DNA of 64,000 nucleotides from an uncultured Chloroflexia bacterium (GCA_963734535.1 CAVTHS010000004.1:1-64000); one strand, 5' to 3'. Shown: positions 1 through 64,000, numbered from the stretch's first letter. Notes: generated by a model from the letters alone, not told the origin. Numbers and translations: made by a program.

Positions 1-69
1 GGGCCACCCTTGCCCCCATGCGTGTCCGCGCATTCTGGCGCGATCCCGCCCGGCGGACACGCGCGCCAA

Positions 70-1092
70 TCAGATCCACCGCCGCACGCGAAGCGTGACC
101 AGCGTCGCGGCGGCGACCGCGGCGATCACGATCACCACGACCCAGAAGACAACGGGGTCGTCGAGCGAGAAGGGCGTCTTCATGTTCATGCCCATGAACC
201 CCGAGATGACGCCCGCCGGGAGCAGGAGGATCGACACGACGGTGAGGGTGCGCATGATCTCGTTCGTCCGTTGCGAGGTGCGTGTCATGTGGATGTCGAA
301 GGTGCCGACGAGGGAGTCGCGGCTGCCGTCGATGGCGTCGATGGCGCGCTGGAACCGATCCGCGAGGCTTTCGAAGTAGGAGGTTGCCGAGGTTCCCGCG
401 ATCGCCGCGAAGTCCGCGCGCGCCAGCGCGGCGACGACCTCGCGATGCGCCACCAGCGTCCGCCGCGCTGCTGCGATCCGGTGCCGGAGGGCGACCATCT
501 GCCCAAGGAGGTCCTCGCCGCGGGCCGCTTCGAGGGCCTGGGCATCGAGGCGATCCACCGTTGCCGCGAGCTGGTCCGAGAACTCGAGATAGCTGGTGAC
601 GAACCCGTCCAGCAGCACCGCCGCGAAGGCGCCGGAATCGAGCACGCCGACCGCGGTGTCAACTTCCAGGCGCTCGCGGAATTCGGCGAGCGACTGGATC
701 GGTTCCGGGTGGATCGTGACCACGAAGTTCGCGCCGGCGATCATGTCGAGAGCCGTCGAGTGATCGCGGCCCTTGACCGTGTTCATTGCCAGGACCCGAA
801 GCTGGAAGTCCTTTCCCGTGAGCCTGAGCCTCGGCTCCTTCGCGGCCTTCCAGAAGCGCCGCGCCGACGCGGCGTCGATCGGGAGCAGGGCGAGCAGCAC
901 GTCGACGCCCTCGCTCCCGACCTCGTCACGAACGTCCACCCAGAGGAGCTGGCGATCCTTGATCGCCTCCACCGTCTCGGCCGTGAGCGCCACCGAGCGG
1001 TCGGTGCGGTCCGCGTCGAAGAGCCGAGCCTCGTAGGGGGGCAGGCCCGCGATCTCGCCCTGCCGGCCAGTGGCCCTGCGGCCCGACGTCAC
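70..1092 (-). CDS. corA: CorA family divalent cation (Mg2+) transporter
   Basis: C-terminal GFMGMN signature with two TM helices (TNEIMRTLTVVSILLLPAGVISGFMGMN). Start inferred at GTG 1092; the longer ORF extension overlaps the next gene. Confidence 0.9.
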   Translation of the reverse strand: MTSGRRATGRQGEIAGLPPYEARLFDADRTDRSVALTAETVEAIKDRQLLWVDVRDEVGSEGVDVLLALLPIDAASARRFWKAAKEPRLRLTGKDFQLRVLAMNTVKGRDHSTALDMIAGANFVVTIHPEPIQSLAEFRERLEVDTAVGVLDSGAFAAVLLDGFVTSYLEFSDQLAATVDRLDAQALEAARGEDLLGQMVALRHRIAAARRTLVAHREVVAALARADFAAIAGTSATSYFESLADRFQRAIDAIDGSRDSLVGTFDIHMTRTSQRTNEIMRTLTVVSILLLPAGVISGFMGMNMKTPFSLDDPVVFWVVVIVIAAVAAATLVTLRVRRWI

Positions 1093-1112
1093 GGCCGATG
1101 GCCCGCGGCGCG

Positions 1113-1457
1113 TCAGTTGACGAGCTTGTTCGGCCGAACGCCACGCTCCATCGCGGACCGGACCGTCAGGAGGACCAGGACCGTCGAGAGCCCGACGACG
1201 ATCCGTGGCGCGCCGGCCAGCAGGAGCCCCGTGCTCACGCCGAACGCGAAGCCGGACGCTGCGACGATGCCCATGTCCGACAGGCCGTTCACCTGCTCCT
1301 GGGCATCGGCGAGCGCTTCGCGCGCACCTGCTGCCACGTTCGGGACCTGGTCGAGGACGGCGCGGCCGCGCTCGACGAGCGTGTCGGCAAGGGCGCCGGC
1401 GTCCGCCCCGCCCGGGGCGTCGTCCGCGTCGATCTCGTGTGGTTTGGTCCTGGCCAT
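1113..1457 (-). CDS. Small hypothetical membrane protein
   Basis: AGGAG RBS before MARTKPHE; acidic N-terminus and hydrophobic C-terminal hairpin. Confidence 0.75.
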   Translation of the reverse strand: MARTKPHEIDADDAPGGADAGALADTLVERGRAVLDQVPNVAAGAREALADAQEQVNGLSDMGIVAASGFAFGVSTGLLLAGAPRIVVGLSTVLVLLTVRSAMERGVRPNKLVN

Positions 1458-1490
1458 TCCGTGGGCTCCTCGTGGGGTGGTGATGCCGCC

Positions 1491-1558
1491 ATCGTCGCCC
1501 CACGAACGGCACGCCCGCACGCAGGTGAGGCGCCGGTGTGTTGCAGGCGCATGTCGGT
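1491..1558 (-). promoter_or_regulatory. Island promoter A: TGCAAC-N43-GACGAT
   Basis: gttgca at 1540-1545 and atcgtc at 1491-1496 on the + strand; left half-site degenerate. Confidence 0.5.
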
Positions 1559-1567
1559 TTCTGGAGC

Positions 1568-2704
1568 TCAGGGGCCGATTGCCCCGGCCCGCTGAGGCGG
1601 CAGCTTGCCCGGACTGGCGGGCGGCGGGAGCTCCGCCGCGCCTTCGGCAGGCACAGCGGACGGCTCGAGGCCCACCGGCTGCGCACGTGCCTGGAGGCGT
1701 TCGAGGACGATCTCCGCGGAGGCCGCGATGGGCACCGCGAGGAACGCCCCGAAGAGCCCGCCGAGGGTGGCGCCCAGGAGGATGCTCACGATGACGATGA
1801 ACGGCGACAGGCCGACCGTGTTCCGCATGACCATCGGCACGACGACGTTCGACTCCACGACCTGCAGGATCACGTAGATCCCGACCACGGGGAGCACGAG
1901 ATCCGGTCGGACCGCGATCGCCACGAGCACGGCCGGTATCGCGCCGAGGAGCGGACCCACGATCGGAACGGCCTCGAAGAGGCCGGCGGCGAGGGCCAGC
2001 GCGAGCGCGACCGGGAGCCCCAGGAGGGTATACGCGGTGCCGGTCGCGAGGCCCATGAGGCCCATCAGCGTCAGCTGGCCGCGCATCCAGTGCCCCATTC
2101 GATCCTCGACATCGTTCCACGCAACCCGAACCCCCATTCGGCGCTCCAGGGGAAGGAAGGCCAGCCCGAACCGCTGCAGCCGCGCGCGTTCGTGCAGCCA
2201 GAAGAAGGTCAGCGTGGCGACCGTCACCAGCGTGTTCACGACGTCGAGGATGGTCCCGCCAGCCCCAAGAACCTGCGCCGACGTGGGCTGCGGAGCGGTG
2301 CGCACGGTACGGTCGAGATCGTCAATGACCGCCCCAAGCCCGGTCGCCAGCGGGGCGGGCAGCCCGGTGACGGCCTCACGAGCCGATGCAAGCACGGACG
2401 GAACACGCGCGGTGATCTCGCCCACCTGGGAGGCAGCCGTGGACACCAGCAGGATGCCGAGCGCGACCACAAGGGCGCCGACGGCCAGGAACAGCAGCCC
2501 GGTCGCCGCGGTTCGCCCGAACGGCGCCCGGGTCCGGACCCCGTCGACAACGGGACCGAGCGCGGAGGCGAAGAGAATTGCCACCAGGACCATCGCGACG
2601 ATCTTCAGCGCGGCAAGCGTGCTCGTGACGATGGCGATCACCAGGATGACGCCGATTGCGAACCCGACCCCCCGGCGGGTCCACGGACCCAGCTCCGCGT
2701 CCAT
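1568..2704 (-). CDS. AI-2E family transporter
   Basis: Multi-TM protein with typical motifs (VPIVGP, QVVESNVVVPMVM, GGLFGAFLAVP); GGAGG RBS before MDAELG. Confidence 0.9.
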   Translation of the reverse strand: MDAELGPWTRRGVGFAIGVILVIAIVTSTLAALKIVAMVLVAILFASALGPVVDGVRTRAPFGRTAATGLLFLAVGALVVALGILLVSTAASQVGEITARVPSVLASAREAVTGLPAPLATGLGAVIDDLDRTVRTAPQPTSAQVLGAGGTILDVVNTLVTVATLTFFWLHERARLQRFGLAFLPLERRMGVRVAWNDVEDRMGHWMRGQLTLMGLMGLATGTAYTLLGLPVALALALAAGLFEAVPIVGPLLGAIPAVLVAIAVRPDLVLPVVGIYVILQVVESNVVVPMVMRNTVGLSPFIVIVSILLGATLGGLFGAFLAVPIAASAEIVLERLQARAQPVGLEPSAVPAEGAAELPPPASPGKLPPQRAGAIGP

Positions 2705-2778
2705 TGTTCCCTCCGCCTCGGCCCCGGCGCCCGCGCGGGGACGGGGGGCGCATGACTGCCGTGGCGCGCGACTTCGGC

Positions 2779-2847
2779 ACCCTACGCGCAGACGCACCTC
2801 CCCGGGATTGCGCGGCACCGGGCCACACGTTGCATCTGCATCGCGAT
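2779..2847 (-). promoter_or_regulatory. Island promoter B: TCGC-N9-GCAAC-N44-TAGGGT
   Basis: Minus-strand atcgcgatgcagatgcaac (2829-2847); -10-like hexamer at 2779-2784. Confidence 0.55.
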
Positions 2848-2864
2848 CGCGACCTTCGGGAAGC

Positions 2865-2919
2865 GGCAAGGGATTGGGCCGCTGGCGAGATGCGGGTGCA
2901 ACACGACCCCGCAGAGAAT
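2865..2919 (+). promoter_or_regulatory. Island promoter C: GGCAAG-N26-TGCAAC-N11-GAGAAT
   Basis: Same 26 and 11 nt spacings as promoters D, E and J; no clear left half-site. Confidence 0.55.
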
Positions 2920-2981
2920 GAGTCCACCGCCTCCCCGCTCGGCCAAACCGGCCCGGCCCGGCGGTCAGCAGGAGAGACGCC

Positions 2982-3179
2982 ATGTGCCTCACGTGTGGCT
3001 GCAACGACGCCCACAAGTCGATGGGCAACAACCTGACGTACGAGGATGTCCAGGAAGTCGCCATCGCCAACGGGAAGACCGTTGACGAGACGCTCACGAC
3101 GATGAATGCGACGGCCGCCGCCGACAGGGCCAGGCACACGGACGAGTACCAGCGCCCGTCGGGCACCGGCCGGGACTGA
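2982..3179 (+). CDS. Small protein with N-terminal CxxCGC-x3-H putative metal-binding motif
   Basis: AGGAG RBS; MCLTCGCNDAH; protein-like composition. Confidence 0.8.
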   Translation: MCLTCGCNDAHKSMGNNLTYEDVQEVAIANGKTVDETLTTMNATAAADRARHTDEYQRPSGTGRD

Positions 3180-3184
3180 TCGTG

Positions 3185-3424
3185 ATGGCGGGCCGCAGTG
3201 CGGGTGACGGCCGGCCGGAGCTCCTCAGCTTCCCTTCCGAGGATCGAGCGTTCGCGCGGGAGGTCCAGGCAAGCCTCACAACCGAGCGCCCTCGATCACC
3301 CGCGGAGCTCGAGGGCTTCCTCCGGCGTCGGTTCCCGCGCGTCGTGGTACGGCCGCGTGACCTGTCGAATGAGTCGCGGGTGACCTGGTATGTCTTCCGC
3401 GACGGCAGGGTCATGCGCGCCTGA
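3185..3424 (+). CDS. Small hypothetical protein
   Basis: Directly follows the previous gene; compact sequence ending LRRRFPRVVVRPRDL...WYVFRDG. Confidence 0.65.
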   Translation: MAGRSAGDGRPELLSFPSEDRAFAREVQASLTTERPRSPAELEGFLRRRFPRVVVRPRDLSNESRVTWYVFRDGRVMRA

Positions 3425-3484
3425 CCAGGCCCGCCGTCTCTTGAACACACAGATGCCTGACGGCCGGCGGCTGGGCGCAGCCCG

Positions 3485-4334
3485 TCACGCTGGTCCGGGC
3501 GGGACCGCGTCCGTGACGACGTCATTCGCCGTCGACGCCTGGCAGCGCGGGCACCACCACACGGTCCGGGGATAGTCGGCGCCGAGACTCGCCGACCGGA
3601 TCAGCGTGCCACAGCGGCGGCAGGGCCGGCCACCCCGTCGATAGACCCACAAGCGGCTGTCCGCACCCTCCCCGGGGCGAGCGGTGGTCGCGCGTGCGCC
3701 GCTGCTCCGGGCATTCAGGAGCAGGAGCCGCCGAGCCGTCGCGACGATGCGCCCCAGCGTCGCGTCGTCCAGGGCCGACGCGACGGCAAATGGATCCACG
3801 CGCTCGATGAAGAGGACCTCGCTGCGATAGACGTTGCCGACGCCGGCCACGACGCCTTGGTCGAGCAGGGCCTCGCCGATGGCCGTCGTGCGGGCGCCTC
3901 GACTCCCGCAGCCGGGTCACGACGGCCGCAGGATCGAAGTCCTCGGCGAGCAGATCGGGCCCCAGCCGCGACAGGATCGGATGCAGTGCCCGGGAGCGTG
4001 TCTCGAAGAGCTCCACGATCGGCGCGTCGAAGCAGACGGCAACGCTGCCCTCGACCTCCAGGACGAGGGCAGCCCGCGAAGCCGGACGGAGCCAACGCTC
4101 GCCCGGCCGGTAGCGGTGCCAGGTGCCCGTCATGCGCAGGTGCGTCCGCACGGAGAGGCCGTTCGACAGGTGGATGAGCAGGCTCTTGCCGTGTGCCTCG
4201 ATCGCCTCGATCGTGGCCCCGACGATGCGCTCGACGCGAGCCCCGCCGGCTGCCCGGGCGCGGAGCACCGGCAGCCCGACCAGGCGGGGACGGAGCCCGG
4301 CGGCGACCCGGAAGACCGTGTCGCCTTCGGGCAT
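3485..4334 (-). CDS. nei: Fpg/Nei family DNA glycosylase, split by a frameshift near 3890
   Basis: MPEGD N-terminus, GK, HLRMTG and LGPD in one frame; H2TH (AGVGNVYRSEVLF) and zinc finger (CRRCG...WCPRCQ) in a second frame. Confidence 0.9.
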
Positions 4335-4340
4335 GGTCGA

Positions 4341-4480
4341 TTACGGGCGGCGATCCTGGAGGTGGGCCTCCAGGAAGTCGAGGTACTTGTCCGCGCAGCG
4401 GCCGATCTCCGTGAGGAGATCGGCCGTGTCGGCATCGCCGAGCTCATCGGTCATATCGATGGCCGCGCGGGCCGCGACTG
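4341..4480 (-). pseudogene. dps: C-terminal remnant of Dps (DNA starvation/stationary-phase protein)
   Basis: RAAIDMTDELGDADTADLLTEIGRCADKYLDFLEAHLQ matches the last helices of Dps; the upstream two-thirds is absent. Confidence 0.75.
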
Positions 4481-4492
4481 CCTGGGGCGGGG

Positions 4493-4927
4493 TCACGCCG
4501 GCTCCCGCCGGAAGATGCCCACCACCCACAGCACGATCAGCTCGAGGATCGTCCAGCCGACCAGGGCCACGACCGCAGCGACATCCAGGGTCGCACCGCC
4601 TGATGAGAGGGCATTCGAGTTGAGGATCCCCTCGAACGGGGCGACGAAGATCTTGCTGACGTCAAGGATGCCGGACACGAGCGCATTCCCGGTGCGGGCA
4701 TCGAGCAGGAGCAGGACGATCCGCAGCCCGATGACGATCTGGATGAGCCCGAATACCAGGACGATGATCCGCCGGACCATCTCGGAGCCCGCGGGGCCTG
4801 TCTGCGTGACGGAACGTCGCTCCGTCTGCACCGTTTCCCGGAACGGGGAAGTGGGTGCGCTTGCCGGCCCTGGCGTCACCGCCTGGTCCCGCGTCACGAC
4901 CCGCTGGTCGACTCGATCGGTTGTCAT
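4493..4927 (-). CDS. YggT-like membrane protein
   Basis: AGGAG RBS; LRIVLLLL...N.LV..I..VS..FVAPF.GI pattern with TM helices. Confidence 0.8.
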   Translation of the reverse strand: MTTDRVDQRVVTRDQAVTPGPASAPTSPFRETVQTERRSVTQTGPAGSEMVRRIIVLVFGLIQIVIGLRIVLLLLDARTGNALVSGILDVSKIFVAPFEGILNSNALSSGGATLDVAAVVALVGWTILELIVLWVVGIFRREPA

Positions 4928-5000
4928 GTCTTCTCCTCCTGTCGCCGCCCGCGTGCCGCGCGGCCGGCTTGGACGCGCCCCTTATGGGCGCGCCGGGACC

Positions 5001-5068
5001 ATGGTGCGTCGGGCCACATTGCCGCCGGCCTGCTCGATCGCGCGGCCGCGTTGCAGGCGCGCGGCAAG
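5001..5068 (-). promoter_or_regulatory. Island promoter D: TTGC-N9-GCAAC-N26-GGCAAT-N11-CACCAT
   Basis: Minus-strand cttgccgcgcgcctgcaac (5050-5068), half-site at 5018-5023, -10 at 5001-5006. Confidence 0.7.
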
Positions 5069-5097
5069 TCCACTCGATCTCGAGCAGGACCTCCGCG

Positions 5098-5601
5098 TCA
5101 GCCGGCTCGGACGCGGCCCGTTGAAGCCGGGGCCTCGTCCGCGACGATTGCAGCCGTCGTCGTCTCCGCGGGGCGCCGGACGGGCATGCTGCGCCGGCGT
5201 CCGAGCCGGGCGGCGAGGTAGACCAGCATGACCTCCCGAACCTGGGCATCGCTGAGGACCTGGTCGAGACGGAGGGCGTGCTCCACCCGCGCCGGGGCAA
5301 GTTCGGTCACGTCGTACGTTCGGGGCTCGAGCCAGTCCAGGCCGTTCGCCAGGCCGAGACCGCGGGCAAGCAGTGCCGCGGTACGAAGCGAGGGGGTTCG
5401 ACCTTCACGCATCAGCCGCGAGACGGTCGAGTGGTTCACCCCGGACTTGTGGGCCAGCTGGCGCTGGGTCAACCGTCTCGCCTTGAGCTGGACCTCGAGC
5501 CAGCGGTTGAACGACGTGCCGGTGGATCCCGGCGGACCCGCCGGGACATCCGCGGCGCCGGGTGGTGCGTGTTGCTCGATCATCCGTGGCTGGTCGATCA
5601 C
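5098..5601 (-). CDS. XRE/Cro-family helix-turn-helix transcriptional regulator
   Basis: LTQRQLAHKSGVNHSTVSRLMREGRTPSLRTAALLARGL; GGAGG RBS. Confidence 0.9.
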   Translation of the reverse strand: MIDQPRMIEQHAPPGAADVPAGPPGSTGTSFNRWLEVQLKARRLTQRQLAHKSGVNHSTVSRLMREGRTPSLRTAALLARGLGLANGLDWLEPRTYDVTELAPARVEHALRLDQVLSDAQVREVMLVYLAARLGRRRSMPVRRPAETTTAAIVADEAPASTGRVRAG

Positions 5602-5634
5602 CGCGGCACCTCCCGGCGTCGTTCTGGTGGGCGC

Positions 5635-5895
5635 TCAGACGAGGGCGCGGCGACCCGTGAACATGCGGTACACCGCGACGACGATGACGGCACCGATCAC
5701 GGCGACGACGATGCTCTCGATGTTGATGCCGGTCACGTCCGCCACCTTCAGCACGGTCCCCGCCAGGTAGCCCCCGACGAGGGCGCCGACGATGCCGAGG
5801 ATGATCGTCGCGATGACGCCTTCCCTGCCACCCATGATGAGGTTCGTGATGAACCCGGCGATCGCCCCAAGGACGATCCACGCGATGATTCCCAT
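5635..5895 (-). CDS. GlsB/YeaQ/YmgE family stress-response membrane protein
   Basis: MGIIAWIVLGAIAG...IILGIVGALVGG...IVVAVIGAVIV; AGGAG RBS. Confidence 0.92.
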   Translation of the reverse strand: MGIIAWIVLGAIAGFITNLIMGGREGVIATIILGIVGALVGGYLAGTVLKVADVTGINIESIVVAVIGAVIVVAVYRMFTGRRALV

Positions 5896-6027
5896 GGTCT
5901 TTCTCCTCTGCTGAGTTGTCCGCGGCGTGGTCTCCCACCGACCGCGTGATGATCCGCGCGAGTTCAGGTCCCGCGCATCGGCGCATGGCTGCCCGCCGAT
6001 GCCGGATGGCCCGGCGGGCACCCTGCG

Positions 6028-6095
6028 ATGATGGGCGCCGCGATGTTGCCGATGGCCGCCAGCGGCCGCTGCGGACATTGCATCGACGCGGCAGC
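6028..6095 (-). promoter_or_regulatory. Island promoter E: CTGC-N9-GCAAT-N26-GGCAAC-N11-CATCAT
   Basis: Minus-strand gctgccgcgtcgatgcaat (6077-6095), half-site at 6045-6050, -10 at 6028-6033. Confidence 0.7.
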
Positions 6096-6222
6096 GAAGG
6101 CGACTTCCTCGCCGAGACGCCCCAACGAACGTCCTGCGCTCGCCGCCCGGCCAGTCGAGGCCGAGGCCGCACGCCGTTGACGTGCGGTGAGGCTCGGCGG
6201 TTCGAAACTGGCGAACCGGCCC

Positions 6223-7134
6223 TCAGGGTCGCGGCTCGATCACCGTCAGGGCGGCCGGCCGAATCGACACGCTGATCGGCGTCGTCCCGATCACGCTGCC
6301 GTCGGTCTCCACGAGGCGGCGGCGCCTGGTCTCGATGCGGATCTCCCCGGCCTGCGCCCGGAAGACGTGGCCAGCCGCGCTCGCCCCCAGGTTGCGCTGC
6401 CGGAGCGCCTCCCATCCGGCAAGCAGGCCGAGAAACGGCCCCGGAGCACGAAGGACGATCACGTCGAGCCGCCCGTCGTCGGGCTGTATCTCCCGGCGCG
6501 TCTCGATGAGCGCTCCCATCTGGCCGAAGTTGGCGACCAGGACCTGCGCCGCCTGTCTCTTGATGCGGGCGCCGTCCAGGGTGATCTCGTGCCGGACGTC
6601 ACGGACGTGCTGCGCCTCGCGGATGGCCGCCAGCACGTAGGCCAGCTTGCCCAGGCGCCGCTTCTCGGCGGTCTCGGTCTCCTCCATGACGCGGGCGTCG
6701 AAGCCGACCCCACAGGCCACCGCGAAGTAGTGATCCTCACCCCCGACCCGGACGCGCCCGAGGTCGATCCGTCGATGGTGACCCTCGACCAGGACCTTCA
6801 CGGCCTCGTCGATCGGATGGGGGATCCCGAGGTTTCCCGCAAGGAGGTTGCCGGTTCCCTTCGGGATGATCCCGAGGGCCACCGTCGTTTCGGCGATCGC
6901 GTTGACAACCTGCAGCACGGCGCCGTCGCCGCCGACCGCGACGACCACGTCGATCTCAGCCTTCGCTGCGTCGGCGGCGTGGCCCCGAAGTGCGCTCTTG
7001 CGCCGGACCACGACGCCCTCGACGTCCCATCCGGCGCTCTCGAGTCGCTCCTGCGTCTCGCGAACCGCCTCGCCGATCTTGCGGCCGGGTCGGCGCCGGC
7101 CGATGACGAGCGCATGCGTCCGGGTGTCACTCAC
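6223..7134 (-). CDS. Diacylglycerol kinase family (YegS/DgkB-like) lipid kinase
   Basis: AVGGDGAV, LGIIPKGTGNLLA, GVGFDA, PDDGRLDV; GTGA overlap with the upstream PAP2 stop. Confidence 0.92.
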   Translation of the reverse strand: MSDTRTHALVIGRRRPGRKIGEAVRETQERLESAGWDVEGVVVRRKSALRGHAADAAKAEIDVVVAVGGDGAVLQVVNAIAETTVALGIIPKGTGNLLAGNLGIPHPIDEAVKVLVEGHHRRIDLGRVRVGGEDHYFAVACGVGFDARVMEETETAEKRRLGKLAYVLAAIREAQHVRDVRHEITLDGARIKRQAAQVLVANFGQMGALIETRREIQPDDGRLDVIVLRAPGPFLGLLAGWEALRQRNLGASAAGHVFRAQAGEIRIETRRRRLVETDGSVIGTTPISVSIRPAALTVIEPRP

Positions 7135-7925
7135 GATTCCTCCATCCGCGTCGACCCGCGGAGACCTGGGTTGTCCGGGCCAGGTACAGGCCCATGGCGC
7201 CCGAGCCGCGAAAGAGGACCAGCCCGGAATGCGCCCGCCACGACCAGGAGCCATGCCGTTCCAGCCAGCAGGCCGCCCGCCACGTCGGTCAGGTAGTGAT
7301 AGCCGAGGTAGATCCGGCTCACGCCGATGACCAGGGTCAGCAGGACCGCGGTCGCAAGCGCGGCAAGCCCGGCCCGGCGGCCGAGCACCGACCACAGGAC
7401 GACCGCCAGGGCCACGTAGAAGACCAGCGAGTTCATCGTGTGGCCGCTCGGGAAGCTGTAGTCGGGCAGGACATGCGCCCAGGCGAGCTGCGGTCGCGGG
7501 CGGGCGAAGAAGACCTTCATCAGCTCGTTGAGCACCAGGCTCCCGCCGGACGCGATTGCCAGGAACAACGCCTCGCGCGGCCGGTGGGCCACGATCAGCC
7601 AGGTGATCGCGATGGCGAACAGTGGCGGGATTGCGAGGTTCGAGCCCATGAACGTGGCGGCCTGCATGAGACCATCCAGGGCCGGCGATGCGAGCCCGTG
7701 GAGAAATGGCGTGGCGACCGTGTCGAGAACGAGCACCTCCCTGTCGCGGATCGACTCGGCGAGCAGGCCCAGCACCACCAGACACGCAAGAAGAGCGATG
7801 AATCCACCCGCGACCATCACCGAGGCGGTGCTGACGGGCGTTCCCACGGCCGACCGCAGCGGGCCGCGGCTTGTCGCGCCTGTCGGCAGCCGCGCCTCCG
7901 ATGCCACGCCGTCGTTCGGCTTCAT
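7131..7925 (-). CDS. PAP2 family membrane phosphatase
   Basis: K-x4-RPRP, SFPSGH and SRIYLGYHYLTDV motifs; GGAGG RBS. Confidence 0.93.
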   Translation of the reverse strand: MKPNDGVASEARLPTGATSRGPLRSAVGTPVSTASVMVAGGFIALLACLVVLGLLAESIRDREVLVLDTVATPFLHGLASPALDGLMQAATFMGSNLAIPPLFAIAITWLIVAHRPREALFLAIASGGSLVLNELMKVFFARPRPQLAWAHVLPDYSFPSGHTMNSLVFYVALAVVLWSVLGRRAGLAALATAVLLTLVIGVSRIYLGYHYLTDVAGGLLAGTAWLLVVAGAFRAGPLSRLGRHGPVPGPDNPGLRGSTRMEES

Positions 7926-7975
7926 GCGTGCCTCCGGTGTACGCCGCACCCCGCGAGAATGGTACAAAGGGGATC

Positions 7976-9661
7976 ATGCCAACCCTTCTCCTGGGGCCGC
8001 TCCTGCGCTACGTGAGCGAGCACGACGCGACCGTGTGGGTCGAGACGGCCGGCCCGTGCATGGTCGAGGTCCGCGCCGGAACGACGAGCGGTACCGGGCA
8101 CACGTTCTCGGTTGCGCGCCATCACTACGCCGTCGTCATCGTGACCGGGCTCCCAGCCGGCTCGTCCACTCCATACGAGGTTCTCCTCGATGGGAACCTG
8201 GTCTGGCCCCAGCCGGGATCGCCCCATCCGCCGAGCAGGATCCGGACCTTCTCGCCCGGCCGGCCGGTTCGGCTGCTGTTCGGCTCCTGTCGCGAGCCGT
8301 CCCCCGGCGGGTCACGCGAAGGCCCGGGCGTGGATCCGGACGTGCTGGACGCCTACGCGATACGCATGGCCAGCCAGGCTCACGAGGAGTGGCCCGACGC
8401 GCTCCTGATGGTCGGCGACCAGGTCTATGCCGACGATACGTCCGCGACGGTCGGCCGCTTCATTCGAAGCCGCCGGGACGTCCGTCGCGCCCCGCACCTC
8501 GAGGTCGCCGACTTCGAGGAGTACACGCGGCTGTACCTCGAGTCCTGGGGCGACCCGAACATCCGCTGGCTGCTCTCGACACTCCCCACGTGCATGATCT
8601 TCGACGACCACGACGTCCGGGATGACTGGAACACGTCGCATGCGTGGCGCGTGGAGATGCAGGCCACCCCCTGGTGGGAGGAGCGGATCACCGGCGCCCT
8701 CATGTCGTACTGGATCTACCAGCACCTGGGCAACCTGTCGCCCGCCGGCCTCGCCGCGAGCGAGGTATACGCCGCGGTGCGCGCCGTGCCCGATGGAGAG
8801 GCGGCCCTGCGCGTGTTCGCCCAGGCGGCCGACCGCGAGGCGGACGGCGCCAAGGGCGCCATGTGGTCCTACCGGCGGGACCTCGGGTCGGTGCGCCTGC
8901 TGGTGATCGACTCGCGATGCGGCCGGATCCTGGCCGACGGCCGGCGGTCCATGGTGGGGGAGGCCGAGTTCGCCTGGATCGAGGCGCAGGCGGAGGACGG
9001 GCCGTACGACCACCTGGTCGTCGGGACATCCCTTCCATGGCTCCTTCCGCGGGCCCTCCACGACATGGAGTCGTGGGACGAGGCGCTCTGCGCAGGAACC
9101 CGCGGCCGCCGCCTTGCCGGGTTCGGCGAGTGGCTGCGACGGGCGGTCGACCTCGAGCACTGGGCGGCCTTTCGGGGGTCGTTCGACCGGCTGGCGGCGC
9201 TCTTCGCGCGGGTCGGGCGCGGGGAGCACGGCTGGGACGCGCCCGCCACGATCTGCGTCGTCTCGGGGGACGTGCACCACACCTATGTATCCGAGGCCGA
9301 CTTCCCGCAGCCAGTCTCGTCGCGCGTGTACCAGATCACGTGCTCGCCCATCCACAACACGATCCCGCGCGTCATGCGCATCGTCTTTCGGGTGGGGTGG
9401 AGCCACACGGCGGAGCGGCTGACCCACGCGCTCGACCGCTTCGCCGGCGTCCCGCCCTTGCCGCTCTACTGGCACCATCCGACGGGTCCGCACTTCGGCA
9501 ACGAGCTGGCGCTGCTCGTGTTCGACGGCCGGTCCGCCCGGGTCGTGCTGGAACGGTCGCTCCGCCCGGCGACCCTCGCGCGCGGGGAGGCCGGCGACGG
9601 ATCGGAGCCCGGCCTGGCGATCGTGGTCGAACAACCGCTGACCGACGGGGTGAACACCTAG
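7976..9661 (+). CDS. Alkaline phosphatase D (PhoD-like) metallophosphatase without signal peptide
   Basis: FGSCR, GDQVYADD, IFDDHDV.DDWN, DLEHW and SGDVHH motifs. Confidence 0.9.
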   Translation: MPTLLLGPLLRYVSEHDATVWVETAGPCMVEVRAGTTSGTGHTFSVARHHYAVVIVTGLPAGSSTPYEVLLDGNLVWPQPGSPHPPSRIRTFSPGRPVRLLFGSCREPSPGGSREGPGVDPDVLDAYAIRMASQAHEEWPDALLMVGDQVYADDTSATVGRFIRSRRDVRRAPHLEVADFEEYTRLYLESWGDPNIRWLLSTLPTCMIFDDHDVRDDWNTSHAWRVEMQATPWWEERITGALMSYWIYQHLGNLSPAGLAASEVYAAVRAVPDGEAALRVFAQAADREADGAKGAMWSYRRDLGSVRLLVIDSRCGRILADGRRSMVGEAEFAWIEAQAEDGPYDHLVVGTSLPWLLPRALHDMESWDEALCAGTRGRRLAGFGEWLRRAVDLEHWAAFRGSFDRLAALFARVGRGEHGWDAPATICVVSGDVHHTYVSEADFPQPVSSRVYQITCSPIHNTIPRVMRIVFRVGWSHTAERLTHALDRFAGVPPLPLYWHHPTGPHFGNELALLVFDGRSARVVLERSLRPATLARGEAGDGSEPGLAIVVEQPLTDGVNT

Positions 9662-10392
9662 GCGGCTTCCTGGCGCTGTCGATCGCGACCCGGGCGCGTG
9701 AGCCAGCCATAGATGCCCAGGACCCCGATGGCGAACAGCAGGCCTCCCAGCACATCGGTCGGATAGTGGACGTTGATGGCCATGCGCGCGAGCCCCACCA
9801 GGATGACCCACACGATCAGGACCGCCCAGACCGCCACCCGGGCGGCGAGCGGCCAGGCGCTGCGCCATGACCTGATGGCGACGATGCCCAGGATCGTCAG
9901 CGCTTCCAGGACGTGGCCGGAGGGGTAGCTGTACACGACACCGGGGATCGTGGGATCGGTTCCGGACGGGCGCGGTCGCGCCACCAGCTGCTTGAAGCCC
10001 TCGCTGCCAGCCGTGATGGCGATGAGCATGACTGCGACGATCAGCGCCTCACGGCGCCGGTGGGTGAAGAAGAGCCACACGACCAGCCCGACGCCGATCA
10101 CGATCAGCGGGATGTTTGCGGACGAGGAGAAGCCCTGCCAGATGTCTGGCAGTCCATCCAGGGTTCTCGCGAAAGCCAGGATCGTCTGATCGAAGGGGAT
10201 CACAACCTTGCTCGCCACGAGCACGGTGAGCATGAGGAAGCCGGCCAAACCCGCCACCGCCAGGATGAGCCACGCCGCTCCGTTGGCGACGCCGGCCGTG
10301 TCGTGGGGCGCCGTCCGGGCCTGACCCGGCGCGCGAGCCGGGAGCCCGAGTGCGCGGCCCGGAGTCTGCGGATCGGTCGTCTCGGTCGTCAT
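9658..10392 (-). CDS. PAP2 family membrane phosphatase
   Basis: KQLVARPRP, SYPSGH, ARMAINVHYPTDV. Confidence 0.92.
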   Translation of the reverse strand: MTTETTDPQTPGRALGLPARAPGQARTAPHDTAGVANGAAWLILAVAGLAGFLMLTVLVASKVVIPFDQTILAFARTLDGLPDIWQGFSSSANIPLIVIGVGLVVWLFFTHRRREALIVAVMLIAITAGSEGFKQLVARPRPSGTDPTIPGVVYSYPSGHVLEALTILGIVAIRSWRSAWPLAARVAVWAVLIVWVILVGLARMAINVHYPTDVLGGLLFAIGVLGIYGWLTRPGRDRQRQEAA

Positions 10393-10399
10393 GGTGAGG

Positions 10400-10467
10400 A
10401 CAATGAGGAGCCCGTCCGCTCGCCGATCACACGGATCCCGCCCCCGGCGTTGCATTCACGCGGCAAA
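10400..10467 (-). promoter_or_regulatory. Island promoter F: TTGC-N9-GCAAC-N43-CATTGT, probably leaderless
   Basis: Minus-strand tttgccgcgtgaatgcaac (10449-10467); -10 at 10400-10405 is 7 nt from ATG 10392. Confidence 0.7.
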
Positions 10468-10516
10468 CGGCGGCCTTCGCGCCCGCCCTGCAGTCCCGGC
10501 CGTCCGCCGCCGACGT

Positions 10517-10584
10517 GTCGATAGGCGACTGCAATCCCCGGAACAGCCGGGGCGCCCTGTCCGATATGCCCGTGCGGCGATGAT
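10517..10584 (+). promoter_or_regulatory. Island promoter G: TCGA-N9-GCAAT-N43-GATGAT
   Basis: gtcgataggcgactgcaat at 10517-10535; gatgat at 10579-10584. Confidence 0.5.
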
Positions 10585-10692
10585 CGGACTCGACGGCCGT
10601 CGGGCCTCCGAGAATGCCCCGAGAAAACGCACCGAAGGGGAGGGGATGCTCGACAGCCTGCCTGAGACACGGCGAGATCCGCTGGGCACATC

Positions 10693-11049
10693 ATGGGCGA
10701 GGCGCCCGCGGGGGTCATCGTCTACACCGCCGACGGGACGATCATGGTGACGATCTCCGCTTCGGATCGTCCGCCGATCGAGGGCAACGATCCGTTCGGT
10801 GGCCCTGACCACCAGCGGCTCGCGGCAATGCGGACGTTCCTTGCCTACTCGGGGACGTACCACCTCGACGGCTCCGACCTGATCCACGATGTCGTGATCA
10901 GCTTCTACCCGAACTGGGTGGGAGGAGCGCAGCGGCGGCATGCCGCCCTGTCGGACAACGGTCGGACCCTCACGCTCAGCACGGACCCGATCGTGGCGGC
11001 GGGCCGGACGAGCATCCAGCGCCTCGTCTGGGATCGCGTCAGCGAGTGA
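10693..11049 (+). CDS. Lipocalin-like domain protein, apparently N-terminally truncated
   Basis: G.I.YT.DG, AYSGTY, PNWVG..Q.R and L.W.R motifs; the usual N-terminal GxW strand is missing. Confidence 0.75.
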   Translation: MGEAPAGVIVYTADGTIMVTISASDRPPIEGNDPFGGPDHQRLAAMRTFLAYSGTYHLDGSDLIHDVVISFYPNWVGGAQRRHAALSDNGRTLTLSTDPIVAAGRTSIQRLVWDRVSE

Positions 11050-11102
11050 CCCCAGGCGTCCGGGGTACCGGCTTCGTGACCCGGTGGACCTGCCGCGTTC
11101 GT

Positions 11103-11171
11103 GTTGTCGTGAGCCTGTAACGCGGCCGACCGCGTGGCGCATCCGGAGCACCGCGGTGCGGGCCGTAGTGT
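11103..11171 (+). promoter_or_regulatory. Island promoter H: TTGT-N9-GTAAC-N44-TAGTGT
   Basis: gttgtcgtgagcctgtaac at 11103-11121; tagtgt at 11166-11171, 8 nt before ATG 11180. Confidence 0.55.
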
Positions 11172-11179
11172 CTCCGACC

Positions 11180-12253
11180 ATGACGATCCTCATCTCGGTC
11201 TTCGGGTTCGCCGGCCGGCTCGCCGGAGGCCTCCTCATGAGCGCACTCGGCTGGGCCAGCAGCCTGCTGTTCGGGAGGGTGCCACGGTCGCACCAGGTCT
11301 TCCTGGTCCTGATGATGGCGGGGTCCTTCACCTGGCTCCTGTTCGTCCTGGGCCTTGTGCTTCCGAGCATCGCCGCGCTGCTCCTCAGTGCGACGCCCCA
11401 CCCTCCGTTCGTCGACCAGGCCTGGCTCGCCTTCGTGCTGCTCGTCGGGATGTTCCTCCTGCCGCTCGGCGTTGGCCTCGCGGGGTACCTCGTGCCCGCC
11501 GCGGGTGAGCGTCCGGGCGGGGTGGCCGTCGTCCGCGAGCTGCTCCGCGGCTATCTCCTCGCGCCCGTGGTCAGCGGCCTGCTGCTTTTCCTCGGGGCCG
11601 TCGGGATCGTGCGCAAGGTCCGAAGCCGGCGGCACGGCTGGTCCGATGTCCACGTCCCGATCGTGGTCAAGCCCGGTGGGTATGAGCAGATGGTGCTCGA
11701 TCTGCAGCAGGCCCTCGCTGGCGCGGACGTCCCGGCCACCGCGCAGGACGCCCCCTGGGTCCTGACCCTGCCGGCGCGGCTGCTGGCCCGGGTGGCCGGC
11801 GGCAATGTCCGAAAGCTGCGGCCCGACCGCCTCGTCGAGCTGCGTCGCCCGGACCTGCGGATCGGCATGTATCCCTCGGACATCGCGATCTCCGGCGCCC
11901 TCCGCGACCGGACCCGCGCACGAGCCGCGGTCCTGAGCCGGCTCGCGACAAGCTCGGCGCACCTAACCATCAGCGCCGAGGCCCAGGAGCTCGAGGACCG
12001 GCTGGAGGGCGTCGCGACGCCCGCCGGCGCGACCGGACCCCTTCCGATCGCCAACGCGCGGGCCGTGTTCTCGGCGATCGACGCGCGCCTGCTCGACCTC
12101 GCTGTCCCGACGGACGAGTGGGACATCCTGTACCGCCTCCGCCTCCAGATCGAGCGCGACCTCCTCGCGGGGGCCGAGCCGGGGATGGCCTTCCCCGGCC
12201 ACGAGCGCGAGTCGAGCGGTGGGGCGGCGCCGCAGCCGGTGGAGGCCTTGTGA
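11180..12253 (+). CDS. Hypothetical membrane protein (N-terminal TM helices plus soluble C-terminal domain)
   Basis: Long ORF with coherent hydrophobic segments; family not recognised. Confidence 0.8.
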   Translation: MTILISVFGFAGRLAGGLLMSALGWASSLLFGRVPRSHQVFLVLMMAGSFTWLLFVLGLVLPSIAALLLSATPHPPFVDQAWLAFVLLVGMFLLPLGVGLAGYLVPAAGERPGGVAVVRELLRGYLLAPVVSGLLLFLGAVGIVRKVRSRRHGWSDVHVPIVVKPGGYEQMVLDLQQALAGADVPATAQDAPWVLTLPARLLARVAGGNVRKLRPDRLVELRRPDLRIGMYPSDIAISGALRDRTRARAAVLSRLATSSAHLTISAEAQELEDRLEGVATPAGATGPLPIANARAVFSAIDARLLDLAVPTDEWDILYRLRLQIERDLLAGAEPGMAFPGHERESSGGAAPQPVEAL

Positions 12254-12314
12254 GGCGGCTGCAACGCCGCAGGCGCTGTCGCCGGTCAATTCGGGCCCAA
12301 GCGTCAAGCACCCT
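12247..12314 (+). promoter_or_regulatory. Island promoter I: TTGT-N9-GCAAC-N43-CACCCT
   Basis: cttgtgaggcggctgcaac at 12247-12265; caccct at 12309-12314. Confidence 0.6.
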
Positions 12315-12364
12315 GAGAGTCGCCGGGCGACGCCTGTCGGCCCGGCCAACCAGGAGGAGATGTG

Positions 12365-12835
12365 ATGTCCCGCGTGGAAAAGCAGATCGTGGTCGATGTT
12401 CCGGTCGAGGCCGCGTATGACCAGTGGACCCAGTTCGAGTTGTTCCCATCCTTCATGGAGGGCGTCGAACGGGTCGTCCAGCACGACGACAGGACGCTCA
12501 CGTGGTGGGTGAAGATCGCCGGAAAGCGCCAGGAGTGGACGGCCGAGATCGTCGACCAGACGCCGAACACGCGGATCGCCTGGAAGAGCACGCAGGGCAC
12601 CGAGAACGCCGGCGCGGTGCTGTTCGCGCCGCTGGATGCGGGCCGGACACGGGTGACGCTCTCGATCGAGGCGCGGCCCGACGGGATCGTCGAGCACATC
12701 GGGGATGCGGCCGGGTTCCTCGACCGCCAGGTCCAGGGTGACCTCGAACGGTTCAGGGCCTTCATCGAGACGCGCCGCGTCCCAACCGGTGCGTGGCAGG
12801 GCGAGATCCACGGCAAGGAGGTCGTCCGCTCCTGA
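12365..12835 (+). CDS. SRPBCC (polyketide cyclase-like) family protein
   Basis: VDVPVEAAYDQWTQFELFPSFMEGV...RIAWKS...NAGAV...GDLERFRAFIE; AGGAGG RBS. Confidence 0.93.
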   Translation: MSRVEKQIVVDVPVEAAYDQWTQFELFPSFMEGVERVVQHDDRTLTWWVKIAGKRQEWTAEIVDQTPNTRIAWKSTQGTENAGAVLFAPLDAGRTRVTLSIEARPDGIVEHIGDAAGFLDRQVQGDLERFRAFIETRRVPTGAWQGEIHGKEVVRS

Positions 12836-12861
12836 GACGGAGGCGCTGCTCCGCTGAACGC

Positions 12862-12894
12862 GCCGGGCTCCTCTGACGAGGGCCCGGCTCTCTC
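12862..12894 (+). terminator. Putative intrinsic terminator hairpin
   Basis: gccgggctcctc-tgac-gagggcccggc followed by tctctc, just after the SRPBCC stop. Confidence 0.5.
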
Positions 12895-13108
12895 GTGGGC
12901 ATCGTCGCGCTCCGTGGAGCTCGAGGGCGGCGGACGTGCGGCGGGTGGACGCGCAATGTCGCTCGCGCCCGACAGCGCTCGAGCATCGATGAGAACTGGC
13001 CGAGGCACGATCGGCCCCACGTGAGAATTCTCGGTTGGCGTCCAGCGGAGGTCGCGCCTCGCCTGTTCCCGGGCAGCGCAGAATGGCTACGTGAGAAGGC
13101 GCGGCAGC

Positions 13109-14350
13109 ATGGGACGAACCGCACGTGCCCGGACGGCCATCCTTGTCGCGATGGTCAGCCTCGTCGGCGCGTGCGCCGGTCCCTCATCCCCGCTCGCTGG
13201 TTCATCCACCGCGCCGATCGCGAGCGCGTGGCCACGTGCGACCTCGACCGCCGCCCCGTCCATCGCGGCGCCCTCGCCGAGCGCGGCAATCCCGGTCTCC
13301 TGCGCGCGGCGGGCCCTGGACGGGATGACCACCGCCCAGCGGATTGGCCAGCTGTTCCTGCTCGGCCTCGCCGACGATCGGCTGGGCCCCGCCGAGCTGA
13401 GCGCCATCCGTGACGAGCATGTCGGGTCGGTCTGGTTCACGGCCCAGACGGTGATCGGCCTGGCGGGGATCCGGGCCGTTGCGGACGGGGTCCAGGCCCA
13501 GGCCAATGCAACCACGACAGCCGACGTGGGCTTCTACGTGGCGGCGAACCAGGAGGGCGGGCTGATCCAGGCTCTGGCAGGTCCGGGGTTCTCATCCGTC
13601 CCCTCGGCTCTCGTCCAGGGCGGGCGATCCCCGTCAAACCTGGCCGCCGACGCCGAGCGCTGGGGACAGGAGCTGCGGGCCGCCGGGATCAACCTCGATT
13701 TTGCGCCGGTCTTCGATGTGGTCCCGCCGGGCGCCGAGGCGACCAACCGGCCGATCGGCGCGCTCGACCGCGAATACGGCCACGATCCAGCCACGGCCGG
13801 CAGCCATGCGGCGGCCTTCGTGGCAGGCATGACCCGGGCCGGGGTCGCCACCACAGCCAAGCACTTCCCGGGTCTCGGTCGCGTCGCCGGCAACACGGAT
13901 GTGTCCGCCGGGGTGATGGACACGGTGACGACGGCGAAGGATCCAGACCTCGAGTTGTTCCGGGCTGGGATCATCGCCGGTGTCCCGTTCGTGATGGTCT
14001 CCCTCGCCACCTATTCGCGCATCGATCCCGTGCACCTGGCGGCGTTCTCCCCCCTCGTCATCGGCGGCCTGTTGCGCGGCGACCTCGGGTTCCGGGGGGT
14101 GGTCATGTCCGATGACATCGGGGCGACGACTGCCGTCGCGACGATGCCACCGGGCCAGCGGGCGCTCGAGTTCCTCCTCGCGGGCGGCGACCTCATCGTC
14201 TCCAAGACCACGGCGGCGACGACGGCCATGGTCGCGGCCGTGCAGGCTCGCGCGGCGGCCGACCCGAGGGTCTCAGCACGCGTGGACGACGCGGCGTTGC
14301 GCGTCCTGGACGCAAAGGAGGCCTCGGGCCTGCTGCCCTGCTCCGGGTGA
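13109..14350 (+). CDS. Glycoside hydrolase family 3 (NagZ-like) lipoprotein
   Basis: Lipobox-like LVGAC, Pro/Ser/Ala linker, NQEGG, FAPVFDV, KHFPGLG, VMSDD. Confidence 0.9.
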   Translation: MGRTARARTAILVAMVSLVGACAGPSSPLAGSSTAPIASAWPRATSTAAPSIAAPSPSAAIPVSCARRALDGMTTAQRIGQLFLLGLADDRLGPAELSAIRDEHVGSVWFTAQTVIGLAGIRAVADGVQAQANATTTADVGFYVAANQEGGLIQALAGPGFSSVPSALVQGGRSPSNLAADAERWGQELRAAGINLDFAPVFDVVPPGAEATNRPIGALDREYGHDPATAGSHAAAFVAGMTRAGVATTAKHFPGLGRVAGNTDVSAGVMDTVTTAKDPDLELFRAGIIAGVPFVMVSLATYSRIDPVHLAAFSPLVIGGLLRGDLGFRGVVMSDDIGATTAVATMPPGQRALEFLLAGGDLIVSKTTAATTAMVAAVQARAAADPRVSARVDDAALRVLDAKEASGLLPCSG

Positions 14351-14424
14351 CCTGGAGCAACCCGAGGCTCCCTGGCTGGAGAGAATGCGGCGCTCGCAGG
14401 CCGCGTTCTCGCTGTCTGCCGCGG

Positions 14425-14826
14425 CTACCCCGTTCCGCCATCCAGGAGTGGTCCCGTCCCGAAGGCGTCCTCCGGTGCGGTATCAGCCAGATCGCCGATA
14501 TCGTCGGCCGCGGGCATGGCCGGCGCCGGCGACGCCTCGCCCACGACGGGACCTGGGACCCCGGATGCTCGACGTGACGCCGACCATCGCAGGCAGGCAG
14601 GAGTCACGAGCACGACGAGGACCGTTATGCCCACGATCGCGCCGGCGACCCAGGGCCACCGATTCGCCCGCCGCCGGCGGCGAGGCCAGCCGTCGGCAAC
14701 AGCTTCGCGAGCGGAGGTGAACGCCGAGCGCGAGGCCCCGATGAGATCCGCGTCGGAGACCCGCTGCTGGGCTTCCTCCAGTGTCGAGACAATGCCCTTG
14801 AGGGACGGTCGCTCGTCGACCTGCAT
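14425..14826 (-). CDS. Hypothetical single-TM protein
   Basis: AGGAGG RBS; RRRR-WPW followed by a TM helix. Confidence 0.7.
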   Translation of the reverse strand: MQVDERPSLKGIVSTLEEAQQRVSDADLIGASRSAFTSAREAVADGWPRRRRRANRWPWVAGAIVGITVLVVLVTPACLRWSASRRASGVPGPVVGEASPAPAMPAADDIGDLADTAPEDAFGTGPLLDGGTG

Positions 14827-14929
14827 CTGAACCTCCTGCTGTATGCGCGCGCGGCTCCAGGGACCTGCGGCCGCGAGGCCGGAAGAGTGGCGGGGCGAGG
14901 CCCTCGCTCCTCGAGAACGTGGCGCGAAA

Positions 14930-15322
14930 TCAGGCATCGGGAGCCGCGGGCGTCACGTTCTTCGGCGTTCGGGTGGCCGCCAGCGACGGCTCGCCCGGCA
15001 CCTCGGCCGGCGGATCGAGATGACGAACGACCCGGTGGGCGACCCACGTCGCTGCCCAACCCGCCGGGAGATACCGGAAGGGCAGCAGCATGAGGCTCGC
15101 ACTGGCAAGCTCCTGGGCGGCCGGGTGTCGGACGGCGCTGCGAGCCAGGTCTCGAGCCTTCCCCGGGCTGCGCAGGTCCCGCAGGAGGGCGCCCCGGTCG
15201 TGAACGGCGCGCTCGCGGACCCCGCGAAGGGTCTCCGAACGCGCAGTCGCCGCGATCAGGCGGCGAGTCTCGGGCAGGGTGACGACGCGGACCAAGCTGG
15301 CAAGCCTGCTCATTGGAGGCAT
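14930..15322 (-). CDS. Hypothetical protein
   Basis: Fills the gap between co-oriented genes; helical protein-like composition; start may be 15313. Confidence 0.6.
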   Translation of the reverse strand: MPPMSRLASLVRVVTLPETRRLIAATARSETLRGVRERAVHDRGALLRDLRSPGKARDLARSAVRHPAAQELASASLMLLPFRYLPAGWAATWVAHRVVRHLDPPAEVPGEPSLAATRTPKNVTPAAPDA

Positions 15323-15365
15323 GCGACTCTTCCGTGGTGGTCCGCGCCATCACGGGCGCGGACCA

Positions 15366-15839
15366 TCATTGCTCGCGCCGACCGGCGATGGCGCGGACCG
15401 ACGCCCGCGCGGTCACCTTGCGAGCGGCCATCCGCCTGCCGAGGGCTTCGAGCTCAGGCCGATCGAAGATGCGGCGCGCCTTCGCGAACATCTCCGTCTC
15501 TTCCTCTTCGATGTGATGCTCGACGTTCTCGCGCATGACGGCCGCCTTTGCACCCCAGGCCTCGTTGTCGGGCGCCAGGTTCGTCAGCTCGCCGAGCAGC
15601 GTGTCGACGACATTGTGCTCCTCGATCCCCTCCAGCACGATGTCCCGTGCCCTGGGATGCTCCTTGAGGGCCGGGTAGAAGATCTCCTCCTCGATGGTCT
15701 CGTGGACCGTGAGCTCGGCCTTGATCCGGTCGAAGAGGTCGCGGCGGCCAACGCGTGCGCGCGCGGTCGTCGCGCCGAGCCGGAGAAGGAGCCCCTTGAC
15801 CTTGGCGTGGTCTCGCTCGAGCATCATGATGGCGTTCAT
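15366..15839 (-). CDS. Hemerythrin/HHE domain protein
   Basis: DH, HETIEEEIFYPAL, EEH and HHIEEEE..MF motifs; GAGG RBS. Confidence 0.93.
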   Translation of the reverse strand: MNAIMMLERDHAKVKGLLLRLGATTARARVGRRDLFDRIKAELTVHETIEEEIFYPALKEHPRARDIVLEGIEEHNVVDTLLGELTNLAPDNEAWGAKAAVMRENVEHHIEEEETEMFAKARRIFDRPELEALGRRMAARKVTARASVRAIAGRREQ

Positions 15840-15920
15840 GGTCGACACCTCTCGCAACGGTGATCGCACCGCGGCCACCCGGGCTCGCTCCGAGTCGCGC
15901 GGCTGAAGTGCGGAGATGGA

Positions 15921-15953
15921 GCTGCCCGCCGCGCGTGTGACGCGGCGGGCAGC
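15921..15953. terminator. Perfect 13-bp inverted repeat, terminator-like
   Basis: gctgcccgccgcg-cgtgtga-cgcggcgggcagc, downstream of the 15994-16284 gene; no poly-U tail. Confidence 0.55.
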
Positions 15954-15993
15954 GCGGCGAATGGGACCAGGCCCGTTCCTGCCGAGGGATCGA

Positions 15994-16284
15994 TCAACGC
16001 CGTTCCTCGCGCTGAGGGATTCCCTTCTCGCGATCGTGCCGCTTCTCGTCGGCGAGCCCGCCAGTCGCGCCGCCCGCCGCACCGATGATGCCTCCGACGA
16101 CCGCCCCAACTGGTCCGCCGACCACCGCGCCGACGGCGGCCCCCGCTATGCCACCGGCAATCGCGCCACTCGCCTCCTCATCGCCGTGGTCGTCGGCCCC
16201 CGGCGCGTAGCCCTTGCGGAGGCGCTCGCGCCGATCGATACCCTCGTCGATGATCGTCTCCCGCTCGGGAACCCTATCGTTCAT
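15994..16284 (-). CDS. Small glycine-zipper protein
   Basis: GAIAGGIAGAAVGAVVGGPVGAVVGGIIGAAGG flanked by charged segments. Confidence 0.8.
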   Translation of the reverse strand: MNDRVPERETIIDEGIDRRERLRKGYAPGADDHGDEEASGAIAGGIAGAAVGAVVGGPVGAVVGGIIGAAGGATGGLADEKRHDREKGIPQREERR

Positions 16285-16335
16285 GAACCGGCCCTCTTGC
16301 TGGGAGTGTGCGCGCGCCGGGCGGCGTCAGCGCTG

Positions 16336-16403
16336 ATGATGGGGGCGGGCACCTTGCCGATGACCACACGGGCGCCGCGCGCGCGTTGCAGCGACGCGGC
16401 AAT
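16336..16403 (-). promoter_or_regulatory. Island promoter J: TTGC-N9-GCAAC-N26-GGCAAG-N11-CATCAT
   Basis: Minus-strand attgccgcgtcgctgcaac (16385-16403), half-site at 16353-16358, -10 at 16336-16341. Confidence 0.7.
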
Positions 16404-16423
16404 ACGATGGGCCGCTGTCCGGG

Positions 16424-16620
16424 TCAGACGCTCGGCTCGGTATCGGCGAAGGTGCCCCGGGTGGCTGCGCTCCTCGGCGTCCTCCTCCGGGGTTGTCTCC
16501 TCGCCGACGGCGAAGCCACCGCGAGCGTGGAGCCGCCGCTCTGCGTTCTCCTCTGGATGCTCTTCCTGCCCGGTCGCGAAGCTTCCGCGATGGTGGATGC
16601 GCTCCTCGGCGTCTCGATCC
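16424..16620 (-). pseudogene. Remnant of a small acidic 22-aa tandem-repeat protein
   Basis: DAEERIHHRGSFATGQEEHPEE / NAERRLHARGGFAVGEETTPEE / DAEERSHP then, after a 1-nt shift, GTFADTEPSV-stop; no RBS-supported start. Confidence 0.55.
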
Positions 16621-16622
16621 TG

Positions 16623-16690
16623 AGAGCGAGAGATCTGCAACGAGATCGACGGTCCGCACAGCGCCGCGGCGATTCGTTCCGTGAGACGGT
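16623..16690 (+). promoter_or_regulatory. Island promoter K: GAGC-N9-GCAAC-N26-GGCGAT-N11-GACGGT
   Basis: tgcaac at 16636-16641, ggcgat at 16668-16673, gacggt at 16685-16690. Confidence 0.55.
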
Positions 16691-16764
16691 GCTCGCGGCC
16701 CGGCACTCGGGCCCAACATGGCCCTTGGCAGGTCGCCGACGGGCCCGAGATCAGGAGGCTGACA

Positions 16765-17016
16765 ATGGCTGAGCTCACGACCAAGGGGCGGGACAAGCTC
16801 CGTTCCTCGCAGTTCGCGTACGTCGACTCGAAGGGCGGGGAGCACCTCCCCATTCATGACGAATTGCACGTGCGGAACGCGATTGCCCGTTTCAGCCAGA
16901 CCGACTTCGAGAGTGCGGCAGCCAAGGAGCGCGCCAGGCGCAGGATCAGGGCCGCCGCGCGCCGCCACGGCATCGAGGTCGACGGCGACGCGAAGACCCG
17001 GCGGCCGAGCCGGTAA
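16765..17016 (+). CDS. Small protein, DUF6582-like
   Basis: AGGAGG RBS; RDKLRSSQFAY...LPIHDELHVRNAIARF.Q...RRIRAAARRHGIEV. Confidence 0.85.
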   Translation: MAELTTKGRDKLRSSQFAYVDSKGGEHLPIHDELHVRNAIARFSQTDFESAAAKERARRRIRAAARRHGIEVDGDAKTRRPSR

Positions 17017-17130
17017 GGGCCGGCCGCATCCAGCGAGCCGCGATCCTTCCTCAACGCTGTGGCCACGGGTCGAACGCACCCCGGGCGTCGGAGGAGTTCA
17101 ATATGGAGTCGCGAGACGGCGCGTCCGGGC

Positions 17131-17199
17131 GTGGCGGACCTCGAGCAACCGCCCCGCAGACTGACCCAAAGCAGCCGAGGGGCACAGACTGCTGACGCT
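17131..17199 (+). promoter_or_regulatory. Island promoter L: TGGC-N9-GCAAC-N44-GACGCT (weak)
   Basis: gtggcggacctcgagcaac at 17131-17149; gacgct at 17194-17199. Confidence 0.4.
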
Positions 17200-17220
17200 G
17201 GCGTGCCACGGAGAGCCCTG

Positions 17221-18264
17221 ATGGAGACCCAACGGCCTGACGCAGTCCCCGCCGCGGACCCGCGTCCGCCCGTGCCCGCGCCCAAGGGGCCCGTTGCGCG
17301 ACTCGTGGACCGCGTCCTCGAGCTCGGTCCGGTCCGCTGGTCCATCCCGATCCTTGCCCACTACGACGCCGCTGGCGGCGGCCTCCTCGCCTCGGGGCTG
17401 GCGTTCAACTCCCTCTTCGCGATCCTGCCCTTCATCCTCCTGCTGGTCGCTGTCGTCGGGGTCATCCTCGGCGACGCAAGTCGGCTGGCGGCCGTGTCGG
17501 CGAGCCTGTCATTGAGCTTCCCGCCCCTGGCGGGATTCTTCGACGTCGCGCTCGGGGGATTCGCGCGCGGCGCGATCGCGTACTCGATCGTGGGGGTGGT
17601 TGCCCTCATCTGGGGTGCCAGCAGGTTCTACCAGTCGCTCGACGATGCGATGGCCCGGATCTTCGCGAGCAGGCGACGTCGCGATCCCCTGCAGCGCGGC
17701 CTGCTTGGCGTCTTCTCGGTGTTCCTGCTTGCCGCGGTGATCGGCGCCCTCGTCGTCGTTTCGAACTTCGCGACGAGCCTCGCCGGCGACGGGCTACGAG
17801 ATATCCCCCTGGCATCCGCGCCCCTTACGTCCACGATTGGTGCGGGTGTCGCCAGCGTCCTGCTGTTCATCGGTGGGATCGCCCTCATCTATCGCCTCGT
17901 GCCCACCAACCGGCCGAGCTGGCGGATGATCCGGCGGCCGGCCGTGGTCGTCGGTGCGTTCGCGGCGCTCTTCACCTCGCTGTTCGCGATGCTCACCCCC
18001 CAGCTCGTCGGCTCGCTCCAGGTCTACGGCGCCTTCGTTGCCGTCTTCGCCGCCATGATCTGGTTGTCCTTCGTCAGCCAGGTCCTGTTGATCGGGGCAG
18101 CCTGGGTTCACCTGCGGGTGATCAAGGCGCGCGTGGACGCTGTCCGGGAGGAGGCTGTGCATGACCCCCCGCCCTCGGCGCAGTTGATCAGCGCCGCGCA
18201 GGGGCACGTCCCAGACCCCACCGAACCGGTTCGGACCACCGCTCGAGGACGGGGCACCACCTGA
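17221..18264 (+). CDS. YihY/virulence factor BrkB family membrane protein
   Basis: GGLLASGLAFNSLFAILP, IYRLVP, YGAF...MIWL...LLIGA. Confidence 0.9.
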   Translation: METQRPDAVPAADPRPPVPAPKGPVARLVDRVLELGPVRWSIPILAHYDAAGGGLLASGLAFNSLFAILPFILLLVAVVGVILGDASRLAAVSASLSLSFPPLAGFFDVALGGFARGAIAYSIVGVVALIWGASRFYQSLDDAMARIFASRRRRDPLQRGLLGVFSVFLLAAVIGALVVVSNFATSLAGDGLRDIPLASAPLTSTIGAGVASVLLFIGGIALIYRLVPTNRPSWRMIRRPAVVVGAFAALFTSLFAMLTPQLVGSLQVYGAFVAVFAAMIWLSFVSQVLLIGAAWVHLRVIKARVDAVREEAVHDPPPSAQLISAAQGHVPDPTEPVRTTARGRGTT

Positions 18265-19614
18265 CGTCGACCGTGGCGGCTCGCGCGGACGCCGCCATCC
18301 TCGACGCGAAGTCCATGCGGGCCGGATAGCCCCTGGGCCGCCTCCACCGCTGAATCCCATGTGCCCGCGGCTCTCGTCGCGTGCGTCCGGGCGACCGGTC
18401 CACAGCTCGACCAGCAGCCACGCCGCGATCACGGCGAGGAGGACGTTCCGGACAAGCAGGGCCGTGATCACGGGCGTCTCGAGGCGTAACAGCCCCGTGT
18501 AGCCGGTCGTGTAGATCGCGGTCGAGAGTGCCGTGACGGCCAGGAGCAGCCAGCGCATGCGCAGCGGCAGGAGGATCGCGAAGGGCAGGAGCCAGATGAC
18601 GTACTGCACGGACACGACCTTGCTGCCCACCAGGAGCACCCCGATCGCCGCGGCCGACGCGATCTCGACGCTGGAGCCTGGCACGCGCCCAAGCCGGACG
18701 TAGTCCCGCCGGAAGCGCATCGCAGCGATGGCGGTGACGATGCCGAGCAACGCCGCCAGGACGACCGGCGAGGCGGCCACCAGCAGGTCGGAACCGGGCG
18801 CCCGCACCTGGATCGACCCGAACGCGTACGCGACGTCGACAGGCTGGCCCACCAGCGCGTGGAGGCCCAGGAACAGGCCGGCCCCAAGGCTCTCGATCTG
18901 CAGGCCGCGCTCCTCCTGGTAGACGAGCCACTGGAGCGACGCCGGGCCGGCGAGCATCCACGCCGCCGCCATGACGACGACGACGACCGCGGCACAGCCG
19001 GCCACCAGTCGACCGAACCCGGCCCTGTCGCGCCCGGCGAGTGCACAGGCGCCAAGGACGGGCAGGAGGGCGAGCGGGTAGAGCTTGAGCATCGTTCCCA
19101 GCCCGAGCGCGACGCCTGCGGCGCCCGGGCGCCGGTCCACGACCAGGACGGCGACAAGGACGCACAGGACCGGCCAGAGGTCGTAGCGAAGCGCGACGGA
19201 CGCCCACGCGAGGCCGATCAGAACCGCCCACAGCACCAGCGTGGAGCGCGACCTGCCGGTCGCCTGGAAGAGCAGCCAGCCGCCGGCGGCGGCCAGCGCT
19301 CCCTGGACGACGACGAACCGCCAGATGTAGCCGAGGTCGTCGATCCCGCCCGCCGGCGGCGCGAGGAGGGGCACGGTCATCGGCACGAGGGCGAGCGGCG
19401 GGTACTCCACCGTGAAGTCGAGGTACGGGATCGATCCCCCCAGCACCTGGAGGCCGTACCCGCGGTAGACGGCAAGGTCGCTCGCGAAGATGAGCCTGGT
19501 CTGCTCCGGGGTCAGCCCGACGATCAGCACGAGCAGGACGAGCGGTGCAAGGAGCAGCACGAGGAGCGGAGCACGACGCGGATCGAAGCGGGTCACGAAT
19601 GCGCGCACCCGCAC
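17794..19614 (-). CDS. GT-C fold membrane glycosyltransferase (GT87/DUF2029-like)
   Basis: DL.VY, PY.DF.VEYPP, RYDLWP, KLYP, RGLQIES, KV.S.QYV.WL. The recognisable region ends near 18390; the ORF tail overlaps yihY. Confidence 0.85.
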   Translation of the reverse strand: MRVRAFVTRFDPRRAPLLVLLLAPLVLLVLIVGLTPEQTRLIFASDLAVYRGYGLQVLGGSIPYLDFTVEYPPLALVPMTVPLLAPPAGGIDDLGYIWRFVVVQGALAAAGGWLLFQATGRSRSTLVLWAVLIGLAWASVALRYDLWPVLCVLVAVLVVDRRPGAAGVALGLGTMLKLYPLALLPVLGACALAGRDRAGFGRLVAGCAAVVVVVMAAAWMLAGPASLQWLVYQEERGLQIESLGAGLFLGLHALVGQPVDVAYAFGSIQVRAPGSDLLVAASPVVLAALLGIVTAIAAMRFRRDYVRLGRVPGSSVEIASAAAIGVLLVGSKVVSVQYVIWLLPFAILLPLRMRWLLLAVTALSTAIYTTGYTGLLRLETPVITALLVRNVLLAVIAAWLLVELWTGRPDARDESRGHMGFSGGGGPGAIRPAWTSRRGWRRPREPPRSTSGGAPSSSGGPNRFGGVWDVPLRGADQLRRGRGVMHSLLPDSVHARLDHPQVNPGCPDQQDLADEGQPDHGGEDGNEGAVDLERADELGGEHREQRGEERRERTDDHGRPPDHPPARPVGGHEAIDEGDPTDEQQDAGDTRTNRGRKGRGCQGDIS

Positions 19615-19809
19615 ATGTTCGCTCGCGCGGCGTCAGGCATTCCAGCGCTGCTGGCGGTCGGCCCGAGGGCGAACGCGACGGCACCGCTGGGCAACGCAGT
19701 ACCCGAGGCCAGTTCGTGACATCTGTCTCTGGACGCCCGGCGGGCGGCCGTGCACCCTCGGCCGAGGCGCGGGGGCGAGGGGCCACCGGACGTCCAGGGA
19801 GTGATCGAC

Positions 19810-20166
19810 ATGCAGCGCGGCCACAAGCTCACCCGTCCGTCCGGGCTCGATCGGCCCGTGCGGCTCGACCCGTCAGGGATGCCGTTCGTCGAGTCTGGCC
19901 CCACCCGAACGCGCGCGGCGTCGGCGCGCCGGCGGAACCCCCGTTCGCTCCCGGGACTCTCCCCCACCTCTCTCATCGCATCGGTCGAGTCTGTCGCGAC
20001 GACGGACGGCGGCGGCTGGCTCATCTGGGGGTGCGTCGACGATCGCCCGGTCCTGTTCGCCGTCGACGCGGGAGCGGCTGCGGAGATGATGGGCTCGGTC
20101 ACCGCGGGGGGCACGGCGACCGCGATCATCGAGCCGTGGCAGCTGGTGCTCGAACAGCTCGACTGA
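19810..20166 (+). CDS. Hypothetical protein
   Basis: GGAG RBS; globular-looking C-terminal half. Confidence 0.55.
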   Translation: MQRGHKLTRPSGLDRPVRLDPSGMPFVESGPTRTRAASARRRNPRSLPGLSPTSLIASVESVATTDGGGWLIWGCVDDRPVLFAVDAGAAAEMMGSVTAGGTATAIIEPWQLVLEQLD

Positions 20167-20196
20167 CGGCCGGCGGGCGCCGGGGTCCTCGTCGCC

Positions 20197-21918
20197 CTAC
20201 GGCAGCAGGGCCGGGATCGCCTCGAGCGGGACGGGGTTGGCAGCCAGGACCACCTCGGCGGCGGCCCGGACTCGCGGTGCGAGCGAGGCCACGAAGGTCC
20301 GCGCCACCGGCTTCTTGCCCTCCGCGACGGTGGTGTCGCGCAGCAGCAGCCAGCCACCGACGACCCCGATCGCCATCTCGACCAGGTCGACGGCGTAGTA
20401 GTCCACGCGGTCGCGCTCGGGCAGGGCCTTGAGCCCGTCCACGGCCTTGCCGAAGAGGCCGGTCAGCTCATCGAGGAGCGCCTTCTCGGGCGCCATGTCG
20501 GCCGGATACTCGGCGGCCTGCCACTCGGCGAGGAGCGGATCGAGCGAGCGGTTGAGCAGCTTGCCGATGGCGGCGACCACCTGGAGCTGGCTCGTGCCCT
20601 CGTAGATGTTGGTGACGCGGACGTCCCGGAAGAGGCGCTCGATGTTGAACTCGCGGATGTAGCCCACGCCGCCATGCACCTGCATCGCCTGGTAGCAGAC
20701 CCGGTTGCCCATCTCGGTGGCGCAGTACTTGACCATCGGGGTCAGCGTGTCGGCCAGCGCCTGGGCCTGCTTGTGACGGGCGCGCATCGCCGGGCCGGCC
20801 TCGGCGCCGGCCTCTCCGAGCGCCCGTTCGTAGACCTTCCACAGGTCCACCCAGCGTCCGGTCTCGGCGAGGATCGCCCGCGTGGCCTGCAGGTCCACCT
20901 TCATGGTGAGCAGCAGCCGGGCGACCGCCGGCAGGACCCGGATCGGCTTGCCGAACTGGATGCGCTCGCGGGAGTACTGGTCGGCCTCCCGGTAGGCGGC
21001 CTCGGCGATGCCGAGGGCCTGGGCGGCAACGGCCAGGCGGGCGCCGTTCATCAGGCCCATGGCGTAGCGCATCAGCCCGAAGCGGCGCTTCCCGAGCAGG
21101 ATCGCCGGCGTGTTCGTGTACTGGATCTCGCACGTGGGCGACGCGTGGATCCCCATCTTGTTCTCGATGCGCCGGATCTTGACCGTGGCGTCCCGCTCGA
21201 CCACGAACATGGAGAGGCCGCGGGCGTCGGTGGAGCCTTCCTCGCTCCGGGCGAGGACCAGGGACACGTCCGCCAGCCCGTTGGTGATGAAGCGCTTGAC
21301 GCCATTGAGGCGCCACTCACCGGTGGCCTCGTCGAGGGTGGCCCGCGTCGCGACGGCGCCGAGGTCCGAGCCGGCGTCCGCCTCGGTCAGGACCATCGCC
21401 CCGGAGACCTCGCCGCGCGCGAAGCGGGGCAGGATCCGCGCCTTGGTCTCCGGATCGCCGTACTCCTCGAGCGACGAGGCGATCTCCTGGAGGCCGTACA
21501 CGGTCATGAGCCCGCTCTCGGCTCGGGCCACCATCTCGACCATCATCTGGTAGATCGACTCGGGCAGGTTCAGGCCACCGTGCTCGCGTGAGAGCATCGC
21601 CCCGAAGAGCTCGGCCTGGCGGAGCGCCTCGATGGCGTCCAGGGTGGCCGCGGCATAGGTGACCTCGCCGTCGTCCCAGTGGGCGCCTTCCTCATCCGCC
21701 TCCGCGGCCCGGGGTGCGACCCGCTCACCGCAGATCTCGCCGAGGATGTCGAGGACGATGCGGTAGTTGTCCACCGCATCGGCGTAGTTGCGCGGGGCGG
21801 TGGGATAGATGTCCGACTCGGCGTAACCCTTCTCCTTGAGCTCCAGCACCTCGCGGAGATCGAGGTGCTCGAGGCGGAGCTGCAGGTCCGGGTTGTCGAG
21901 GAAGAAGTTCTCGCTCAT
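20197..21918 (-). CDS. Acyl-CoA dehydrogenase (573 aa, C-terminally extended type)
   Basis: MVLTEADAGSDL, LNGVKRFITNG, KMGIHASPT, QVHGGVGY, IYEGTSQLQ. Confidence 0.96.
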   Translation of the reverse strand: MSENFFLDNPDLQLRLEHLDLREVLELKEKGYAESDIYPTAPRNYADAVDNYRIVLDILGEICGERVAPRAAEADEEGAHWDDGEVTYAAATLDAIEALRQAELFGAMLSREHGGLNLPESIYQMMVEMVARAESGLMTVYGLQEIASSLEEYGDPETKARILPRFARGEVSGAMVLTEADAGSDLGAVATRATLDEATGEWRLNGVKRFITNGLADVSLVLARSEEGSTDARGLSMFVVERDATVKIRRIENKMGIHASPTCEIQYTNTPAILLGKRRFGLMRYAMGLMNGARLAVAAQALGIAEAAYREADQYSRERIQFGKPIRVLPAVARLLLTMKVDLQATRAILAETGRWVDLWKVYERALGEAGAEAGPAMRARHKQAQALADTLTPMVKYCATEMGNRVCYQAMQVHGGVGYIREFNIERLFRDVRVTNIYEGTSQLQVVAAIGKLLNRSLDPLLAEWQAAEYPADMAPEKALLDELTGLFGKAVDGLKALPERDRVDYYAVDLVEMAIGVVGGWLLLRDTTVAEGKKPVARTFVASLAPRVRAAAEVVLAANPVPLEAIPALLP

Positions 21919-22958
21919 TCGGTTTCTTCTCGGTGGTCCATGGATCGCTCGCGCAGCGCCTTGATGATCATGGGCAGGACCTCGCCGACGTCACCCACGA
22001 TGCGGTAGTGCGCGATCTGGAGCATCGGCGCGGTGGGGTCGGTATTGATGGCGATGATCTTCGACGACTGGTCCATCCCGGCCCGGTGCTGGATGGCGCC
22101 CGAGATGCCCGCGGCGATGTAGAGACGGGGCCGGACCGTCGTGCCGGTCTGGCCGACCTGGTGCTCACGGCCGATCCAGCCGGCGTCGACGGCTGCGCGC
22201 GAGGCGCCGACCTCGCCACCGAGCAGGTTGGCCAGGTCGCGCAGCAGGGCGAACTCCTCGGCGTCGGAGATGCCGGCGCCCCCGGCAACGACCACCGGCG
22301 CGTCCTTGAGCTTGACGGTGGAGTGGCGGACCTGGCGGCTCAGGATCTCGAGGGCGAAGTCGCCCGGCTCGAACTCGGGGATCACGGCCTCGACGACGCC
22401 GTTCCGGCTCGCGTCGGGGGCGGGCATGCGCATGACCCCTTCGCGAACCGTGGCCATCTGGGGCCGGCTGTTCGGGTTCACGATGGTGGCGACCAGGTTG
22501 CCTCCGAAGGCGGGCCGGATCTGGAAGAGCAGGTTCCTGAACGTCCTGCCCTCGCGCCTGCTCTCGTAGTCGCCGATCTGGAGGTCGGTGCAGTCGGCAG
22601 TCAGGCCGCAGCGCAGGGCGCTGGCAACGCGCGGCGCGAGGTCCCGGCCGTTGGGCGTGCCGCCGACCAGGAAGATCTCCGGCTGGCGCCTCCGCGCCTC
22701 GGTGATCGCCACGCGTGCATAGGGCAGCGTCCGGTACGACGCCAGCTCGGCATCGTCGGCGAGGAGGACGCGATCGGCGCCGTGCCGGATGACGTCCCTC
22801 GCCGCCTCCTCGACGTCGTGCCCGCACAGGAGGCCCACGACTTCGTAGCCCAGCGGATCGGCCAGCTCGCGGGCGCGACCGGTCAGCTCCATGCTCACGT
22901 CGGCGACGCGGCCGTCGACCTGCTCGATGAAGACCCAGATGCTCTGCTGCTCGGTCAT
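21915..22958 (-). CDS. etfA: Electron transfer flavoprotein alpha subunit
   Basis: [37 protein letters not shown]. Confidence 0.96.
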
Positions 22959-22964
22959 GGCCGG

Positions 22965-23870
22965 CTACCCGACGATGTACTCGTGGACCAGCTCCGCCAC
23001 CATGGCGGCGATGGCCTCGGGCGTGGGCTGGACCGTCTTGCTCTCGGTGCTCTCCAGGACCACGAAGTTGATCCGGTGGACCTGCGTCGGCGAGCCGGCC
23101 AGGCCGATGCTGTCGGCGGCGACGCCGATGTCGTCCGCGGTCCAGACCGGGATCTCGAGGTCATGGGCGGCCAGGTACGCCTCCAGCGCACCCTTGGTCT
23201 CGAACTCGGGCCACTGCGTCCGGAGCGCCGCGAACTCGCCGGCCGTCGCGGCCAGCTTGCGCGCGATCTGCCTGCGGACCGAGGGTGGCCGTGGCGTGTT
23301 GGCCGAGCCCACGACCGTCAGGAGGCACGGCATCGTGCAACGGACGATCTCCGAGCCGGAATCGAGGGCGCGCTGGGCGGTGATCCGGCCGTCGGCAATC
23401 TCCAGGATGGACTCGGCGTAGGTGATCTGCGGGATTCCCAGCTTCTCCGCCGTCTGCGGGCCCACCTGGGCCGTGTCGCCGTCGATGGCCTGGCGGCCCG
23501 CCATGACCAGGTCATAGCGGCCGATCTTCTCGATCGCCTTCTGGAGCGCGAAGGACGTGGCCAGCGTGTCGGCTCCCGCGAACCGGCGATCGGTCAGCAG
23601 GATCACCCTGTCTGCTCCGCGCCAGAGCGATTCGCGCAGGATGTCGGCCGCCTTCGGCGGGCCCATCGTGATGACCGTGACCGTCCCGCCGTGGCGGTCC
23701 TTGACCTGGAGGGCCATCTCGAGGGCGTTCAGGTCCTCCGGGTTGAAGATGGCCGACAGCGCACCGCGGTTCATGGTGCCGTCCCTGGTCATCACGTCGC
23801 CGGTGATGTTGTGGGTGTTTGGCACCTGCTTGGCCAGGACCACGATGTCGATCGGTCTGGAGTCGGTCAT
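22965..23870 (-). CDS. etfB: Electron transfer flavoprotein beta subunit
   Basis: KQVP, NPEDLNALE, GADTLATS, GRQAIDGDTAQVGP. Confidence 0.96.
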   Translation of the reverse strand: MTDSRPIDIVVLAKQVPNTHNITGDVMTRDGTMNRGALSAIFNPEDLNALEMALQVKDRHGGTVTVITMGPPKAADILRESLWRGADRVILLTDRRFAGADTLATSFALQKAIEKIGRYDLVMAGRQAIDGDTAQVGPQTAEKLGIPQITYAESILEIADGRITAQRALDSGSEIVRCTMPCLLTVVGSANTPRPPSVRRQIARKLAATAGEFAALRTQWPEFETKGALEAYLAAHDLEIPVWTADDIGVAADSIGLAGSPTQVHRINFVVLESTESKTVQPTPEAIAAMVAELVHEYIVG

Positions 23871-24141
23871 CCGGGTCTCCGGGGTTCGCCGGCGAGCGCC
23901 GGCAGCTGGCGTGTCGAAGCTCGTGGGGTTGCGGACGCCGGACGGCTGGCGGGACGGTTCCGGACGTCCGCTGCGTTCCGCTGAAGGATAGCCGCGGGGA
24001 GGGCGGGTTGTACGTCCACGCCAGGCGCCGATCGGTCCGACCCGCGCGCCAGGCGGGAGGCTGTGTCGACGGACCGAATCCGCCAGCGGGTGCCGATCGT
24101 CCCGGGTATCCGCCGTCGAAGACGTGGACTATGCTCGCGTC

Positions 24142-24819
24142 GTGGCTACCGATCGCCCCGAGCCTCCCGCCGACGAGCCAGAACGGCCCGGCGGACCGCT
24201 CACCGCGGCATTCAGCGGCGGCCGCCCTCAGCACCTGCGGCAGGGCACGATCCTGTTCACCGAGGGCGATGCCTCAAATCGGGTCGTTCTGCTTGTCTCG
24301 GGTCGGGTGAAGGTTTCCTCCTTCTCGGAGGACGGCCACGAGACCGTCCTGGGGTACCGCGGTGCCGGCGACGTGCTCGGCGAGCTCGCCGCGATCGACG
24401 GCGACGAGCACCTCGCGACCGTCACGGTCGTCGAGGCCGGGGAGGCCCTGGTCCTCCCTGCCGATCGGTTCCGCGCAGCCCTCGCGGAGCAGCCGGGGCT
24501 CGCGCTGGTCCTCCTGCGCTCGATCGTGGGACGGTTGCGCGATGCCGATCGCAAGCGCGCGGAGTTCACCGCGCTCGACGTCGTGGGGCGGGTGGCCCAC
24601 CGGCTGGTCGAGCTTGCCGAACGCTATGGCGACGCGTCCGGGGATGTGATCCGGATCGATCTTGCGATCTCCCAACGCGAGCTGGCGGGCTGGGTGGGCT
24701 CGTCGCGCGAGGCGGTGAACAAGGCCCTCGGGCAGCTGGAGCGACGTGGGCTCATCACCGCCGAGCGACGCCATCTCACCGTCCTCGACATCGACGGGCT
24801 CCGCGGGCGCGTCAGCTAG
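24142..24819 (+). CDS. Crp/Fnr family transcriptional regulator
   Basis: cNMP-binding barrel (LFTEGD, SGRVKV, GDVLGELA) plus HTH (SQRELAGWVGSSREAVNKAL); start GTG 24142 inferred, alternative 24124. Confidence 0.93.
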   Translation: MATDRPEPPADEPERPGGPLTAAFSGGRPQHLRQGTILFTEGDASNRVVLLVSGRVKVSSFSEDGHETVLGYRGAGDVLGELAAIDGDEHLATVTVVEAGEALVLPADRFRAALAEQPGLALVLLRSIVGRLRDADRKRAEFTALDVVGRVAHRLVELAERYGDASGDVIRIDLAISQRELAGWVGSSREAVNKALGQLERRGLITAERRHLTVLDIDGLRGRVS

Positions 24820-27644
24820 ACCCGACCACCCTCGGTCGGCGGTGGCACGGCGAGTGCGAGCTCCACGGCCGCGTCCGCGGTCATCTGGCGGCCTTCCGCC
24901 CACGCTTCGTCGACGGCTGCGCGATCCGGCCGTTCCCGGAGCCGCGCAACGGCCGCGTCGTGGTCCTCGTGCTCCATGCCCATCGCCTGCATCGGCGAGC
25001 CGGCGACCTCACGGAGGGCCTCCGCGGCTCCAAGGAGCCGAGCTGCCCGGGATCCCTGCCCGCGGGCCAGGGCAAGGTACGCGATGGACTCGAGCTGGTT
25101 CGCGAGCGCCCCACGGTTGCCGAGATGGAGCCACTCCCGGATCGTCAGGCGGTAGATGGCCTCGGCCTCGTCGAAGGCGTCCCCGTGGCGGAGGGCGTGA
25201 GCGAGCTCGCTCATGGCGATGACCTCGAAGCGGCGGTCGCCGATGGCCCGGTACCCGGCGATTGCCTGGTCGAACCACGTCCGCGCCTCCGCGATGCCCG
25301 CGACATAGCTCAAGATATTGCCCCGGGCGAGCGCGGCAAAGGCGATCGTCGCCGGATTGCCGGAACGTCGCGCCGCTTCTGTCGCCTCCGCCGCGCGGGC
25401 TCTCGCGAGTGCCGGGGCATCATGACGCGCGTTCTCGGCGGCGACCCAGTGCACGAAGACGACGGACCACCAGTCACCCTGCCGCGCGGCCACGTCCCGC
25501 AGCGCATCGGCGGCCCTGTCCACGCCGTCCATCGTGCTGGAGAACGTCGCCACGAGGAACGCCGCCGAGAGGGCGAGGCTGAGTGCCCGGTCGTCGCCCG
25601 TGCGGCGGGCAAGCGCGAGCGCCTCGTCCGACCACTCGCGAGCGACGATTGCGTCGGCCCACAGCGCGTGTGCCTCGGCCGCCGTGGCCAGGGTCCGGGC
25701 AAGCACCAGGGAACCTTCGGGCGTCGGCGGAGCTCCGTCGGCCGACACGAGTGACCGCGCCAGGTCGACGGCCTGGTCGAGGCGTTCGAGGCCCTCGGAC
25801 CCGACGCTCCGCAGTCGCCAGTACGAGCGCATCGACAGGCACATGTCGATGGCGGCCTCCGGCTCAGCCCGGAATGCCCACCCGAGGGCCGCGCGCAGGT
25901 TCTCCGACTCCGGATCGAGTCGCTTGAGCCAGGCGACCATGTCGGGCCCCCGCAGGGCAGACTCGGCCTGGGTCGCCAGCGCCAGGAAGTGCGCGAGATG
26001 GCGCCCGCGAATCGTCTCGGCCTCACCGCTCGCGACGAGCTTCGCGCTCGCGTACTGCCGGATCGTTTCGAGCATCCCGTATCGCGTCGGCCCGGCCCGA
26101 TCCAGGCTTACGAGGGACCGGGCCACCAGCCTCTCGAGGCCGTCGAGGGCCGCCATGGCGTCGCCCTGATCGGTCACCGCCGCTGCGGCCTCGAGGGTCC
26201 AGCCGCCGACGAACACGGACAGCTGCCCCAGGAACCTTCGATCGGCCTCCGAGAGCAGGTCCCAGCTCCAGTCGATGGCCGCCTGCAGGGTCTGCTGGCG
26301 AGGGAGGGCCGCGCGACTGCCGCCGGTGAGCAGGCGGAACCGATCGCCAAGTCGGTCGGCGATCTCCTCGACCGACAGGACGGCGACGCGTGCCGACGCG
26401 AGCTCCAGCGCCAGGGGGATGCCATCGAGGCGCCGGCAGACCTCGACGACCGCGCTCACGTTTGCGTCATCGAGCCTGAACGAGGGGAGCACGGAACGGG
26501 CGCGTTCGACGAACAGGCGGACCGCCTCGACCTCGCCGATCTGGACGAGTCCTCGTTCGTCGACCGCCGAGCGCGGGTCGAGTGCATCAGGCAGGCCCAG
26601 TGACGGAACGGTCAGGACCGCCTCGCCCCCGACGCCGAGGGGCTCACGGCTGGACGCGAGCACGCGGAGGGTCGGGCATGACGCGAGGAGGCGGTGGGCC
26701 AGCGCCGACGCGGCGTCGATGAGGTGCTCGCAGTTGTCCAGGAGGAGGACAAGGTCTTTCGACCGAAGGAAATCGATGACCCTGTCCATCGTCTCCCGAC
26801 CCGGTTCCTGGTGGACACCGAGTGCCCGCGCCACTTCCGCCACGACGAGGCCAGGGTCGCTGATCGGCGCGAGCTCGACGAAGCACGCACCATGGCGGTG
26901 CAGATCGGCGACGGGCACGGCGGCCTGGATCATCAACCGGGTCTTGCCGATCCCGCCGACACCGACGAGCGTCACGAGTCGGCCGGCCTGGAGCATGGCG
27001 GCGACCTCCGCGAGCTGGTGCTCGCGCCCGACGAAAGTGGTCAGCTGGACGGGAAGCGTCGTCCGCGGCGTCGTGCTCGAGCGAAGCGGTGGAAAGTCGG
27101 ACGCAAGCCCGTCGATGACCAGCTGATGGATGCGCTCCGGTTCCGCGAGTCCCCGCAGATCGTGCTGCCCGAGGTCCCTGACGCCGACACCCGGCGGCAG
27201 TCCCCGGGCCGTTACCGCTCGGGTGGCCTCCGACAGCAGTACCTGCCCGCCATGGGCTGCCGAGGAGATGCGCGCCGCCCGATTGATGTCGAGACCGACG
27301 TATCCGTCGCCTCCGGCGATCCCCTGCCCCGTGTGCAGGCCCATCCGCACACGAACCGCGGCGCCGGTGGGCCACGTCTCGGCGGCGAGCGCGCGCTGCG
27401 CCTCGATCGCGGCCGTAACCGCGGACGATGCGTCCTGGAAGACGACGAGAAACGAATCGCCGGCGGTGCCCGCGTCGACGCCGTCGTGAGCCGCCACGGC
27501 ATCACGGATGAGTCGGTTGTGGCGCTCGAGGACATCGCGGAACGCCCGTGGCCCGATCTTCGCGACCAGCTGGGTCGAGCCTTCGATGTCCGTGAAGAGA
27601 AACGTCACGGTCCCCAGCGGCAGGTCGGGCCTCGACTCGCGCAT
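24816..27644 (-). CDS. Class III nucleotide cyclase fused to a STAND/NB-ARC-like ATPase and TPR-like helical region
   Basis: TFLFTDIEGST, GDSF, VRMGLHTG, NRAARI; P-loop GVGGIGKT; LLLDNCEH; LDGIPLALELA. Confidence 0.93.
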   Translation of the reverse strand: MRESRPDLPLGTVTFLFTDIEGSTQLVAKIGPRAFRDVLERHNRLIRDAVAAHDGVDAGTAGDSFLVVFQDASSAVTAAIEAQRALAAETWPTGAAVRVRMGLHTGQGIAGGDGYVGLDINRAARISSAAHGGQVLLSEATRAVTARGLPPGVGVRDLGQHDLRGLAEPERIHQLVIDGLASDFPPLRSSTTPRTTLPVQLTTFVGREHQLAEVAAMLQAGRLVTLVGVGGIGKTRLMIQAAVPVADLHRHGACFVELAPISDPGLVVAEVARALGVHQEPGRETMDRVIDFLRSKDLVLLLDNCEHLIDAASALAHRLLASCPTLRVLASSREPLGVGGEAVLTVPSLGLPDALDPRSAVDERGLVQIGEVEAVRLFVERARSVLPSFRLDDANVSAVVEVCRRLDGIPLALELASARVAVLSVEEIADRLGDRFRLLTGGSRAALPRQQTLQAAIDWSWDLLSEADRRFLGQLSVFVGGWTLEAAAAVTDQGDAMAALDGLERLVARSLVSLDRAGPTRYGMLETIRQYASAKLVASGEAETIRGRHLAHFLALATQAESALRGPDMVAWLKRLDPESENLRAALGWAFRAEPEAAIDMCLSMRSYWRLRSVGSEGLERLDQAVDLARSLVSADGAPPTPEGSLVLARTLATAAEAHALWADAIVAREWSDEALALARRTGDDRALSLALSAAFLVATFSSTMDGVDRAADALRDVAARQGDWWSVVFVHWVAAENARHDAPALARARAAEATEAARRSGNPATIAFAALARGNILSYVAGIAEARTWFDQAIAGYRAIGDRRFEVIAMSELAHALRHGDAFDEAEAIYRLTIREWLHLGNRGALANQLESIAYLALARGQGSRAARLLGAAEALREVAGSPMQAMGMEHEDHDAAVARLRERPDRAAVDEAWAEGRQMTADAAVELALAVPPPTEGGRV

Positions 27645-27920
27645 GTCGGCTGAACCTTACCGCGACGGTCGAGGCCGGATCCAAGCCCGGTTTCGCTCGG
27701 GCTGCCTGCGGGTTCTCGCCTCCGGAGCCGGACCGCCGTCGGGATGATCGGATCCGATGGGCTGTTCGTGGTCACGCATCGGACAGCCCGGGTGAGATGA
27801 AGTACCGCTCCGGGCGTGAACAATCCCCTCCCGAGCGCACCCACGGGGCGGGACAGTCCACTGGTCAGCGAGGCACATCGCCCCGCCTCGACGAATCGCA
27901 CAGCGAGGAAGGAGCCAGAC

Positions 27921-28367
27921 ATGCGTTCACTCCGAAGGCTCGTCGTGATGGGAGCCACGGTCATGGCACTTGCGGTCGCCGTCCCATCCGTGTCGGCGGA
28001 CTCGCCGAAGGCGTTCCACCTGGACAAGACCTGCTCGGCCGACGCGTCGGAGCCCCTCGGCTACGTCTGCACCATCCAGCACTCGGACTTCAAATGGTTC
28101 CCGCCCGGCACCAAGGTCCACTACCTCAGCCAGGTTGGGAACGTGGTGCAGGCGACCATCAGGATCGAGAGCGGCAGCACGAGCGGTGCCTGCGTCTGGA
28201 GCAGCGCCGTCAATGCCGTTTGCACCTTCGACACGGGGACCGGACGGTTGCGTGAGTTCCACCTCCGGGTCGTCGTGACGGCGAACGCCGACGCGTCCAT
28301 CTGGTACTGGGACGGGTGGTACTCGTTCGGGGATGGCGGCGGTGACCGTGAGGACGGACACGACTGA
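27921..28367 (+). CDS. Small secreted beta-rich protein with four Cys
   Basis: AAGGAG RBS; signal peptide ending near VSA; alternating beta-strand pattern. Confidence 0.8.
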   Translation: MRSLRRLVVMGATVMALAVAVPSVSADSPKAFHLDKTCSADASEPLGYVCTIQHSDFKWFPPGTKVHYLSQVGNVVQATIRIESGSTSGACVWSSAVNAVCTFDTGTGRLREFHLRVVVTANADASIWYWDGWYSFGDGGGDREDGHD

Positions 28368-28436
28368 CGAGAGCCCCGGGCACGTGGCCCCGGCTCGATC
28401 ATCGAGGGGTCCTGCCACGGGCGGGTCCCCTCGGGG

Positions 28437-29300
28437 TCATGTCGCTGGCACCTCTGCGCCTCCCGGGGTGGCTGCCGCCGTCACCCGCAGCACCCCAATT
28501 CCCTGCGACCCGCGCCACACGAGGAGCGCCGCGACGACACACCCCGCGACGAGGTATGCCAGCGGCAACAGGTCCGGGAAGGTCGCCCCCGGCGACGGCA
28601 CCCGGAGGAGCTGGTTCCCCGCGCGGAAGACCAGGAACGAGGCCGCGAACGCGAGCGCCGGCACCCCGGGAGCCGCGCCACGTCGCCGGAGCCCGAGCGC
28701 GATCGCCGCGCAGCCAAGGGCCGCAGCGAGCTCGTAGAGCTGGGTCGGATGGATGGGCACGGCAGCGTCCGAGGTGCCGAGGAGGCCGATGCCCCCGAGG
28801 ATCTGCGTGTCGATGCCCTGCCCGGTCGTCGGGAAGGCGACTCCCCACGGGAGGTCCGTCGGCGACCCGCCGCAGCAGCCGGCGAGGAAGCACCCGACCC
28901 GCATGAGGACGATACCCGCTGCGACGGCCGGGACGGCCGAGTCGGCCAGCGACCATATGGAGAGGCGCCAGCGCCGGGCCGCAAGGGACGTCACGACGAG
29001 GCCCGCGGCGAGACCGCCGGCAAGCGCGAAGCCCCGGGGCTCGAGCGCGATGATGCGCCCCGGGTCCTGTGCATACGGGCCCCAGTCGAGGGCCACGTCG
29101 AGGAGTCGCGCTCCGACGAGCCCCGCGAGGATCGCGAGCGAGTAGCCCGCGACGGCGGCCCGCGGAGAGACACCCAGGCGAGCCGCGCCGCGCGCGGCGA
29201 GCGCCAGCGCCATGACAGCCGCGAGAACCAAGAACGTGCCGTACGCCGGCACGTCGATCGTCGCGTCCCCCAGGGAGACAGTCGCCAGGATCGGCCACAT
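28437..29300 (-). CDS. Prolipoprotein diacylglyceryl transferase (Lgt)-like protein
   Basis: YG, GLVGARL, D...PA, RVGCFLAGCC.G, PWGV.FP, HPTQLYE. Confidence 0.88.
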   Translation of the reverse strand: MWPILATVSLGDATIDVPAYGTFLVLAAVMALALAARGAARLGVSPRAAVAGYSLAILAGLVGARLLDVALDWGPYAQDPGRIIALEPRGFALAGGLAAGLVVTSLAARRWRLSIWSLADSAVPAVAAGIVLMRVGCFLAGCCGGSPTDLPWGVAFPTTGQGIDTQILGGIGLLGTSDAAVPIHPTQLYELAAALGCAAIALGLRRRGAAPGVPALAFAASFLVFRAGNQLLRVPSPGATFPDLLPLAYLVAGCVVAALLVWRGSQGIGVLRVTAAATPGGAEVPAT

Positions 29301-29313
29301 GGGACAGCGGTCG

Positions 29314-30984
29314 CTACGCGGGATCGACCGTCCAGGCGGCCTTGGCCGAGAAGCCCTTGCCGCTGACGGTCATCGTTCCCTGGATGACGATGCCACCACC
29401 GTTGTCGACGACGACGCCGGACATCGCGCTCGTGGACCCGCTCGACTGCTCGAGCTGGAAGGTGAGCTTGTTGCCGACATACGTGAATGGCAGGGTCTGG
29501 GGCGAGCTCTGGAGCGGCTTGCCCTTGGCGTCCTTGAGCGACGACATGTCGATCTTGATCACCGCTGTGCCCCTGGTCATGACCCCCATCGTGATGGTCA
29601 TGCTCATCGGCAGCGGCTTGCCTTTCAGCGCGTCGAGCATGTCCAGCGTGCAGCCCTGCGCCTCGGCCTCCTTCTGCATCTCCGGGTCGACGTTCACCTC
29701 GGTGAAGGTGAGCGTCCCTGCCCACGTGCCGTTGATGTCGACCGCCTTCGTCCACCAGGCGGTCTCGTAGGGCGTCTCGCCGTTCTCGTCCCACATGAAG
29801 GCGCGCGGATCGCCGGGCTCGGGGCGCAGGAGGTACATCGACTTGATCGCCTGGTCCAGCTTCTGGAGTTGGCCATCCTCGTCGATGAGGTACATCTTCC
29901 CGCCGATGAGGACCTCGCCCCAGGCGTGCGGGTGATCCCTATCCCCCGCGTAGCCGAAGACGCCCTTCGCGGGATAGCCCTTGGCCCGGAACATCGAGAC
30001 GAGCGCGTTGGTGACGTCGGTGCAGTCACCCCTCATGTTGCCCGTCGTGAGGAAGGCGCCGGGCTTCTGCCAGTTGGTGCCGGCCGCATCCGAGTAGCGC
30101 CCGCCCAGTGTCATCGGCTTCCCGTCGGGTCCGACGAGCGTCACCGGCGCAACGCCGCTCGCGTTCGTCTGGAGGTAGTTGCCCAGCTTCTTCGGGTCGC
30201 CGAGGGGAACGCCGCCCACCGTGGCCGTCGCGGCTGCCGCCGAGACCGCGGGGTCGGTCGGGGCGATCCACTTCGACGCCTGCTTGTCGCTGATCGGGTC
30301 GCTGTTCGTGCCCTCGCCGCCGTAGTACCAGTGGACGCCGGCGTTGGCGAGGGCGCCGAGGGTCAGCCCGACGGCGAGGACGGGAATCCAGGCGATGCCG
30401 TTGAACGCCTTCAACCGCACGGTCACCGTGTGCGCGGTGATATCCACCTGTCCGCCGGCCACGACCCAGCGGGTGCCGTCGAAGTAGGCCGCGCCCAGCC
30501 TGCCGGCATCCGTGCCGCCCGGCACGTACTGGGGGTCATACGGCAGCGTGACCTCGACCGGCTGCGCGAACTGCACGCCCGACGGCCCGAAGTCGTACGG
30601 GTGCCCGATCGGGATCGCGGACACGTCGTTCGGAGCGGACGGCGCGAAGACGTTCATGTGGAATGGGGCGTTGAGCCGCGAGACGACGACCCTCGTGTCG
30701 CCCGTGACGCCTCCCGCCGGTATCGCGAGCGTGACACCGTCCGCCGCGATGGATGCGCCGGCGGTGGTCACGACGCTGGTGCTCACCACATCGATGGGAA
30801 CGTCGATGACGGTGGGGCCCGCCATCGGCGTGTCGACCGCCGGCAGGCTCGATTCGACGGGCGCGGCGGTGGCGGCGGCACCGGCCGACGACGGCGGGCT
30901 CGATGGTGCCGTTGCCGGGGCGCCCGAGCAGCCCGCGACAAGGACGAACGACAGGACGACGGCGCCGAACGACCGGCTGGTCAT
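29314..30984 (-). CDS. Lipoprotein with ZU5-like and transglutaminase-like (Cys-His-Asp) domains
   Basis: Lipobox LVAGC; YDFGPSGVQFAQPVEVTLPYD; GDCTD, HAWGEV, LIDEDG. Confidence 0.82.
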   Translation of the reverse strand: MTSRSFGAVVLSFVLVAGCSGAPATAPSSPPSSAGAAATAAPVESSLPAVDTPMAGPTVIDVPIDVVSTSVVTTAGASIAADGVTLAIPAGGVTGDTRVVVSRLNAPFHMNVFAPSAPNDVSAIPIGHPYDFGPSGVQFAQPVEVTLPYDPQYVPGGTDAGRLGAAYFDGTRWVVAGGQVDITAHTVTVRLKAFNGIAWIPVLAVGLTLGALANAGVHWYYGGEGTNSDPISDKQASKWIAPTDPAVSAAAATATVGGVPLGDPKKLGNYLQTNASGVAPVTLVGPDGKPMTLGGRYSDAAGTNWQKPGAFLTTGNMRGDCTDVTNALVSMFRAKGYPAKGVFGYAGDRDHPHAWGEVLIGGKMYLIDEDGQLQKLDQAIKSMYLLRPEPGDPRAFMWDENGETPYETAWWTKAVDINGTWAGTLTFTEVNVDPEMQKEAEAQGCTLDMLDALKGKPLPMSMTITMGVMTRGTAVIKIDMSSLKDAKGKPLQSSPQTLPFTYVGNKLTFQLEQSSGSTSAMSGVVVDNGGGIVIQGTMTVSGKGFSAKAAWTVDPA

Positions 30985-31287
30985 GGCAGGGGCTCCCTCC
31001 GACCGGCCGGGCGGTGATGCCAATCCATCACGCCGGCCCTCCTCGTTGCCCATGGGCTCGATGGGTCACCGGATCGCTCGTCGAACGTGGTGCCCTCCCG
31101 ATCACGCAGGCGGGCTCGATCGGCAACGAGACGCGTCCGAACCGTAGCGGCTGTCGCCGGGCCGCGACCCGGTACTTCTTCCCCCATCACAGGGTCCTTC
31201 GGCCGTGCAATGCGATGCGATCGGCCCGCGGCCGCACGGCCGCGCCACCGGTCGCGGCGACGCCTCGTCCGGGTCGATACTTGGGGC

Positions 31288-32415
31288 GTGGCCTTCACCG
31301 CGTTCACTCCGGGTCGCCGACGCCTTGCATCCCTGCGCCTCTCCGCGCAGCGGATCAGCGGACGCGAGCCGTCGACGCCCGGTGAGAGCGTCCGCTGGAT
31401 GCTCGCGATGCAGGCGCAGGACCTGCCTGGCGCGAAGTGGTCGGTCGGGCTTCGCGCGCGCCAGACGACCGAGGCCTCGGTTGACGCGGCGTGCGACGCC
31501 GGGGAGATCGTCCGGTCCTGGCCGATGCGGGGGACCCTGCACCTCGTGCCCGCCGAGGATCTCCGCTGGATGCTCGAGCTCACCGCGCCCCGGGCGCTCG
31601 CCTCGGCCGCATCTCGTCGCGCCTTCCTCGGGATCGCCGATGCCGACGTCGAGCGAGCGCGCGCGATCGCCGTCGCGTCGCTGTCCGGGGGCCGCATCCT
31701 CGCGCGGGACGCCATCCTCGCCGCCATCGCCGCGGGTGGCGTGAGCACCGACGGCCAGCGCGGCTATCACCTCCTCTGGTACCTCGCCCAGACCGGCACG
31801 CTCGTCCTGGGAGCGACCGCGGGCAGGCAGCAGACCTTCGCCCTGCTCGACGAGTGGGTGCCGGAGCCGCGGAGGCTGGAGCACGACGAGGCGCTCGGTG
31901 AGCTCGCCTTCCGCTACTTCCGAAGCCACGGGCCGGCCACGTTGCGCGACCTTGCGAGGTGGTCCGGGCTCACCATGCGCGACGTGCGCCGCGGCGTCGC
32001 CGTCAGCAGGGGCATGCTCGCCGACCTGGAGCTCGACGGGGTGACGTACCACCTGGCGCCGGAAACCCTGTCGAGCGCCGCGCCAGCCCCACGCGTGTAC
32101 CTCCTTCCGGGGTTCGATGAGTACCTGCTTGGGTACCAGGATCGGAGCGCGGCCCTCGCCCCGGAGCACGGCGCCGCGGTCGTCCCGGGCAGCAACGGGA
32201 TGTTCATGCCCACCATCGTGGCCGCTGGCGAGGTCGTGGGAACCTGGAAGCGCACGGTCAGGGCGCGCGAGATCCTGGTCGAACCGCTGCCCTTTGGGCC
32301 ACTGTCCGCTTGGGTCCGGGAGGGGCTCGTCGAGGCGGCCCGCGAATACGGCGCCTTCCTGGGCCGGCCGTCCCGGCTCGGCGAGCCTCGCCCCGTGAGC
32401 CCTCCTCCCGGGTGA
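31288..32415 (+). CDS. AlkZ-like (HTH_42 winged-helix) DNA glycosylase family protein
   Basis: MQAQD, WPMRGTLH, RYFRSHGPAT..DLARWSGL, LLPGFDEYLLGY.DR, GEVVGTW; start inferred. Confidence 0.9.
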   Translation: MAFTAFTPGRRRLASLRLSAQRISGREPSTPGESVRWMLAMQAQDLPGAKWSVGLRARQTTEASVDAACDAGEIVRSWPMRGTLHLVPAEDLRWMLELTAPRALASAASRRAFLGIADADVERARAIAVASLSGGRILARDAILAAIAAGGVSTDGQRGYHLLWYLAQTGTLVLGATAGRQQTFALLDEWVPEPRRLEHDEALGELAFRYFRSHGPATLRDLARWSGLTMRDVRRGVAVSRGMLADLELDGVTYHLAPETLSSAAPAPRVYLLPGFDEYLLGYQDRSAALAPEHGAAVVPGSNGMFMPTIVAAGEVVGTWKRTVRAREILVEPLPFGPLSAWVREGLVEAAREYGAFLGRPSRLGEPRPVSPPPG

Positions 32416-32452
32416 CGCCGCGGGGCGCGATCGATGCCGGCCAGCTGGCCTG

Positions 32453-33088
32453 TCAGAACCCGATTCGCTCCAGGATCGGGGCCATCCGGCGCGCCGCGCG
32501 GGCGCGGTGCGAGACGGCCTGCTTGCGTTCGGGCGGCCACTCCCCCACCGTGGCGCCACCAGCTCGCTCCGAGGCGGGCTCGAAGATCGGGTCGTACCCG
32601 AATCCGTTCGAGCCGCGGGGCGCGAGGGCGATCCGGCCCGAGAACGTGCCGCGAGCGCACACCACCGGGAGGCCGCCCCGGGGGCCCGCTCGCGCTGGAA
32701 GCGCCAGGGCCAGGACGCACCGGTAGCGCGCGCCGCGCCGCGCCACCGGCACGGCGGCGAGCGCCGCGAGGAGCTTCGCGTTGTTCTGCTCGTCGGTCGC
32801 GTCCTCGCCGGCGTAGCGGCGCGTCCGAACGCCGGGGCCGCCACCGAGGGCGTCCACCTCCAGGCCGGAGTCGTCGGCCAGCGTCGGCAGGCCGGAGCGC
32901 CGCGCATAGAAGCGTGCCTTGAGCGCCGCGTTTGCCGCGAAGGTGGCGCCCGTCTCTTCGGCATCGTCGGCGATCCCCACGTCGTCGAGCGAGACGAGGG
33001 TGGCGCGGGCCGGCCGGAGGAGGTCGCGCAGCTCTCCCAGCTTGTGGCGGGAGCGGGTCGCGACGAGGATTCGCTGCGCGGTCGTCAC
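32453..33088 (-). CDS. rdgB: Non-canonical purine NTP pyrophosphatase (RdgB/HAM1)
   Basis: [29 protein letters not shown]. Confidence 0.96.
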
Positions 33089-33822
33089 CGTTTCACGGTG
33101 GCGATCGCGGCGGCCTGCGCCTCGAACAGTCTCCCGAGCCCGAGGTGCGCGAGGTCGAGCAGGCCGTCGAGCTCCTCGCGGGAGAACGCGCGGCCCTCGG
33201 CCGTGCCCTGGAGCTCGACATAGCGGCCGGCGTCCGTCCCGACCACGTTGAAATCCACCTGTGCGACGTGGTCCTCCGCGTAATCGAGATCGAGCACGTT
33301 CGCCCCGTTCACCATGCCCACGCTGACGGCCGCCACCTTCCCGATCAGCAGGCGCTCCATCCCGAACGTGATGAGCGCCGCCGCCAGCGCCACGTACCCG
33401 CCGGTGATGCTGGCCGTGCGGGTGCCCCCGTCGGCCTGGAGGACGTCGCAGTCAACCGTGACCGTCCGCTCGCCGAGTCGCGAGAGGTCAACGACCCCGC
33501 GCAGGGACCGCCCGACCAGGCGCTGGATCTCGTGGGTGCGTCCGCCGACGCGCCCGGCCGTCGACTCGCGCTGAGTCCGCTCGGCGGTCGCGCGGGGCAG
33601 CATCGCGTATTCCGCGGTGACCCAGCCGGTGCCCTTCCCCCGGAGATGGGGCGGCACGCGGTCCTCGATCGTGGCGGCGCAGAGGACCTCCGTGTCGCCG
33701 ACGCGGATGCGACAGGACCCCTCGGCCCACTTCTGGAGCCCTAGCGTGAGGCTGACCGCGCGCAGCTCGTCGGGCCGTCGCCCGGAGGGGCGCACGACCG
33801 GCGCGCGGTTCCCGATCGTCAT
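33085..33822 (-). CDS. rph: Ribonuclease PH
   Basis: [43 protein letters not shown]. Confidence 0.97.
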
Positions 33823-35006
33823 GATCCCGTCTCCTCGCCGACGATAGCCGGCTCACCATGTTCGGCCAGCTCCGCCTTGGCCTGGTCCCACAGCACGTCG
33901 AGCTCCGGGAACGAGAGGTCCCGCAACGCCACGCCGCGCGCCGCCGCCAGGCGTTCCACGATGCCGAAGCGTCGCCGGAACTTGCCGTTCGCGCCACGCA
34001 GCGCGGCCTCCGCGTCGACGCCATGATGCCGCGCCAGGTTCACGAGCACCATCAGGAGGTCGCCGACCTCCTCGGCGCGCTCCGCGGCGGTCCGGGCCTC
34101 GGCGAGCTCGGCGAGCTCCTCGTCCACCTTGGCGAGGACGCCCACGATGCTGGGCCAGTCGTAGCCGATGTGGGCCGCCCGTTCCTGCATCTCCTGGCTC
34201 GCGGCCAGCGCGGGCAGGGACCGGCTGATTCCCTCGAGCGCACTCTTCGGGGCCGGCGACCCGTCGCCCGCCGAGGCCTCGGCGGCCCGCTCCGCCTGCT
34301 TGATCCGCTCCCACTGCCGGTTCACGTCGGTCGCGGTCCGCGCCTCCGCATCCCCGAACACGTGCGGGTGGCGCCGGACGATCTTGCTCGCGATCGCTGC
34401 CTGGACGTCGGCGAGGTCGAAGACACCCGCCTCCGCGGCAAGCTGCGCATGGAGCACCACCTGGAGCCAGAGGTCGCCCAGCTCTCCCGCCAGCGCCGGC
34501 GTGGCCCCGTCCGCGAGCGCGTCGTAGACCTCGTACGCCTCCTCGAGCAGGTGGTTGCGGAGCGACTCGTGGGTCTGCTCCCGGTCCCACGGGCAGCCGT
34601 CCGTGGCCCGCAGCCGGTTGGAGATCCAGGGCATCCCCCAGGGCGACGCGAACGCGGCCTCCGGTGCGAGCGGGGCCAGGTAGAGGGGACCGGCCAGGTC
34701 GAGCGCGGTCAGGGCGCCGACAGTCGTCGCGTCCGGCGATCCGAAGCGGCCCACGGCGTGGTCCGGCGGGTAGAGCCGACGGATGACCGCGATCGGGTCC
34801 TGGGCACCGTGCCCATGTCGCCCGGGCAGGGCCGTTGGAAGCGTGGCCGGTGCCGCGGCGCGGAGCACGGCCAGCGGCACGATCATGACCGGCCGCGTGG
34901 GCTCGAGCGGGAGTTCCACCAGCCGCTCGGCCGGGAGCAGCGCGACGCCGTCAGCCGGGTCCAACGCCCAGCGCATGCGCGCCTCGGCGAGAAGCGCGTC
35001 CAGCAT
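33819..35006 (-). CDS. mazG: Nucleoside triphosphate pyrophosphohydrolase MazG with N-terminal extension
   Basis: [39 protein letters not shown]. Confidence 0.95.
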
Positions 35007-35016
35007 CGCCGGGCCG

Positions 35017-36768
35017 TCAGGCTCCCGTCGTGGACGTGCTGACCAGCCGCTCGATCGTGGTCTGCTTCGGATCGGACTTGACGCTCTGGTACCAGTTGTT
35101 GAAGGCGTCGCTCTTCAACGTCTCGGCCTGGGCCGCGTCGGGCAGGCGGCTCTGCACATTCGTGACCTTGAAGATTCGGATGCCGTCGCTCGCGGTGATC
35201 GGCCCGCTGATCCCGCCGGCCGCGAGGGCGTCGATTGCCGATTCCTGCTCGGTCGCCAGCTGGTACTTGGCGACCCAGCCCATTGCACCACCCTTCGTGG
35301 CAGACGGGTCGATCGAGTTGTCCTCGGCAAGCTTCGCGAAGTCGGCGCCCGGCGCCGCAGCCGCGGTTTCGAGCTGGGCGGCCCGCGTCAGCGGGTCAGC
35401 GGCGGAGACGAACTCGATGACGTGCCACCCGAAGGCGGACTTCACCGGCGGGAGAAGCTGGCCGGCGGTGAGTCCCGGGGCGAAGATGGCCGCGGCGAAC
35501 GCCGGGTCGAGCGACGTGGTCGTATCGCTCTTCGAGAAGTACGGCAGGTACCCGTTCGCCGCCCCGGAGCCGGTATCTGCGCTGGTCGCGGCCAGGGACG
35601 CGAACGTGTCGGTGCCTGCCTTCAGCTTCGCGTAGGTGTCGTCCGCCTCCTGCTTGGCCTTCGCCCACGCCGGGTCGTCGGCCTTCACGTTCGCGGCCCC
35701 GTTCGGGTCGTTGTTCGGCGAGTAGAGGATGTGCTTGACGAGCACCGCGTCGGGCGGGACCGTCTGGCCGCTGTTGTTCTCCAGGACGATGACCGAGACC
35801 TCGCGCTGCTCGGACGGAGCCGAGACGACCTCGGCGATCACCTGTGCCTCGACCTTGGTCTTGAGCGCGACGGCGCGGGCCACGCGCTTGTAGGCGTCGA
35901 GGCTGATGCCCGCGTCGCCGATTCGCTTCGTGTAGTCGGGGTCCACCTGCTCGGGAGCGATCTCCGTGAGCCGGCCGATCCGGAACGTCCCGTCGCTGCC
36001 CTTGATCACGTCCGTGTAGCCGGGCGCCGCGAGCGCGTAGATCGCGTCCACGAACGCCTTGTCGGGGGTCGTGCTGCCCTTGTTGATGAAGAGGAGGTCG
36101 CCGTTGTTGGCCGCGGCCGTGGCATCTCCCGACGCCTTCACGACGTCCTCCCAGGTCTTGCCGCCCTTGAGGTCGGCGAGGAGGCCCGCGGCCTTCGTCT
36201 GCGCCGCCGCAACCTGCGCATCCGTCGCGGCCTTCGCGCCAGGGCTCACGACCGGGGCGATCGCGATCTGGAACACGTGGCGGCTCTCCAGGGTCGTGGC
36301 ATCGGTCGTGATCTGGGCCTGCACGTCAGCGTCGGTCACGGTGACACCGCGCTTGGCGGCCAGCTGGAGGAGGAGCTCCGTGTCGATCTCGTCCTCGAGG
36401 GCGACGGTCGCGACCTGCTGCTTCTGCTGCGCGATGTACTGGATCACCTGCTGGCCCTGCGCCGCCGACTCGTGGCCCGCCTGCACCGCCTCGCGGGTTC
36501 GCGACTCCGCATCGTCGAGCCGGAACGACTCGATCTTGACCCGCTCGCGGAGCTGGTCCTTGGTGATGGAGGCCCCGTTCACCCGCGCGACCGGCGCGAG
36601 GTGGTCGCCGATCCAGCTGGCCGCCCCGGCTCCGACGAGAAGGACGACGGCGACGACCACGATCAGGCCGAAGCCGATGTTCATGTACAGGTTCCGTCGT
36701 CCGTCGTCGGCGTGGCTGCCGCGGCGGCGGGTCGTCGGCTTCGTGGTGGGGCGAGCGCGGAATGTCAT
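35017..36768 (-). CDS. Membrane-anchored parvulin-type peptidyl-prolyl isomerase (SurA/PrsA-like) with several PPIase domains
   Basis: N-terminal TM, VARVNG..IT, HIL, PVKSAFGWHVI, FAKLAEDNSID...KGG.MGW. Confidence 0.9.
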   Translation of the reverse strand: MTFRARPTTKPTTRRRGSHADDGRRNLYMNIGFGLIVVVAVVLLVGAGAASWIGDHLAPVARVNGASITKDQLRERVKIESFRLDDAESRTREAVQAGHESAAQGQQVIQYIAQQKQQVATVALEDEIDTELLLQLAAKRGVTVTDADVQAQITTDATTLESRHVFQIAIAPVVSPGAKAATDAQVAAAQTKAAGLLADLKGGKTWEDVVKASGDATAAANNGDLLFINKGSTTPDKAFVDAIYALAAPGYTDVIKGSDGTFRIGRLTEIAPEQVDPDYTKRIGDAGISLDAYKRVARAVALKTKVEAQVIAEVVSAPSEQREVSVIVLENNSGQTVPPDAVLVKHILYSPNNDPNGAANVKADDPAWAKAKQEADDTYAKLKAGTDTFASLAATSADTGSGAANGYLPYFSKSDTTTSLDPAFAAAIFAPGLTAGQLLPPVKSAFGWHVIEFVSAADPLTRAAQLETAAAAPGADFAKLAEDNSIDPSATKGGAMGWVAKYQLATEQESAIDALAAGGISGPITASDGIRIFKVTNVQSRLPDAAQAETLKSDAFNNWYQSVKSDPKQTTIERLVSTSTTGA

Positions 36769-36910
36769 TGGTGGTGGATGCTCTCTGGTTGGGCGCGCAA
36801 CGAGCGGCCGCGCGCGGCGATGGGGTCGGCGGCATCGTACCGCACCGGACGGGAGGAGCAGGCCGGCGCGGCCCGGTGGGCGCGGCGGCCGCCTGGCGGA
36901 GGGTTGCTCG

Positions 36911-37747
36911 TCAGGCGGGAGCGTCCGGCCTGCGGAACAGGAGGAGCTTGCCGGACGGCGCAACCCCGGTGGGCATGACCATGCGATCGACCACTGACAG
37001 GACGCGGCCCACGAGTCGCGCCCGGCGTGGACCCTTCCGGGCCTGGCGAACGGCCGTGCGCCACGACCAGACGAAGCGCCCGATGTGCGGGAGCCCGTGC
37101 TCGATCGGGTTGTTGGCAACCGTGGTGCTCGCCGACGCGACCACGAGCTCGAGCCCGGCCGCCTCGAGCACCTCGCGGTAACGGGCGAGCGGGCGCGCCG
37201 TCGAGCTTGCCCCGGCCCGCAGCGGGCGGACGGACGCCTCCAGCAGCAGGGCCGGCTCGACGAGCAGGAGATGGCCCCCTGGGCGAACCGCCGTCGCGAC
37301 GTGACCGGCGGCAACGGCGAACCGGTCCTCGTCGATGATGTGCAGGAGGACGTTGAAGACAGTGACGAGGTCGTAGGAGCCGTCGGCCGGGATCACGCCC
37401 TCGTCGACGATGTCCCCCGCCGTGAACGTCGCGGCCGGAAACCGCTCCCGGAGGCGGGCGACGGCCTCCTCGGCGAGGTCGCAGCCGTCGACCCGCTCGG
37501 CGCCGAGGTGGTACCAGAACGGGGTCCAGTAGCCCGTGCCCACGCCGACCTCGAAGACCCGGGCCGGTGGCGGGGACAGGAGCCGATGCCGGCGCAGGAA
37601 GGCGCGGAGATTCCGTTCCAGCACCCGGTAGAGCCACACGTTGAGGTCGATCGGGAGGCCGGACTGGCCCACGGACCGGAGGCTCCCCTCGCGGTGGAGC
37701 TGCGTCCAGTACGCGCGGGGGTCGTACGCCGGCGGGGCATCCTGCAT
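36911..37747 (-). CDS. Class I SAM-dependent methyltransferase
   Basis: VFEVGVGTG, GCD, YDLV..FNVLLHI, RPGG; start MQDAPP inferred. Confidence 0.88.
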   Translation of the reverse strand: MQDAPPAYDPRAYWTQLHREGSLRSVGQSGLPIDLNVWLYRVLERNLRAFLRRHRLLSPPPARVFEVGVGTGYWTPFWYHLGAERVDGCDLAEEAVARLRERFPAATFTAGDIVDEGVIPADGSYDLVTVFNVLLHIIDEDRFAVAAGHVATAVRPGGHLLLVEPALLLEASVRPLRAGASSTARPLARYREVLEAAGLELVVASASTTVANNPIEHGLPHIGRFVWSWRTAVRQARKGPRRARLVGRVLSVVDRMVMPTGVAPSGKLLLFRRPDAPA

Positions 37748-37804
37748 CGCCGCGAGCATAGCGGCTCGGGGGCCCGCCTGGACCGCGGTCTGTCTCGGCG
37801 CCGG

Positions 37805-39383
37805 TCACGAGGCCGGGGGAAAGCCGAGCCAGGTCAGCACGTTGCGGTTGAAGCGATCGAAGCTCGCGGCGGTCACACCGAGATCGACCCGCGCGGGATC
37901 GAACCCATCCGCCCAGGCGAAGGTGCCCGCGCTGAAGACCCGAGCGCCGGCGGGCGAGGTCCGGATTGTCACGCTCGTCGCGAGGGGTGTTCCGTTCGAG
38001 GTCGCGGCCTGGCCGTCCATGATCGCGATCCCGCCCGAGCCTGGATAGACGAGATCGCCCTCGCCCTGCAGCAGGCCCCGAATCACCGTGCCGGGTTGCC
38101 AGCCCGTTCCCGCCATGAGCTCGGGCGGGACCTTGTCCGTGACCGTGAAGTCAAAGCGCGTGAAGCCATTGCCCAGGACTGCCACGTACTGCGCCCCGAA
38201 GACCATGCCCTCGGGTCGATTCAGCGGGGACTCTCGCCAGCGGGTCGTGGCGAGCGTGAGATCGACGGCGGCATACGGATCCCCGGCCGCGCTCCGGTAG
38301 CAGACGATGTCCATCGGTGCGCCCGCGGTCCGCGGCTGGGCCAGGCGGACCTGCCAGTAGAAGCCGTTCGATCCGAAGTCGAGAATGTTCATGTCGCCGG
38401 CCGTGTTGACATGCTGCTCCACCCAGTCCCGCAGCGAAGCAGTCACGTACTCGGCGTGGCGCGGGAGGACCAGGAGGCGCGGCGCCACTGCCGGGGGATG
38501 CAGCGCCAGGTCGTAGTCGGTCGTGTACTGGAGCGCCGAGCCCGCGCAGCTGGAGCCAGCGAAGGATGCGGCCATCGCCACGCCCCCAGAAGCCCATGCC
38601 ACCTTCGAGCGCGTACGGCCGCTCGAAGCTGACGCGGACCGCACGCGGCCCGGCGTAGGCGTACAGGTTCGCGCCTCCCCACAGGTTGTACGCCTGGTAG
38701 GTCAGGGCCGTGAAGACGAACGTGGGCGCCCCCGCGGCGAGCACCGGTGTCCGGACCACGAAGATCGCCTGGCCTCTCGTCCCCCTCGTGTCGTCCGCGG
38801 TAACGACGTAGACCCCGGGCTCCCAGCCGGCCGTCTCGATGGTGTCCGTCACCGGCCAGTTCGCTCGTGCCGTCCGATCCAGGGCGTCGAACGTGCCCAG
38901 CGATCGATAGTCGTGGCCGACCCGGACGGTGGAGCGGGCGACGACCTGGCGCCCGGAGCGTGCGGTCGCGTCCAGGCGCTCGATGGCGTACGTGTACTGG
39001 GCGGCCACGGTGGAGACGTGGAGCATGAGCTGCTGCCCCGGCGTGATCGAGACGGCGCCCGCGTACACCTCGACCCCGGCGGTAAGCGAGATCGGGACGC
39101 GTCCGTCGATGCCTTCGAGCGTGTCGATCCCGGCGGCGCCCGGCGAGGTGGACGATGCCGCACCCACGGACGCGCCGGGAGTGGGGGCGGGAGGAGCCGG
39201 GCTGGGCGCCAGGTGCCCGACGGGCGGGGTCCCCGGCGAGGCGATCCCCGGCGGGGTGCTCGCCGCCGACGTGGGACGAGGTACGGCACCGCCGGGTGAC
39301 CCCCCGTCGACCACGAGGGCGAGGACGAGCGCGGCAGCCGCGAGCGCGACCACGGCCCCCAGCCTTCGCCGCATCGTGCGCAT
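37805..39383 (-). CDS. Exported protein with an N,N-dimethylformamidase beta-subunit-like domain, frameshift near 38545
   Basis: GAGGAGG RBS and signal/TM; TYQAYNLWGG.NLY and VSFERPY in one frame; YTTD.DL, HAEY, SNGFYWQVR and VFSAGT..W in the next. Confidence 0.8.
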
Positions 39384-39608
39384 CGACCTCCTCGGTGATC
39401 GTCGTGGGGCGTCGCCGGCCGCGCCGGACGAAACCGGCGTCGGGACACGTGTTCCGGATCCGGCGATGGTCGTTGGGCAGGGCCGATCATACCCGGGCGC
39501 CCGGCGGCGGTCCTCCGGTACGCCCGGGACGCGGAGGCGCGTGGCCTGCTCGACGCAGCGGCCCGATCCGGCGGCCAGCTGCGGAGTGGCGCTCGTATAC
39601 TCCGCGGA

Positions 39609-41192
39609 ATGCCAGGTGCGCGCGACCGCCGTGCTCTCGTTGCCCTGCTGGCGGCAGTCTTCATTGCCTCGGTCGCGGTCGCCGCCGCCGCAATTCGCCC
39701 CTGGATCGCAGCGCCGCTGGCGTTCGACACGGCGGCCTCGGTCCTCCACTTCGATCGGATCGTGTCCGGGCACCACCTCGAACAGGCCCTCTCGACGACC
39801 CCGAAACCACTCCTCACGATCGTGTACGGGCTCGTCTACTCGGCGACCGGCGACTGGCGCGCGATCTCCGTCGTAGCGCTCGGCGCCTGGGGCCTGTGCG
39901 TCACGGGTGGCGCGCTGCTCGCGTGGCGGCTCGGCGGCGCGGTCGCCGCCGCGTTCGCCGGCGTGAGCCTCGTCGTCTCGCCGCGGCTGCTGCTCGAGAC
40001 CTCGTGGGCGCTCGGCAGCGTCTGGGCGCTGCTCCTCTGGATCGTCGCCGGCCTGGCGGTCACGGCCGTGCGGCCCCGATGGGGCATCGCCGGCGCGGCG
40101 CTCGGACTGGCCGCTCTCGCGCGACTCGAGACGTTCCTCGTGATCGGGCTCGCGCTCGCGGTCCTGGCGGCGATGCGGTTCGGTCCCCCCGGATGGAGGC
40201 GGCCAGTGCCCGCCGGGGCATGGCGAATCGCCGTCGGGCTCCTGGCCCTGCCGATCATGTGCCTCCACGACATCCTGCTGACGGGCGATCCCTTCTTCTG
40301 GACATCGGTGGCCGCGAGCTACTCCGCGACGGCGGAGAGCGCAGGGCGGCTCCCGAGCCTGGGCGCGGTTGCCCAGGATCTTGCGGACCTGGCAGTGGGG
40401 CAGGCCGCGGTCACCATCCTTGCCGTCGTCGGCGTGGCGGTGCTGGCGGCGCGCGCCCGCTGGGCGATCCTCGTCGGGGTGCTGGCGCTCGGGCCGGGAA
40501 TGGCCGCCTTCCTCCTCCTCCTCGCGGCGCGGCACACGTTCGTGGACCCGAGGTACCTGGTGCCGATCTCCGTGGCCATGATCTTCGCCGCGGCGGTCGG
40601 GCTGAGCGGCATCGTGGTCCCTGATCTCGTCCCGCTCCTCGGCCGCCGGCTGCGAGCCCTCGGCGAGCGGTCCGCGAGGGAGCGACCGACCGCCTACCTC
40701 GCCGCCGTGAGCGTGGTCGTCGCTGCGGTCGCGATCGCGTTCGCACCCGCGATCGGCCCGCTCGATCGGGCCACCCGGGTCACGATCGCGTCGGCCCGCC
40801 ACCTGGCTCGAACCGCGGACCGGTCCGTGCCCCGGATCCGGACGGCGCTGGCCGGCGGGGCGGTGGGTGGAGGGGGCCCCGGCGCGTCGGCGGGCGCTGG
40901 AGGCACGCCATCGGGCCTGATCGTGGTGCCCGTCCCGGTCCGCCCGCGAGTCGCCGTGGAGCTCGATCGATCCCTCGACCAGGTCGGGTCCTACCGGGAC
41001 GCGACGAGCTGGGCAGCGAACGCGCCGAGGCCGGGCCAGCTGATCCTCATCGACGTGGACCCGTCGGCACCGTCCGCGGCGACTGCCGCGTTTCGCCTGT
41101 CGGGGCCCGGGACGGTCGCTGGCGTCCGGCTCGTGCCACTCCTCTCCGACCCGGCTGACGGCGCCTGGCTCCTGCAGGTTGCCGCTCCGTGA
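39609..41192 (+). CDS. Multi-TM membrane protein, probable GT-C glycosyltransferase
   Basis: About 11 TM segments, early Asp-containing loop (AFDT..., TPKPL), RLE and PRYL motifs; located in the glycan locus. Confidence 0.7.
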   Translation: MPGARDRRALVALLAAVFIASVAVAAAAIRPWIAAPLAFDTAASVLHFDRIVSGHHLEQALSTTPKPLLTIVYGLVYSATGDWRAISVVALGAWGLCVTGGALLAWRLGGAVAAAFAGVSLVVSPRLLLETSWALGSVWALLLWIVAGLAVTAVRPRWGIAGAALGLAALARLETFLVIGLALAVLAAMRFGPPGWRRPVPAGAWRIAVGLLALPIMCLHDILLTGDPFFWTSVAASYSATAESAGRLPSLGAVAQDLADLAVGQAAVTILAVVGVAVLAARARWAILVGVLALGPGMAAFLLLLAARHTFVDPRYLVPISVAMIFAAAVGLSGIVVPDLVPLLGRRLRALGERSARERPTAYLAAVSVVVAAVAIAFAPAIGPLDRATRVTIASARHLARTADRSVPRIRTALAGGAVGGGGPGASAGAGGTPSGLIVVPVPVRPRVAVELDRSLDQVGSYRDATSWAANAPRPGQLILIDVDPSAPSAATAAFRLSGPGTVAGVRLVPLLSDPADGAWLLQVAAP

Positions 41193-42388
41193 CCGCAGAG
41201 GCCCACCCGGATTCGCTCGGCACGGGGCCACCGAGCGCGGAATCCGGCAGCGCTCGGCTCCCGTTCTCCCCGCCACCGTGGGCCGTGATCCTCGTTCGCA
41301 TCGCCCTGATCCTGGCGATCTTCGGTGAGCTCTACGTGACCGCGACGGTCCAGCTGCCCGGGCTGATGCACCCGACCGACCTCGGCACGGACACCTCCAA
41401 CTACTTCGCCGCGGGCCAGCGGCTGAACGCCGGCCATGACCTGTATGGGCCGCTTCTCCCCACGGATCGGCCGGTGCCCGGGTACCCGAAGCTCTACCCG
41501 GCGCCGATCCTGTCGCCGCCGCTGAGCGCCGTGATGTGGCGCCCGCTCGCCGCGTTCGGCGACGTGTCGATGACGATCTGGTGGGCGGTCGACCTCGCGC
41601 TCGTGGTCATCCTCGCGGTCTGGTTCGCCATGGTGGGCCGCCGGTGGACGCTGGCCGGCCTCGCAGGGATCCTGGCGCTCGGCCTGCCGATCGCATGGGT
41701 GCTCGCGGTTCGCTATCGCTACCCGGGGTACTACTCGCCGGTCTCGATCGCCGCGCTCTCCGGCAACCTGAACGGCTTCATCACCGGCCTGTGCGTCCTG
41801 GCCTGGTGGGCGACGGGCCGGGGCCGCCCCTGGCTGGCCGGGGCGGCGGCGGGGTTGGCGGCCATGCTGAAGCTCGGTCCGTTCGCGCTCGTCTGGTGGC
41901 TCGTGGTGCGCCGGGACTGGCCGGCCGTGAAGGCGTTCGCGGTGACCGTTCTCGCCCTCGGGATCGTGGGCCTCGTCGGGGCGGGCCTCGATGCCAACCT
42001 CGCGTTCGCCCGGCTGACGCTCAGCGCCGGGGTCAGCCCCTCGTCGCTCAGCGTGGCCTGGATCCTCCATACCCGGCTCGGCCTGGACCCGCAACTCGCG
42101 AACCTCGGGACGATGGTGACTACGATCGTGGGCCTCGCGCTCGTGTACGCGACGCGCCGGCAGGCCCGCGTCTCGTTCCTGCTGACGATCCTCGTCGTGA
42201 TCTACTGCTCGCCGGTCGTCCTGGTCGGCAACTTCGCGCTGCTGCTGGCCGCGGTGGCGCCGTGGGTCGTGCCGGATCGGATCGGCACGCCAGGCCGCAT
42301 CGGCGCGGTGGCCGGCCCCGAGCGCGCCCCAGCCGCCAGGGGCGCGGGTCAGCGTTCGCGGATGAGGCGCTCAACGAGCGCGCAGTAG
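41189..42388 (+). CDS. GT87-like membrane glycosyltransferase
   Basis: DTSNY.AAG.RL..G.DLY, PP, GN.NG, AMLKL.P. Confidence 0.82.
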   Translation: MTAEAHPDSLGTGPPSAESGSARLPFSPPPWAVILVRIALILAIFGELYVTATVQLPGLMHPTDLGTDTSNYFAAGQRLNAGHDLYGPLLPTDRPVPGYPKLYPAPILSPPLSAVMWRPLAAFGDVSMTIWWAVDLALVVILAVWFAMVGRRWTLAGLAGILALGLPIAWVLAVRYRYPGYYSPVSIAALSGNLNGFITGLCVLAWWATGRGRPWLAGAAAGLAAMLKLGPFALVWWLVVRRDWPAVKAFAVTVLALGIVGLVGAGLDANLAFARLTLSAGVSPSSLSVAWILHTRLGLDPQLANLGTMVTTIVGLALVYATRRQARVSFLLTILVVIYCSPVVLVGNFALLLAAVAPWVVPDRIGTPGRIGAVAGPERAPAARGAGQRSRMRRSTSAQ

Positions 42389-43668
42389 CGTCTCGCCTCG
42401 CCGTCCCAGCCGAGCTCGCGCGCCCGCGCGGCGCTGGCGGCGACACGCGCCGCGCGCTCCTCCGGGTCATCCACGAGCCCGAGCACCACGCGCGCCAGGT
42501 CCGCGGCGTCGCCGGGTCGGTACGTCGCGATCGTGTCGGGCCCGAAGTAGCGGGCCACGGTCGGGAGGGCGGACGCGACGGCCGGCTTCCGCATGGCGGC
42601 GTATTCGAAGAGCTTGGTCGAAAGGCTGAAGTCCGTGAACTGCGTGCGGCGCGTGGGAGCGAGGCCGATATCCGCCCCGGCGATCGCAGCCGGCACCGCC
42701 TCGAGGGCGACCCGGCCGTGGAACCGCACCCGATCCGCGACCCCGAGGCCGGCGGCCGTGGCGCGGAGGCTCGACTCGGCGTCGCCGCGGCCGTAGACCT
42801 CGAGGATCACGGGCAGCTCCGGCCGTGACGCGGCCAGCGCGGCAACGGCCTCGACCGCGACGTCGATCTCGTACGTGGGGGTGAGCGCGCCCGCGTAGAC
42901 GAGGCGCAGCACGCCATCCGCCATGAACGCCCGTTCCTCGTGCGCGGCCGGATCGAAGAGTGCGACGTCGGGCGTGTTCAGGATCACCGTCACCTTGGCG
43001 GCCGGCGTTCCGAGCGTGACCAGCCGGTCGCCGAGCGCGTCGTTGACGGTCACGATCGCGTCGGCGGCGGCGATCGAGGCGCGCTCCTGGAGGCGCAGCA
43101 GGCCCTGGGCGAGGCGCGATGCGCGCCGCGGGAACCTGGCCCGGAAGAACTCGGGCATCGCCTCGTGGAGGTCGAGGAGGACCGGCACACCGACGAGCTT
43201 GAGCGGCATGGCCGCGAACACGAGGAAGTCCGGGAGCGAGTCGACGTGGACGAGCGCGAACCGGCGCTCCGGGTGGGCCCGGGCCAGGGCGAACGTCGCG
43301 CGCACGAGGAAGTCGAGGTACTCGCGTACGTAGACCCCGATGCCGGCTCCCTGGTGCCGGCGAACATCAAGGCGGTGGATCGAGACGCCGTCGAGGACGC
43401 CCGCCGGCGGGTCGCCGGGGCGCCGAAGCGCGAACACGTCGACCGGGCGCCCGGCGCGGACGAGCGCCTCGGCCTCGCGGCGGACCCGCGAGTCCTCCTC
43501 GTAGTAGGCGTGCGCCAGGACCGCGACGCCGCGCGCCCGACGGGCCGCGGCAGGCGCGGACCCGCGAGCCTCGATGGCCACAGACGAGTCGGGGACGTTG
43601 CACCTCCGGGACGCGGTGCGGGTCAGGCCCGCGACGGGCGAGAACGGGCGCACATGCCGTCGGTTCAT
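42349..43668 (-). CDS. Glycosyltransferase family 4
   Basis: DSRVRREA.AL, DLHE.MPE, TKLFEYAAM.KP.V; start may be downstream (GTG 43581). Confidence 0.92.
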   Translation of the reverse strand: MNRRHVRPFSPVAGLTRTASRRCNVPDSSVAIEARGSAPAAARRARGVAVLAHAYYEEDSRVRREAEALVRAGRPVDVFALRRPGDPPAGVLDGVSIHRLDVRRHQGAGIGVYVREYLDFLVRATFALARAHPERRFALVHVDSLPDFLVFAAMPLKLVGVPVLLDLHEAMPEFFRARFPRRASRLAQGLLRLQERASIAAADAIVTVNDALGDRLVTLGTPAAKVTVILNTPDVALFDPAAHEERAFMADGVLRLVYAGALTPTYEIDVAVEAVAALAASRPELPVILEVYGRGDAESSLRATAAGLGVADRVRFHGRVALEAVPAAIAGADIGLAPTRRTQFTDFSLSTKLFEYAAMRKPAVASALPTVARYFGPDTIATYRPGDAADLARVVLGLVDDPEERAARVAASAARARELGWDGEARRYCALVERLIRER

Positions 43669-43753
43669 CGTAGCAACCCGCAGCGGACGCGGCGACCGCG
43701 GGCGACCGTGAGACGACGTTCACGAAGGCTGGGGTGATACCCTTTCCCGGCTC

Positions 43754-44632
43754 ATGACCACCTCGGAGACGCACGCCTCGTTCAGCTCGTCCGCGGCCCG
43801 GCCCGGCCCGATCGCGCTCCTCCGCCAGGCGGTCGACGACATCCGATCCCGGCGACAGCTCATCGGCTACCTGGTCCGGGCGGATGCGAAGAAGAAGGGC
43901 ACCGACACCCTGCTGGGCAATATCTGGTGGGTGCTCGATCCGCTCCTCCAGATGCTCGTCTACGTCATCCTCGTGTCGGTCATCCTGCAGAACTCGCAGC
44001 CCGACTACCCGCTCTTCATCTTCGCCGCGATCCTGCCCTGGAAGTGGTTCATGAGCTCGGTGAGCGACGCGATCGGCTCGATCACGACCCAGGACCGGCT
44101 CATCAAGCAGCTCAAGTTCCCCAAGATCGTGCTTCCCACGGCGACCACCGTGGCGGCGATCCTGCACTTCGTCTTCGGGCTGATCCCGCTCGGCTTCCTG
44201 CTCGTGCTGCTGTACCGCGATCGCATCTCGGGGAACCTCGTCTTCCTGCCGGCGATCGCCGCAGTCCAGTTCCTCTTCACCCTTGCGTTCGCGTACGTCG
44301 TCGCCGCGGTCAACGTCTTCTACCGCGACGTCGAGAACGTCAGCCGGCACGCCCTGCGCATGTGGTTCTACCTCTCGCCGGCCCTCTACGGGGCGTCGGC
44401 GATCGACCGCATCGCGAGCTCGCATCCGACCCTGATCGAGCTCTTCAAGCTGAACCCCTTCTACGTCCTCTTCACCTCGTACCGCAACGTGATCTACGGG
44501 TCGACCACGGGCGCTCCGACCGGGCCCGACTGGACCGGCCTGCTGGTTCTCTCGGGCGTCTCGGTGATCTTCCTCGCCCTCGCCACGATCCTCTTCAAGC
44601 GGGTCGAGCCGGCCTTCGCGAAGGTGCTCTAG
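43754..44632 (+). CDS. wzm: ABC-2 polysaccharide export permease (Wzm/TagG-like)
   Basis: LG.IWWVLDPLL, FYRDV, WFYLSP.LY, LNP...YRN. Confidence 0.93.
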   Translation: MTTSETHASFSSSAARPGPIALLRQAVDDIRSRRQLIGYLVRADAKKKGTDTLLGNIWWVLDPLLQMLVYVILVSVILQNSQPDYPLFIFAAILPWKWFMSSVSDAIGSITTQDRLIKQLKFPKIVLPTATTVAAILHFVFGLIPLGFLLVLLYRDRISGNLVFLPAIAAVQFLFTLAFAYVVAAVNVFYRDVENVSRHALRMWFYLSPALYGASAIDRIASSHPTLIELFKLNPFYVLFTSYRNVIYGSTTGAPTGPDWTGLLVLSGVSVIFLALATILFKRVEPAFAKVL

Positions 44633-45453
44633 TGGCCAACGTGCTGCGCGGCGGCGCAGCGTCGTACGCGATCGACGTCCGCGGCGTCGGGGTCAAGTAC
44701 GACCTGCGCCTGACCCGGAAGAACACGCTGCGGACCTCGTTCACGCGCCTCGCCCACCGCCGGCGCGGCGTGGACCGGACGTTCTGGGCGCTCCGGGACG
44801 TCTCGTTCCGCCTCGTCCACGGCGAGTCGCTGGGCGTCATCGGCCCCAACGGCGCGGGGAAGAGCACGCTCCTCCAGGTCCTCGCCGGGATCATCACGCC
44901 CTCGGAGGGTGCGATCGACGTCGTGGGGAACGTGTCGAGCCTCCTCACCCTGGGCGCCGGCTTCGACCAGGAGCTGACGGGCCGCGACAACATCTTCCTC
45001 GCCGGCGCGTTCCTCGGGATCCAGGGCGAGGAGATGGCGCACCGGAGCGCAGGGATCGTTGACTTCGCAGACCTCGGCCAGTTCATCGACGCCCCGATCA
45101 AGACGTACTCGTCGGGAATGCGGGCGCGCCTCGGGTTCGCGATCGCAACCGCCGTCGATCCCGACGTCCTGCTCCTCGACGAGGTGCTCTCGACCGGCGA
45201 CCAGGTCTTCCGGGCCAAGAGCAAGGCGCGCGTCCTCGAGATCGCCGCGGCGGCCAAGGCCGTCGTGCTCGTGACCCACGACATGAACTGGGTCACCGAG
45301 TTCTGCAACCGCGCGATCCTCATCGAGCAGGGTCATGTCGTCGCCGAAGGAGACCCCGCCGAGGTCGTCGCGATCCACCAGGAGCGCTCCGAGCGCTCAC
45401 GGGCCGAGAAGGCGGCGGAAGTCGCCCGGATCCTCGCCGGGGCCACGGCCTGA
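44632..45453 (+). CDS. wzt: ABC polysaccharide export ATPase (Wzt/TagH-like), no C-terminal carbohydrate-binding domain
   Basis: FWALRDVSF, GPNGAGKST, YSSGM.ARLGFA, LLLDE. Confidence 0.95.
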   Translation: MANVLRGGAASYAIDVRGVGVKYDLRLTRKNTLRTSFTRLAHRRRGVDRTFWALRDVSFRLVHGESLGVIGPNGAGKSTLLQVLAGIITPSEGAIDVVGNVSSLLTLGAGFDQELTGRDNIFLAGAFLGIQGEEMAHRSAGIVDFADLGQFIDAPIKTYSSGMRARLGFAIATAVDPDVLLLDEVLSTGDQVFRAKSKARVLEIAAAAKAVVLVTHDMNWVTEFCNRAILIEQGHVVAEGDPAEVVAIHQERSERSRAEKAAEVARILAGATA

Positions 45454-45458
45454 GGGGA

Positions 45459-47369
45459 GTGGACCCCGCCTCGGCGCCCGGGTTGGTGCTGGCCGGAGCG
45501 ACCGGCGGAGCGTGGCCGCGCCGGATCCTGGTGGTCGCACGCTGGTATCCGTGCCACGACGACGCGGGCAGCGGGAGCTTCGTGAGCGACCAGGTCGCGG
45601 CGCTCCGCGCGGCCGGGATCGACGTCGTCGTGGCCTCCTGGGAGAACGCCGACCTCCGATCCCGCGATGAGGACGTGGAGGCAATCCGCCGGCCGGCGGT
45701 CGCGGCCTGGGCGCGTGCCGTCGCACAGGCCGACGCGGTATCTGCGCCGCGTGCGTGGGGCGCCGGAGTTCCCGTCGCCCGGCTCCCGGCCCTGCATACC
45801 GGCGGGCGGCTTCCAGCTCGCGTGGCGATCGAGACGCACGCCGCGCTTCTCGTGCCGTTCGCGACCGCGCTCGCGGAACGATGGCCGTTCGACCTCGTCC
45901 ACGCCCACGTGGGCATCCCCGACGGCGCTGCGGCCGCCCGGGTCGCCGCCGCGCTCGGTCTGCCGCTCCTGGTCACGGAGCATTCGTCGAGCGCCGCGGC
46001 GCTCCTCGAGGAGGAGGACGCCAGGAGTGCGTACCTGGATCTCCGCGGCGATGGCCGGCGGGTTGTCGCCGTGAGCCGGGCGCTCGCTGCAAGGCTGGAG
46101 GCATCACTGGGGCTCGAGCGCGGCACGATCCCCGTCGTCCCGAACATCATCCACTTCGAGAGCTTCCCGCTCGGGGCGCCGGCGGATCGCGACCCCGACG
46201 AGCTCCTCTGGGTGGGGGCTCGCCGCGAGCACAAGGGAACCGACGTGCTTATCCGGGCGGTCGCCATCGCCCGCGCACAGCAGCCGGGCCTGCACCTCCG
46301 CCTCGTGGGACGTGCGCCTGACCAGGCCGGGGACAGGCCGTGGCGCGAGCTCGCCGAGCAGGTCGGCCTGGGCGACGCGGTCGTCTTCGAGCCGCCAACC
46401 GACCGGGCCGGCGTCGCGGCGGCGATGCGCCGCGCGGGGATCTTCGTCCATCCCAGCCCCTACGAGACCTTCGGGATGGTCGCGGCGGAAGCGCTCGCAA
46501 GCGGCCTCCCCGTGGCGGCGCGACGGTCCGGGGGCGTGGAGGAGATCCTCGCGGGCGAGGCAGCCGGGGCCGAGCTCGCCGCTGGCGACGATGCGGCCGC
46601 GCTCGCCGCCGCCATCCTGCGGCTGCGGTCCCGTCTCGCGGAGGTCGACCCGGCAGCCATCCGGGAGGCCGTCACGGGTCGATTCCCGACGGCCGGGACG
46701 GTCGCGGCGCTCCTCGGCCACGCACGTGACGCGGCAGCCGAGCTGCCGGCGACCCGTGGCCGCAGCGTCGCCGGCACGACAACGCGGCCGGCGGCCGCCC
46801 GTCCCGCGAAGGCGGGCGAGGAGGCCCGAGCCGCCGGCGCGCTCCTGCCGTCGGTTCTCGTCGTCGGCCTCCGGAGGCCGATCGCGGCGCGCCGGGTCGC
46901 GGCGCTCCCGCCGGCCCTGGCGTCCCGTCTCACGGTGGTCACAACGGTCGAGGCCGGGGAGCGTGATGGTGCGCTGCCGCCGGGCGCACGCTGGATCGAG
47001 ATCGACCTGGACGACACCTATGCCCGCCGGCTTGCCGGGCTCGGCGGCCCGCTCGACGTGCGCCGCACGACGCTGCAGCGCCTGGTGGCCGCGTGCCTCC
47101 ACCCGCGCCGGAGCGTGCTGCGCCGACAGCTGCTCGACGAGCGACCGGCGTTGCGAGCCGCCGCCGAGCGCGACGGGGTCCTGAGCGCGTGGCGAGCGCT
47201 CACGGGTGGGGCGGGGGCGGGCGAGGCCGGGGCCGGCGGCGTCATCGTCGTGGCGCTCGGCGCCGAGGACGTCGTCGCATCGGCGGACGCCCTCGGCGTG
47301 GGAGGCGTGCTGGCCCCGGGCGGGCTGCGCTGGCTCGCAGATGCATGGGACGCCGCCGGCCGGCCGTAA
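45459..47369 (+). CDS. Glycosyltransferase family 4 with an extra C-terminal region
   Basis: WYP...GSFV.DQ, HAH, VTEH, KG.D.L, ETFGMVAAEALASGLPV. Confidence 0.88.
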   Translation: MDPASAPGLVLAGATGGAWPRRILVVARWYPCHDDAGSGSFVSDQVAALRAAGIDVVVASWENADLRSRDEDVEAIRRPAVAAWARAVAQADAVSAPRAWGAGVPVARLPALHTGGRLPARVAIETHAALLVPFATALAERWPFDLVHAHVGIPDGAAAARVAAALGLPLLVTEHSSSAAALLEEEDARSAYLDLRGDGRRVVAVSRALAARLEASLGLERGTIPVVPNIIHFESFPLGAPADRDPDELLWVGARREHKGTDVLIRAVAIARAQQPGLHLRLVGRAPDQAGDRPWRELAEQVGLGDAVVFEPPTDRAGVAAAMRRAGIFVHPSPYETFGMVAAEALASGLPVAARRSGGVEEILAGEAAGAELAAGDDAAALAAAILRLRSRLAEVDPAAIREAVTGRFPTAGTVAALLGHARDAAAELPATRGRSVAGTTTRPAAARPAKAGEEARAAGALLPSVLVVGLRRPIAARRVAALPPALASRLTVVTTVEAGERDGALPPGARWIEIDLDDTYARRLAGLGGPLDVRRTTLQRLVAACLHPRRSVLRRQLLDERPALRAAAERDGVLSAWRALTGGAGAGEAGAGGVIVVALGAEDVVASADALGVGGVLAPGGLRWLADAWDAAGRP

Positions 47370-47431
47370 CGCCGGACTCTTCCGGTCACGCGGCCGGTGG
47401 CCGTACCGTCACGACGCGCGCGGCGGTCGCC

Positions 47432-48751
47432 CTACCACGGCCTGCCGGTGAGCCGCCCGTAGACCTCCAGGAGCGTGGCGGCCTGCCGCTCCCACGTCCA
47501 GCGAGCGTGGGCGGCCGCGAGGACGCGACGGCGGAGGTCCGCCGTCTCCTCCGTGGACCGGTCGAGGACGACCCGGAGCGCGGCTGCGATCGCGACGGGG
47601 TCGGTGGGGTCGCACACCGCGCCGAGCGGGCCGTCCGGGTCGTCGATCACGATCCGCCGTCGAGCGGGGAAGTCGGACGACACGACGGGAACGCCGGCCG
47701 CCAGGCACTCGAACAGCTTGTTGGGCGTGGAGATGCGCTCGTTCCTCGAGATCGGCTGGTTGACCATCACCCCCACGTCGGCTGCCGCGATCCAGGGCAC
47801 GAGCTCGGCCGGAGGCACGGGCGGCAGCACGTGGACGCGGCCGTCCGCACGGGGCTCACCCGCGAGCCGCGCGAGGGTCGGTCGCAGCGGGCCGTCGCCC
47901 ATCAAGACCAGCGCGACCCCGCGGACCGACAGAACGGCCGTCGCGAGGACGTCGATGCCGCGACTCGGCAGGAATCCGCCGTGGTAGAGGACCACCCGGG
48001 TCTCCGGCGCAAGCCCCAGGAGCGCGTGGAACCGGCGGTCCGGCCGCGAGGGCGGCGTCCACGCGGGCAGGCAGTTCATGACCACCGCCGGCAGCGGCCG
48101 GTCAAATCGCCCGGCGAGAATCGTCGCCAGCTCGTCGTTCACCGTGATGATCCCGTCGGATCCGCGGGCCCAGCGTCGCTCGAGAAGGCCGGCGAGCGAA
48201 CGAACGGGCGCCGGCATCCGGGCCAGGTTGCCCGACTCGGGGTAGAGATCCCGGGCGTCGTACAGGGCCCTGGCGCGAGCGCGGCGTGCGAGCGAGAGCG
48301 CGATCGGGATCCCCTGGTACGCCATTCCGTGGTAGAGGTCGGCGCCGGGGTCGACGGCCGCGGCCTCTCGGACCTGGCGCCGCAGGGCGAGGCCGATCCC
48401 GGCGAGGCGCTCGACCTCGCCGCGGACCCGTCCCAGGGACGCCTCCGCGTGCGAGGTGCGGGCGGCCGGGGGCGCCCCGACGCGCACGACGCGATACCCG
48501 CCCGGCGAGTCCAGGGACGCCGCAGCGCCGTCCGGGGCCGCAGCGCCGTCCGGGGCCGCAGCGCCGGGGCCGCGACGGGCGAGGATGGTAACCCGGTGGC
48601 CCCGGCCCGCGAGCGTGGCGGCGATCCGGAGGCTCCGCGAATCGTGGTGCTCGGGCGTCGAGAGGACGAGGACCGCACGCTGCGGGACGATCGACGACGG
48701 GTGATCCACGGCTTCCGGACCGGTCATGCCGCTGGACATGCCGGCGGCCAT
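47432..48751 (-). CDS. Glycosyltransferase family 4
   Basis: DSR..R.A, YDARD.Y, RG, STPNKLFECLAAGVPVV. Confidence 0.9.
   Translation of the reverse strand: MAAGMSSGMTGPEAVDHPSSIVPQRAVLVLSTPEHHDSRSLRIAATLAGRGHRVTILARRGPGAAAPDGAAAPDGAAASLDSPGGYRVVRVGAPPAARTSHAEASLGRVRGEVERLAGIGLALRRQVREAAAVDPGADLYHGMAYQGIPIALSLARRARARALYDARDLYPESGNLARMPAPVRSLAGLLERRWARGSDGIITVNDELATILAGRFDRPLPAVVMNCLPAWTPPSRPDRRFHALLGLAPETRVVLYHGGFLPSRGIDVLATAVLSVRGVALVLMGDGPLRPTLARLAGEPRADGRVHVLPPVPPAELVPWIAAADVGVMVNQPISRNERISTPNKLFECLAAGVPVVSSDFPARRRIVIDDPDGPLGAVCDPTDPVAIAAALRVVLDRSTEETADLRRRVLAAAHARWTWERQAATLLEVYGRLTGRPW
48519..48566. repeat. 18-bp tandem repeat, about 2.7 copies, in frame (AAAPDG)
   Basis: gccgcagcgccgtccggg twice plus a partial copy inside the GT4 gene. 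Confidence 0.85.
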
Positions 48752-48788
48752 TCCGCCGGCACCTCCCCGGGCGCGTTCGCGGGACCGA

Positions 48789-50228
48789 TCATGCGCTCGA
48801 CGCGGCCAGGTCCGCGTACAGCTCGACCAGCCGCGCGGACTCCGTCTCCCAGTTCCAGCGATCCCGCGCTGCGCCCAGGCAGCGTTCGCGCAGGGCCGCG
48901 CGCTCGTCGGTCGGGCGTCCGAGCAGGCCGGCGATCGATCCGGCGATCGACGCCGGGTCGGTCGGGTCGCAGAGCACGCCCAGCGGCCCGGCCGGGTCCT
49001 CCATGACAATTCGACGCAGCTCGGGCAGGTCGGACGCGACGATCGGGACGCCTGCCGCGAGGGCCTCGAAGAGCTTGTTCGGGGTGGACAGGCGGTGGTT
49101 CAGGGTCGAGTCCTGGATGGGCATCACGGCGACGTCCGCGTCCCGCACCCAGTCGATGAGGACGTCCGGCGACACCGCCGGCAGGACGTGGACGCGGTCG
49201 GCCACCGGTGACGCGGCGGCGAGCGCCCGGAGCTCCGCGGCCTGGGAGCCGTAGCCGAGGAAGACGACGTGGGTCCCATCGAGGACCGGCAGCGCGGCCG
49301 CGGCGACGAGCTCCTCGAGGCCGCGATGCTTCGAGAAGCCGCCGTGGTAGAGCGCCAGCGGAACGTCGGTCCCGATGCCCAGCGCGGCGCGGAGGGGCCC
49401 GGAGACCGGGAGCTGCCGGGGCGCGTCGGCGAGCGGCCCCGGTGCCTCCGGGGCGGGTCCCGGGCGCGGCGGGCAGTTGTGGACCACGACGACGCGGCGT
49501 GGCAGGTAGCGCTCGCCGAGCTCCCGCGCAAGTGCGTCATTGACGGTCACGAGCGCGTCTGCCGCGCCCACCCAGGCGGCCTCCCGCCGGCGGAAGATGC
49601 TGCGCGCCCAGCCCGGTCGCGTGGCGTGCGAACCCGACTCCAGGAAGATCTCGTGGCTGTCATAGACGAGGGCGCCGCCCGCCCGGGCACGCGCGAGGAC
49701 CGCGGCGTGGAGCGCGTTGAGATCGTGGCCGTGGAAGACGTCTGCGCCGGGCGCGGCCGCCGCAGCGGCACGATCCCACTCCTCCGTCGAGGATCGCCAC
49801 CGAACCAGCCAGTCGATGCCGCTGCGGAGCCGCGCGGTGCCGGGCAGCGCGACCGGACCAGGACCATCACGAGCACGCCCGCGACGACGAACGGGAAGGC
49901 CACGAGCGCCGCGATCCCGGCGAGGGCCAGCCTGACCCACCCGAGCGGACCGGCTCGCAGCTGGTCCCGGGCCCACCAGCCGGCCAGGCGCCAGCCCCGC
50001 CACGGCGCCGCGGCAAGCCGGACGCGGCGGCGCCACCGCAGGGGCACGGGGATTCTGGACGATCTCGAATCCGTCGCGCTGCTCCGTCTCGCTCCGCTGG
50101 TCGTTGAGGTCCGACGGGCGCGCCATGATCGTCACCTGGTGACCGGCGCCGACCAGCGTGCCGGCCTCGCGCAGGACGCGCGCGTCCGTTCGGCAGTCGT
50201 TGAGGACGAACATGACGACGCGGCTCAC
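48789..50228 (-). CDS. Glycosyltransferase family 4 with probable compensating frameshifts (~50055 and ~49850)
   Basis: DARVLREA, HGHDL, YDSHE, STPNKLFEALAAGVP; the middle segment reads better in the alternative frame (ORF 49547-50047). Confidence 0.88.
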   Translation of the reverse strand: MSRVVMFVLNDCRTDARVLREAGTLVGAGHQVTIMARPSDLNDQRSETEQRDGFEIVQNPRAPAVAPPRPACRGAVAGLAPGRLVGPGPAASRSARVGQAGPRRDRGARGLPVRRRGRARDGPGPVALPGTARLRSGIDWLVRWRSSTEEWDRAAAAAAPGADVFHGHDLNALHAAVLARARAGGALVYDSHEIFLESGSHATRPGWARSIFRRREAAWVGAADALVTVNDALARELGERYLPRRVVVVHNCPPRPGPAPEAPGPLADAPRQLPVSGPLRAALGIGTDVPLALYHGGFSKHRGLEELVAAAALPVLDGTHVVFLGYGSQAAELRALAAASPVADRVHVLPAVSPDVLIDWVRDADVAVMPIQDSTLNHRLSTPNKLFEALAAGVPIVASDLPELRRIVMEDPAGPLGVLCDPTDPASIAGSIAGLLGRPTDERAALRERCLGAARDRWNWETESARLVELYADLAASSA

Positions 50229-51346
50229 GCGGCCCCCTCGGCGGCGGCGAGCGCCGCGACGATGGCCCCCGCGGCGCCTGACGGCGCGAGGTCGAGCGAC
50301 GCAGCACGGGCCCGGGCATCTTCCGCAGACCCGTTCGGCGATGCAAGCCGGTCCAGCGCATCCCGCGCACGGTCCGCATCCAGCCCCACGAGCACCATCC
50401 GGCCGCCCGACCCGCCGACCGCCTCGGACCACTCGGTCGTGGACCGCAGCACCAGGCACGGCGTGCCCAGCCAGGCGGCCTCGCGCTGGACCCCGCCCGA
50501 GTCCGTGAGGATCGCGGCGGCGTGCAGCTGCAGCGTCAGCGTGGTCCGGTAACCCAGGGGCTCCACGACGCGGACGCCAGGCGGCAGGACGACACCCGCC
50601 TCGTCGAGGGCGGCACGGGTCCCCGGATGGAGCGCGAGGATGACCGGCCTGCCCGGGCGGGCGGCACTCGCGAGGATGCCGGGCCAGGTCGCGAGCGCCC
50701 CCGGCGTCCGGTTCTCCGCGCGGTGGATGGTCGCGAACAGGTACCCGCCCGGGGAGAGCGGGATGCCCAGGCGCGACGCGAGGGCCGCAAGCGCAGCCGC
50801 GTCCCGGACCTCCGCGACGGTGCGCGACGCGAGGTCCTGCATCAGGTCGCCCACCTCCACCACGCCGATGGTGATCCCTTCGGCCGCGAGATTCGCCACG
50901 GCCGTGGGGGTCGGCGCGAAGCACCATGTCGCCAGGTGGTCGGCGACGACGCGGTTGATCTCCTCGGGCATGCGCCGGTCGAAGCTGCGAAGGCCCGCCT
51001 CGACGTGCGCCACCGGGATCCCCAGCTTCGCCGCGGCGAGCGCCCCGGCCAGCGTCGAGTTCGTGTCGCCGTAGACAAGGACGGCGTCGGGCCGCTCGGC
51101 GACCAGGATCGGCTCGAGGGCTTCGAGCATCCGCCCGGTCTGGTCGGCGTGCCCTCCGCCGCCGACCCCGAGGCTGTGGTCGGGCCGGGGCAGGCCCAGC
51201 TCCGCGAAGAACGCGCCAGCCATCCGCTCGTCCCAGTGCTGCCCGGTGTCGACGAAGACCTCGGCATGGCGGTCGCGCAGGGCCGGCCCGAGGGCCGCGG
51301 CCTTGATGAGCTGCGGGCGGGTTCCCACGACGCTGACGATGCGCAT
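50225..51346 (-). CDS. wecB: UDP-N-acetylglucosamine 2-epimerase family, non-hydrolysing (WecB/WbpI-like)
   Basis: GTRPQ.IK, TGQH, YGDTNST, HVEAGLRS, MPEEINR, TDSGGVQREA. Confidence 0.95.
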   Translation of the reverse strand: MRIVSVVGTRPQLIKAAALGPALRDRHAEVFVDTGQHWDERMAGAFFAELGLPRPDHSLGVGGGGHADQTGRMLEALEPILVAERPDAVLVYGDTNSTLAGALAAAKLGIPVAHVEAGLRSFDRRMPEEINRVVADHLATWCFAPTPTAVANLAAEGITIGVVEVGDLMQDLASRTVAEVRDAAALAALASRLGIPLSPGGYLFATIHRAENRTPGALATWPGILASAARPGRPVILALHPGTRAALDEAGVVLPPGVRVVEPLGYRTTLTLQLHAAAILTDSGGVQREAAWLGTPCLVLRSTTEWSEAVGGSGGRMVLVGLDADRARDALDRLASPNGSAEDARARAASLDLAPSGAAGAIVAALAAAEGAA

Positions 51347-51370
51347 GGGCGTCGGAAGCCGGGTCCCCGG

Positions 51371-52795
51371 CTAGCCGCCGGCGACGCTGCGGGTCGAGGC
51401 CTGCACGCCCACGCCGACGTAGGCGACGTCCCCGGGAAGGGCCAGCGCGCGGAGGCTGTTGCGTCCGTCGTAGATGGCCCGAAGATCGGGGAACCAGGCG
51501 GCGTCGAGCGCCGCGAAGGCGCGGTCCGCGGTCTGCGTCACGATGGCCCGGAATGGGCCGGGCTCGCCCCAGTGCCACGGCTCGGCACCGAGCGCCCGGA
51601 TCTCCTCGTCAGCGAGGAGCGGGTCGAACGCGGAGACGCGCGCCCCGGCTGCCCGCAGCGCGTCGATCACGGCGATCGCGCGGCTGTAGGCAAGCTCCTT
51701 CACGCCCTCGCGGTAGGTCATCCCGAGGACGAGAACGGGAGTCCCGGCGAGGCCGCCGACCAGCGGGTCGAGGGCGGCGAGCGCCCGGTCGACCTGGCCG
51801 TCGTTGACCCGGCGCGCGGTCTCGACAACGGAGAGGCCAGGGGCGCGGGCGAGGAGCAGGTGCGGGTAGACCGGGATGCAGTGCCCCCCGACGCCGATGC
51901 CGGGCTGGTGGATGTGGCTGTACGGCTGGCTGTTGGCGGCCGCGATCACCTCCTGCACGTCGATCCCGTGCAGGTCGGCGGCGCGGGCGAACTCGTTCGC
52001 CAGCGCGATGTTCACGTCGCGGTACGTCGTGTCGGCGAGCTTGGAGAACTCGGCCGCCTCGGAGCTGCTCATCGCCACGACCTCGGCGTCGAGCACGCTC
52101 GCATAGAAGCGCGCAGCCCGGTCCGTCGATGCCGCGCCGATCCCGCCCACGAGCTTCGGGTAGACGGCGAGATTCTCGAGGACGGCGCCCGAGAAGAGCC
52201 GTTCGGGCGAGAAGGCCACGAAGAAGTCGCGATCCGCGACCAGCCCGGACGCGGCTTCGAGCGCCGGGGCGAAGCGCTGACGCGTGTCGCCGAGGGGGAG
52301 CGTCGTCTCGAAGATCACGGTGCTCCCGGCGTGGACCCCGGGCGCGATCGAGGCGACCGCTGCATCCATGTACCGGTAGTCGGGCCGCTGCTCGGCGTCG
52401 AGCATCACGGGCACGATGAGCACGACCACGTCCGCCTCGCGCGCGGCCGCTGCCGCATCGAGGGTGGCGCGCAACAGGCCCTCGGCGTGGACCCGGCTCA
52501 CGAGCTCCGCGAGGCCGGGCTCGTCGCCGACGTGCGAGCGGCCGGCGTTGATCGTCGCGACGACATCGGGGTTGATGTCCACCGCGATGACCGACCAGCC
52601 GTGCGTCGCGAACTGCGCCGCGAGCGGCAGGCCCATCTTGCCGGCCCCGACCACCGCGACGATGCCCGCGGTCGCCTCCTCGCCGGTCCAGCGGTGGACG
52701 AGGTGTGCCGGGGCGTGGCGACACGGGTTCGGCGTGACGTGGATCGACCCGCCGAGCATCGACGCGCCGGCGGACGGGCGCCCGACGATGGTCAT
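51371..52795 (-). CDS. UDP-N-acetylhexosamine 6-dehydrogenase (WbpA/WecC/TviB-like)
   Basis: GAGKMG, FSPER, YRDVNIALANE, PGIGVGGHCIP. Confidence 0.93.
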   Translation of the reverse strand: MTIVGRPSAGASMLGGSIHVTPNPCRHAPAHLVHRWTGEEATAGIVAVVGAGKMGLPLAAQFATHGWSVIAVDINPDVVATINAGRSHVGDEPGLAELVSRVHAEGLLRATLDAAAAAREADVVVLIVPVMLDAEQRPDYRYMDAAVASIAPGVHAGSTVIFETTLPLGDTRQRFAPALEAASGLVADRDFFVAFSPERLFSGAVLENLAVYPKLVGGIGAASTDRAARFYASVLDAEVVAMSSSEAAEFSKLADTTYRDVNIALANEFARAADLHGIDVQEVIAAANSQPYSHIHQPGIGVGGHCIPVYPHLLLARAPGLSVVETARRVNDGQVDRALAALDPLVGGLAGTPVLVLGMTYREGVKELAYSRAIAVIDALRAAGARVSAFDPLLADEEIRALGAEPWHWGEPGPFRAIVTQTADRAFAALDAAWFPDLRAIYDGRNSLRALALPGDVAYVGVGVQASTRSVAGG

Positions 52796-53817
52796 TCGCC
52801 CAGCTTCCCGTCCGGCGGCAGGTCCACCGGGCGCCTCGTTGCGGCCGCGTCGAGGAGCGCGGTGGCCATCACCACCGCCCAGGCGCCATCCTCGCCGTCG
52901 ACATATGGGCGCTCCCCCGTCCTGACGGCCCGGACGAACGCGTCCAGCTGGGCGGCGAGCGGCTCGTGGGTCTCGACCGGGATCTCGGCGACGTCGCCGG
53001 CGAACGTCGGCGCGTAGCCGCCGAGAAGCTCGGGGTGCGCGAGGTCGGAGCGCGTGAAGGTCAGGCGCTGGGTCAGGTAATCGAGCTCGAACATGCCCTC
53101 TTCCCCGACGACGACCAGCTGGCGCCGCTTGGCGGGCGTGAGCCAGTTCACGTCGAGCATCCCGGCCGCCCCGGACGGGAAGTGGAGCAGGCCGAAGAGC
53201 AGGTCCTCGTGGGAGGCGTGCTTGCGCTTCGCGAGCTCCGCGTAGACGCGGGTTGGGCGCTCGCCCGCGATCCAGCACAGCATGTCCACGTCGTGGGTGG
53301 CGAGGTCCACCGTCACCCCGACGTCGCGGACGCGGGCGGGAAACGGGCCGGCGCGGCGGCTCGCGATCGAGTAGACCGTGGTCAGCCAGCGCGCGTGGAG
53401 GAGCCGCCCGAGCTCGAGGACCGCGGGGTTGTAGCGCTCCACGTGGCCCACCTGGACCGGGACGCCCGAGGCCCTGGCGGTGCGCACGATCCCGAGCGCC
53501 TCGGCCGGCGTTGCCGCCAGCGGCTTCTCGACGAGGATCGGGATGCCGCGCTCGATCGCCGCGAGCGCCAGCGCGACGTGGGCGGTCGTCGGCGCAGCGA
53601 TCACCAGCGCGTCGATCTCGGCCTCGTTGACCATCGCGATCGGGTCGCCCCAGCCCGCTGCGCCGGTCTGCCGGGTCGCCGCGCCGAGCATCTCGGGATC
53701 GGGGTCCCCTACCGCCACGAGCCGGCACTCCGGATGGGCGGCGATGACGCGGAGGTGGTTGCGGCCCATCGAGCCGAGGCCGGCCAGGGCGACGCGGAGC
53801 GGCGCGGGCGTGCTCAT
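52792..53817 (-). CDS. Gfo/Idh/MocA oxidoreductase (WbpB/GnnA-like sugar 3-dehydrogenase)
   Basis: GLGSMGRNH, EKP, GHVERYNPA, DLATHDVD. Confidence 0.92.
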   Translation of the reverse strand: MSTPAPLRVALAGLGSMGRNHLRVIAAHPECRLVAVGDPDPEMLGAATRQTGAAGWGDPIAMVNEAEIDALVIAAPTTAHVALALAAIERGIPILVEKPLAATPAEALGIVRTARASGVPVQVGHVERYNPAVLELGRLLHARWLTTVYSIASRRAGPFPARVRDVGVTVDLATHDVDMLCWIAGERPTRVYAELAKRKHASHEDLLFGLLHFPSGAAGMLDVNWLTPAKRRQLVVVGEEGMFELDYLTQRLTFTRSDLAHPELLGGYAPTFAGDVAEIPVETHEPLAAQLDAFVRAVRTGERPYVDGEDGAWAVVMATALLDAAATRRPVDLPPDGKLGE

Positions 53818-53845
53818 CGGCGCCGGGCCGGCTCGGTCATCGTCT

Positions 53846-54943
53846 TCATCGCCCCGCGCCCGGAGTTGCCACCGCGCGGATCGCGGCCACGATCGCCTCG
53901 AGATCCTCCTGGGACAGCCGCGGGTGGACCGGGACGGCGAGCACCTCGTCGGAGAGCCGGTCCGTGACCGGCAGCGGCAGGTCCGCGGCGCCGGGAAGGT
54001 AGGCCTGGAGGTAGGCCTGGCGATGGATCGGAACCGGGTAGTAGATGAGGGTGCCGATGCCGCGCTCGGCGAGGCCGTCGATCACCTGCTGGCGCTCCCC
54101 CGGGAAGCGCATCACGTACTGGTGCCAGACGTGGCCGCGACCGGCGGGCTCGGTCGGGACCAGGTAGTCGGCGCCCAGGTGCTCGGTCAGGAAGGCGGCG
54201 TTCCGGCGGCGCTGCTCGGTGCGCTCGTCGAGCCGGCCCAGCTGGGCGAGCCCGAGCGCCGCGGCGAGGTCGGTGGGCTTGAAGTTCGTGCCCAGCGCTT
54301 CGTGGTGGTAGCGGACCCGCATGCCGTGGTTGCGGAAGAGACGCAGGCGATCGGCCACCTCGTCGTCGTCGGTCGTCGCGAAGCCGCCCTCGCCCGTCAT
54401 CAGGTTCTTGGTGGCATACAGGCTGAACATGGCGGCGCCGAACCGGCCCGCGCGCTTCCCGCCGTACGTCGCGCCGTGCGCCTGGGCCGCGTCCTCGACG
54501 AGCTGCAGGCCGTGGCGCACCGCGATCGCCGCAAGCGGGTCCATGTCCGCCATGAGGCCGTACAGGTGGACCGGCAGGATCGCCTTCGTGCGCGGCGTGA
54601 TCGCGGCTTCCACGAGCGCGGGGTCCATGCAGAAGTCGTCCGAGCGGATGTCGATGAGGACCGGCGTCGCGCCGACGCGGAGGATGGCGCTGACCGTCGC
54701 GTTGAAGCTGAAGGAGACCGTGATCACCTCGTCGCCGGGGCCGATCCCGAGCGCGTGGAGGATCGCCTCGAGGGCAACGGTGCCGTTGGTCATCAGGATC
54801 GCATGCCCCACGCCGCAATAGGCGGCCCAAGCCTCCTCGAAGGCGGCGGTCCGCTTCCCCATCGCGAGCATGCCGGAGCGCAGGACCTCGAGGACGGCCT
54901 CCTCTTCGGCGGGGCCGATGTCGGGGCGGGAGATCGGGATCAC
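53846..54943 (-). CDS. DegT/DnrJ family sugar aminotransferase (WbpE/GnnB-like)
   Basis: NGT.AL, PVHLYG, EDAAQAHGA, SLYATKN..TGEGG. Confidence 0.95.
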   Translation of the reverse strand: MIPISRPDIGPAEEEAVLEVLRSGMLAMGKRTAAFEEAWAAYCGVGHAILMTNGTVALEAILHALGIGPGDEVITVSFSFNATVSAILRVGATPVLIDIRSDDFCMDPALVEAAITPRTKAILPVHLYGLMADMDPLAAIAVRHGLQLVEDAAQAHGATYGGKRAGRFGAAMFSLYATKNLMTGEGGFATTDDDEVADRLRLFRNHGMRVRYHHEALGTNFKPTDLAAALGLAQLGRLDERTEQRRRNAAFLTEHLGADYLVPTEPAGRGHVWHQYVMRFPGERQQVIDGLAERGIGTLIYYPVPIHRQAYLQAYLPGAADLPLPVTDRLSDEVLAVPVHPRLSQEDLEAIVAAIRAVATPGAGR

Positions 54944-55581
54944 AGGACGGCTTCCTCCGGTACGGCGACGCAGGAGTCCCGGTCGATCCGGAAGCGGGTC
55001 CCGCAGGACGGGCAGGCGGCGTCGCCCACGAGATCGCCGGGCGCCGGCAGGTCCCCCGCGGCGCGGAGGCGCTGGCCGCAGAAGCAGACCCAGCCCATGC
55101 GCCGGGCCGGGTTGCCGGCCACGAGGGCATGATCGGGCACGTCGCGGGTGACGACCGCGCCCGCGCCGACGGTGGCGAACGTGCCGACCACGGTCCCCGC
55201 CACGACCACGGCCCCCGCCCCGATCGAGCATCCCCGCCGCAGCAGGATCGGGCTGACGGTCCAGTCGTCCGCGCGGGCCAGCTCGCCGGATCGCGTGATC
55301 GCGCGCGGGAAGCGGTCGTTGGTGAGGATCGCGTTCGGGCCGATGAAGACGCCATCCTCGACGCTCACGCCGTGGTAGATGAGCGCAGCGTTCTGGATCT
55401 TGACGCGGTCGCCGATCGTGACTCCCTCGTCGATGAACGCGTCGCGCCCGATGATGCACTCGGCGCCGATGCGCGCCCCGGTGCGGACCTGGGCCCGGTG
55501 CCAGACGCTGGAGCCGGCACCGACGCGGACGCCGGGCTCGAGGTCCGCGGTCGGATGAATTCGGGCAGAGGGATCGATCAC
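54940..55581 (-). CDS. Hexapeptide-repeat N-acetyltransferase (WbpD/WlbB-like)
   Basis: IHPTA, VKIQN, VFIGP...TND, GNPAR..GWVC.CG with C-terminal CxxC. Confidence 0.93.
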   Translation of the reverse strand: MIDPSARIHPTADLEPGVRVGAGSSVWHRAQVRTGARIGAECIIGRDAFIDEGVTIGDRVKIQNAALIYHGVSVEDGVFIGPNAILTNDRFPRAITRSGELARADDWTVSPILLRRGCSIGAGAVVVAGTVVGTFATVGAGAVVTRDVPDHALVAGNPARRMGWVCFCGQRLRAAGDLPAPGDLVGDAACPSCGTRFRIDRDSCVAVPEEAVL

Positions 55582-55655
55582 GTGCGGTCTGCGGCCTCCT
55601 GTCGGGTCGCGCAGGCGCGGGGCGAACGGATGATCGCGCGCGGACCGGGGTGTTG

Positions 55656-55661
55656 AGTATA
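55656..55661 (-). promoter_or_regulatory. Putative -10 element (TATACT) of the sugar-biosynthesis operon
   Basis: Near-consensus AT-rich hexamer about 75 nt upstream of the first gene, in very GC-rich DNA. Confidence 0.5.
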
Positions 55662-55677
55662 CAGGCGGGACCGGCGG

Positions 55678-56292
55678 TCACGCCTTGTGACGGGCAACCC
55701 GGAACACGGCGGCCAGCGCCCCGAACACGGCGGCGAGGGCGAGCGCGCCGCGCCAGTCGAGGAGAACCTTCGGGTTGCCGTCGACCCGGCGCGCGAGGAC
55801 GAAGCCGATCGCCGTGGTCGGGCCGACCTGCACCTGGTTGGCTACGACAGACCGGACGATGGACTGCTCGATGCGCACGTCCTGCGCGAGGACCGATCGC
55901 ACCACGCCCTGGGAGACGCTCGCCTCGCGCGCGGCGATGCCACCCACGAAACCCATCTCCACGGACGCATGGTCTCCGGCGATCCCGCCGACGACGCCGC
56001 TGCGGACGTGGACATCCTGCGCACGAATTCCGCCGACGGCGCCGCGCGCGAGCTCGACCGCAGCCGGCATCGGCGGAACGAGCGGGGCCCGCTTCGATGC
56101 AAGGGACGCCCGGGTTTCGGCCGCGGGCGTCGTGCCGGCCTCAGCCACGCCGGGCGCTGGCGCGTCGGCGGCGGGCGTTGGGGACGTGGGCGCGTCGGAC
56201 GCCGGCGCGTCGGGCGCTGATGCGGCGTGCGCGGAGCGTCGGCCGCGCCTCGGCGGGATGTCGCCGGGTGCGAGGATGGGCTCGTCGGTCAT
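55678..56292 (-). CDS. Hypothetical protein with 15-aa periodic beta-solenoid-like region and C-terminal TM
   Basis: GAVGGIRAQDVHVRS / GVVGGIAGDHASVEM / GFVGGIAAREASVSQ / GVVRSVLAQDVRIEQ / SIVRSVVANQVQVGP; AGGAG RBS. Confidence 0.8.
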   Translation of the reverse strand: MTDEPILAPGDIPPRRGRRSAHAASAPDAPASDAPTSPTPAADAPAPGVAEAGTTPAAETRASLASKRAPLVPPMPAAVELARGAVGGIRAQDVHVRSGVVGGIAGDHASVEMGFVGGIAAREASVSQGVVRSVLAQDVRIEQSIVRSVVANQVQVGPTTAIGFVLARRVDGNPKVLLDWRGALALAAVFGALAAVFRVARHKA

Positions 56293-56390
56293 CGGATTCT
56301 CCTCGCCGAGCGCCAGCAGCGCCGAATGCGCCCGGTCCCCACCAGCCTACTGCGACGGCCGCCTGTCCGGCGGGGTATCCTGCCGACCGC

Positions 56391-57599
56391 ATGCGTGGAC
56401 GAACCGTCGGCCTGATCCTCACGGGCGTCGTGGCTGCGGTCGCCATGGCCGCCGCGGCCCTGGCCGGGCCGGCGCCCCTGAACCCCGCCATGCCTGGAGG
56501 GACGGCATCCATCGGCGCCCCAACGTCCGCGGCAGCATCGCCGACCGCCGGCCCGGCCGCAGCGGCCTCGAGCTCCCCGTCAGTGAGCCCGCTGGCCCCT
56601 CCGTCCCCGAGCGTGGCCCCGAGCCCGGCGCCGGCCCTGGTGCCCGCCCCGCTGACCGGGCGGATGGTCACACCCGCGCTCGCCGCACGCCATCCGATCG
56701 CCGTCATGGTCGACGACCACGCGGACGCACGGCCGCAGTCGGGCTTCAACGCGGCCTCGGTCGTCTGGCAGGCGCCGGCCGAAGGCGGCATTCCGCGCTA
56801 CATGCTGATCTTCGGCGAGGGCGACCCACCGGCGGTCGGGCCTGTCCGCAGCTCGCGCCTCTACTTCATCACCTGGGCCGCCGAATGGCACGCGCTCTAC
56901 GTCCACGTCGGCGGCTCGCCCCAGGCCCTGGCGACGCTCGCCGCGTCCGGTTCCGGCCAGCTCGTCTACAACGCCGACGAGTTCCGCTGGGGCGGAACCT
57001 ACCTGTGGCGGATCACGCAGCGGTTCCCGCCCCACAACGTGTACACGGACGGGAAGCATCTCCGCGCCCTCGCCAGCCGGGTCGGGGCCACGGCGCCCGC
57101 GGCCGGGCCCGCGTGGATCTTCGCTCCGGGAGCGCCCCTCGCCGAGCGTCCCGCCGACGCCCGCCTGGAGATCACGTACCCGGCCAGCCAGGTGGCCTAT
57201 CGCTACGATCGCGCCTCGAACACGTACCTCCGCTTCGTTGGCGGGCAGCCGCAGGTCGACGCCGGTGATGGGCGCCAGGTCGCCCCGGCGAACGTCGTCG
57301 TGATGACGGTGGTCTTCGGGCCGCTCAACGACGGAAACCCGAGCAAGCAGCGCCTGGAAGCCCAGGTCGTCGGCAAGGGGCCCGCCTGGATCGCCGCCAA
57401 CGGCATCACGATCCGCGGCACCTGGCGCAAGGCATCGAACGACGGCCCCACCCGCTTCTACGGGAGCGACGGGAAGGAGGTCACCCTCACCGTCGGCCAG
57501 ACGTTCATCCAGGTCGTGCCCCCCGGCACACCCGTCCGCATCGTCGCGGGCACTCGCGTCATCGAGACCCCGCCCGGGACCGGACACGCCCGCACCTAG
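56391..57599 (+). CDS. DUF3048 (YerB-like) domain exported protein
   Basis: PLTG, PIAVMVDD...ARPQSG, EGGIPRY, GPVRSSR, HVGGS, PHNVY. Confidence 0.9.
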   Translation: MRGRTVGLILTGVVAAVAMAAAALAGPAPLNPAMPGGTASIGAPTSAAASPTAGPAAAASSSPSVSPLAPPSPSVAPSPAPALVPAPLTGRMVTPALAARHPIAVMVDDHADARPQSGFNAASVVWQAPAEGGIPRYMLIFGEGDPPAVGPVRSSRLYFITWAAEWHALYVHVGGSPQALATLAASGSGQLVYNADEFRWGGTYLWRITQRFPPHNVYTDGKHLRALASRVGATAPAAGPAWIFAPGAPLAERPADARLEITYPASQVAYRYDRASNTYLRFVGGQPQVDAGDGRQVAPANVVVMTVVFGPLNDGNPSKQRLEAQVVGKGPAWIAANGITIRGTWRKASNDGPTRFYGSDGKEVTLTVGQTFIQVVPPGTPVRIVAGTRVIETPPGTGHART

Positions 57600-58885
57600 G
57601 CCTGGGAGCGACGCACCACCGCGGCCGCGTAGGCCTCCCGCGTTCCCCGCGCCACGTCCGCCCACGTGCGCCGCCCCGGGGCCGCGCGCTCGGCTGCGGC
57701 GGCGGCGATGGCGTGATGCACGCGCTCCTCGGTCCACGCCGCCCGCAGCGCCGAGGCCAGCCGGTCCGGGTCGCGCGGGGGCACGAGGAGACCGGCCGAT
57801 CCGACCGCCTCCGGCACCGCTCCGACCGCGCTCCCGACGATCGGCGTCCCGGTCGCGAGCGCGTCGAGGACCGGCAGCGCGGTCGCGTCCGCGAGCACCG
57901 GGTGGAGCGATGCTCGAGCGCCCGAGCGCAGCAGCGCGGCCCGCTCCGGGGCGAGGCCAGGAGCGAAGGCGAGCACATCGCCGATGCCCGCCTCGTACGC
58001 CTGGCGGGCGAGCGACGCGCGGTCATCGGGCGAGGCACCGAGCACGAGCACGCGCGGCGGCCACGCCACCGCCCGTGCGAGCCGGGCCGGCCGGCCGGCG
58101 GAGGCGAGGCGCCCGAGCGCCGCGAGCAACGTGCCGACGTCCTGCCGCGCGTCGTAGCGGCCCGGGTAGACGAAGTACCGCTCCGGCAGGCCGAACCGCT
58201 CACGCTCGGCGGCGAGGCGCGCCCGGGTCGCGTCGCCCTCCGGCGTGCCGGCGGCTTCCTGCGGGCGGAGCGCATCGTCGCCGGCGAGCGGCACGATGCG
58301 CACGTGCGCCGGACGCAGGCGGAGGAGGCGGACCGCCGCACCCGCCACCGCCTCGCTGCCCACCACCACGCAGGCCGCATCGCGCAGGAGCTGTGCCCGG
58401 AGCCGCTGCCCGAACCGGGCGGCCGGGGTCCGCTGGTACTGCTCCGGCAGCTCCCACGACGCGAGGTCGAGGAGCGTCGCGACCACCGGCAGGCCGGGGC
58501 CGATCGGGAGCGCCCCCGCGACGGCATGGGCGACTGTCCCGACGGCACCCGATGACGTGGCACCGCGACCCGCTCCCAGGCCGGCCCCGCGGACGAAGAA
58601 CGGGTCGAGCGTCAGCGCTCCCGAACGGAAGATCCGCGTCGGCGGGAGCCGGCGCCGGCCGGCGACCGCGAGGCCGGGGAACTCGGCGGTCGGATCCGCG
58701 GCCCCGAGGTCCAGGAGCGCCACGAATGACTCGCCGGCCAACGGCGTCGCGGCGTAGGCAGCCAGCAACCGTCGAAGGTACGCCGCGGTGACCGGTGCGC
58801 GGTCGGGATCCTGGAGCGGCCGGACGTCGATCAGGACGCGGGTGCCCGCCGGGTCCGCCGGGGCGGGGCCATCGCCCAGCCTCAT
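57596..58885 (-). CDS. Glycosyltransferase family 4 (divergent)
   Basis: IDVRPLQ, TLLDL, YPGRYDARQD, DATALPVLDALATGTP (acidic pair is D-x7-D rather than E-x7-E). Confidence 0.85.
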   Translation of the reverse strand: MRLGDGPAPADPAGTRVLIDVRPLQDPDRAPVTAAYLRRLLAAYAATPLAGESFVALLDLGAADPTAEFPGLAVAGRRRLPPTRIFRSGALTLDPFFVRGAGLGAGRGATSSGAVGTVAHAVAGALPIGPGLPVVATLLDLASWELPEQYQRTPAARFGQRLRAQLLRDAACVVVGSEAVAGAAVRLLRLRPAHVRIVPLAGDDALRPQEAAGTPEGDATRARLAAERERFGLPERYFVYPGRYDARQDVGTLLAALGRLASAGRPARLARAVAWPPRVLVLGASPDDRASLARQAYEAGIGDVLAFAPGLAPERAALLRSGARASLHPVLADATALPVLDALATGTPIVGSAVGAVPEAVGSAGLLVPPRDPDRLASALRAAWTEERVHHAIAAAAAERAAPGRRTWADVARGTREAYAAAVVRRSQA

Positions 58886-59725
58886 GGCGCGCGCCGGGGA
58901 CCCCGGCCCCTGATCTCGTCGAAGCGGAGCTGGCAGACCACCACCAGCGCCTCGACGACGATGCGACGGCTCATCTTGGACTGGCCGACACGCCGGTCGC
59001 GGAACGTGATCGGGACCTCGCGGATTCGGGCGCCCAGGCGGTTCGCGCGGTAGGTCATCTCGATCTGGAAGACATAGCCGCCCGCGTGGACGCCGTCGAA
59101 ATCGATGGCCGACAGGGCTCCCGCCCGCCATGCCTTGAAGCCCCCGGTGAGGTCACGGGCCGGCAGGCCGAGCACGAGACGGGCGAACAGGCTGCCGCCC
59201 CGGCTGATCACGCGGCGTGCGATTCCCCAGTCGACGACGCCGCCGCCGGGGGTGTACCGCGAGCCGATGACGAGGTCCGCCGAGCCCTCGACGACCGGCG
59301 CGAGGAGACCCGGCAGCGCGGCCGGGTCGTGGGACCAGTCGGCGTCCATCTGGAGCACCGCCGTCGCGCCGCTCTGGAGCGCGACGCGGAACCCGGCAAG
59401 GTAGGCCCGGCCCAGGCCGGCCTTCGCGGTCCGGTGGAGAACCCGAACGCGGGCGTCGGCCTCGCGCGAGCCGGTCCGCCATCTCCCCCGTTCCGTCCGG
59501 CGACCCGTCGTCGACGACGAGGAGCGTCGCGTCCGGGAGCGCGCCGAGGATCGCCGCTGCGATCGAGTCGAGGTTCTCCGCCTCGTCGTACGTGGGGAGG
59601 ATGATCCACGGCCCGGGCCGGGCCTCCGACGTCGCCGATCCGGACGCGGCCGGTGCCGATCCGGACACCGTCGATCCCGATCCCGGCATCGCCGGCGGCA
59701 CGGTGAGCGACTCGGCTTCCATCAT
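58882..59725 (-). CDS. Polyprenol monophosphomannose synthase (GT2), frameshift near 59460
   Basis: ILPTYDEAENL and VVDDGSPDGTG in one frame; QMDADWSHDP, GSRY, DLTGGFKAW and GYVFQIEM in another. Confidence 0.92.
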
Positions 59726-59756
59726 GGGCGCAGTGTAGGCGAGCCGGCCCCGCCGG

Positions 59757-59822
59757 CGGACGTGACCCTCTCGATGCCGCCGGACGTGACCCAATGCCGG
59801 ACGCGACGCCGCCGGACGTGAC
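59757..59822. repeat. Four direct copies of CGGACGYGAC in an intergenic region
   Basis: Copies start at 59757, 59781, 59798 and 59813. Confidence 0.75.
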
Positions 59823-59862
59823 GCCAGGGGTGCCGCGCGCCTGGCACGGCCTGGCAGCACGG

Positions 59863-62800
59863 CTACCGGACGGTCACGCTCAGCGTCGAGCTGTTCACGT
59901 GACGCAGGGCGTCGCGGGCAGCCAGGACGATCGTTGCCGGGCCCGGCGCGCTGGCGGCGACGGTGGCGCTCGCGCGGAACGAGCCGTCTGCCAGCTTCAC
60001 GACCGCCATCGCCGCGGGGGCGATGCCGGCCTGCCGGAGCGTCGCCTTCGGCAGGGCCGCGAGCGGCTCCGCCGAGCGGAACCGGACGGTCAGCGTGTCG
60101 CCCGCGGCGAGCGTCGTGGCCGAGAGCGTGCCGGTGAACGCATCGGCCACGATCGACCGGCGCAGCACGGTCGTGCCGTATGGACCGACCACGCTGAGCG
60201 CGGCGACGTAGGTCCCGCGCGGCGCCATCGCGCCGCCCGTGACCCGGCCGTCCCAGCGCCAGGTCCACGTCCCGGCAGCGCGGGCGGACCCGGTCATTGC
60301 GCGCCGGACAGTCGCGCCCGATGCGTCGAGGATCGCGAGCGTCACCTTGGCGGTTCGCGCCAGTCGGAACGAGAGCGTGCTCGTGGCGGCCAGGGAATCG
60401 CCGTCCTGCGGGAAGAACAGGCCCGGTGCGGTCCGCAGGAACCCGACCGTCCGGTCCACGAGGAGCGGTGCGCTGCTTGTCGCCCGGTTCCCCGACGCGT
60501 CCATCACGTCGAGGGTGAGCAGGTACCGTCCGTCGGGAGTGGCGCGGCCCGCCGCGTCGCGGCCGGTCCACGTGGCGGCCCCGGAGGTCCCGCTGAGCGC
60601 CCACGTCTTGATGACCGTCTTGCCGCGAAGGATCCGCAGCCAGCCGGTACCGGTCTCGCTCGCCGTCCAGGCCAGCCGGACGCTGTCCGCCGTCCCGTCC
60701 CCATCCGGGCTGAACGCGGGCGGCGTCGGCGTCAGGCTCAGCACGGGTGGCGTCGAGTCGACGACGACCGTCCAGGTCCGGGTCGCGGGGTTCCCGGCCG
60801 CGTCGAGAACCCCGAGCGTCAGACTGTACGAACCGTCCGCCACGACCGACCCGTCGTCCGCTCGGCCGTTCCAGGTCGCGGAGACGGTCGCGCCGGCACC
60901 TACCAGCGTCCTGACCGCCGGCCCGCCGGCGGCGGGAGCGACGACCAGCGACCAGCCGACGGCATCGGCGGAGCCGGTCCCGGTTGCGGTGACCGTCTCA
61001 TACCGGCCGTCGCCGTTCGGCGAGAGGCGCGTGCCGCTGATCGCCGGCCGGCCCAGCGTCGGCGGCGCGGTGTCGACGGTGATCCCGACCGCCGCTCGCA
61101 GGCCCGGCGTGACCGGGCTCGTGGCCGGCCACGTCACGTGGGACACCCGCGGCGGTGCCGACCAGCTGGAGGACGTAGCTTCCGTCGGGCACGCGCGCGC
61201 CGGCCAGCGTCCCGTCCCAGGTCGTCGCCTGCGCGCCTCCCGCCCGGTTGGCGGACAGGGGCAGCGAGCCAACGGGGCTCCCGTCCGGGCCGAAGACCCG
61301 GAGAGCCAGGCTGTCGAGCGTGCGCCCGTTCGTCCAGGCGATCGCGAGACGGTCCTTCGAGCCATCGCCGTTCGGGGAGAACGACCGGGCCGCGACCGCC
61401 GCAGGCCCCGCCCCGGTGCTCGCCGCGGGGCTCGGCGCCGACCCGAAGCGCATGCCGGCAAGGGTCGCCGCGACCGTCGTGCTGTTCGGGGCGGGGATTG
61501 CCACCATGTTCGAGGAGCCGTTGCCGCTTGCCGCGATCCAGGCGTTGGTGCGGACATACCCCGCCGGCTGCCACGCGGTGATCGGGCCGTTCACCTGGTA
61601 CCACGTGTACCCGTCGACGCTCGACGGGCCGCCGGTGATGGCGAAGACGTCGCCGCGTGCCGCCGAGCCGAGCCTGCGTCGCGGAGGTGCCCGGCGCGGA
61701 CCGGACGTTGAGCTGGGACGCGGTGACCCGGCCGAAGCCGCCGGCCGCGAGCACCGGGGCCGCCGCGTAGACACTCGTGACGTTCCAGCCGGAGAGGTTC
61801 CCCACGCCGTCGCGCGCGCGGACCCGGAACGAGTAGGCGTGCCCGTCGGCACCCAGCCAGACGTCGGTCGTGGCCTGCGTGCCCGAGATCCAGGGGAGCC
61901 ACGGGCCGCCGTCGGTGGAGACCTGGAGGTCGTACGACGCCACGCCGTGCCAGTCGTCGATCCCCGTCCAGCTCACGCCGAACCCCTCGTCGCCCTGCAC
62001 GGCCGGCAGCATCACGATCCCGGCCAGCGGCGGCGTCGTGTCGGTCAGGAACTTGTCGGCAAGGGCCTTGTACAGCTCGGGACGGGTGCCGTCGTAGCCG
62101 AGCGCCCAGATCCCGACCCCGCGGATCCCGGACAGGTTGACCATGTCGTAGCGGGCGCGCAAGCGTCTGCGCGTCGTCGTAGTAGAGCTGGCGCCAGGTC
62201 GTGGTGCAGCCGGCCGAGGTGCAGCTCTGCTTCCGGTAGGCCACCCAGGCCGAGACCTCCCGGTCGTCGTACCGACGCCCGTGCTGCGCGGCGAGCGCCA
62301 CCGCGCTGTCGTAGGTGACCGCCGTGGAGTAGCCGGCTGTCGCGCCGCTCTGCGTTCGTGCGTTTCTCGCGTCGGAGACCGTCGACCAGGCCCTGCCGTA
62401 GTACGGGATGCCCAGGATGATCCGGTTCGCGGGGACCCGGGCCAGGTACGCCTGCACGGTCTCGGTGAGGTCGTAGGCAGGACCGTCGAGCGGGTCGACC
62501 GAACCGGCGTTGGCGGAGCCGGCCGTCCGGTAGTCGTAGCCCATGACGAAGACGGCATCCGCGGCGGCCGGCCCCAGCGCCTGCTCGAGGGGGTAGTTGG
62601 CCGGCTGCCCGAGCGTGTCGAACGAGATGTGGTAGCCGGGACCGATCGCCTCGAAGCTGGCCCGGATCGCCCGGACCAGGGCCACGAACTCGTCCTCGTA
62701 TCCCTGCACGAGCGGCTCGAAGTCGAGGTTGATCCCGTCGGCCCCGCGATCGCGAACCGCCGCCACGGCCTGCCGGGCCAGGTTCGCCCGCGCGGTCGCA

Positions 62801-63695
62801 CTGCCCAGCAGCGCCTCCTGGATCGCCGCCTGGTTGTCCGTCCAGGCGAACACCGAGAGCGTGAGCGTGACGCGAGTCTTCGCGGCGTGGGCCGCGTTGA
62901 TGACGTCGGTCATGCTCGCGCTCGTCCAGCCGGCCCAGCCGTCGGACAGCGATCCATCGCTGTTGCGCTTCAGGAGGTTCCCCGCGCCGTCGACGCCCAG
63001 CGAGAAGTAGGCAACGTGGGAGAGCACGCTGAAGTTGAGCCGCGTGGACGGATCGGAGACCTCCCAGTAGGGCAGGAACCCGTAGACGTCGCGGCGGAGA
63101 CCGGTCGAGGCCGGCGCGTCGGCCGCACGGGCCGCGGGAATGGCCAGGCTGGTCCCGCGCGCCGGGAGTCGGGATGGGATCGGGCATCCCGGTGCCGCGG
63201 GCGTTTCCGGAACCGGCCGTCGCCGGCGCCCGGGGAGTGGACGACGCGGCGGGCGCAGGGGCATCGGCCATCTGCGTGCCGCTGAGGCGGCCGGCCGGCA
63301 GCGCGTGCGGCGCCCGCCCGCCGACCGTGTCTCCGTCACCGGGGCGAGGCGCGAAGCCCACGCTCACCCGGCCGCCGGGGACGAATGGCGTCCGGTCCCC
63401 GGCATGCTCCTGGGCATCGAGGTACATCTCGCTCGGGCCCTGGCCGGGCGTCGTGACGTACGGGCTGAGGTCGGGCCCCGTCGGAGCCTCGTCGGGCGTC
63501 GCAAGCGCCGGGACCTGCGTCCGGCATCGCCGGGGCCGCGTCGGGCATCGCGATCGCGGGGGCGGGTGCCGGCGGCTCGCCGAACCGGGCGGCGGCCGCC
63601 GGCGGAAGGAGCGAGGCCAGCATCGCCATACCCACAACCACGGCGGCGCCACGGCGGCGCGACGGCGAGCGGGCGGGGCGGCGTGCACGGATCAC
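59863..63695 (-). CDS. Large secreted GH18 hydrolase with FN3-like, SH3b-like and FlgD-like Ig domains; about five frameshifts
   Basis: Pieces across frames: signal region; VYGFLPYW, DGINLDFE, MGYDY, GIPYYG; GIWALGYD; YSFRVRARD; LNVRSAPG...DGYTWYQV; repeated FSPNGDG and W.G...G..V.DG.Y motifs. Confidence 0.85.
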
Positions 63696-63902
63696 GAGCG
63701 GTCCTCGTCGGCACCGGCACGGCGATCGTGGCGGCGCGATGTGGCGCTGATGTCGACCGGAGGGAGGGCACCGCCCCAGGAGACGACCTTCACGTCGATG
63801 GCTCGGGTCATGGTACGCCTCGCAGGACCCCGGACGACACCGACCCGAGGTCCTTCCACGAACGGGTGGGCCTGCGCCCCCCGGGCGCCCCTGCAGGGCG
63901 GC

Positions 63903-64000
63903 TCAGTGCAGCCGGTAGCCGATGCTCGCGCCGGCGGCCCGGCCGAACCGGTCCACGCCGGACACCCGGACGGTCACGGCGCCGGCAGGTCCGGCCGCGA
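63903..64000 (-). CDS. 3' end of an upstream gene (partial), Ig-like terminal strands
   Basis: Translates ...AAGPAGAVTVRVSGVDRFGRAAGASIGYRLH-stop. Confidence 0.55.
   Translation of the reverse strand, partial: AAGPAGAVTVRVSGVDRFGRAAGASIGYRLH

What the first reader, a model, noticed from the sequence alone, without database searches (positions are those of the whole stretch)
1491..17199. Candidate undescribed regulon: TTGC-N9-GCAA operator at fixed spacing upstream of 12 promoters in a stress-gene island
Seen in sequence: four upstream regions carry near-identical 19-mers on the coding strand: cttgccgcgcgcctgcaac (5050-5068, yggT), gctgccgcgtcgatgcaat (6077-6095, glsB), tttgccgcgtgaatgcaac (10449-10467, PAP2) and attgccgcgtcgctgcaac (16385-16403, glycine zipper). 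Looser copies lie at 1540, 2829, 2865, 10517, 11103, 12247, 16623 and 17131. In all 12 the right half-site sits 43 nt (nine cases) or 44 nt (three cases) upstream of an NANNNT hexamer and points toward the adjacent gene, on either strand. I found no site with this geometry beyond about 17.2 kb. Established knowledge: several downstream families (GlsB/YeaQ, Dps, SRPBCC, hemerythrin, YihY, AI-2E) recur in general-stress regulons of other phyla. Inference: a dimeric activator centred near -65 drives a general-stress or stationary-phase programme. I do not recognise the motif as that of a described regulator.
Basis: partly seen in the sequence, partly recalled or inferred. Interest (0 to 1): 0.9.

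Follow-up and report, generated by a model that had tools for sequence, protein, structure and literature searches.

The report
Two-component stress regulon in Chloroflexota
A cluster of stress and membrane genes in an uncultured soil bacterium shares one promoter design whose repeated box most likely binds a response regulator encoded at the cluster's edge: a real but fairly ordinary kind of gene switch, not yet described for this group.

Summary
All 12 sites exist at the stated coordinates with the stated 43 nt (9) or 44 nt (3) spacing to an NANNNT hexamer. Nine carry TGCAA[CT], two are plausible variants and one is weak. In window 1-17.2 kb, 9 of 14 TGCAA[CT] have this geometry, against 14 of 446 elsewhere in the genome (Fisher p = 6e-10).

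The interpretation needs correcting.
- The operator is not a TTGC-N9-GCAA palindrome. It is a tandem direct repeat with an 11-bp period, TGYnAY-N5-TGCAAY(G), spanning about -72 to -56.
- A weaker third GCRA box lies 12 nt upstream of the -10.
- The island continues onto the neighbouring contig. There it encodes a histidine kinase (DUF4118-GAF-PAS-HisKA-HATPase) and an OmpR/PhoB-family response regulator whose own promoter carries the motif.
- Orthologues of this regulator (78-95% identical) occur in 12 of 42 genus genomes and in other genera and a second family. They sit beside motif-bearing promoters of the same gene families.
- Clusters of hits appear only in genomes that have the regulator.
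- The island's XRE gene does not track the motif.

Binding, activation, the signal and the transcription starts are inferred, not shown. This is a new member of a known kind, with KdpE-like site geometry and a WalR-like half-site. Interest is moderate.

The parts
1539..1557 (-). Tandem box pair (CCGACATGCGCC-TGCAAC-A). The -10 GACGAT lies at 1491-1496, 43 nt downstream. This is the promoter of orf114-CorA.
   Evidence: (33.3 bits); conserved in G023 and G010
70..1457 (-). Conserved 114-aa membrane protein (1113-1457) followed by a CorA-like transporter (70-1092).
   Evidence: Pfam CorA 7.8e-47; orf114 is 77-93% identical in relatives
2828..2846 (-). Tandem box pair. The -10 TAGGGT lies at 2779-2784, 44 nt downstream. 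This is the promoter of the AI-2E family transporter (1568-2704).
   Evidence: (29.2 bits); Pfam AI-2E_transport
2865..2919 (+). Variant promoter of the 65-aa Cys-rich protein (2982-3179). It has a distal GGCAAG at 2865-2870, a perfect TGCAAC at 2897-2902 in the proximal-box position, and a -10 GAGAAT at 2914-2919.
   Evidence: TGCAAC-N11-GAGAAT is conserved in G023
5049..5067 (-). Strong box pair TTGCCGCGCGCC-TGCAAC-G. The -10 CACCAT lies at 5001-5006. This is the promoter of the YggT-like gene (4493-4927).
   Evidence: (38.8 bits); Pfam YGGT, below cut-off
6076..6094 (-). Strong box pair CTGCCGCGTCGA-TGCAAT-G. The -10 CATCAT lies at 6028-6033. This is the promoter of GlsB/YeaQ (5635-5895) and, 33 nt further on, the XRE HTH_3 gene (5098-5601).
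   Evidence: (36.6 bits); Pfam Transgly_assoc and HTH_3
10448..10466 (-). Strong box pair. The -10 CATTGT lies at 10400-10405. The PAP2 phosphatase gene (9658-10392) starts 7 nt after the hexamer and is leaderless.
   Evidence: the ATG lies 7-9 nt after the hexamer in G023, G043 and G010 as well
10518..10536 (+). Box pair TCGATAGGCGAC-TGCAAT-C. The -10 GATGAT lies at 10579-10584. This is the promoter of the Lipocalin_5-like gene (10693-11049) and is divergent from PAP2.
   Evidence: (34.3 bits); Pfam Lipocalin_5
11104..11122 (+). Variant box pair TTGTCGTGAGCC-TGTAAC-G. The -10 TAGTGT lies at 11166-11171, 44 nt downstream. The unknown membrane protein (11180-12253) starts 8 nt after the hexamer and is leaderless.
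   Evidence: (box score 9.3); no Pfam family; homologues lie in the islands of G006, G012, G010 and G045
12248..12266 (+). Box pair TTGTGAGGCGGC-TGCAAC-G. The -10 CACCCT lies at 12309-12314. This is the promoter of the SRPBCC protein (12362-12835).
   Evidence: (24.4 bits); orthologous promoters in G045, G006 and G010
16384..16402 (-). Strongest box pair TTGCCGCGTCGC-TGCAAC-G. The -10 CATCAT lies at 16336-16341. This is the promoter of the glycine-zipper protein (15994-16284) and hemerythrin (15366-15839).
   Evidence: (41.2 bits); Pfam
16624..16642 (+). Box pair GAGCGAGAGATC-TGCAAC-G. The -10 GACGGT lies at 16685-16690. This is the promoter of DUF6582 (16765-17016).
   Evidence: (20.6 bits); DUF6582 also carries the motif in G023, G010, G018 and a genome of another family
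17132..17199 (+). Doubtful twelfth site: AGCAAC core, with GACGCT at 17194-17199, 44 nt downstream and ahead of YihY/BrkB (17221-18264).
   Evidence: box score -4.0; membership uncertain

Best explanation
The sites are the operators of a two-component system encoded at the edge of the same island, on the adjoining contig.
- The kinase lies at G000:C5:66555-68531 and has DUF4118 membrane, GAF, PAS, HisKA and HATPase domains.
- The response regulator lies at C5:65571-66371 and belongs to the OmpR/PhoB family.

Proposed mechanism (inferred). On an unknown signal, probably envelope, osmotic or desiccation-type stress, the kinase phosphorylates the regulator. The regulator then binds head-to-tail as a dimer to two hexamers with an 11-bp period: TGYnAY-N5-TGCAAY, followed by G. 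These lie at about -72 to -56, exactly 43-44 nt upstream of a weak -10 (NANNNT). A third, weaker GCRA box lies 32 nt further on and 12 nt before the -10, where a -35 element would normally be. Binding recruits RNA polymerase to about 14 promoters in roughly 21 kb, including the regulator's own promoter (positive autoregulation).

Shown here: the motif, its direct-repeat nature, the fixed geometry, its conservation upstream of the same gene families in other species, genera and a second family, and its co-localisation and co-occurrence with the regulator gene.

Inferred: that this protein binds the boxes, that it activates, where transcription starts, and what the signal is.
For: 1. Motif type. 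In 43 sites from 9 genomes the left box mirrors the right as a direct repeat. In other genera it reads TGCAAC-N5-TGCAAT, TGTAAC-N5-TGTAAC or a triple TGTAAT-N5-TGTAAC-N5-TGCAAT. Hexamer direct repeats separated by 5 nt are documented binding-site architectures of OmpR-family regulators: WalR (PMC4168254 passages) and KdpE (PMC3264566 passages).

2. Regulator. P0004 has Response_reg and Trans_reg_C domains, and P0005 is a complete kinase. They lie next to the island, because the end of C5 abuts the start of C4 by synteny with G023.

3. Autoregulation. The regulator's own upstream region carries TGCGAT-N5-TGTAAT-N43-CACTCT in G000. It carries TGCAAC-N5-TGTAAY or a standard site in 10 of 13 genus loci.

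4. Independent scan. A matrix trained only on the 33 sites from other genomes gives 14 hits of 14 bits or more in the whole G000 genome. Twelve of them lie in the 21-kb island.

5. Co-occurrence.
- Orthologues of 80% identity or more occur in 12 of 42 genus genomes.
- Clusters of 3 or more pattern hits within 30 kb occur in 5 of those 12 and in 0 of the 30 without the regulator.
- The regulator lies within about 10 kb of sites in G000, G023, G010, G006, G008, G012, G007, G054 and G045.

6. Breadth. Orthologues of 78-89% identity occur in 15 of 23 other genomes of the family and in 3 of 16 of a second family. In those loci, 11 of 22 box hits have NANNNT at +43/44, and they lie upstream of YggT, DUF6582 or the regulator gene.

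7. Position. The site spans -72 to -56 if transcription starts about 7 nt after the hexamer. KdpE binds at -72 to -50. Two leaderless genes, whose ATG lies 7-9 nt after the hexamer in four genomes, support the -10 assignment.
Against: - There is no binding, expression or transcription-start data. No RNA run was listed.
- The link between regulator and motif rests on adjacency, co-occurrence and motif type.
- G018 has one site upstream of DUF6582 but no regulator was found. That genome is 69% complete.
- G014 has the regulator, but no cluster was seen in the pattern search. That genome is 60% complete.
- Summed pattern counts are only modestly above the control in regulator-positive genomes (71 against 50). 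In regulator-negative genomes they are 62 against 79 (my sums).
- Orthologous promoters are not independent observations. One column, G at -10, was used to select the 43 sites.
- The left box is poorly conserved in G000 itself.
- The third box could be an unusual -35 element rather than a regulator contact.
Confidence: 0.72

Rival explanations
1. The island's XRE/HTH_3 protein (window 5098-5601) is the regulator. It would bind a 17-bp TTGC-N9-GCAA palindrome as a symmetric dimer.
For: The gene lies in the island, 33 nt downstream of glsB and under a strong site. The four strongest G000 sites read as a pseudo-palindrome. XRE-type proteins usually bind dyads of 14-18 bp (recalled). The island-type copy was found only in G045, G023, G018, G006 and G012, all of which have sites.
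Against: - The profile fits a direct repeat, not a dyad.
- Seven of the 11 other regulator-positive genomes lack an island-type XRE. These include G010, which has 10 sites.
- In the G045 island the XRE is reduced to fragments, and in G023 it reads in three frames.
- The gene is more likely a target of the regulon.
Confidence: 0.07
2. An unlinked factor recognises the promoters and the adjacent two-component system is merely one of its targets. The factor could be another transcription factor, or an alternative sigma factor that reads the GCRA box and the NANNNT hexamer.
For: - The -10 lacks the usual first T. In 43 sites the first base is C 20, G 16, T 5 and A 2.
- A conserved G lies 16 nt before the hexamer in 38 of 43 sites.
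- The 12-nt gap between the GCRA box and the hexamer does not fit a standard sigma-70 -35 element.
- No direct evidence ties the regulator to the boxes.
Against: - No conserved element lies 16-17 nt downstream of TGCAAC.
- A 12-nt spacer fits no sigma class that I can name (recalled).
- The strongest and most widely conserved elements are the upstream tandem hexamers, which are typical winged-helix sites.
- The regulator is the only regulatory gene found inside or beside the islands in several genomes.
Confidence: 0.13
3. The boxes are not regulatory. They are remnants of a promoter module copied around the island by duplication.
For: The four strong G000 sites share about 70 nt of extended similarity.
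Against: Between genomes only the boxes, the spacing and the hexamer are kept, while the 43-nt spacer diverges. The same design stands upstream of orthologues that are 33-63% identical and in another family. Rfam finds no RNA family there.
Confidence: 0.03

Closest known systems
KdpD/KdpE (E. coli)
   Same: KdpE is the best solved-structure match of the regulator (4kfc, 7e-49). The kinase shares the DUF4118-GAF-HisKA-HATPase layout of the C-terminal half of KdpD (the KdpD layout is recalled). KdpE binds two 6-bp direct repeats separated by 5 bp at -72 to -50 (PMC3264566 passages). That is the same architecture and almost the same position as here.
   Different: The regulator scores 180 bits on the KdpE model, against a cut-off of 325. 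The kinase has no KdpD N-terminal domain. The genome has its own kdpA and KdpD on contig C14. The half-site here is TGCAAY, not TTTAYA. The targets are about 14 stress and membrane promoters, not kdpFABC.
WalR/WalK (YycFG, VicRK) of Firmicutes
   Same: The consensus TGTWAH-N5-TGTWAH is two hexamers separated by 5 nt (PMC4168254 passages). The variants TGTAAC and TGTAAT seen here fit it exactly.
   Different: The dominant box here, TGCAAY, has C at position 3. The regulator scores 175 bits on the YycF model, against a cut-off of 340. The phylum, kinase layout and target genes all differ.
PhoB-type promoters (pho box in place of the -35)
   Same: A regulator box sits where the -35 should be, about 10-12 nt before the -10 (recalled, not checked in a paper). 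This resembles the third GCRA box here.
   Different: The strong boxes here lie further upstream, and the proximal box is single and weak. The PhoB model scores 180 bits against a cut-off of 296.
General stress regulons run by sigma factors or DosR (sigma-B, EcfG, DosR)
   Same: The gene content overlaps: GlsB/YeaQ, glycine-zipper, hemerythrin, SRPBCC and small hydrophilic proteins (family content of those regulons is recalled).
   Different: The mechanism here is an OmpR-type activator site, not a sigma promoter or a DosR palindrome. No stress induction has been shown.

Membership tests
OmpR/PhoB-family two-component regulon | The regulator has a receiver domain plus a winged-helix Trans_reg_C domain | tested here: met
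   P0004: Response_reg 1.2e-30 and Trans_reg_C 7.6e-19. The acidic pocket DDEP, LLD, T and K motifs are visible in the sequence.
OmpR/PhoB-family two-component regulon | A cognate histidine kinase is encoded next to the regulator | tested here: met
   P0005: DUF4118, GAF, PAS, HisKA and HATPase_c. It is adjacent in G000, G023, G010 and G006.
OmpR/PhoB-family two-component regulon | The binding site is a tandem direct repeat with a period of about 10-11 bp | tested here: met
   Column counts of 43 sites; overt repeats in other genera and upstream of the regulator gene.
OmpR/PhoB-family two-component regulon | The regulator physically binds the boxes and phosphorylation controls binding | not testable with these tools
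   No binding or expression data. No RNA run was listed.
KdpD/KdpE | The regulator scores above the KdpE equivalog cut-off | tested here: not met
   180.1 bits against a cut-off of 325.
KdpD/KdpE | The kinase carries the KdpD N-terminal sensor domain, and the target is kdpFABC | tested here: not met
   P0005 has no PF02702 match. KdpD and kdpA lie on contig C14.
WalR/WalK | The regulator scores above the YycF equivalog cut-off | tested here: not met
   175.3 bits against a cut-off of 340.
WalR/WalK | The sites fit TGTWAH-N5-TGTWAH | tested here: inconclusive
   Spacing and most positions fit. The dominant TGCAAY departs at position 3, while the TGTAAY variants fit.
XRE/Cro-CI type repressor-operator | The operator has dyad symmetry | tested here: not met
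   Position -8 is A in 8 of 43 sites, where a dyad requires A. Positions -7 and -5 fit a direct repeat.
XRE/Cro-CI type repressor-operator | The regulator gene co-occurs with the operator | tested here: not met
   The island-type XRE was found in 5 other genomes. Sites occur in G010, G043, G008 and G007 without it.
Alternative sigma promoter (ECF or sigma-B type) | Conserved -35 and -10 elements separated by 12-17 nt, with TGCAAC as the -35 | tested here: not met
   No conserved element follows TGCAAC at 12-20 nt. The hexamer lies 43-44 nt away.
Structured RNA leader (Rfam) | A match to a covariance model | tested here: not met
   The only hit was a chance snoRNA match at 2284-2341, at 27 bits against a gathering score of 84.

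The most novel reading that the evidence does not exclude
This kinase-regulator pair is the master switch of a general stress or dormancy programme, for desiccation, freezing or osmotic shock, in a class of soil and permafrost Chloroflexota. In that lineage an OmpR-type activator with a rigid three-box promoter design would do the job that sigma-B, EcfG or DosR do elsewhere. The regulon would travel as a compact island with one promoter per gene.
Probability: 0.25. Interest if true: 0.7.

Novelty: new member of a known kind. Interest (0 to 1): 0.45.

Why it matters
Gene regulation in uncultured soil Chloroflexota is essentially unstudied.

This work gives three testable things for that group:
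- a complete map of a regulator, its operator and about 14 promoters;
- a consensus site, TGYnAY-N5-TGCAAYG, placed 43-44 nt before NANNNT;
- a list of target families: CorA, AI-2E, YggT, GlsB, PAP2, lipocalin-like, SRPBCC, glycine-zipper/hemerythrin, DUF6582 and several unknown small or membrane proteins.

The map is conserved across genera, so the motif can be used to annotate the regulon in other metagenome-assembled genomes. It can also be used to read metatranscriptomes of drying or freezing soils.

The rigid spacing and the many single-gene promoters packed into one island are unusual for a two-component regulon. They make a convenient model for studying promoter architecture.

It is not a new kind of regulatory mechanism.

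Tried and rejected
- **Palindrome reading.** Rejected on column counts and on sites from other genera.
- **TGCAAC as an ECF-type -35.** No conserved element follows it at 13-17 nt.
- **Sigma-54 reading of the reverse strand.** Inspection of the sequences shows no GG-N10-GC arrangement.
- **RNA element.** Rfam gave nothing relevant at E up to 1.
- **Strict 18-mer in relatives.** The 8 hits in 41 genomes were unrelated sequences without the hexamer. The strict pattern was too narrow. That table also showed 0 hits for G000 itself although the sites exist; I cannot explain this.
- **XRE as regulator.** Followed through, then downgraded (see rivals).
- **Genome-wide enrichment of NANNNT after TGCAAC.** No peak appears at 43/44 over the whole genome, because most copies are coding. 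The signal is local to the island.
- **Dps in the island.** Not found.
- **Small 67-aa protein downstream of the regulator.** I guessed it was CsbD-like, but Pfam gave only sub-threshold hits to Grg1, MT0933_antitox and YtxH.
- **Expression.** No RNA holder was listed for window 4400-12900.
- **Literature.**
  - Searches for TGCAAC-N5, TGCAAT-N5, TGTAAC-N5, TGCAACN5, TGYAAY and TGCAAY returned only unrelated primer papers (listing only).
  - A search on Chloroflexi + response regulator + regulon + direct repeat + stress returned 4 unrelated papers (listing only).
  - On the strength of these two searches alone I found no description of this motif or regulon.
  - Supplements were not consulted.

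Full report
**What is in the sequence**

The window is the first 64 kb of contig C4 of a 3.2-Mb assembly in 14 contigs, about 71% G+C and about 90% complete. Its closest named relatives are two MAG records titled Chloroflexota bacterium.

Exact TTGC-N9-GCAA occurs three times in the window, against 0.13 expected from shuffles. TGCCGCG-N5-TGCAA[CT] occurs four times in the whole genome, all in the window. The four strong copies share further similarity over about 70 nt.

**Is the geometry more than chance?**

Genome-wide, 460 TGCAA[CT] were examined and 23 have NANNNT at +43 or +44, close to the roughly 4.5% expected. Nine of the 23 lie in window 1-17 kb and a tenth at the very end of contig C5.

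Within window 1-17.2 kb, 9 of 14 TGCAA[CT] have the geometry, against 14 of 446 elsewhere (Fisher p = 6e-10). A whole-genome offset profile shows no peak at 43/44, so the signal is local to the island.

- TGTAAC at 11116, with TAGTGT 44 nt on and a leaderless ATG 8 nt after it;
- GGCAAG at 2865, 43 nt before GAGAAT, with a perfect TGCAAC lying 11 nt before that hexamer;
- AGCAAC at 17144, which scores poorly.

Every hexamer is followed by a gene start with a Shine-Dalgarno sequence or a leaderless ATG.

**Genes**

Pfam assigns the following:
- CorA, preceded by a conserved 114-aa membrane protein;
- an AI-2E family transporter;
- Fpg/Nei;
- a YggT-like protein (below cut-off);
- an HTH_3 (XRE) protein;
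- GlsB/YeaQ;
- a DAGK/YegS-like kinase;
- two PAP2 phosphatases flanking a PhoD-like gene;
- a Lipocalin_5 protein, an SRPBCC protein and a GH3 protein;
- hemerythrin and a glycine-zipper protein (below cut-off);
- DUF6582, YihY/BrkB and GT87.

No ferritin/Dps gene is in the island. The only one in the genome is on contig C2.

**The island continues on the next contig and encodes a two-component system**

A relative, G023 (contig C350), carries the same gene order. It shows that the end of contig C5 abuts the start of C4.

The last 3.3 kb of C5 encode two proteins on the minus strand:
- an OmpR/PhoB-family response regulator (C5:65571-66371, P0004; Response_reg plus Trans_reg_C);
- a histidine kinase (C5:66555-68531, P0005; DUF4118, GAF, PAS, HisKA, HATPase_c).

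The tenth site (C5:68527, plus strand) lies in the region upstream of the kinase gene, on the opposite strand. It precedes a 49-aa membrane peptide.

**The operator is a direct repeat**

I collected 43 sites from 9 genomes: G000 10, G023 7, G045 4, G006 5, G012 2, G010 10, G008 2, G043 2 and G018 1. Selection required G at -10, so that column is circular. It had, however, been G in 9 of 9 unselected G000 sites.

Column counts are given relative to the T of TGCAAY:

| Position | Count (of 43) |
|---|---|
| -12 | T 23, C 16 |
| -11 | T 22, C 18 |
| -9 | C 22, A 13, T 8, G 0 |
| -8 | A only 8 |
| -7 | A 29, G 14 |
| -5 | G 34 |
| +6 | G 33 |

Shifted by 11 nt, the left element (Y-G-H-n-R-y-G) matches the right element (T-G-C-A-A-Y-G) at six of seven positions. 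A dyad would need A at -8, opposite the invariant T, and would not explain -7 or -5.

In other genera the left box is explicit:
- TGCAAC-N5-TGCAAT;
- TGTAAC-N5-TGTAAC;
- CGCAAC-N5-TGCAAT;
- TGCAAC-N5-TGTAAC;
- once, three boxes in a row.

The TTGC-N9-GCAA appearance in G000 arises from a degenerate left box, TGCCGC, preceded by a T.

Anchored on the hexamer, a third and weaker element appears: G at -16 in 38 of 43 sites, followed by C, R and A. This lies 32 nt after box 2 and 12 nt before the hexamer. In the promoter of the small Cys-rich gene this proximal position holds a perfect TGCAAC.

The first base of the hexamer is mostly C or G (20 and 16 of 43), not T.

**Independent check**

A matrix trained only on the 33 sites from other genomes was run over the whole G000 genome, on both strands. 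It gave 14 hits of 14 bits or more.
- Twelve lie in the island. They are the nine window sites, C5:68527, C5:65497 (a TGAAAT variant ahead of a 67-aa hydrophilic protein) and C5:66466.
- C5:66466 is the regulator's own promoter, TGCGAT-N5-TGTAAT-N43-CACTCT.
- The other two (C13:50598 and C11:100202) are weak in one half.

**The regulator tracks the motif; the XRE gene does not**

Orthologues of the regulator (80-100% identity, E up to 1e-60) are in 12 of 42 genus genomes. Its best paralogue inside G000 is only about 40% identical.

In G023, G010, G006 and G008 the orthologue lies inside the motif island. In G012, G007, G054 and G045 it lies within about 10 kb of sites.

Of 13 genus loci showing the regulator's upstream region, 10 carry TGCAAC/T-N5-TGTAAY or a standard site directly upstream. 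G000 carries the TGCGAT variant. For G006 and the second G008 copy I saw none.

A pattern search of all 42 genomes (G-N9-TGCAAY-N44-ANNNT) gave clusters of three or more hits within 30 kb in:
- G000, G023, G045, G006 and G010, that is 5 of the 12 genomes with the regulator;
- none of the 30 genomes without it.

Pairs within 10 kb add G008, G046 and G012. My sums of the same table are 71 hits against 50 control hits with the regulator, and 62 against 79 without it. The bulk enrichment is therefore modest, and the clusters carry the argument.

Exceptions:
- G018 (69% complete) has one DUF6582 site and no regulator found.
- G014 (60% complete) has the regulator but no cluster in this search.

The island-type XRE (55-76% identity) was found only in G045, G023, G018, G006 and G012. 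Elsewhere only a roughly 50% paralogue exists. G010, with 10 sites, has no island-type copy. In G045 the in-island copy is a remnant, and in G023 it reads in three frames.

**Breadth**

In an even sample of 401 genomes of the phylum, orthologues with E up to 1e-85 occur in 20:
- 15 of 23 other genomes of the family, spread over nine genera;
- 3 of 16 genomes of a second family;
- one distant match at 62% identity;
- 0 of 4 of the small-genome family of the same order.

In the 19 loci fetched, 22 positions score 9 bits or more on the box matrix. Eleven of them have NANNNT at +43/44, and these stand upstream of YggT, DUF6582 or the regulator.

Orthologous stress genes only 33-63% identical to those of G000 (YggT-GlsB, SRPBCC, CorA) keep the design in G006 and G012.

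**Comparison with known systems**

- **Solved structures.** The best matches to the regulator are E. coli KdpE (7e-49), then M. tuberculosis PhoP, RegX3 and MtrA.
- **NCBIfam.** All equivalog models score far below their cut-offs: RpaB 207/330, MtrA 197/300, PhoB 180/296, KdpE 180/325, YycF 175/340.
- **KdpE.** It binds two 6-bp direct repeats separated by 5 bp, between -72 and -50 (PMC3264566, passages read).
- **WalR.** Its consensus is TGTWAH-N5-TGTWAH (PMC4168254, passages read).
- **Canonical Kdp.** The genome has its own kdpA and KdpD on contig C14, so this pair is not KdpDE.
- **Literature.** Two searches for the motif, and for a Chloroflexi regulon of this kind, found nothing relevant (listings only).

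**Mechanism, and what is inferred**

If transcription starts about 7 nt after the hexamer, the two boxes span about -72 to -56 and the third box about -29 to -24. The -10 assignment is supported by two genes whose ATG follows the hexamer by 7-9 nt in G000, G023, G043 and G010.

An upstream position fixed to the base pair, a poor -35 region and autoregulation together point to activation by a phosphorylated regulator dimer. Binding, activation, the signal and the starts are all inferred. No RNA data were available.

The stress label rests only on the families involved.

**Verdict**

It is wrong on symmetry, and it missed the regulator, which lies just beyond the window. The system is a new member of a well-known kind.

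Noticed in passing
window 1-120 and G000:C5:68440-68759: The end of contig C5 and the start of contig C4 are adjacent in the genome, with a gap of a few bases at most. This follows from colinearity with G023 contig C350. The assembly break falls just after a 49-aa ORF.
   Followed up: yes
G000:C14:227293-227703: A paralogue of the island XRE protein, about 51% identical, is present in nearly every genome of the genus (37 of 42 had a match). Several matches read through one TGA. Its role is unknown.
   Followed up: no
L030 (G023:C350) 10413-10885; L068 (G045:C31) 1925-2112: The in-island XRE gene reads in three frames in G023, through either a frameshift or an assembly error. In G045 it is reduced to two short fragments, while the flanking glsB and yggT genes stay intact.
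   Followed up: partly
window 10392 and 11180: Two regulon genes, PAP2 and an unknown membrane protein, appear to be leaderless: the ATG lies 7-8 nt after the -10 hexamer.
   Followed up: partly
G022:C60:10232, G043:C215:347, G017:C88:442, G003:C97:356, G002:C8:173257: A near-identical 65-nt stretch beginning GCGACCCGAATGCAATACTCGG recurs in five genus genomes, four of them without the regulator. I did not determine whether it is coding.
   Followed up: no
window 17221-18264 (+) and 17794-19614 (-): The YihY/BrkB frame and the long GT87 frame overlap by about 470 nt on opposite strands. The C-terminal part of the GT87 frame is low-complexity and is probably not translated as drawn.
   Followed up: no
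window 7131-7967 and 9658-10392: Two PAP2 paralogues flank a PhoD-like phosphatase with a DUF7800 domain, next to a DAGK/YegS-like lipid kinase. Together they form a lipid-phosphate module, of which only the second PAP2 has its own box pair.
   Followed up: no
G000:C5:65373-65170 region (L077 6411-6614, minus): A 67-aa hydrophilic protein follows the TGAAAT-variant site downstream of the regulator gene. It has only sub-threshold Pfam hits (Grg1, MT0933_antitox, YtxH).
   Followed up: partly
table, row G000: The strict 18-mer pattern search reported 0 matches in G000, although the four sites are in its contig C4. A later pattern search did list G000 sites. The cause is unknown.
   Followed up: no
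G008:C17:113054 and G008:C26:437251; G315:C58 and C67: Two genomes carry two copies of the regulator orthologue (80-83% identity).
   Followed up: no
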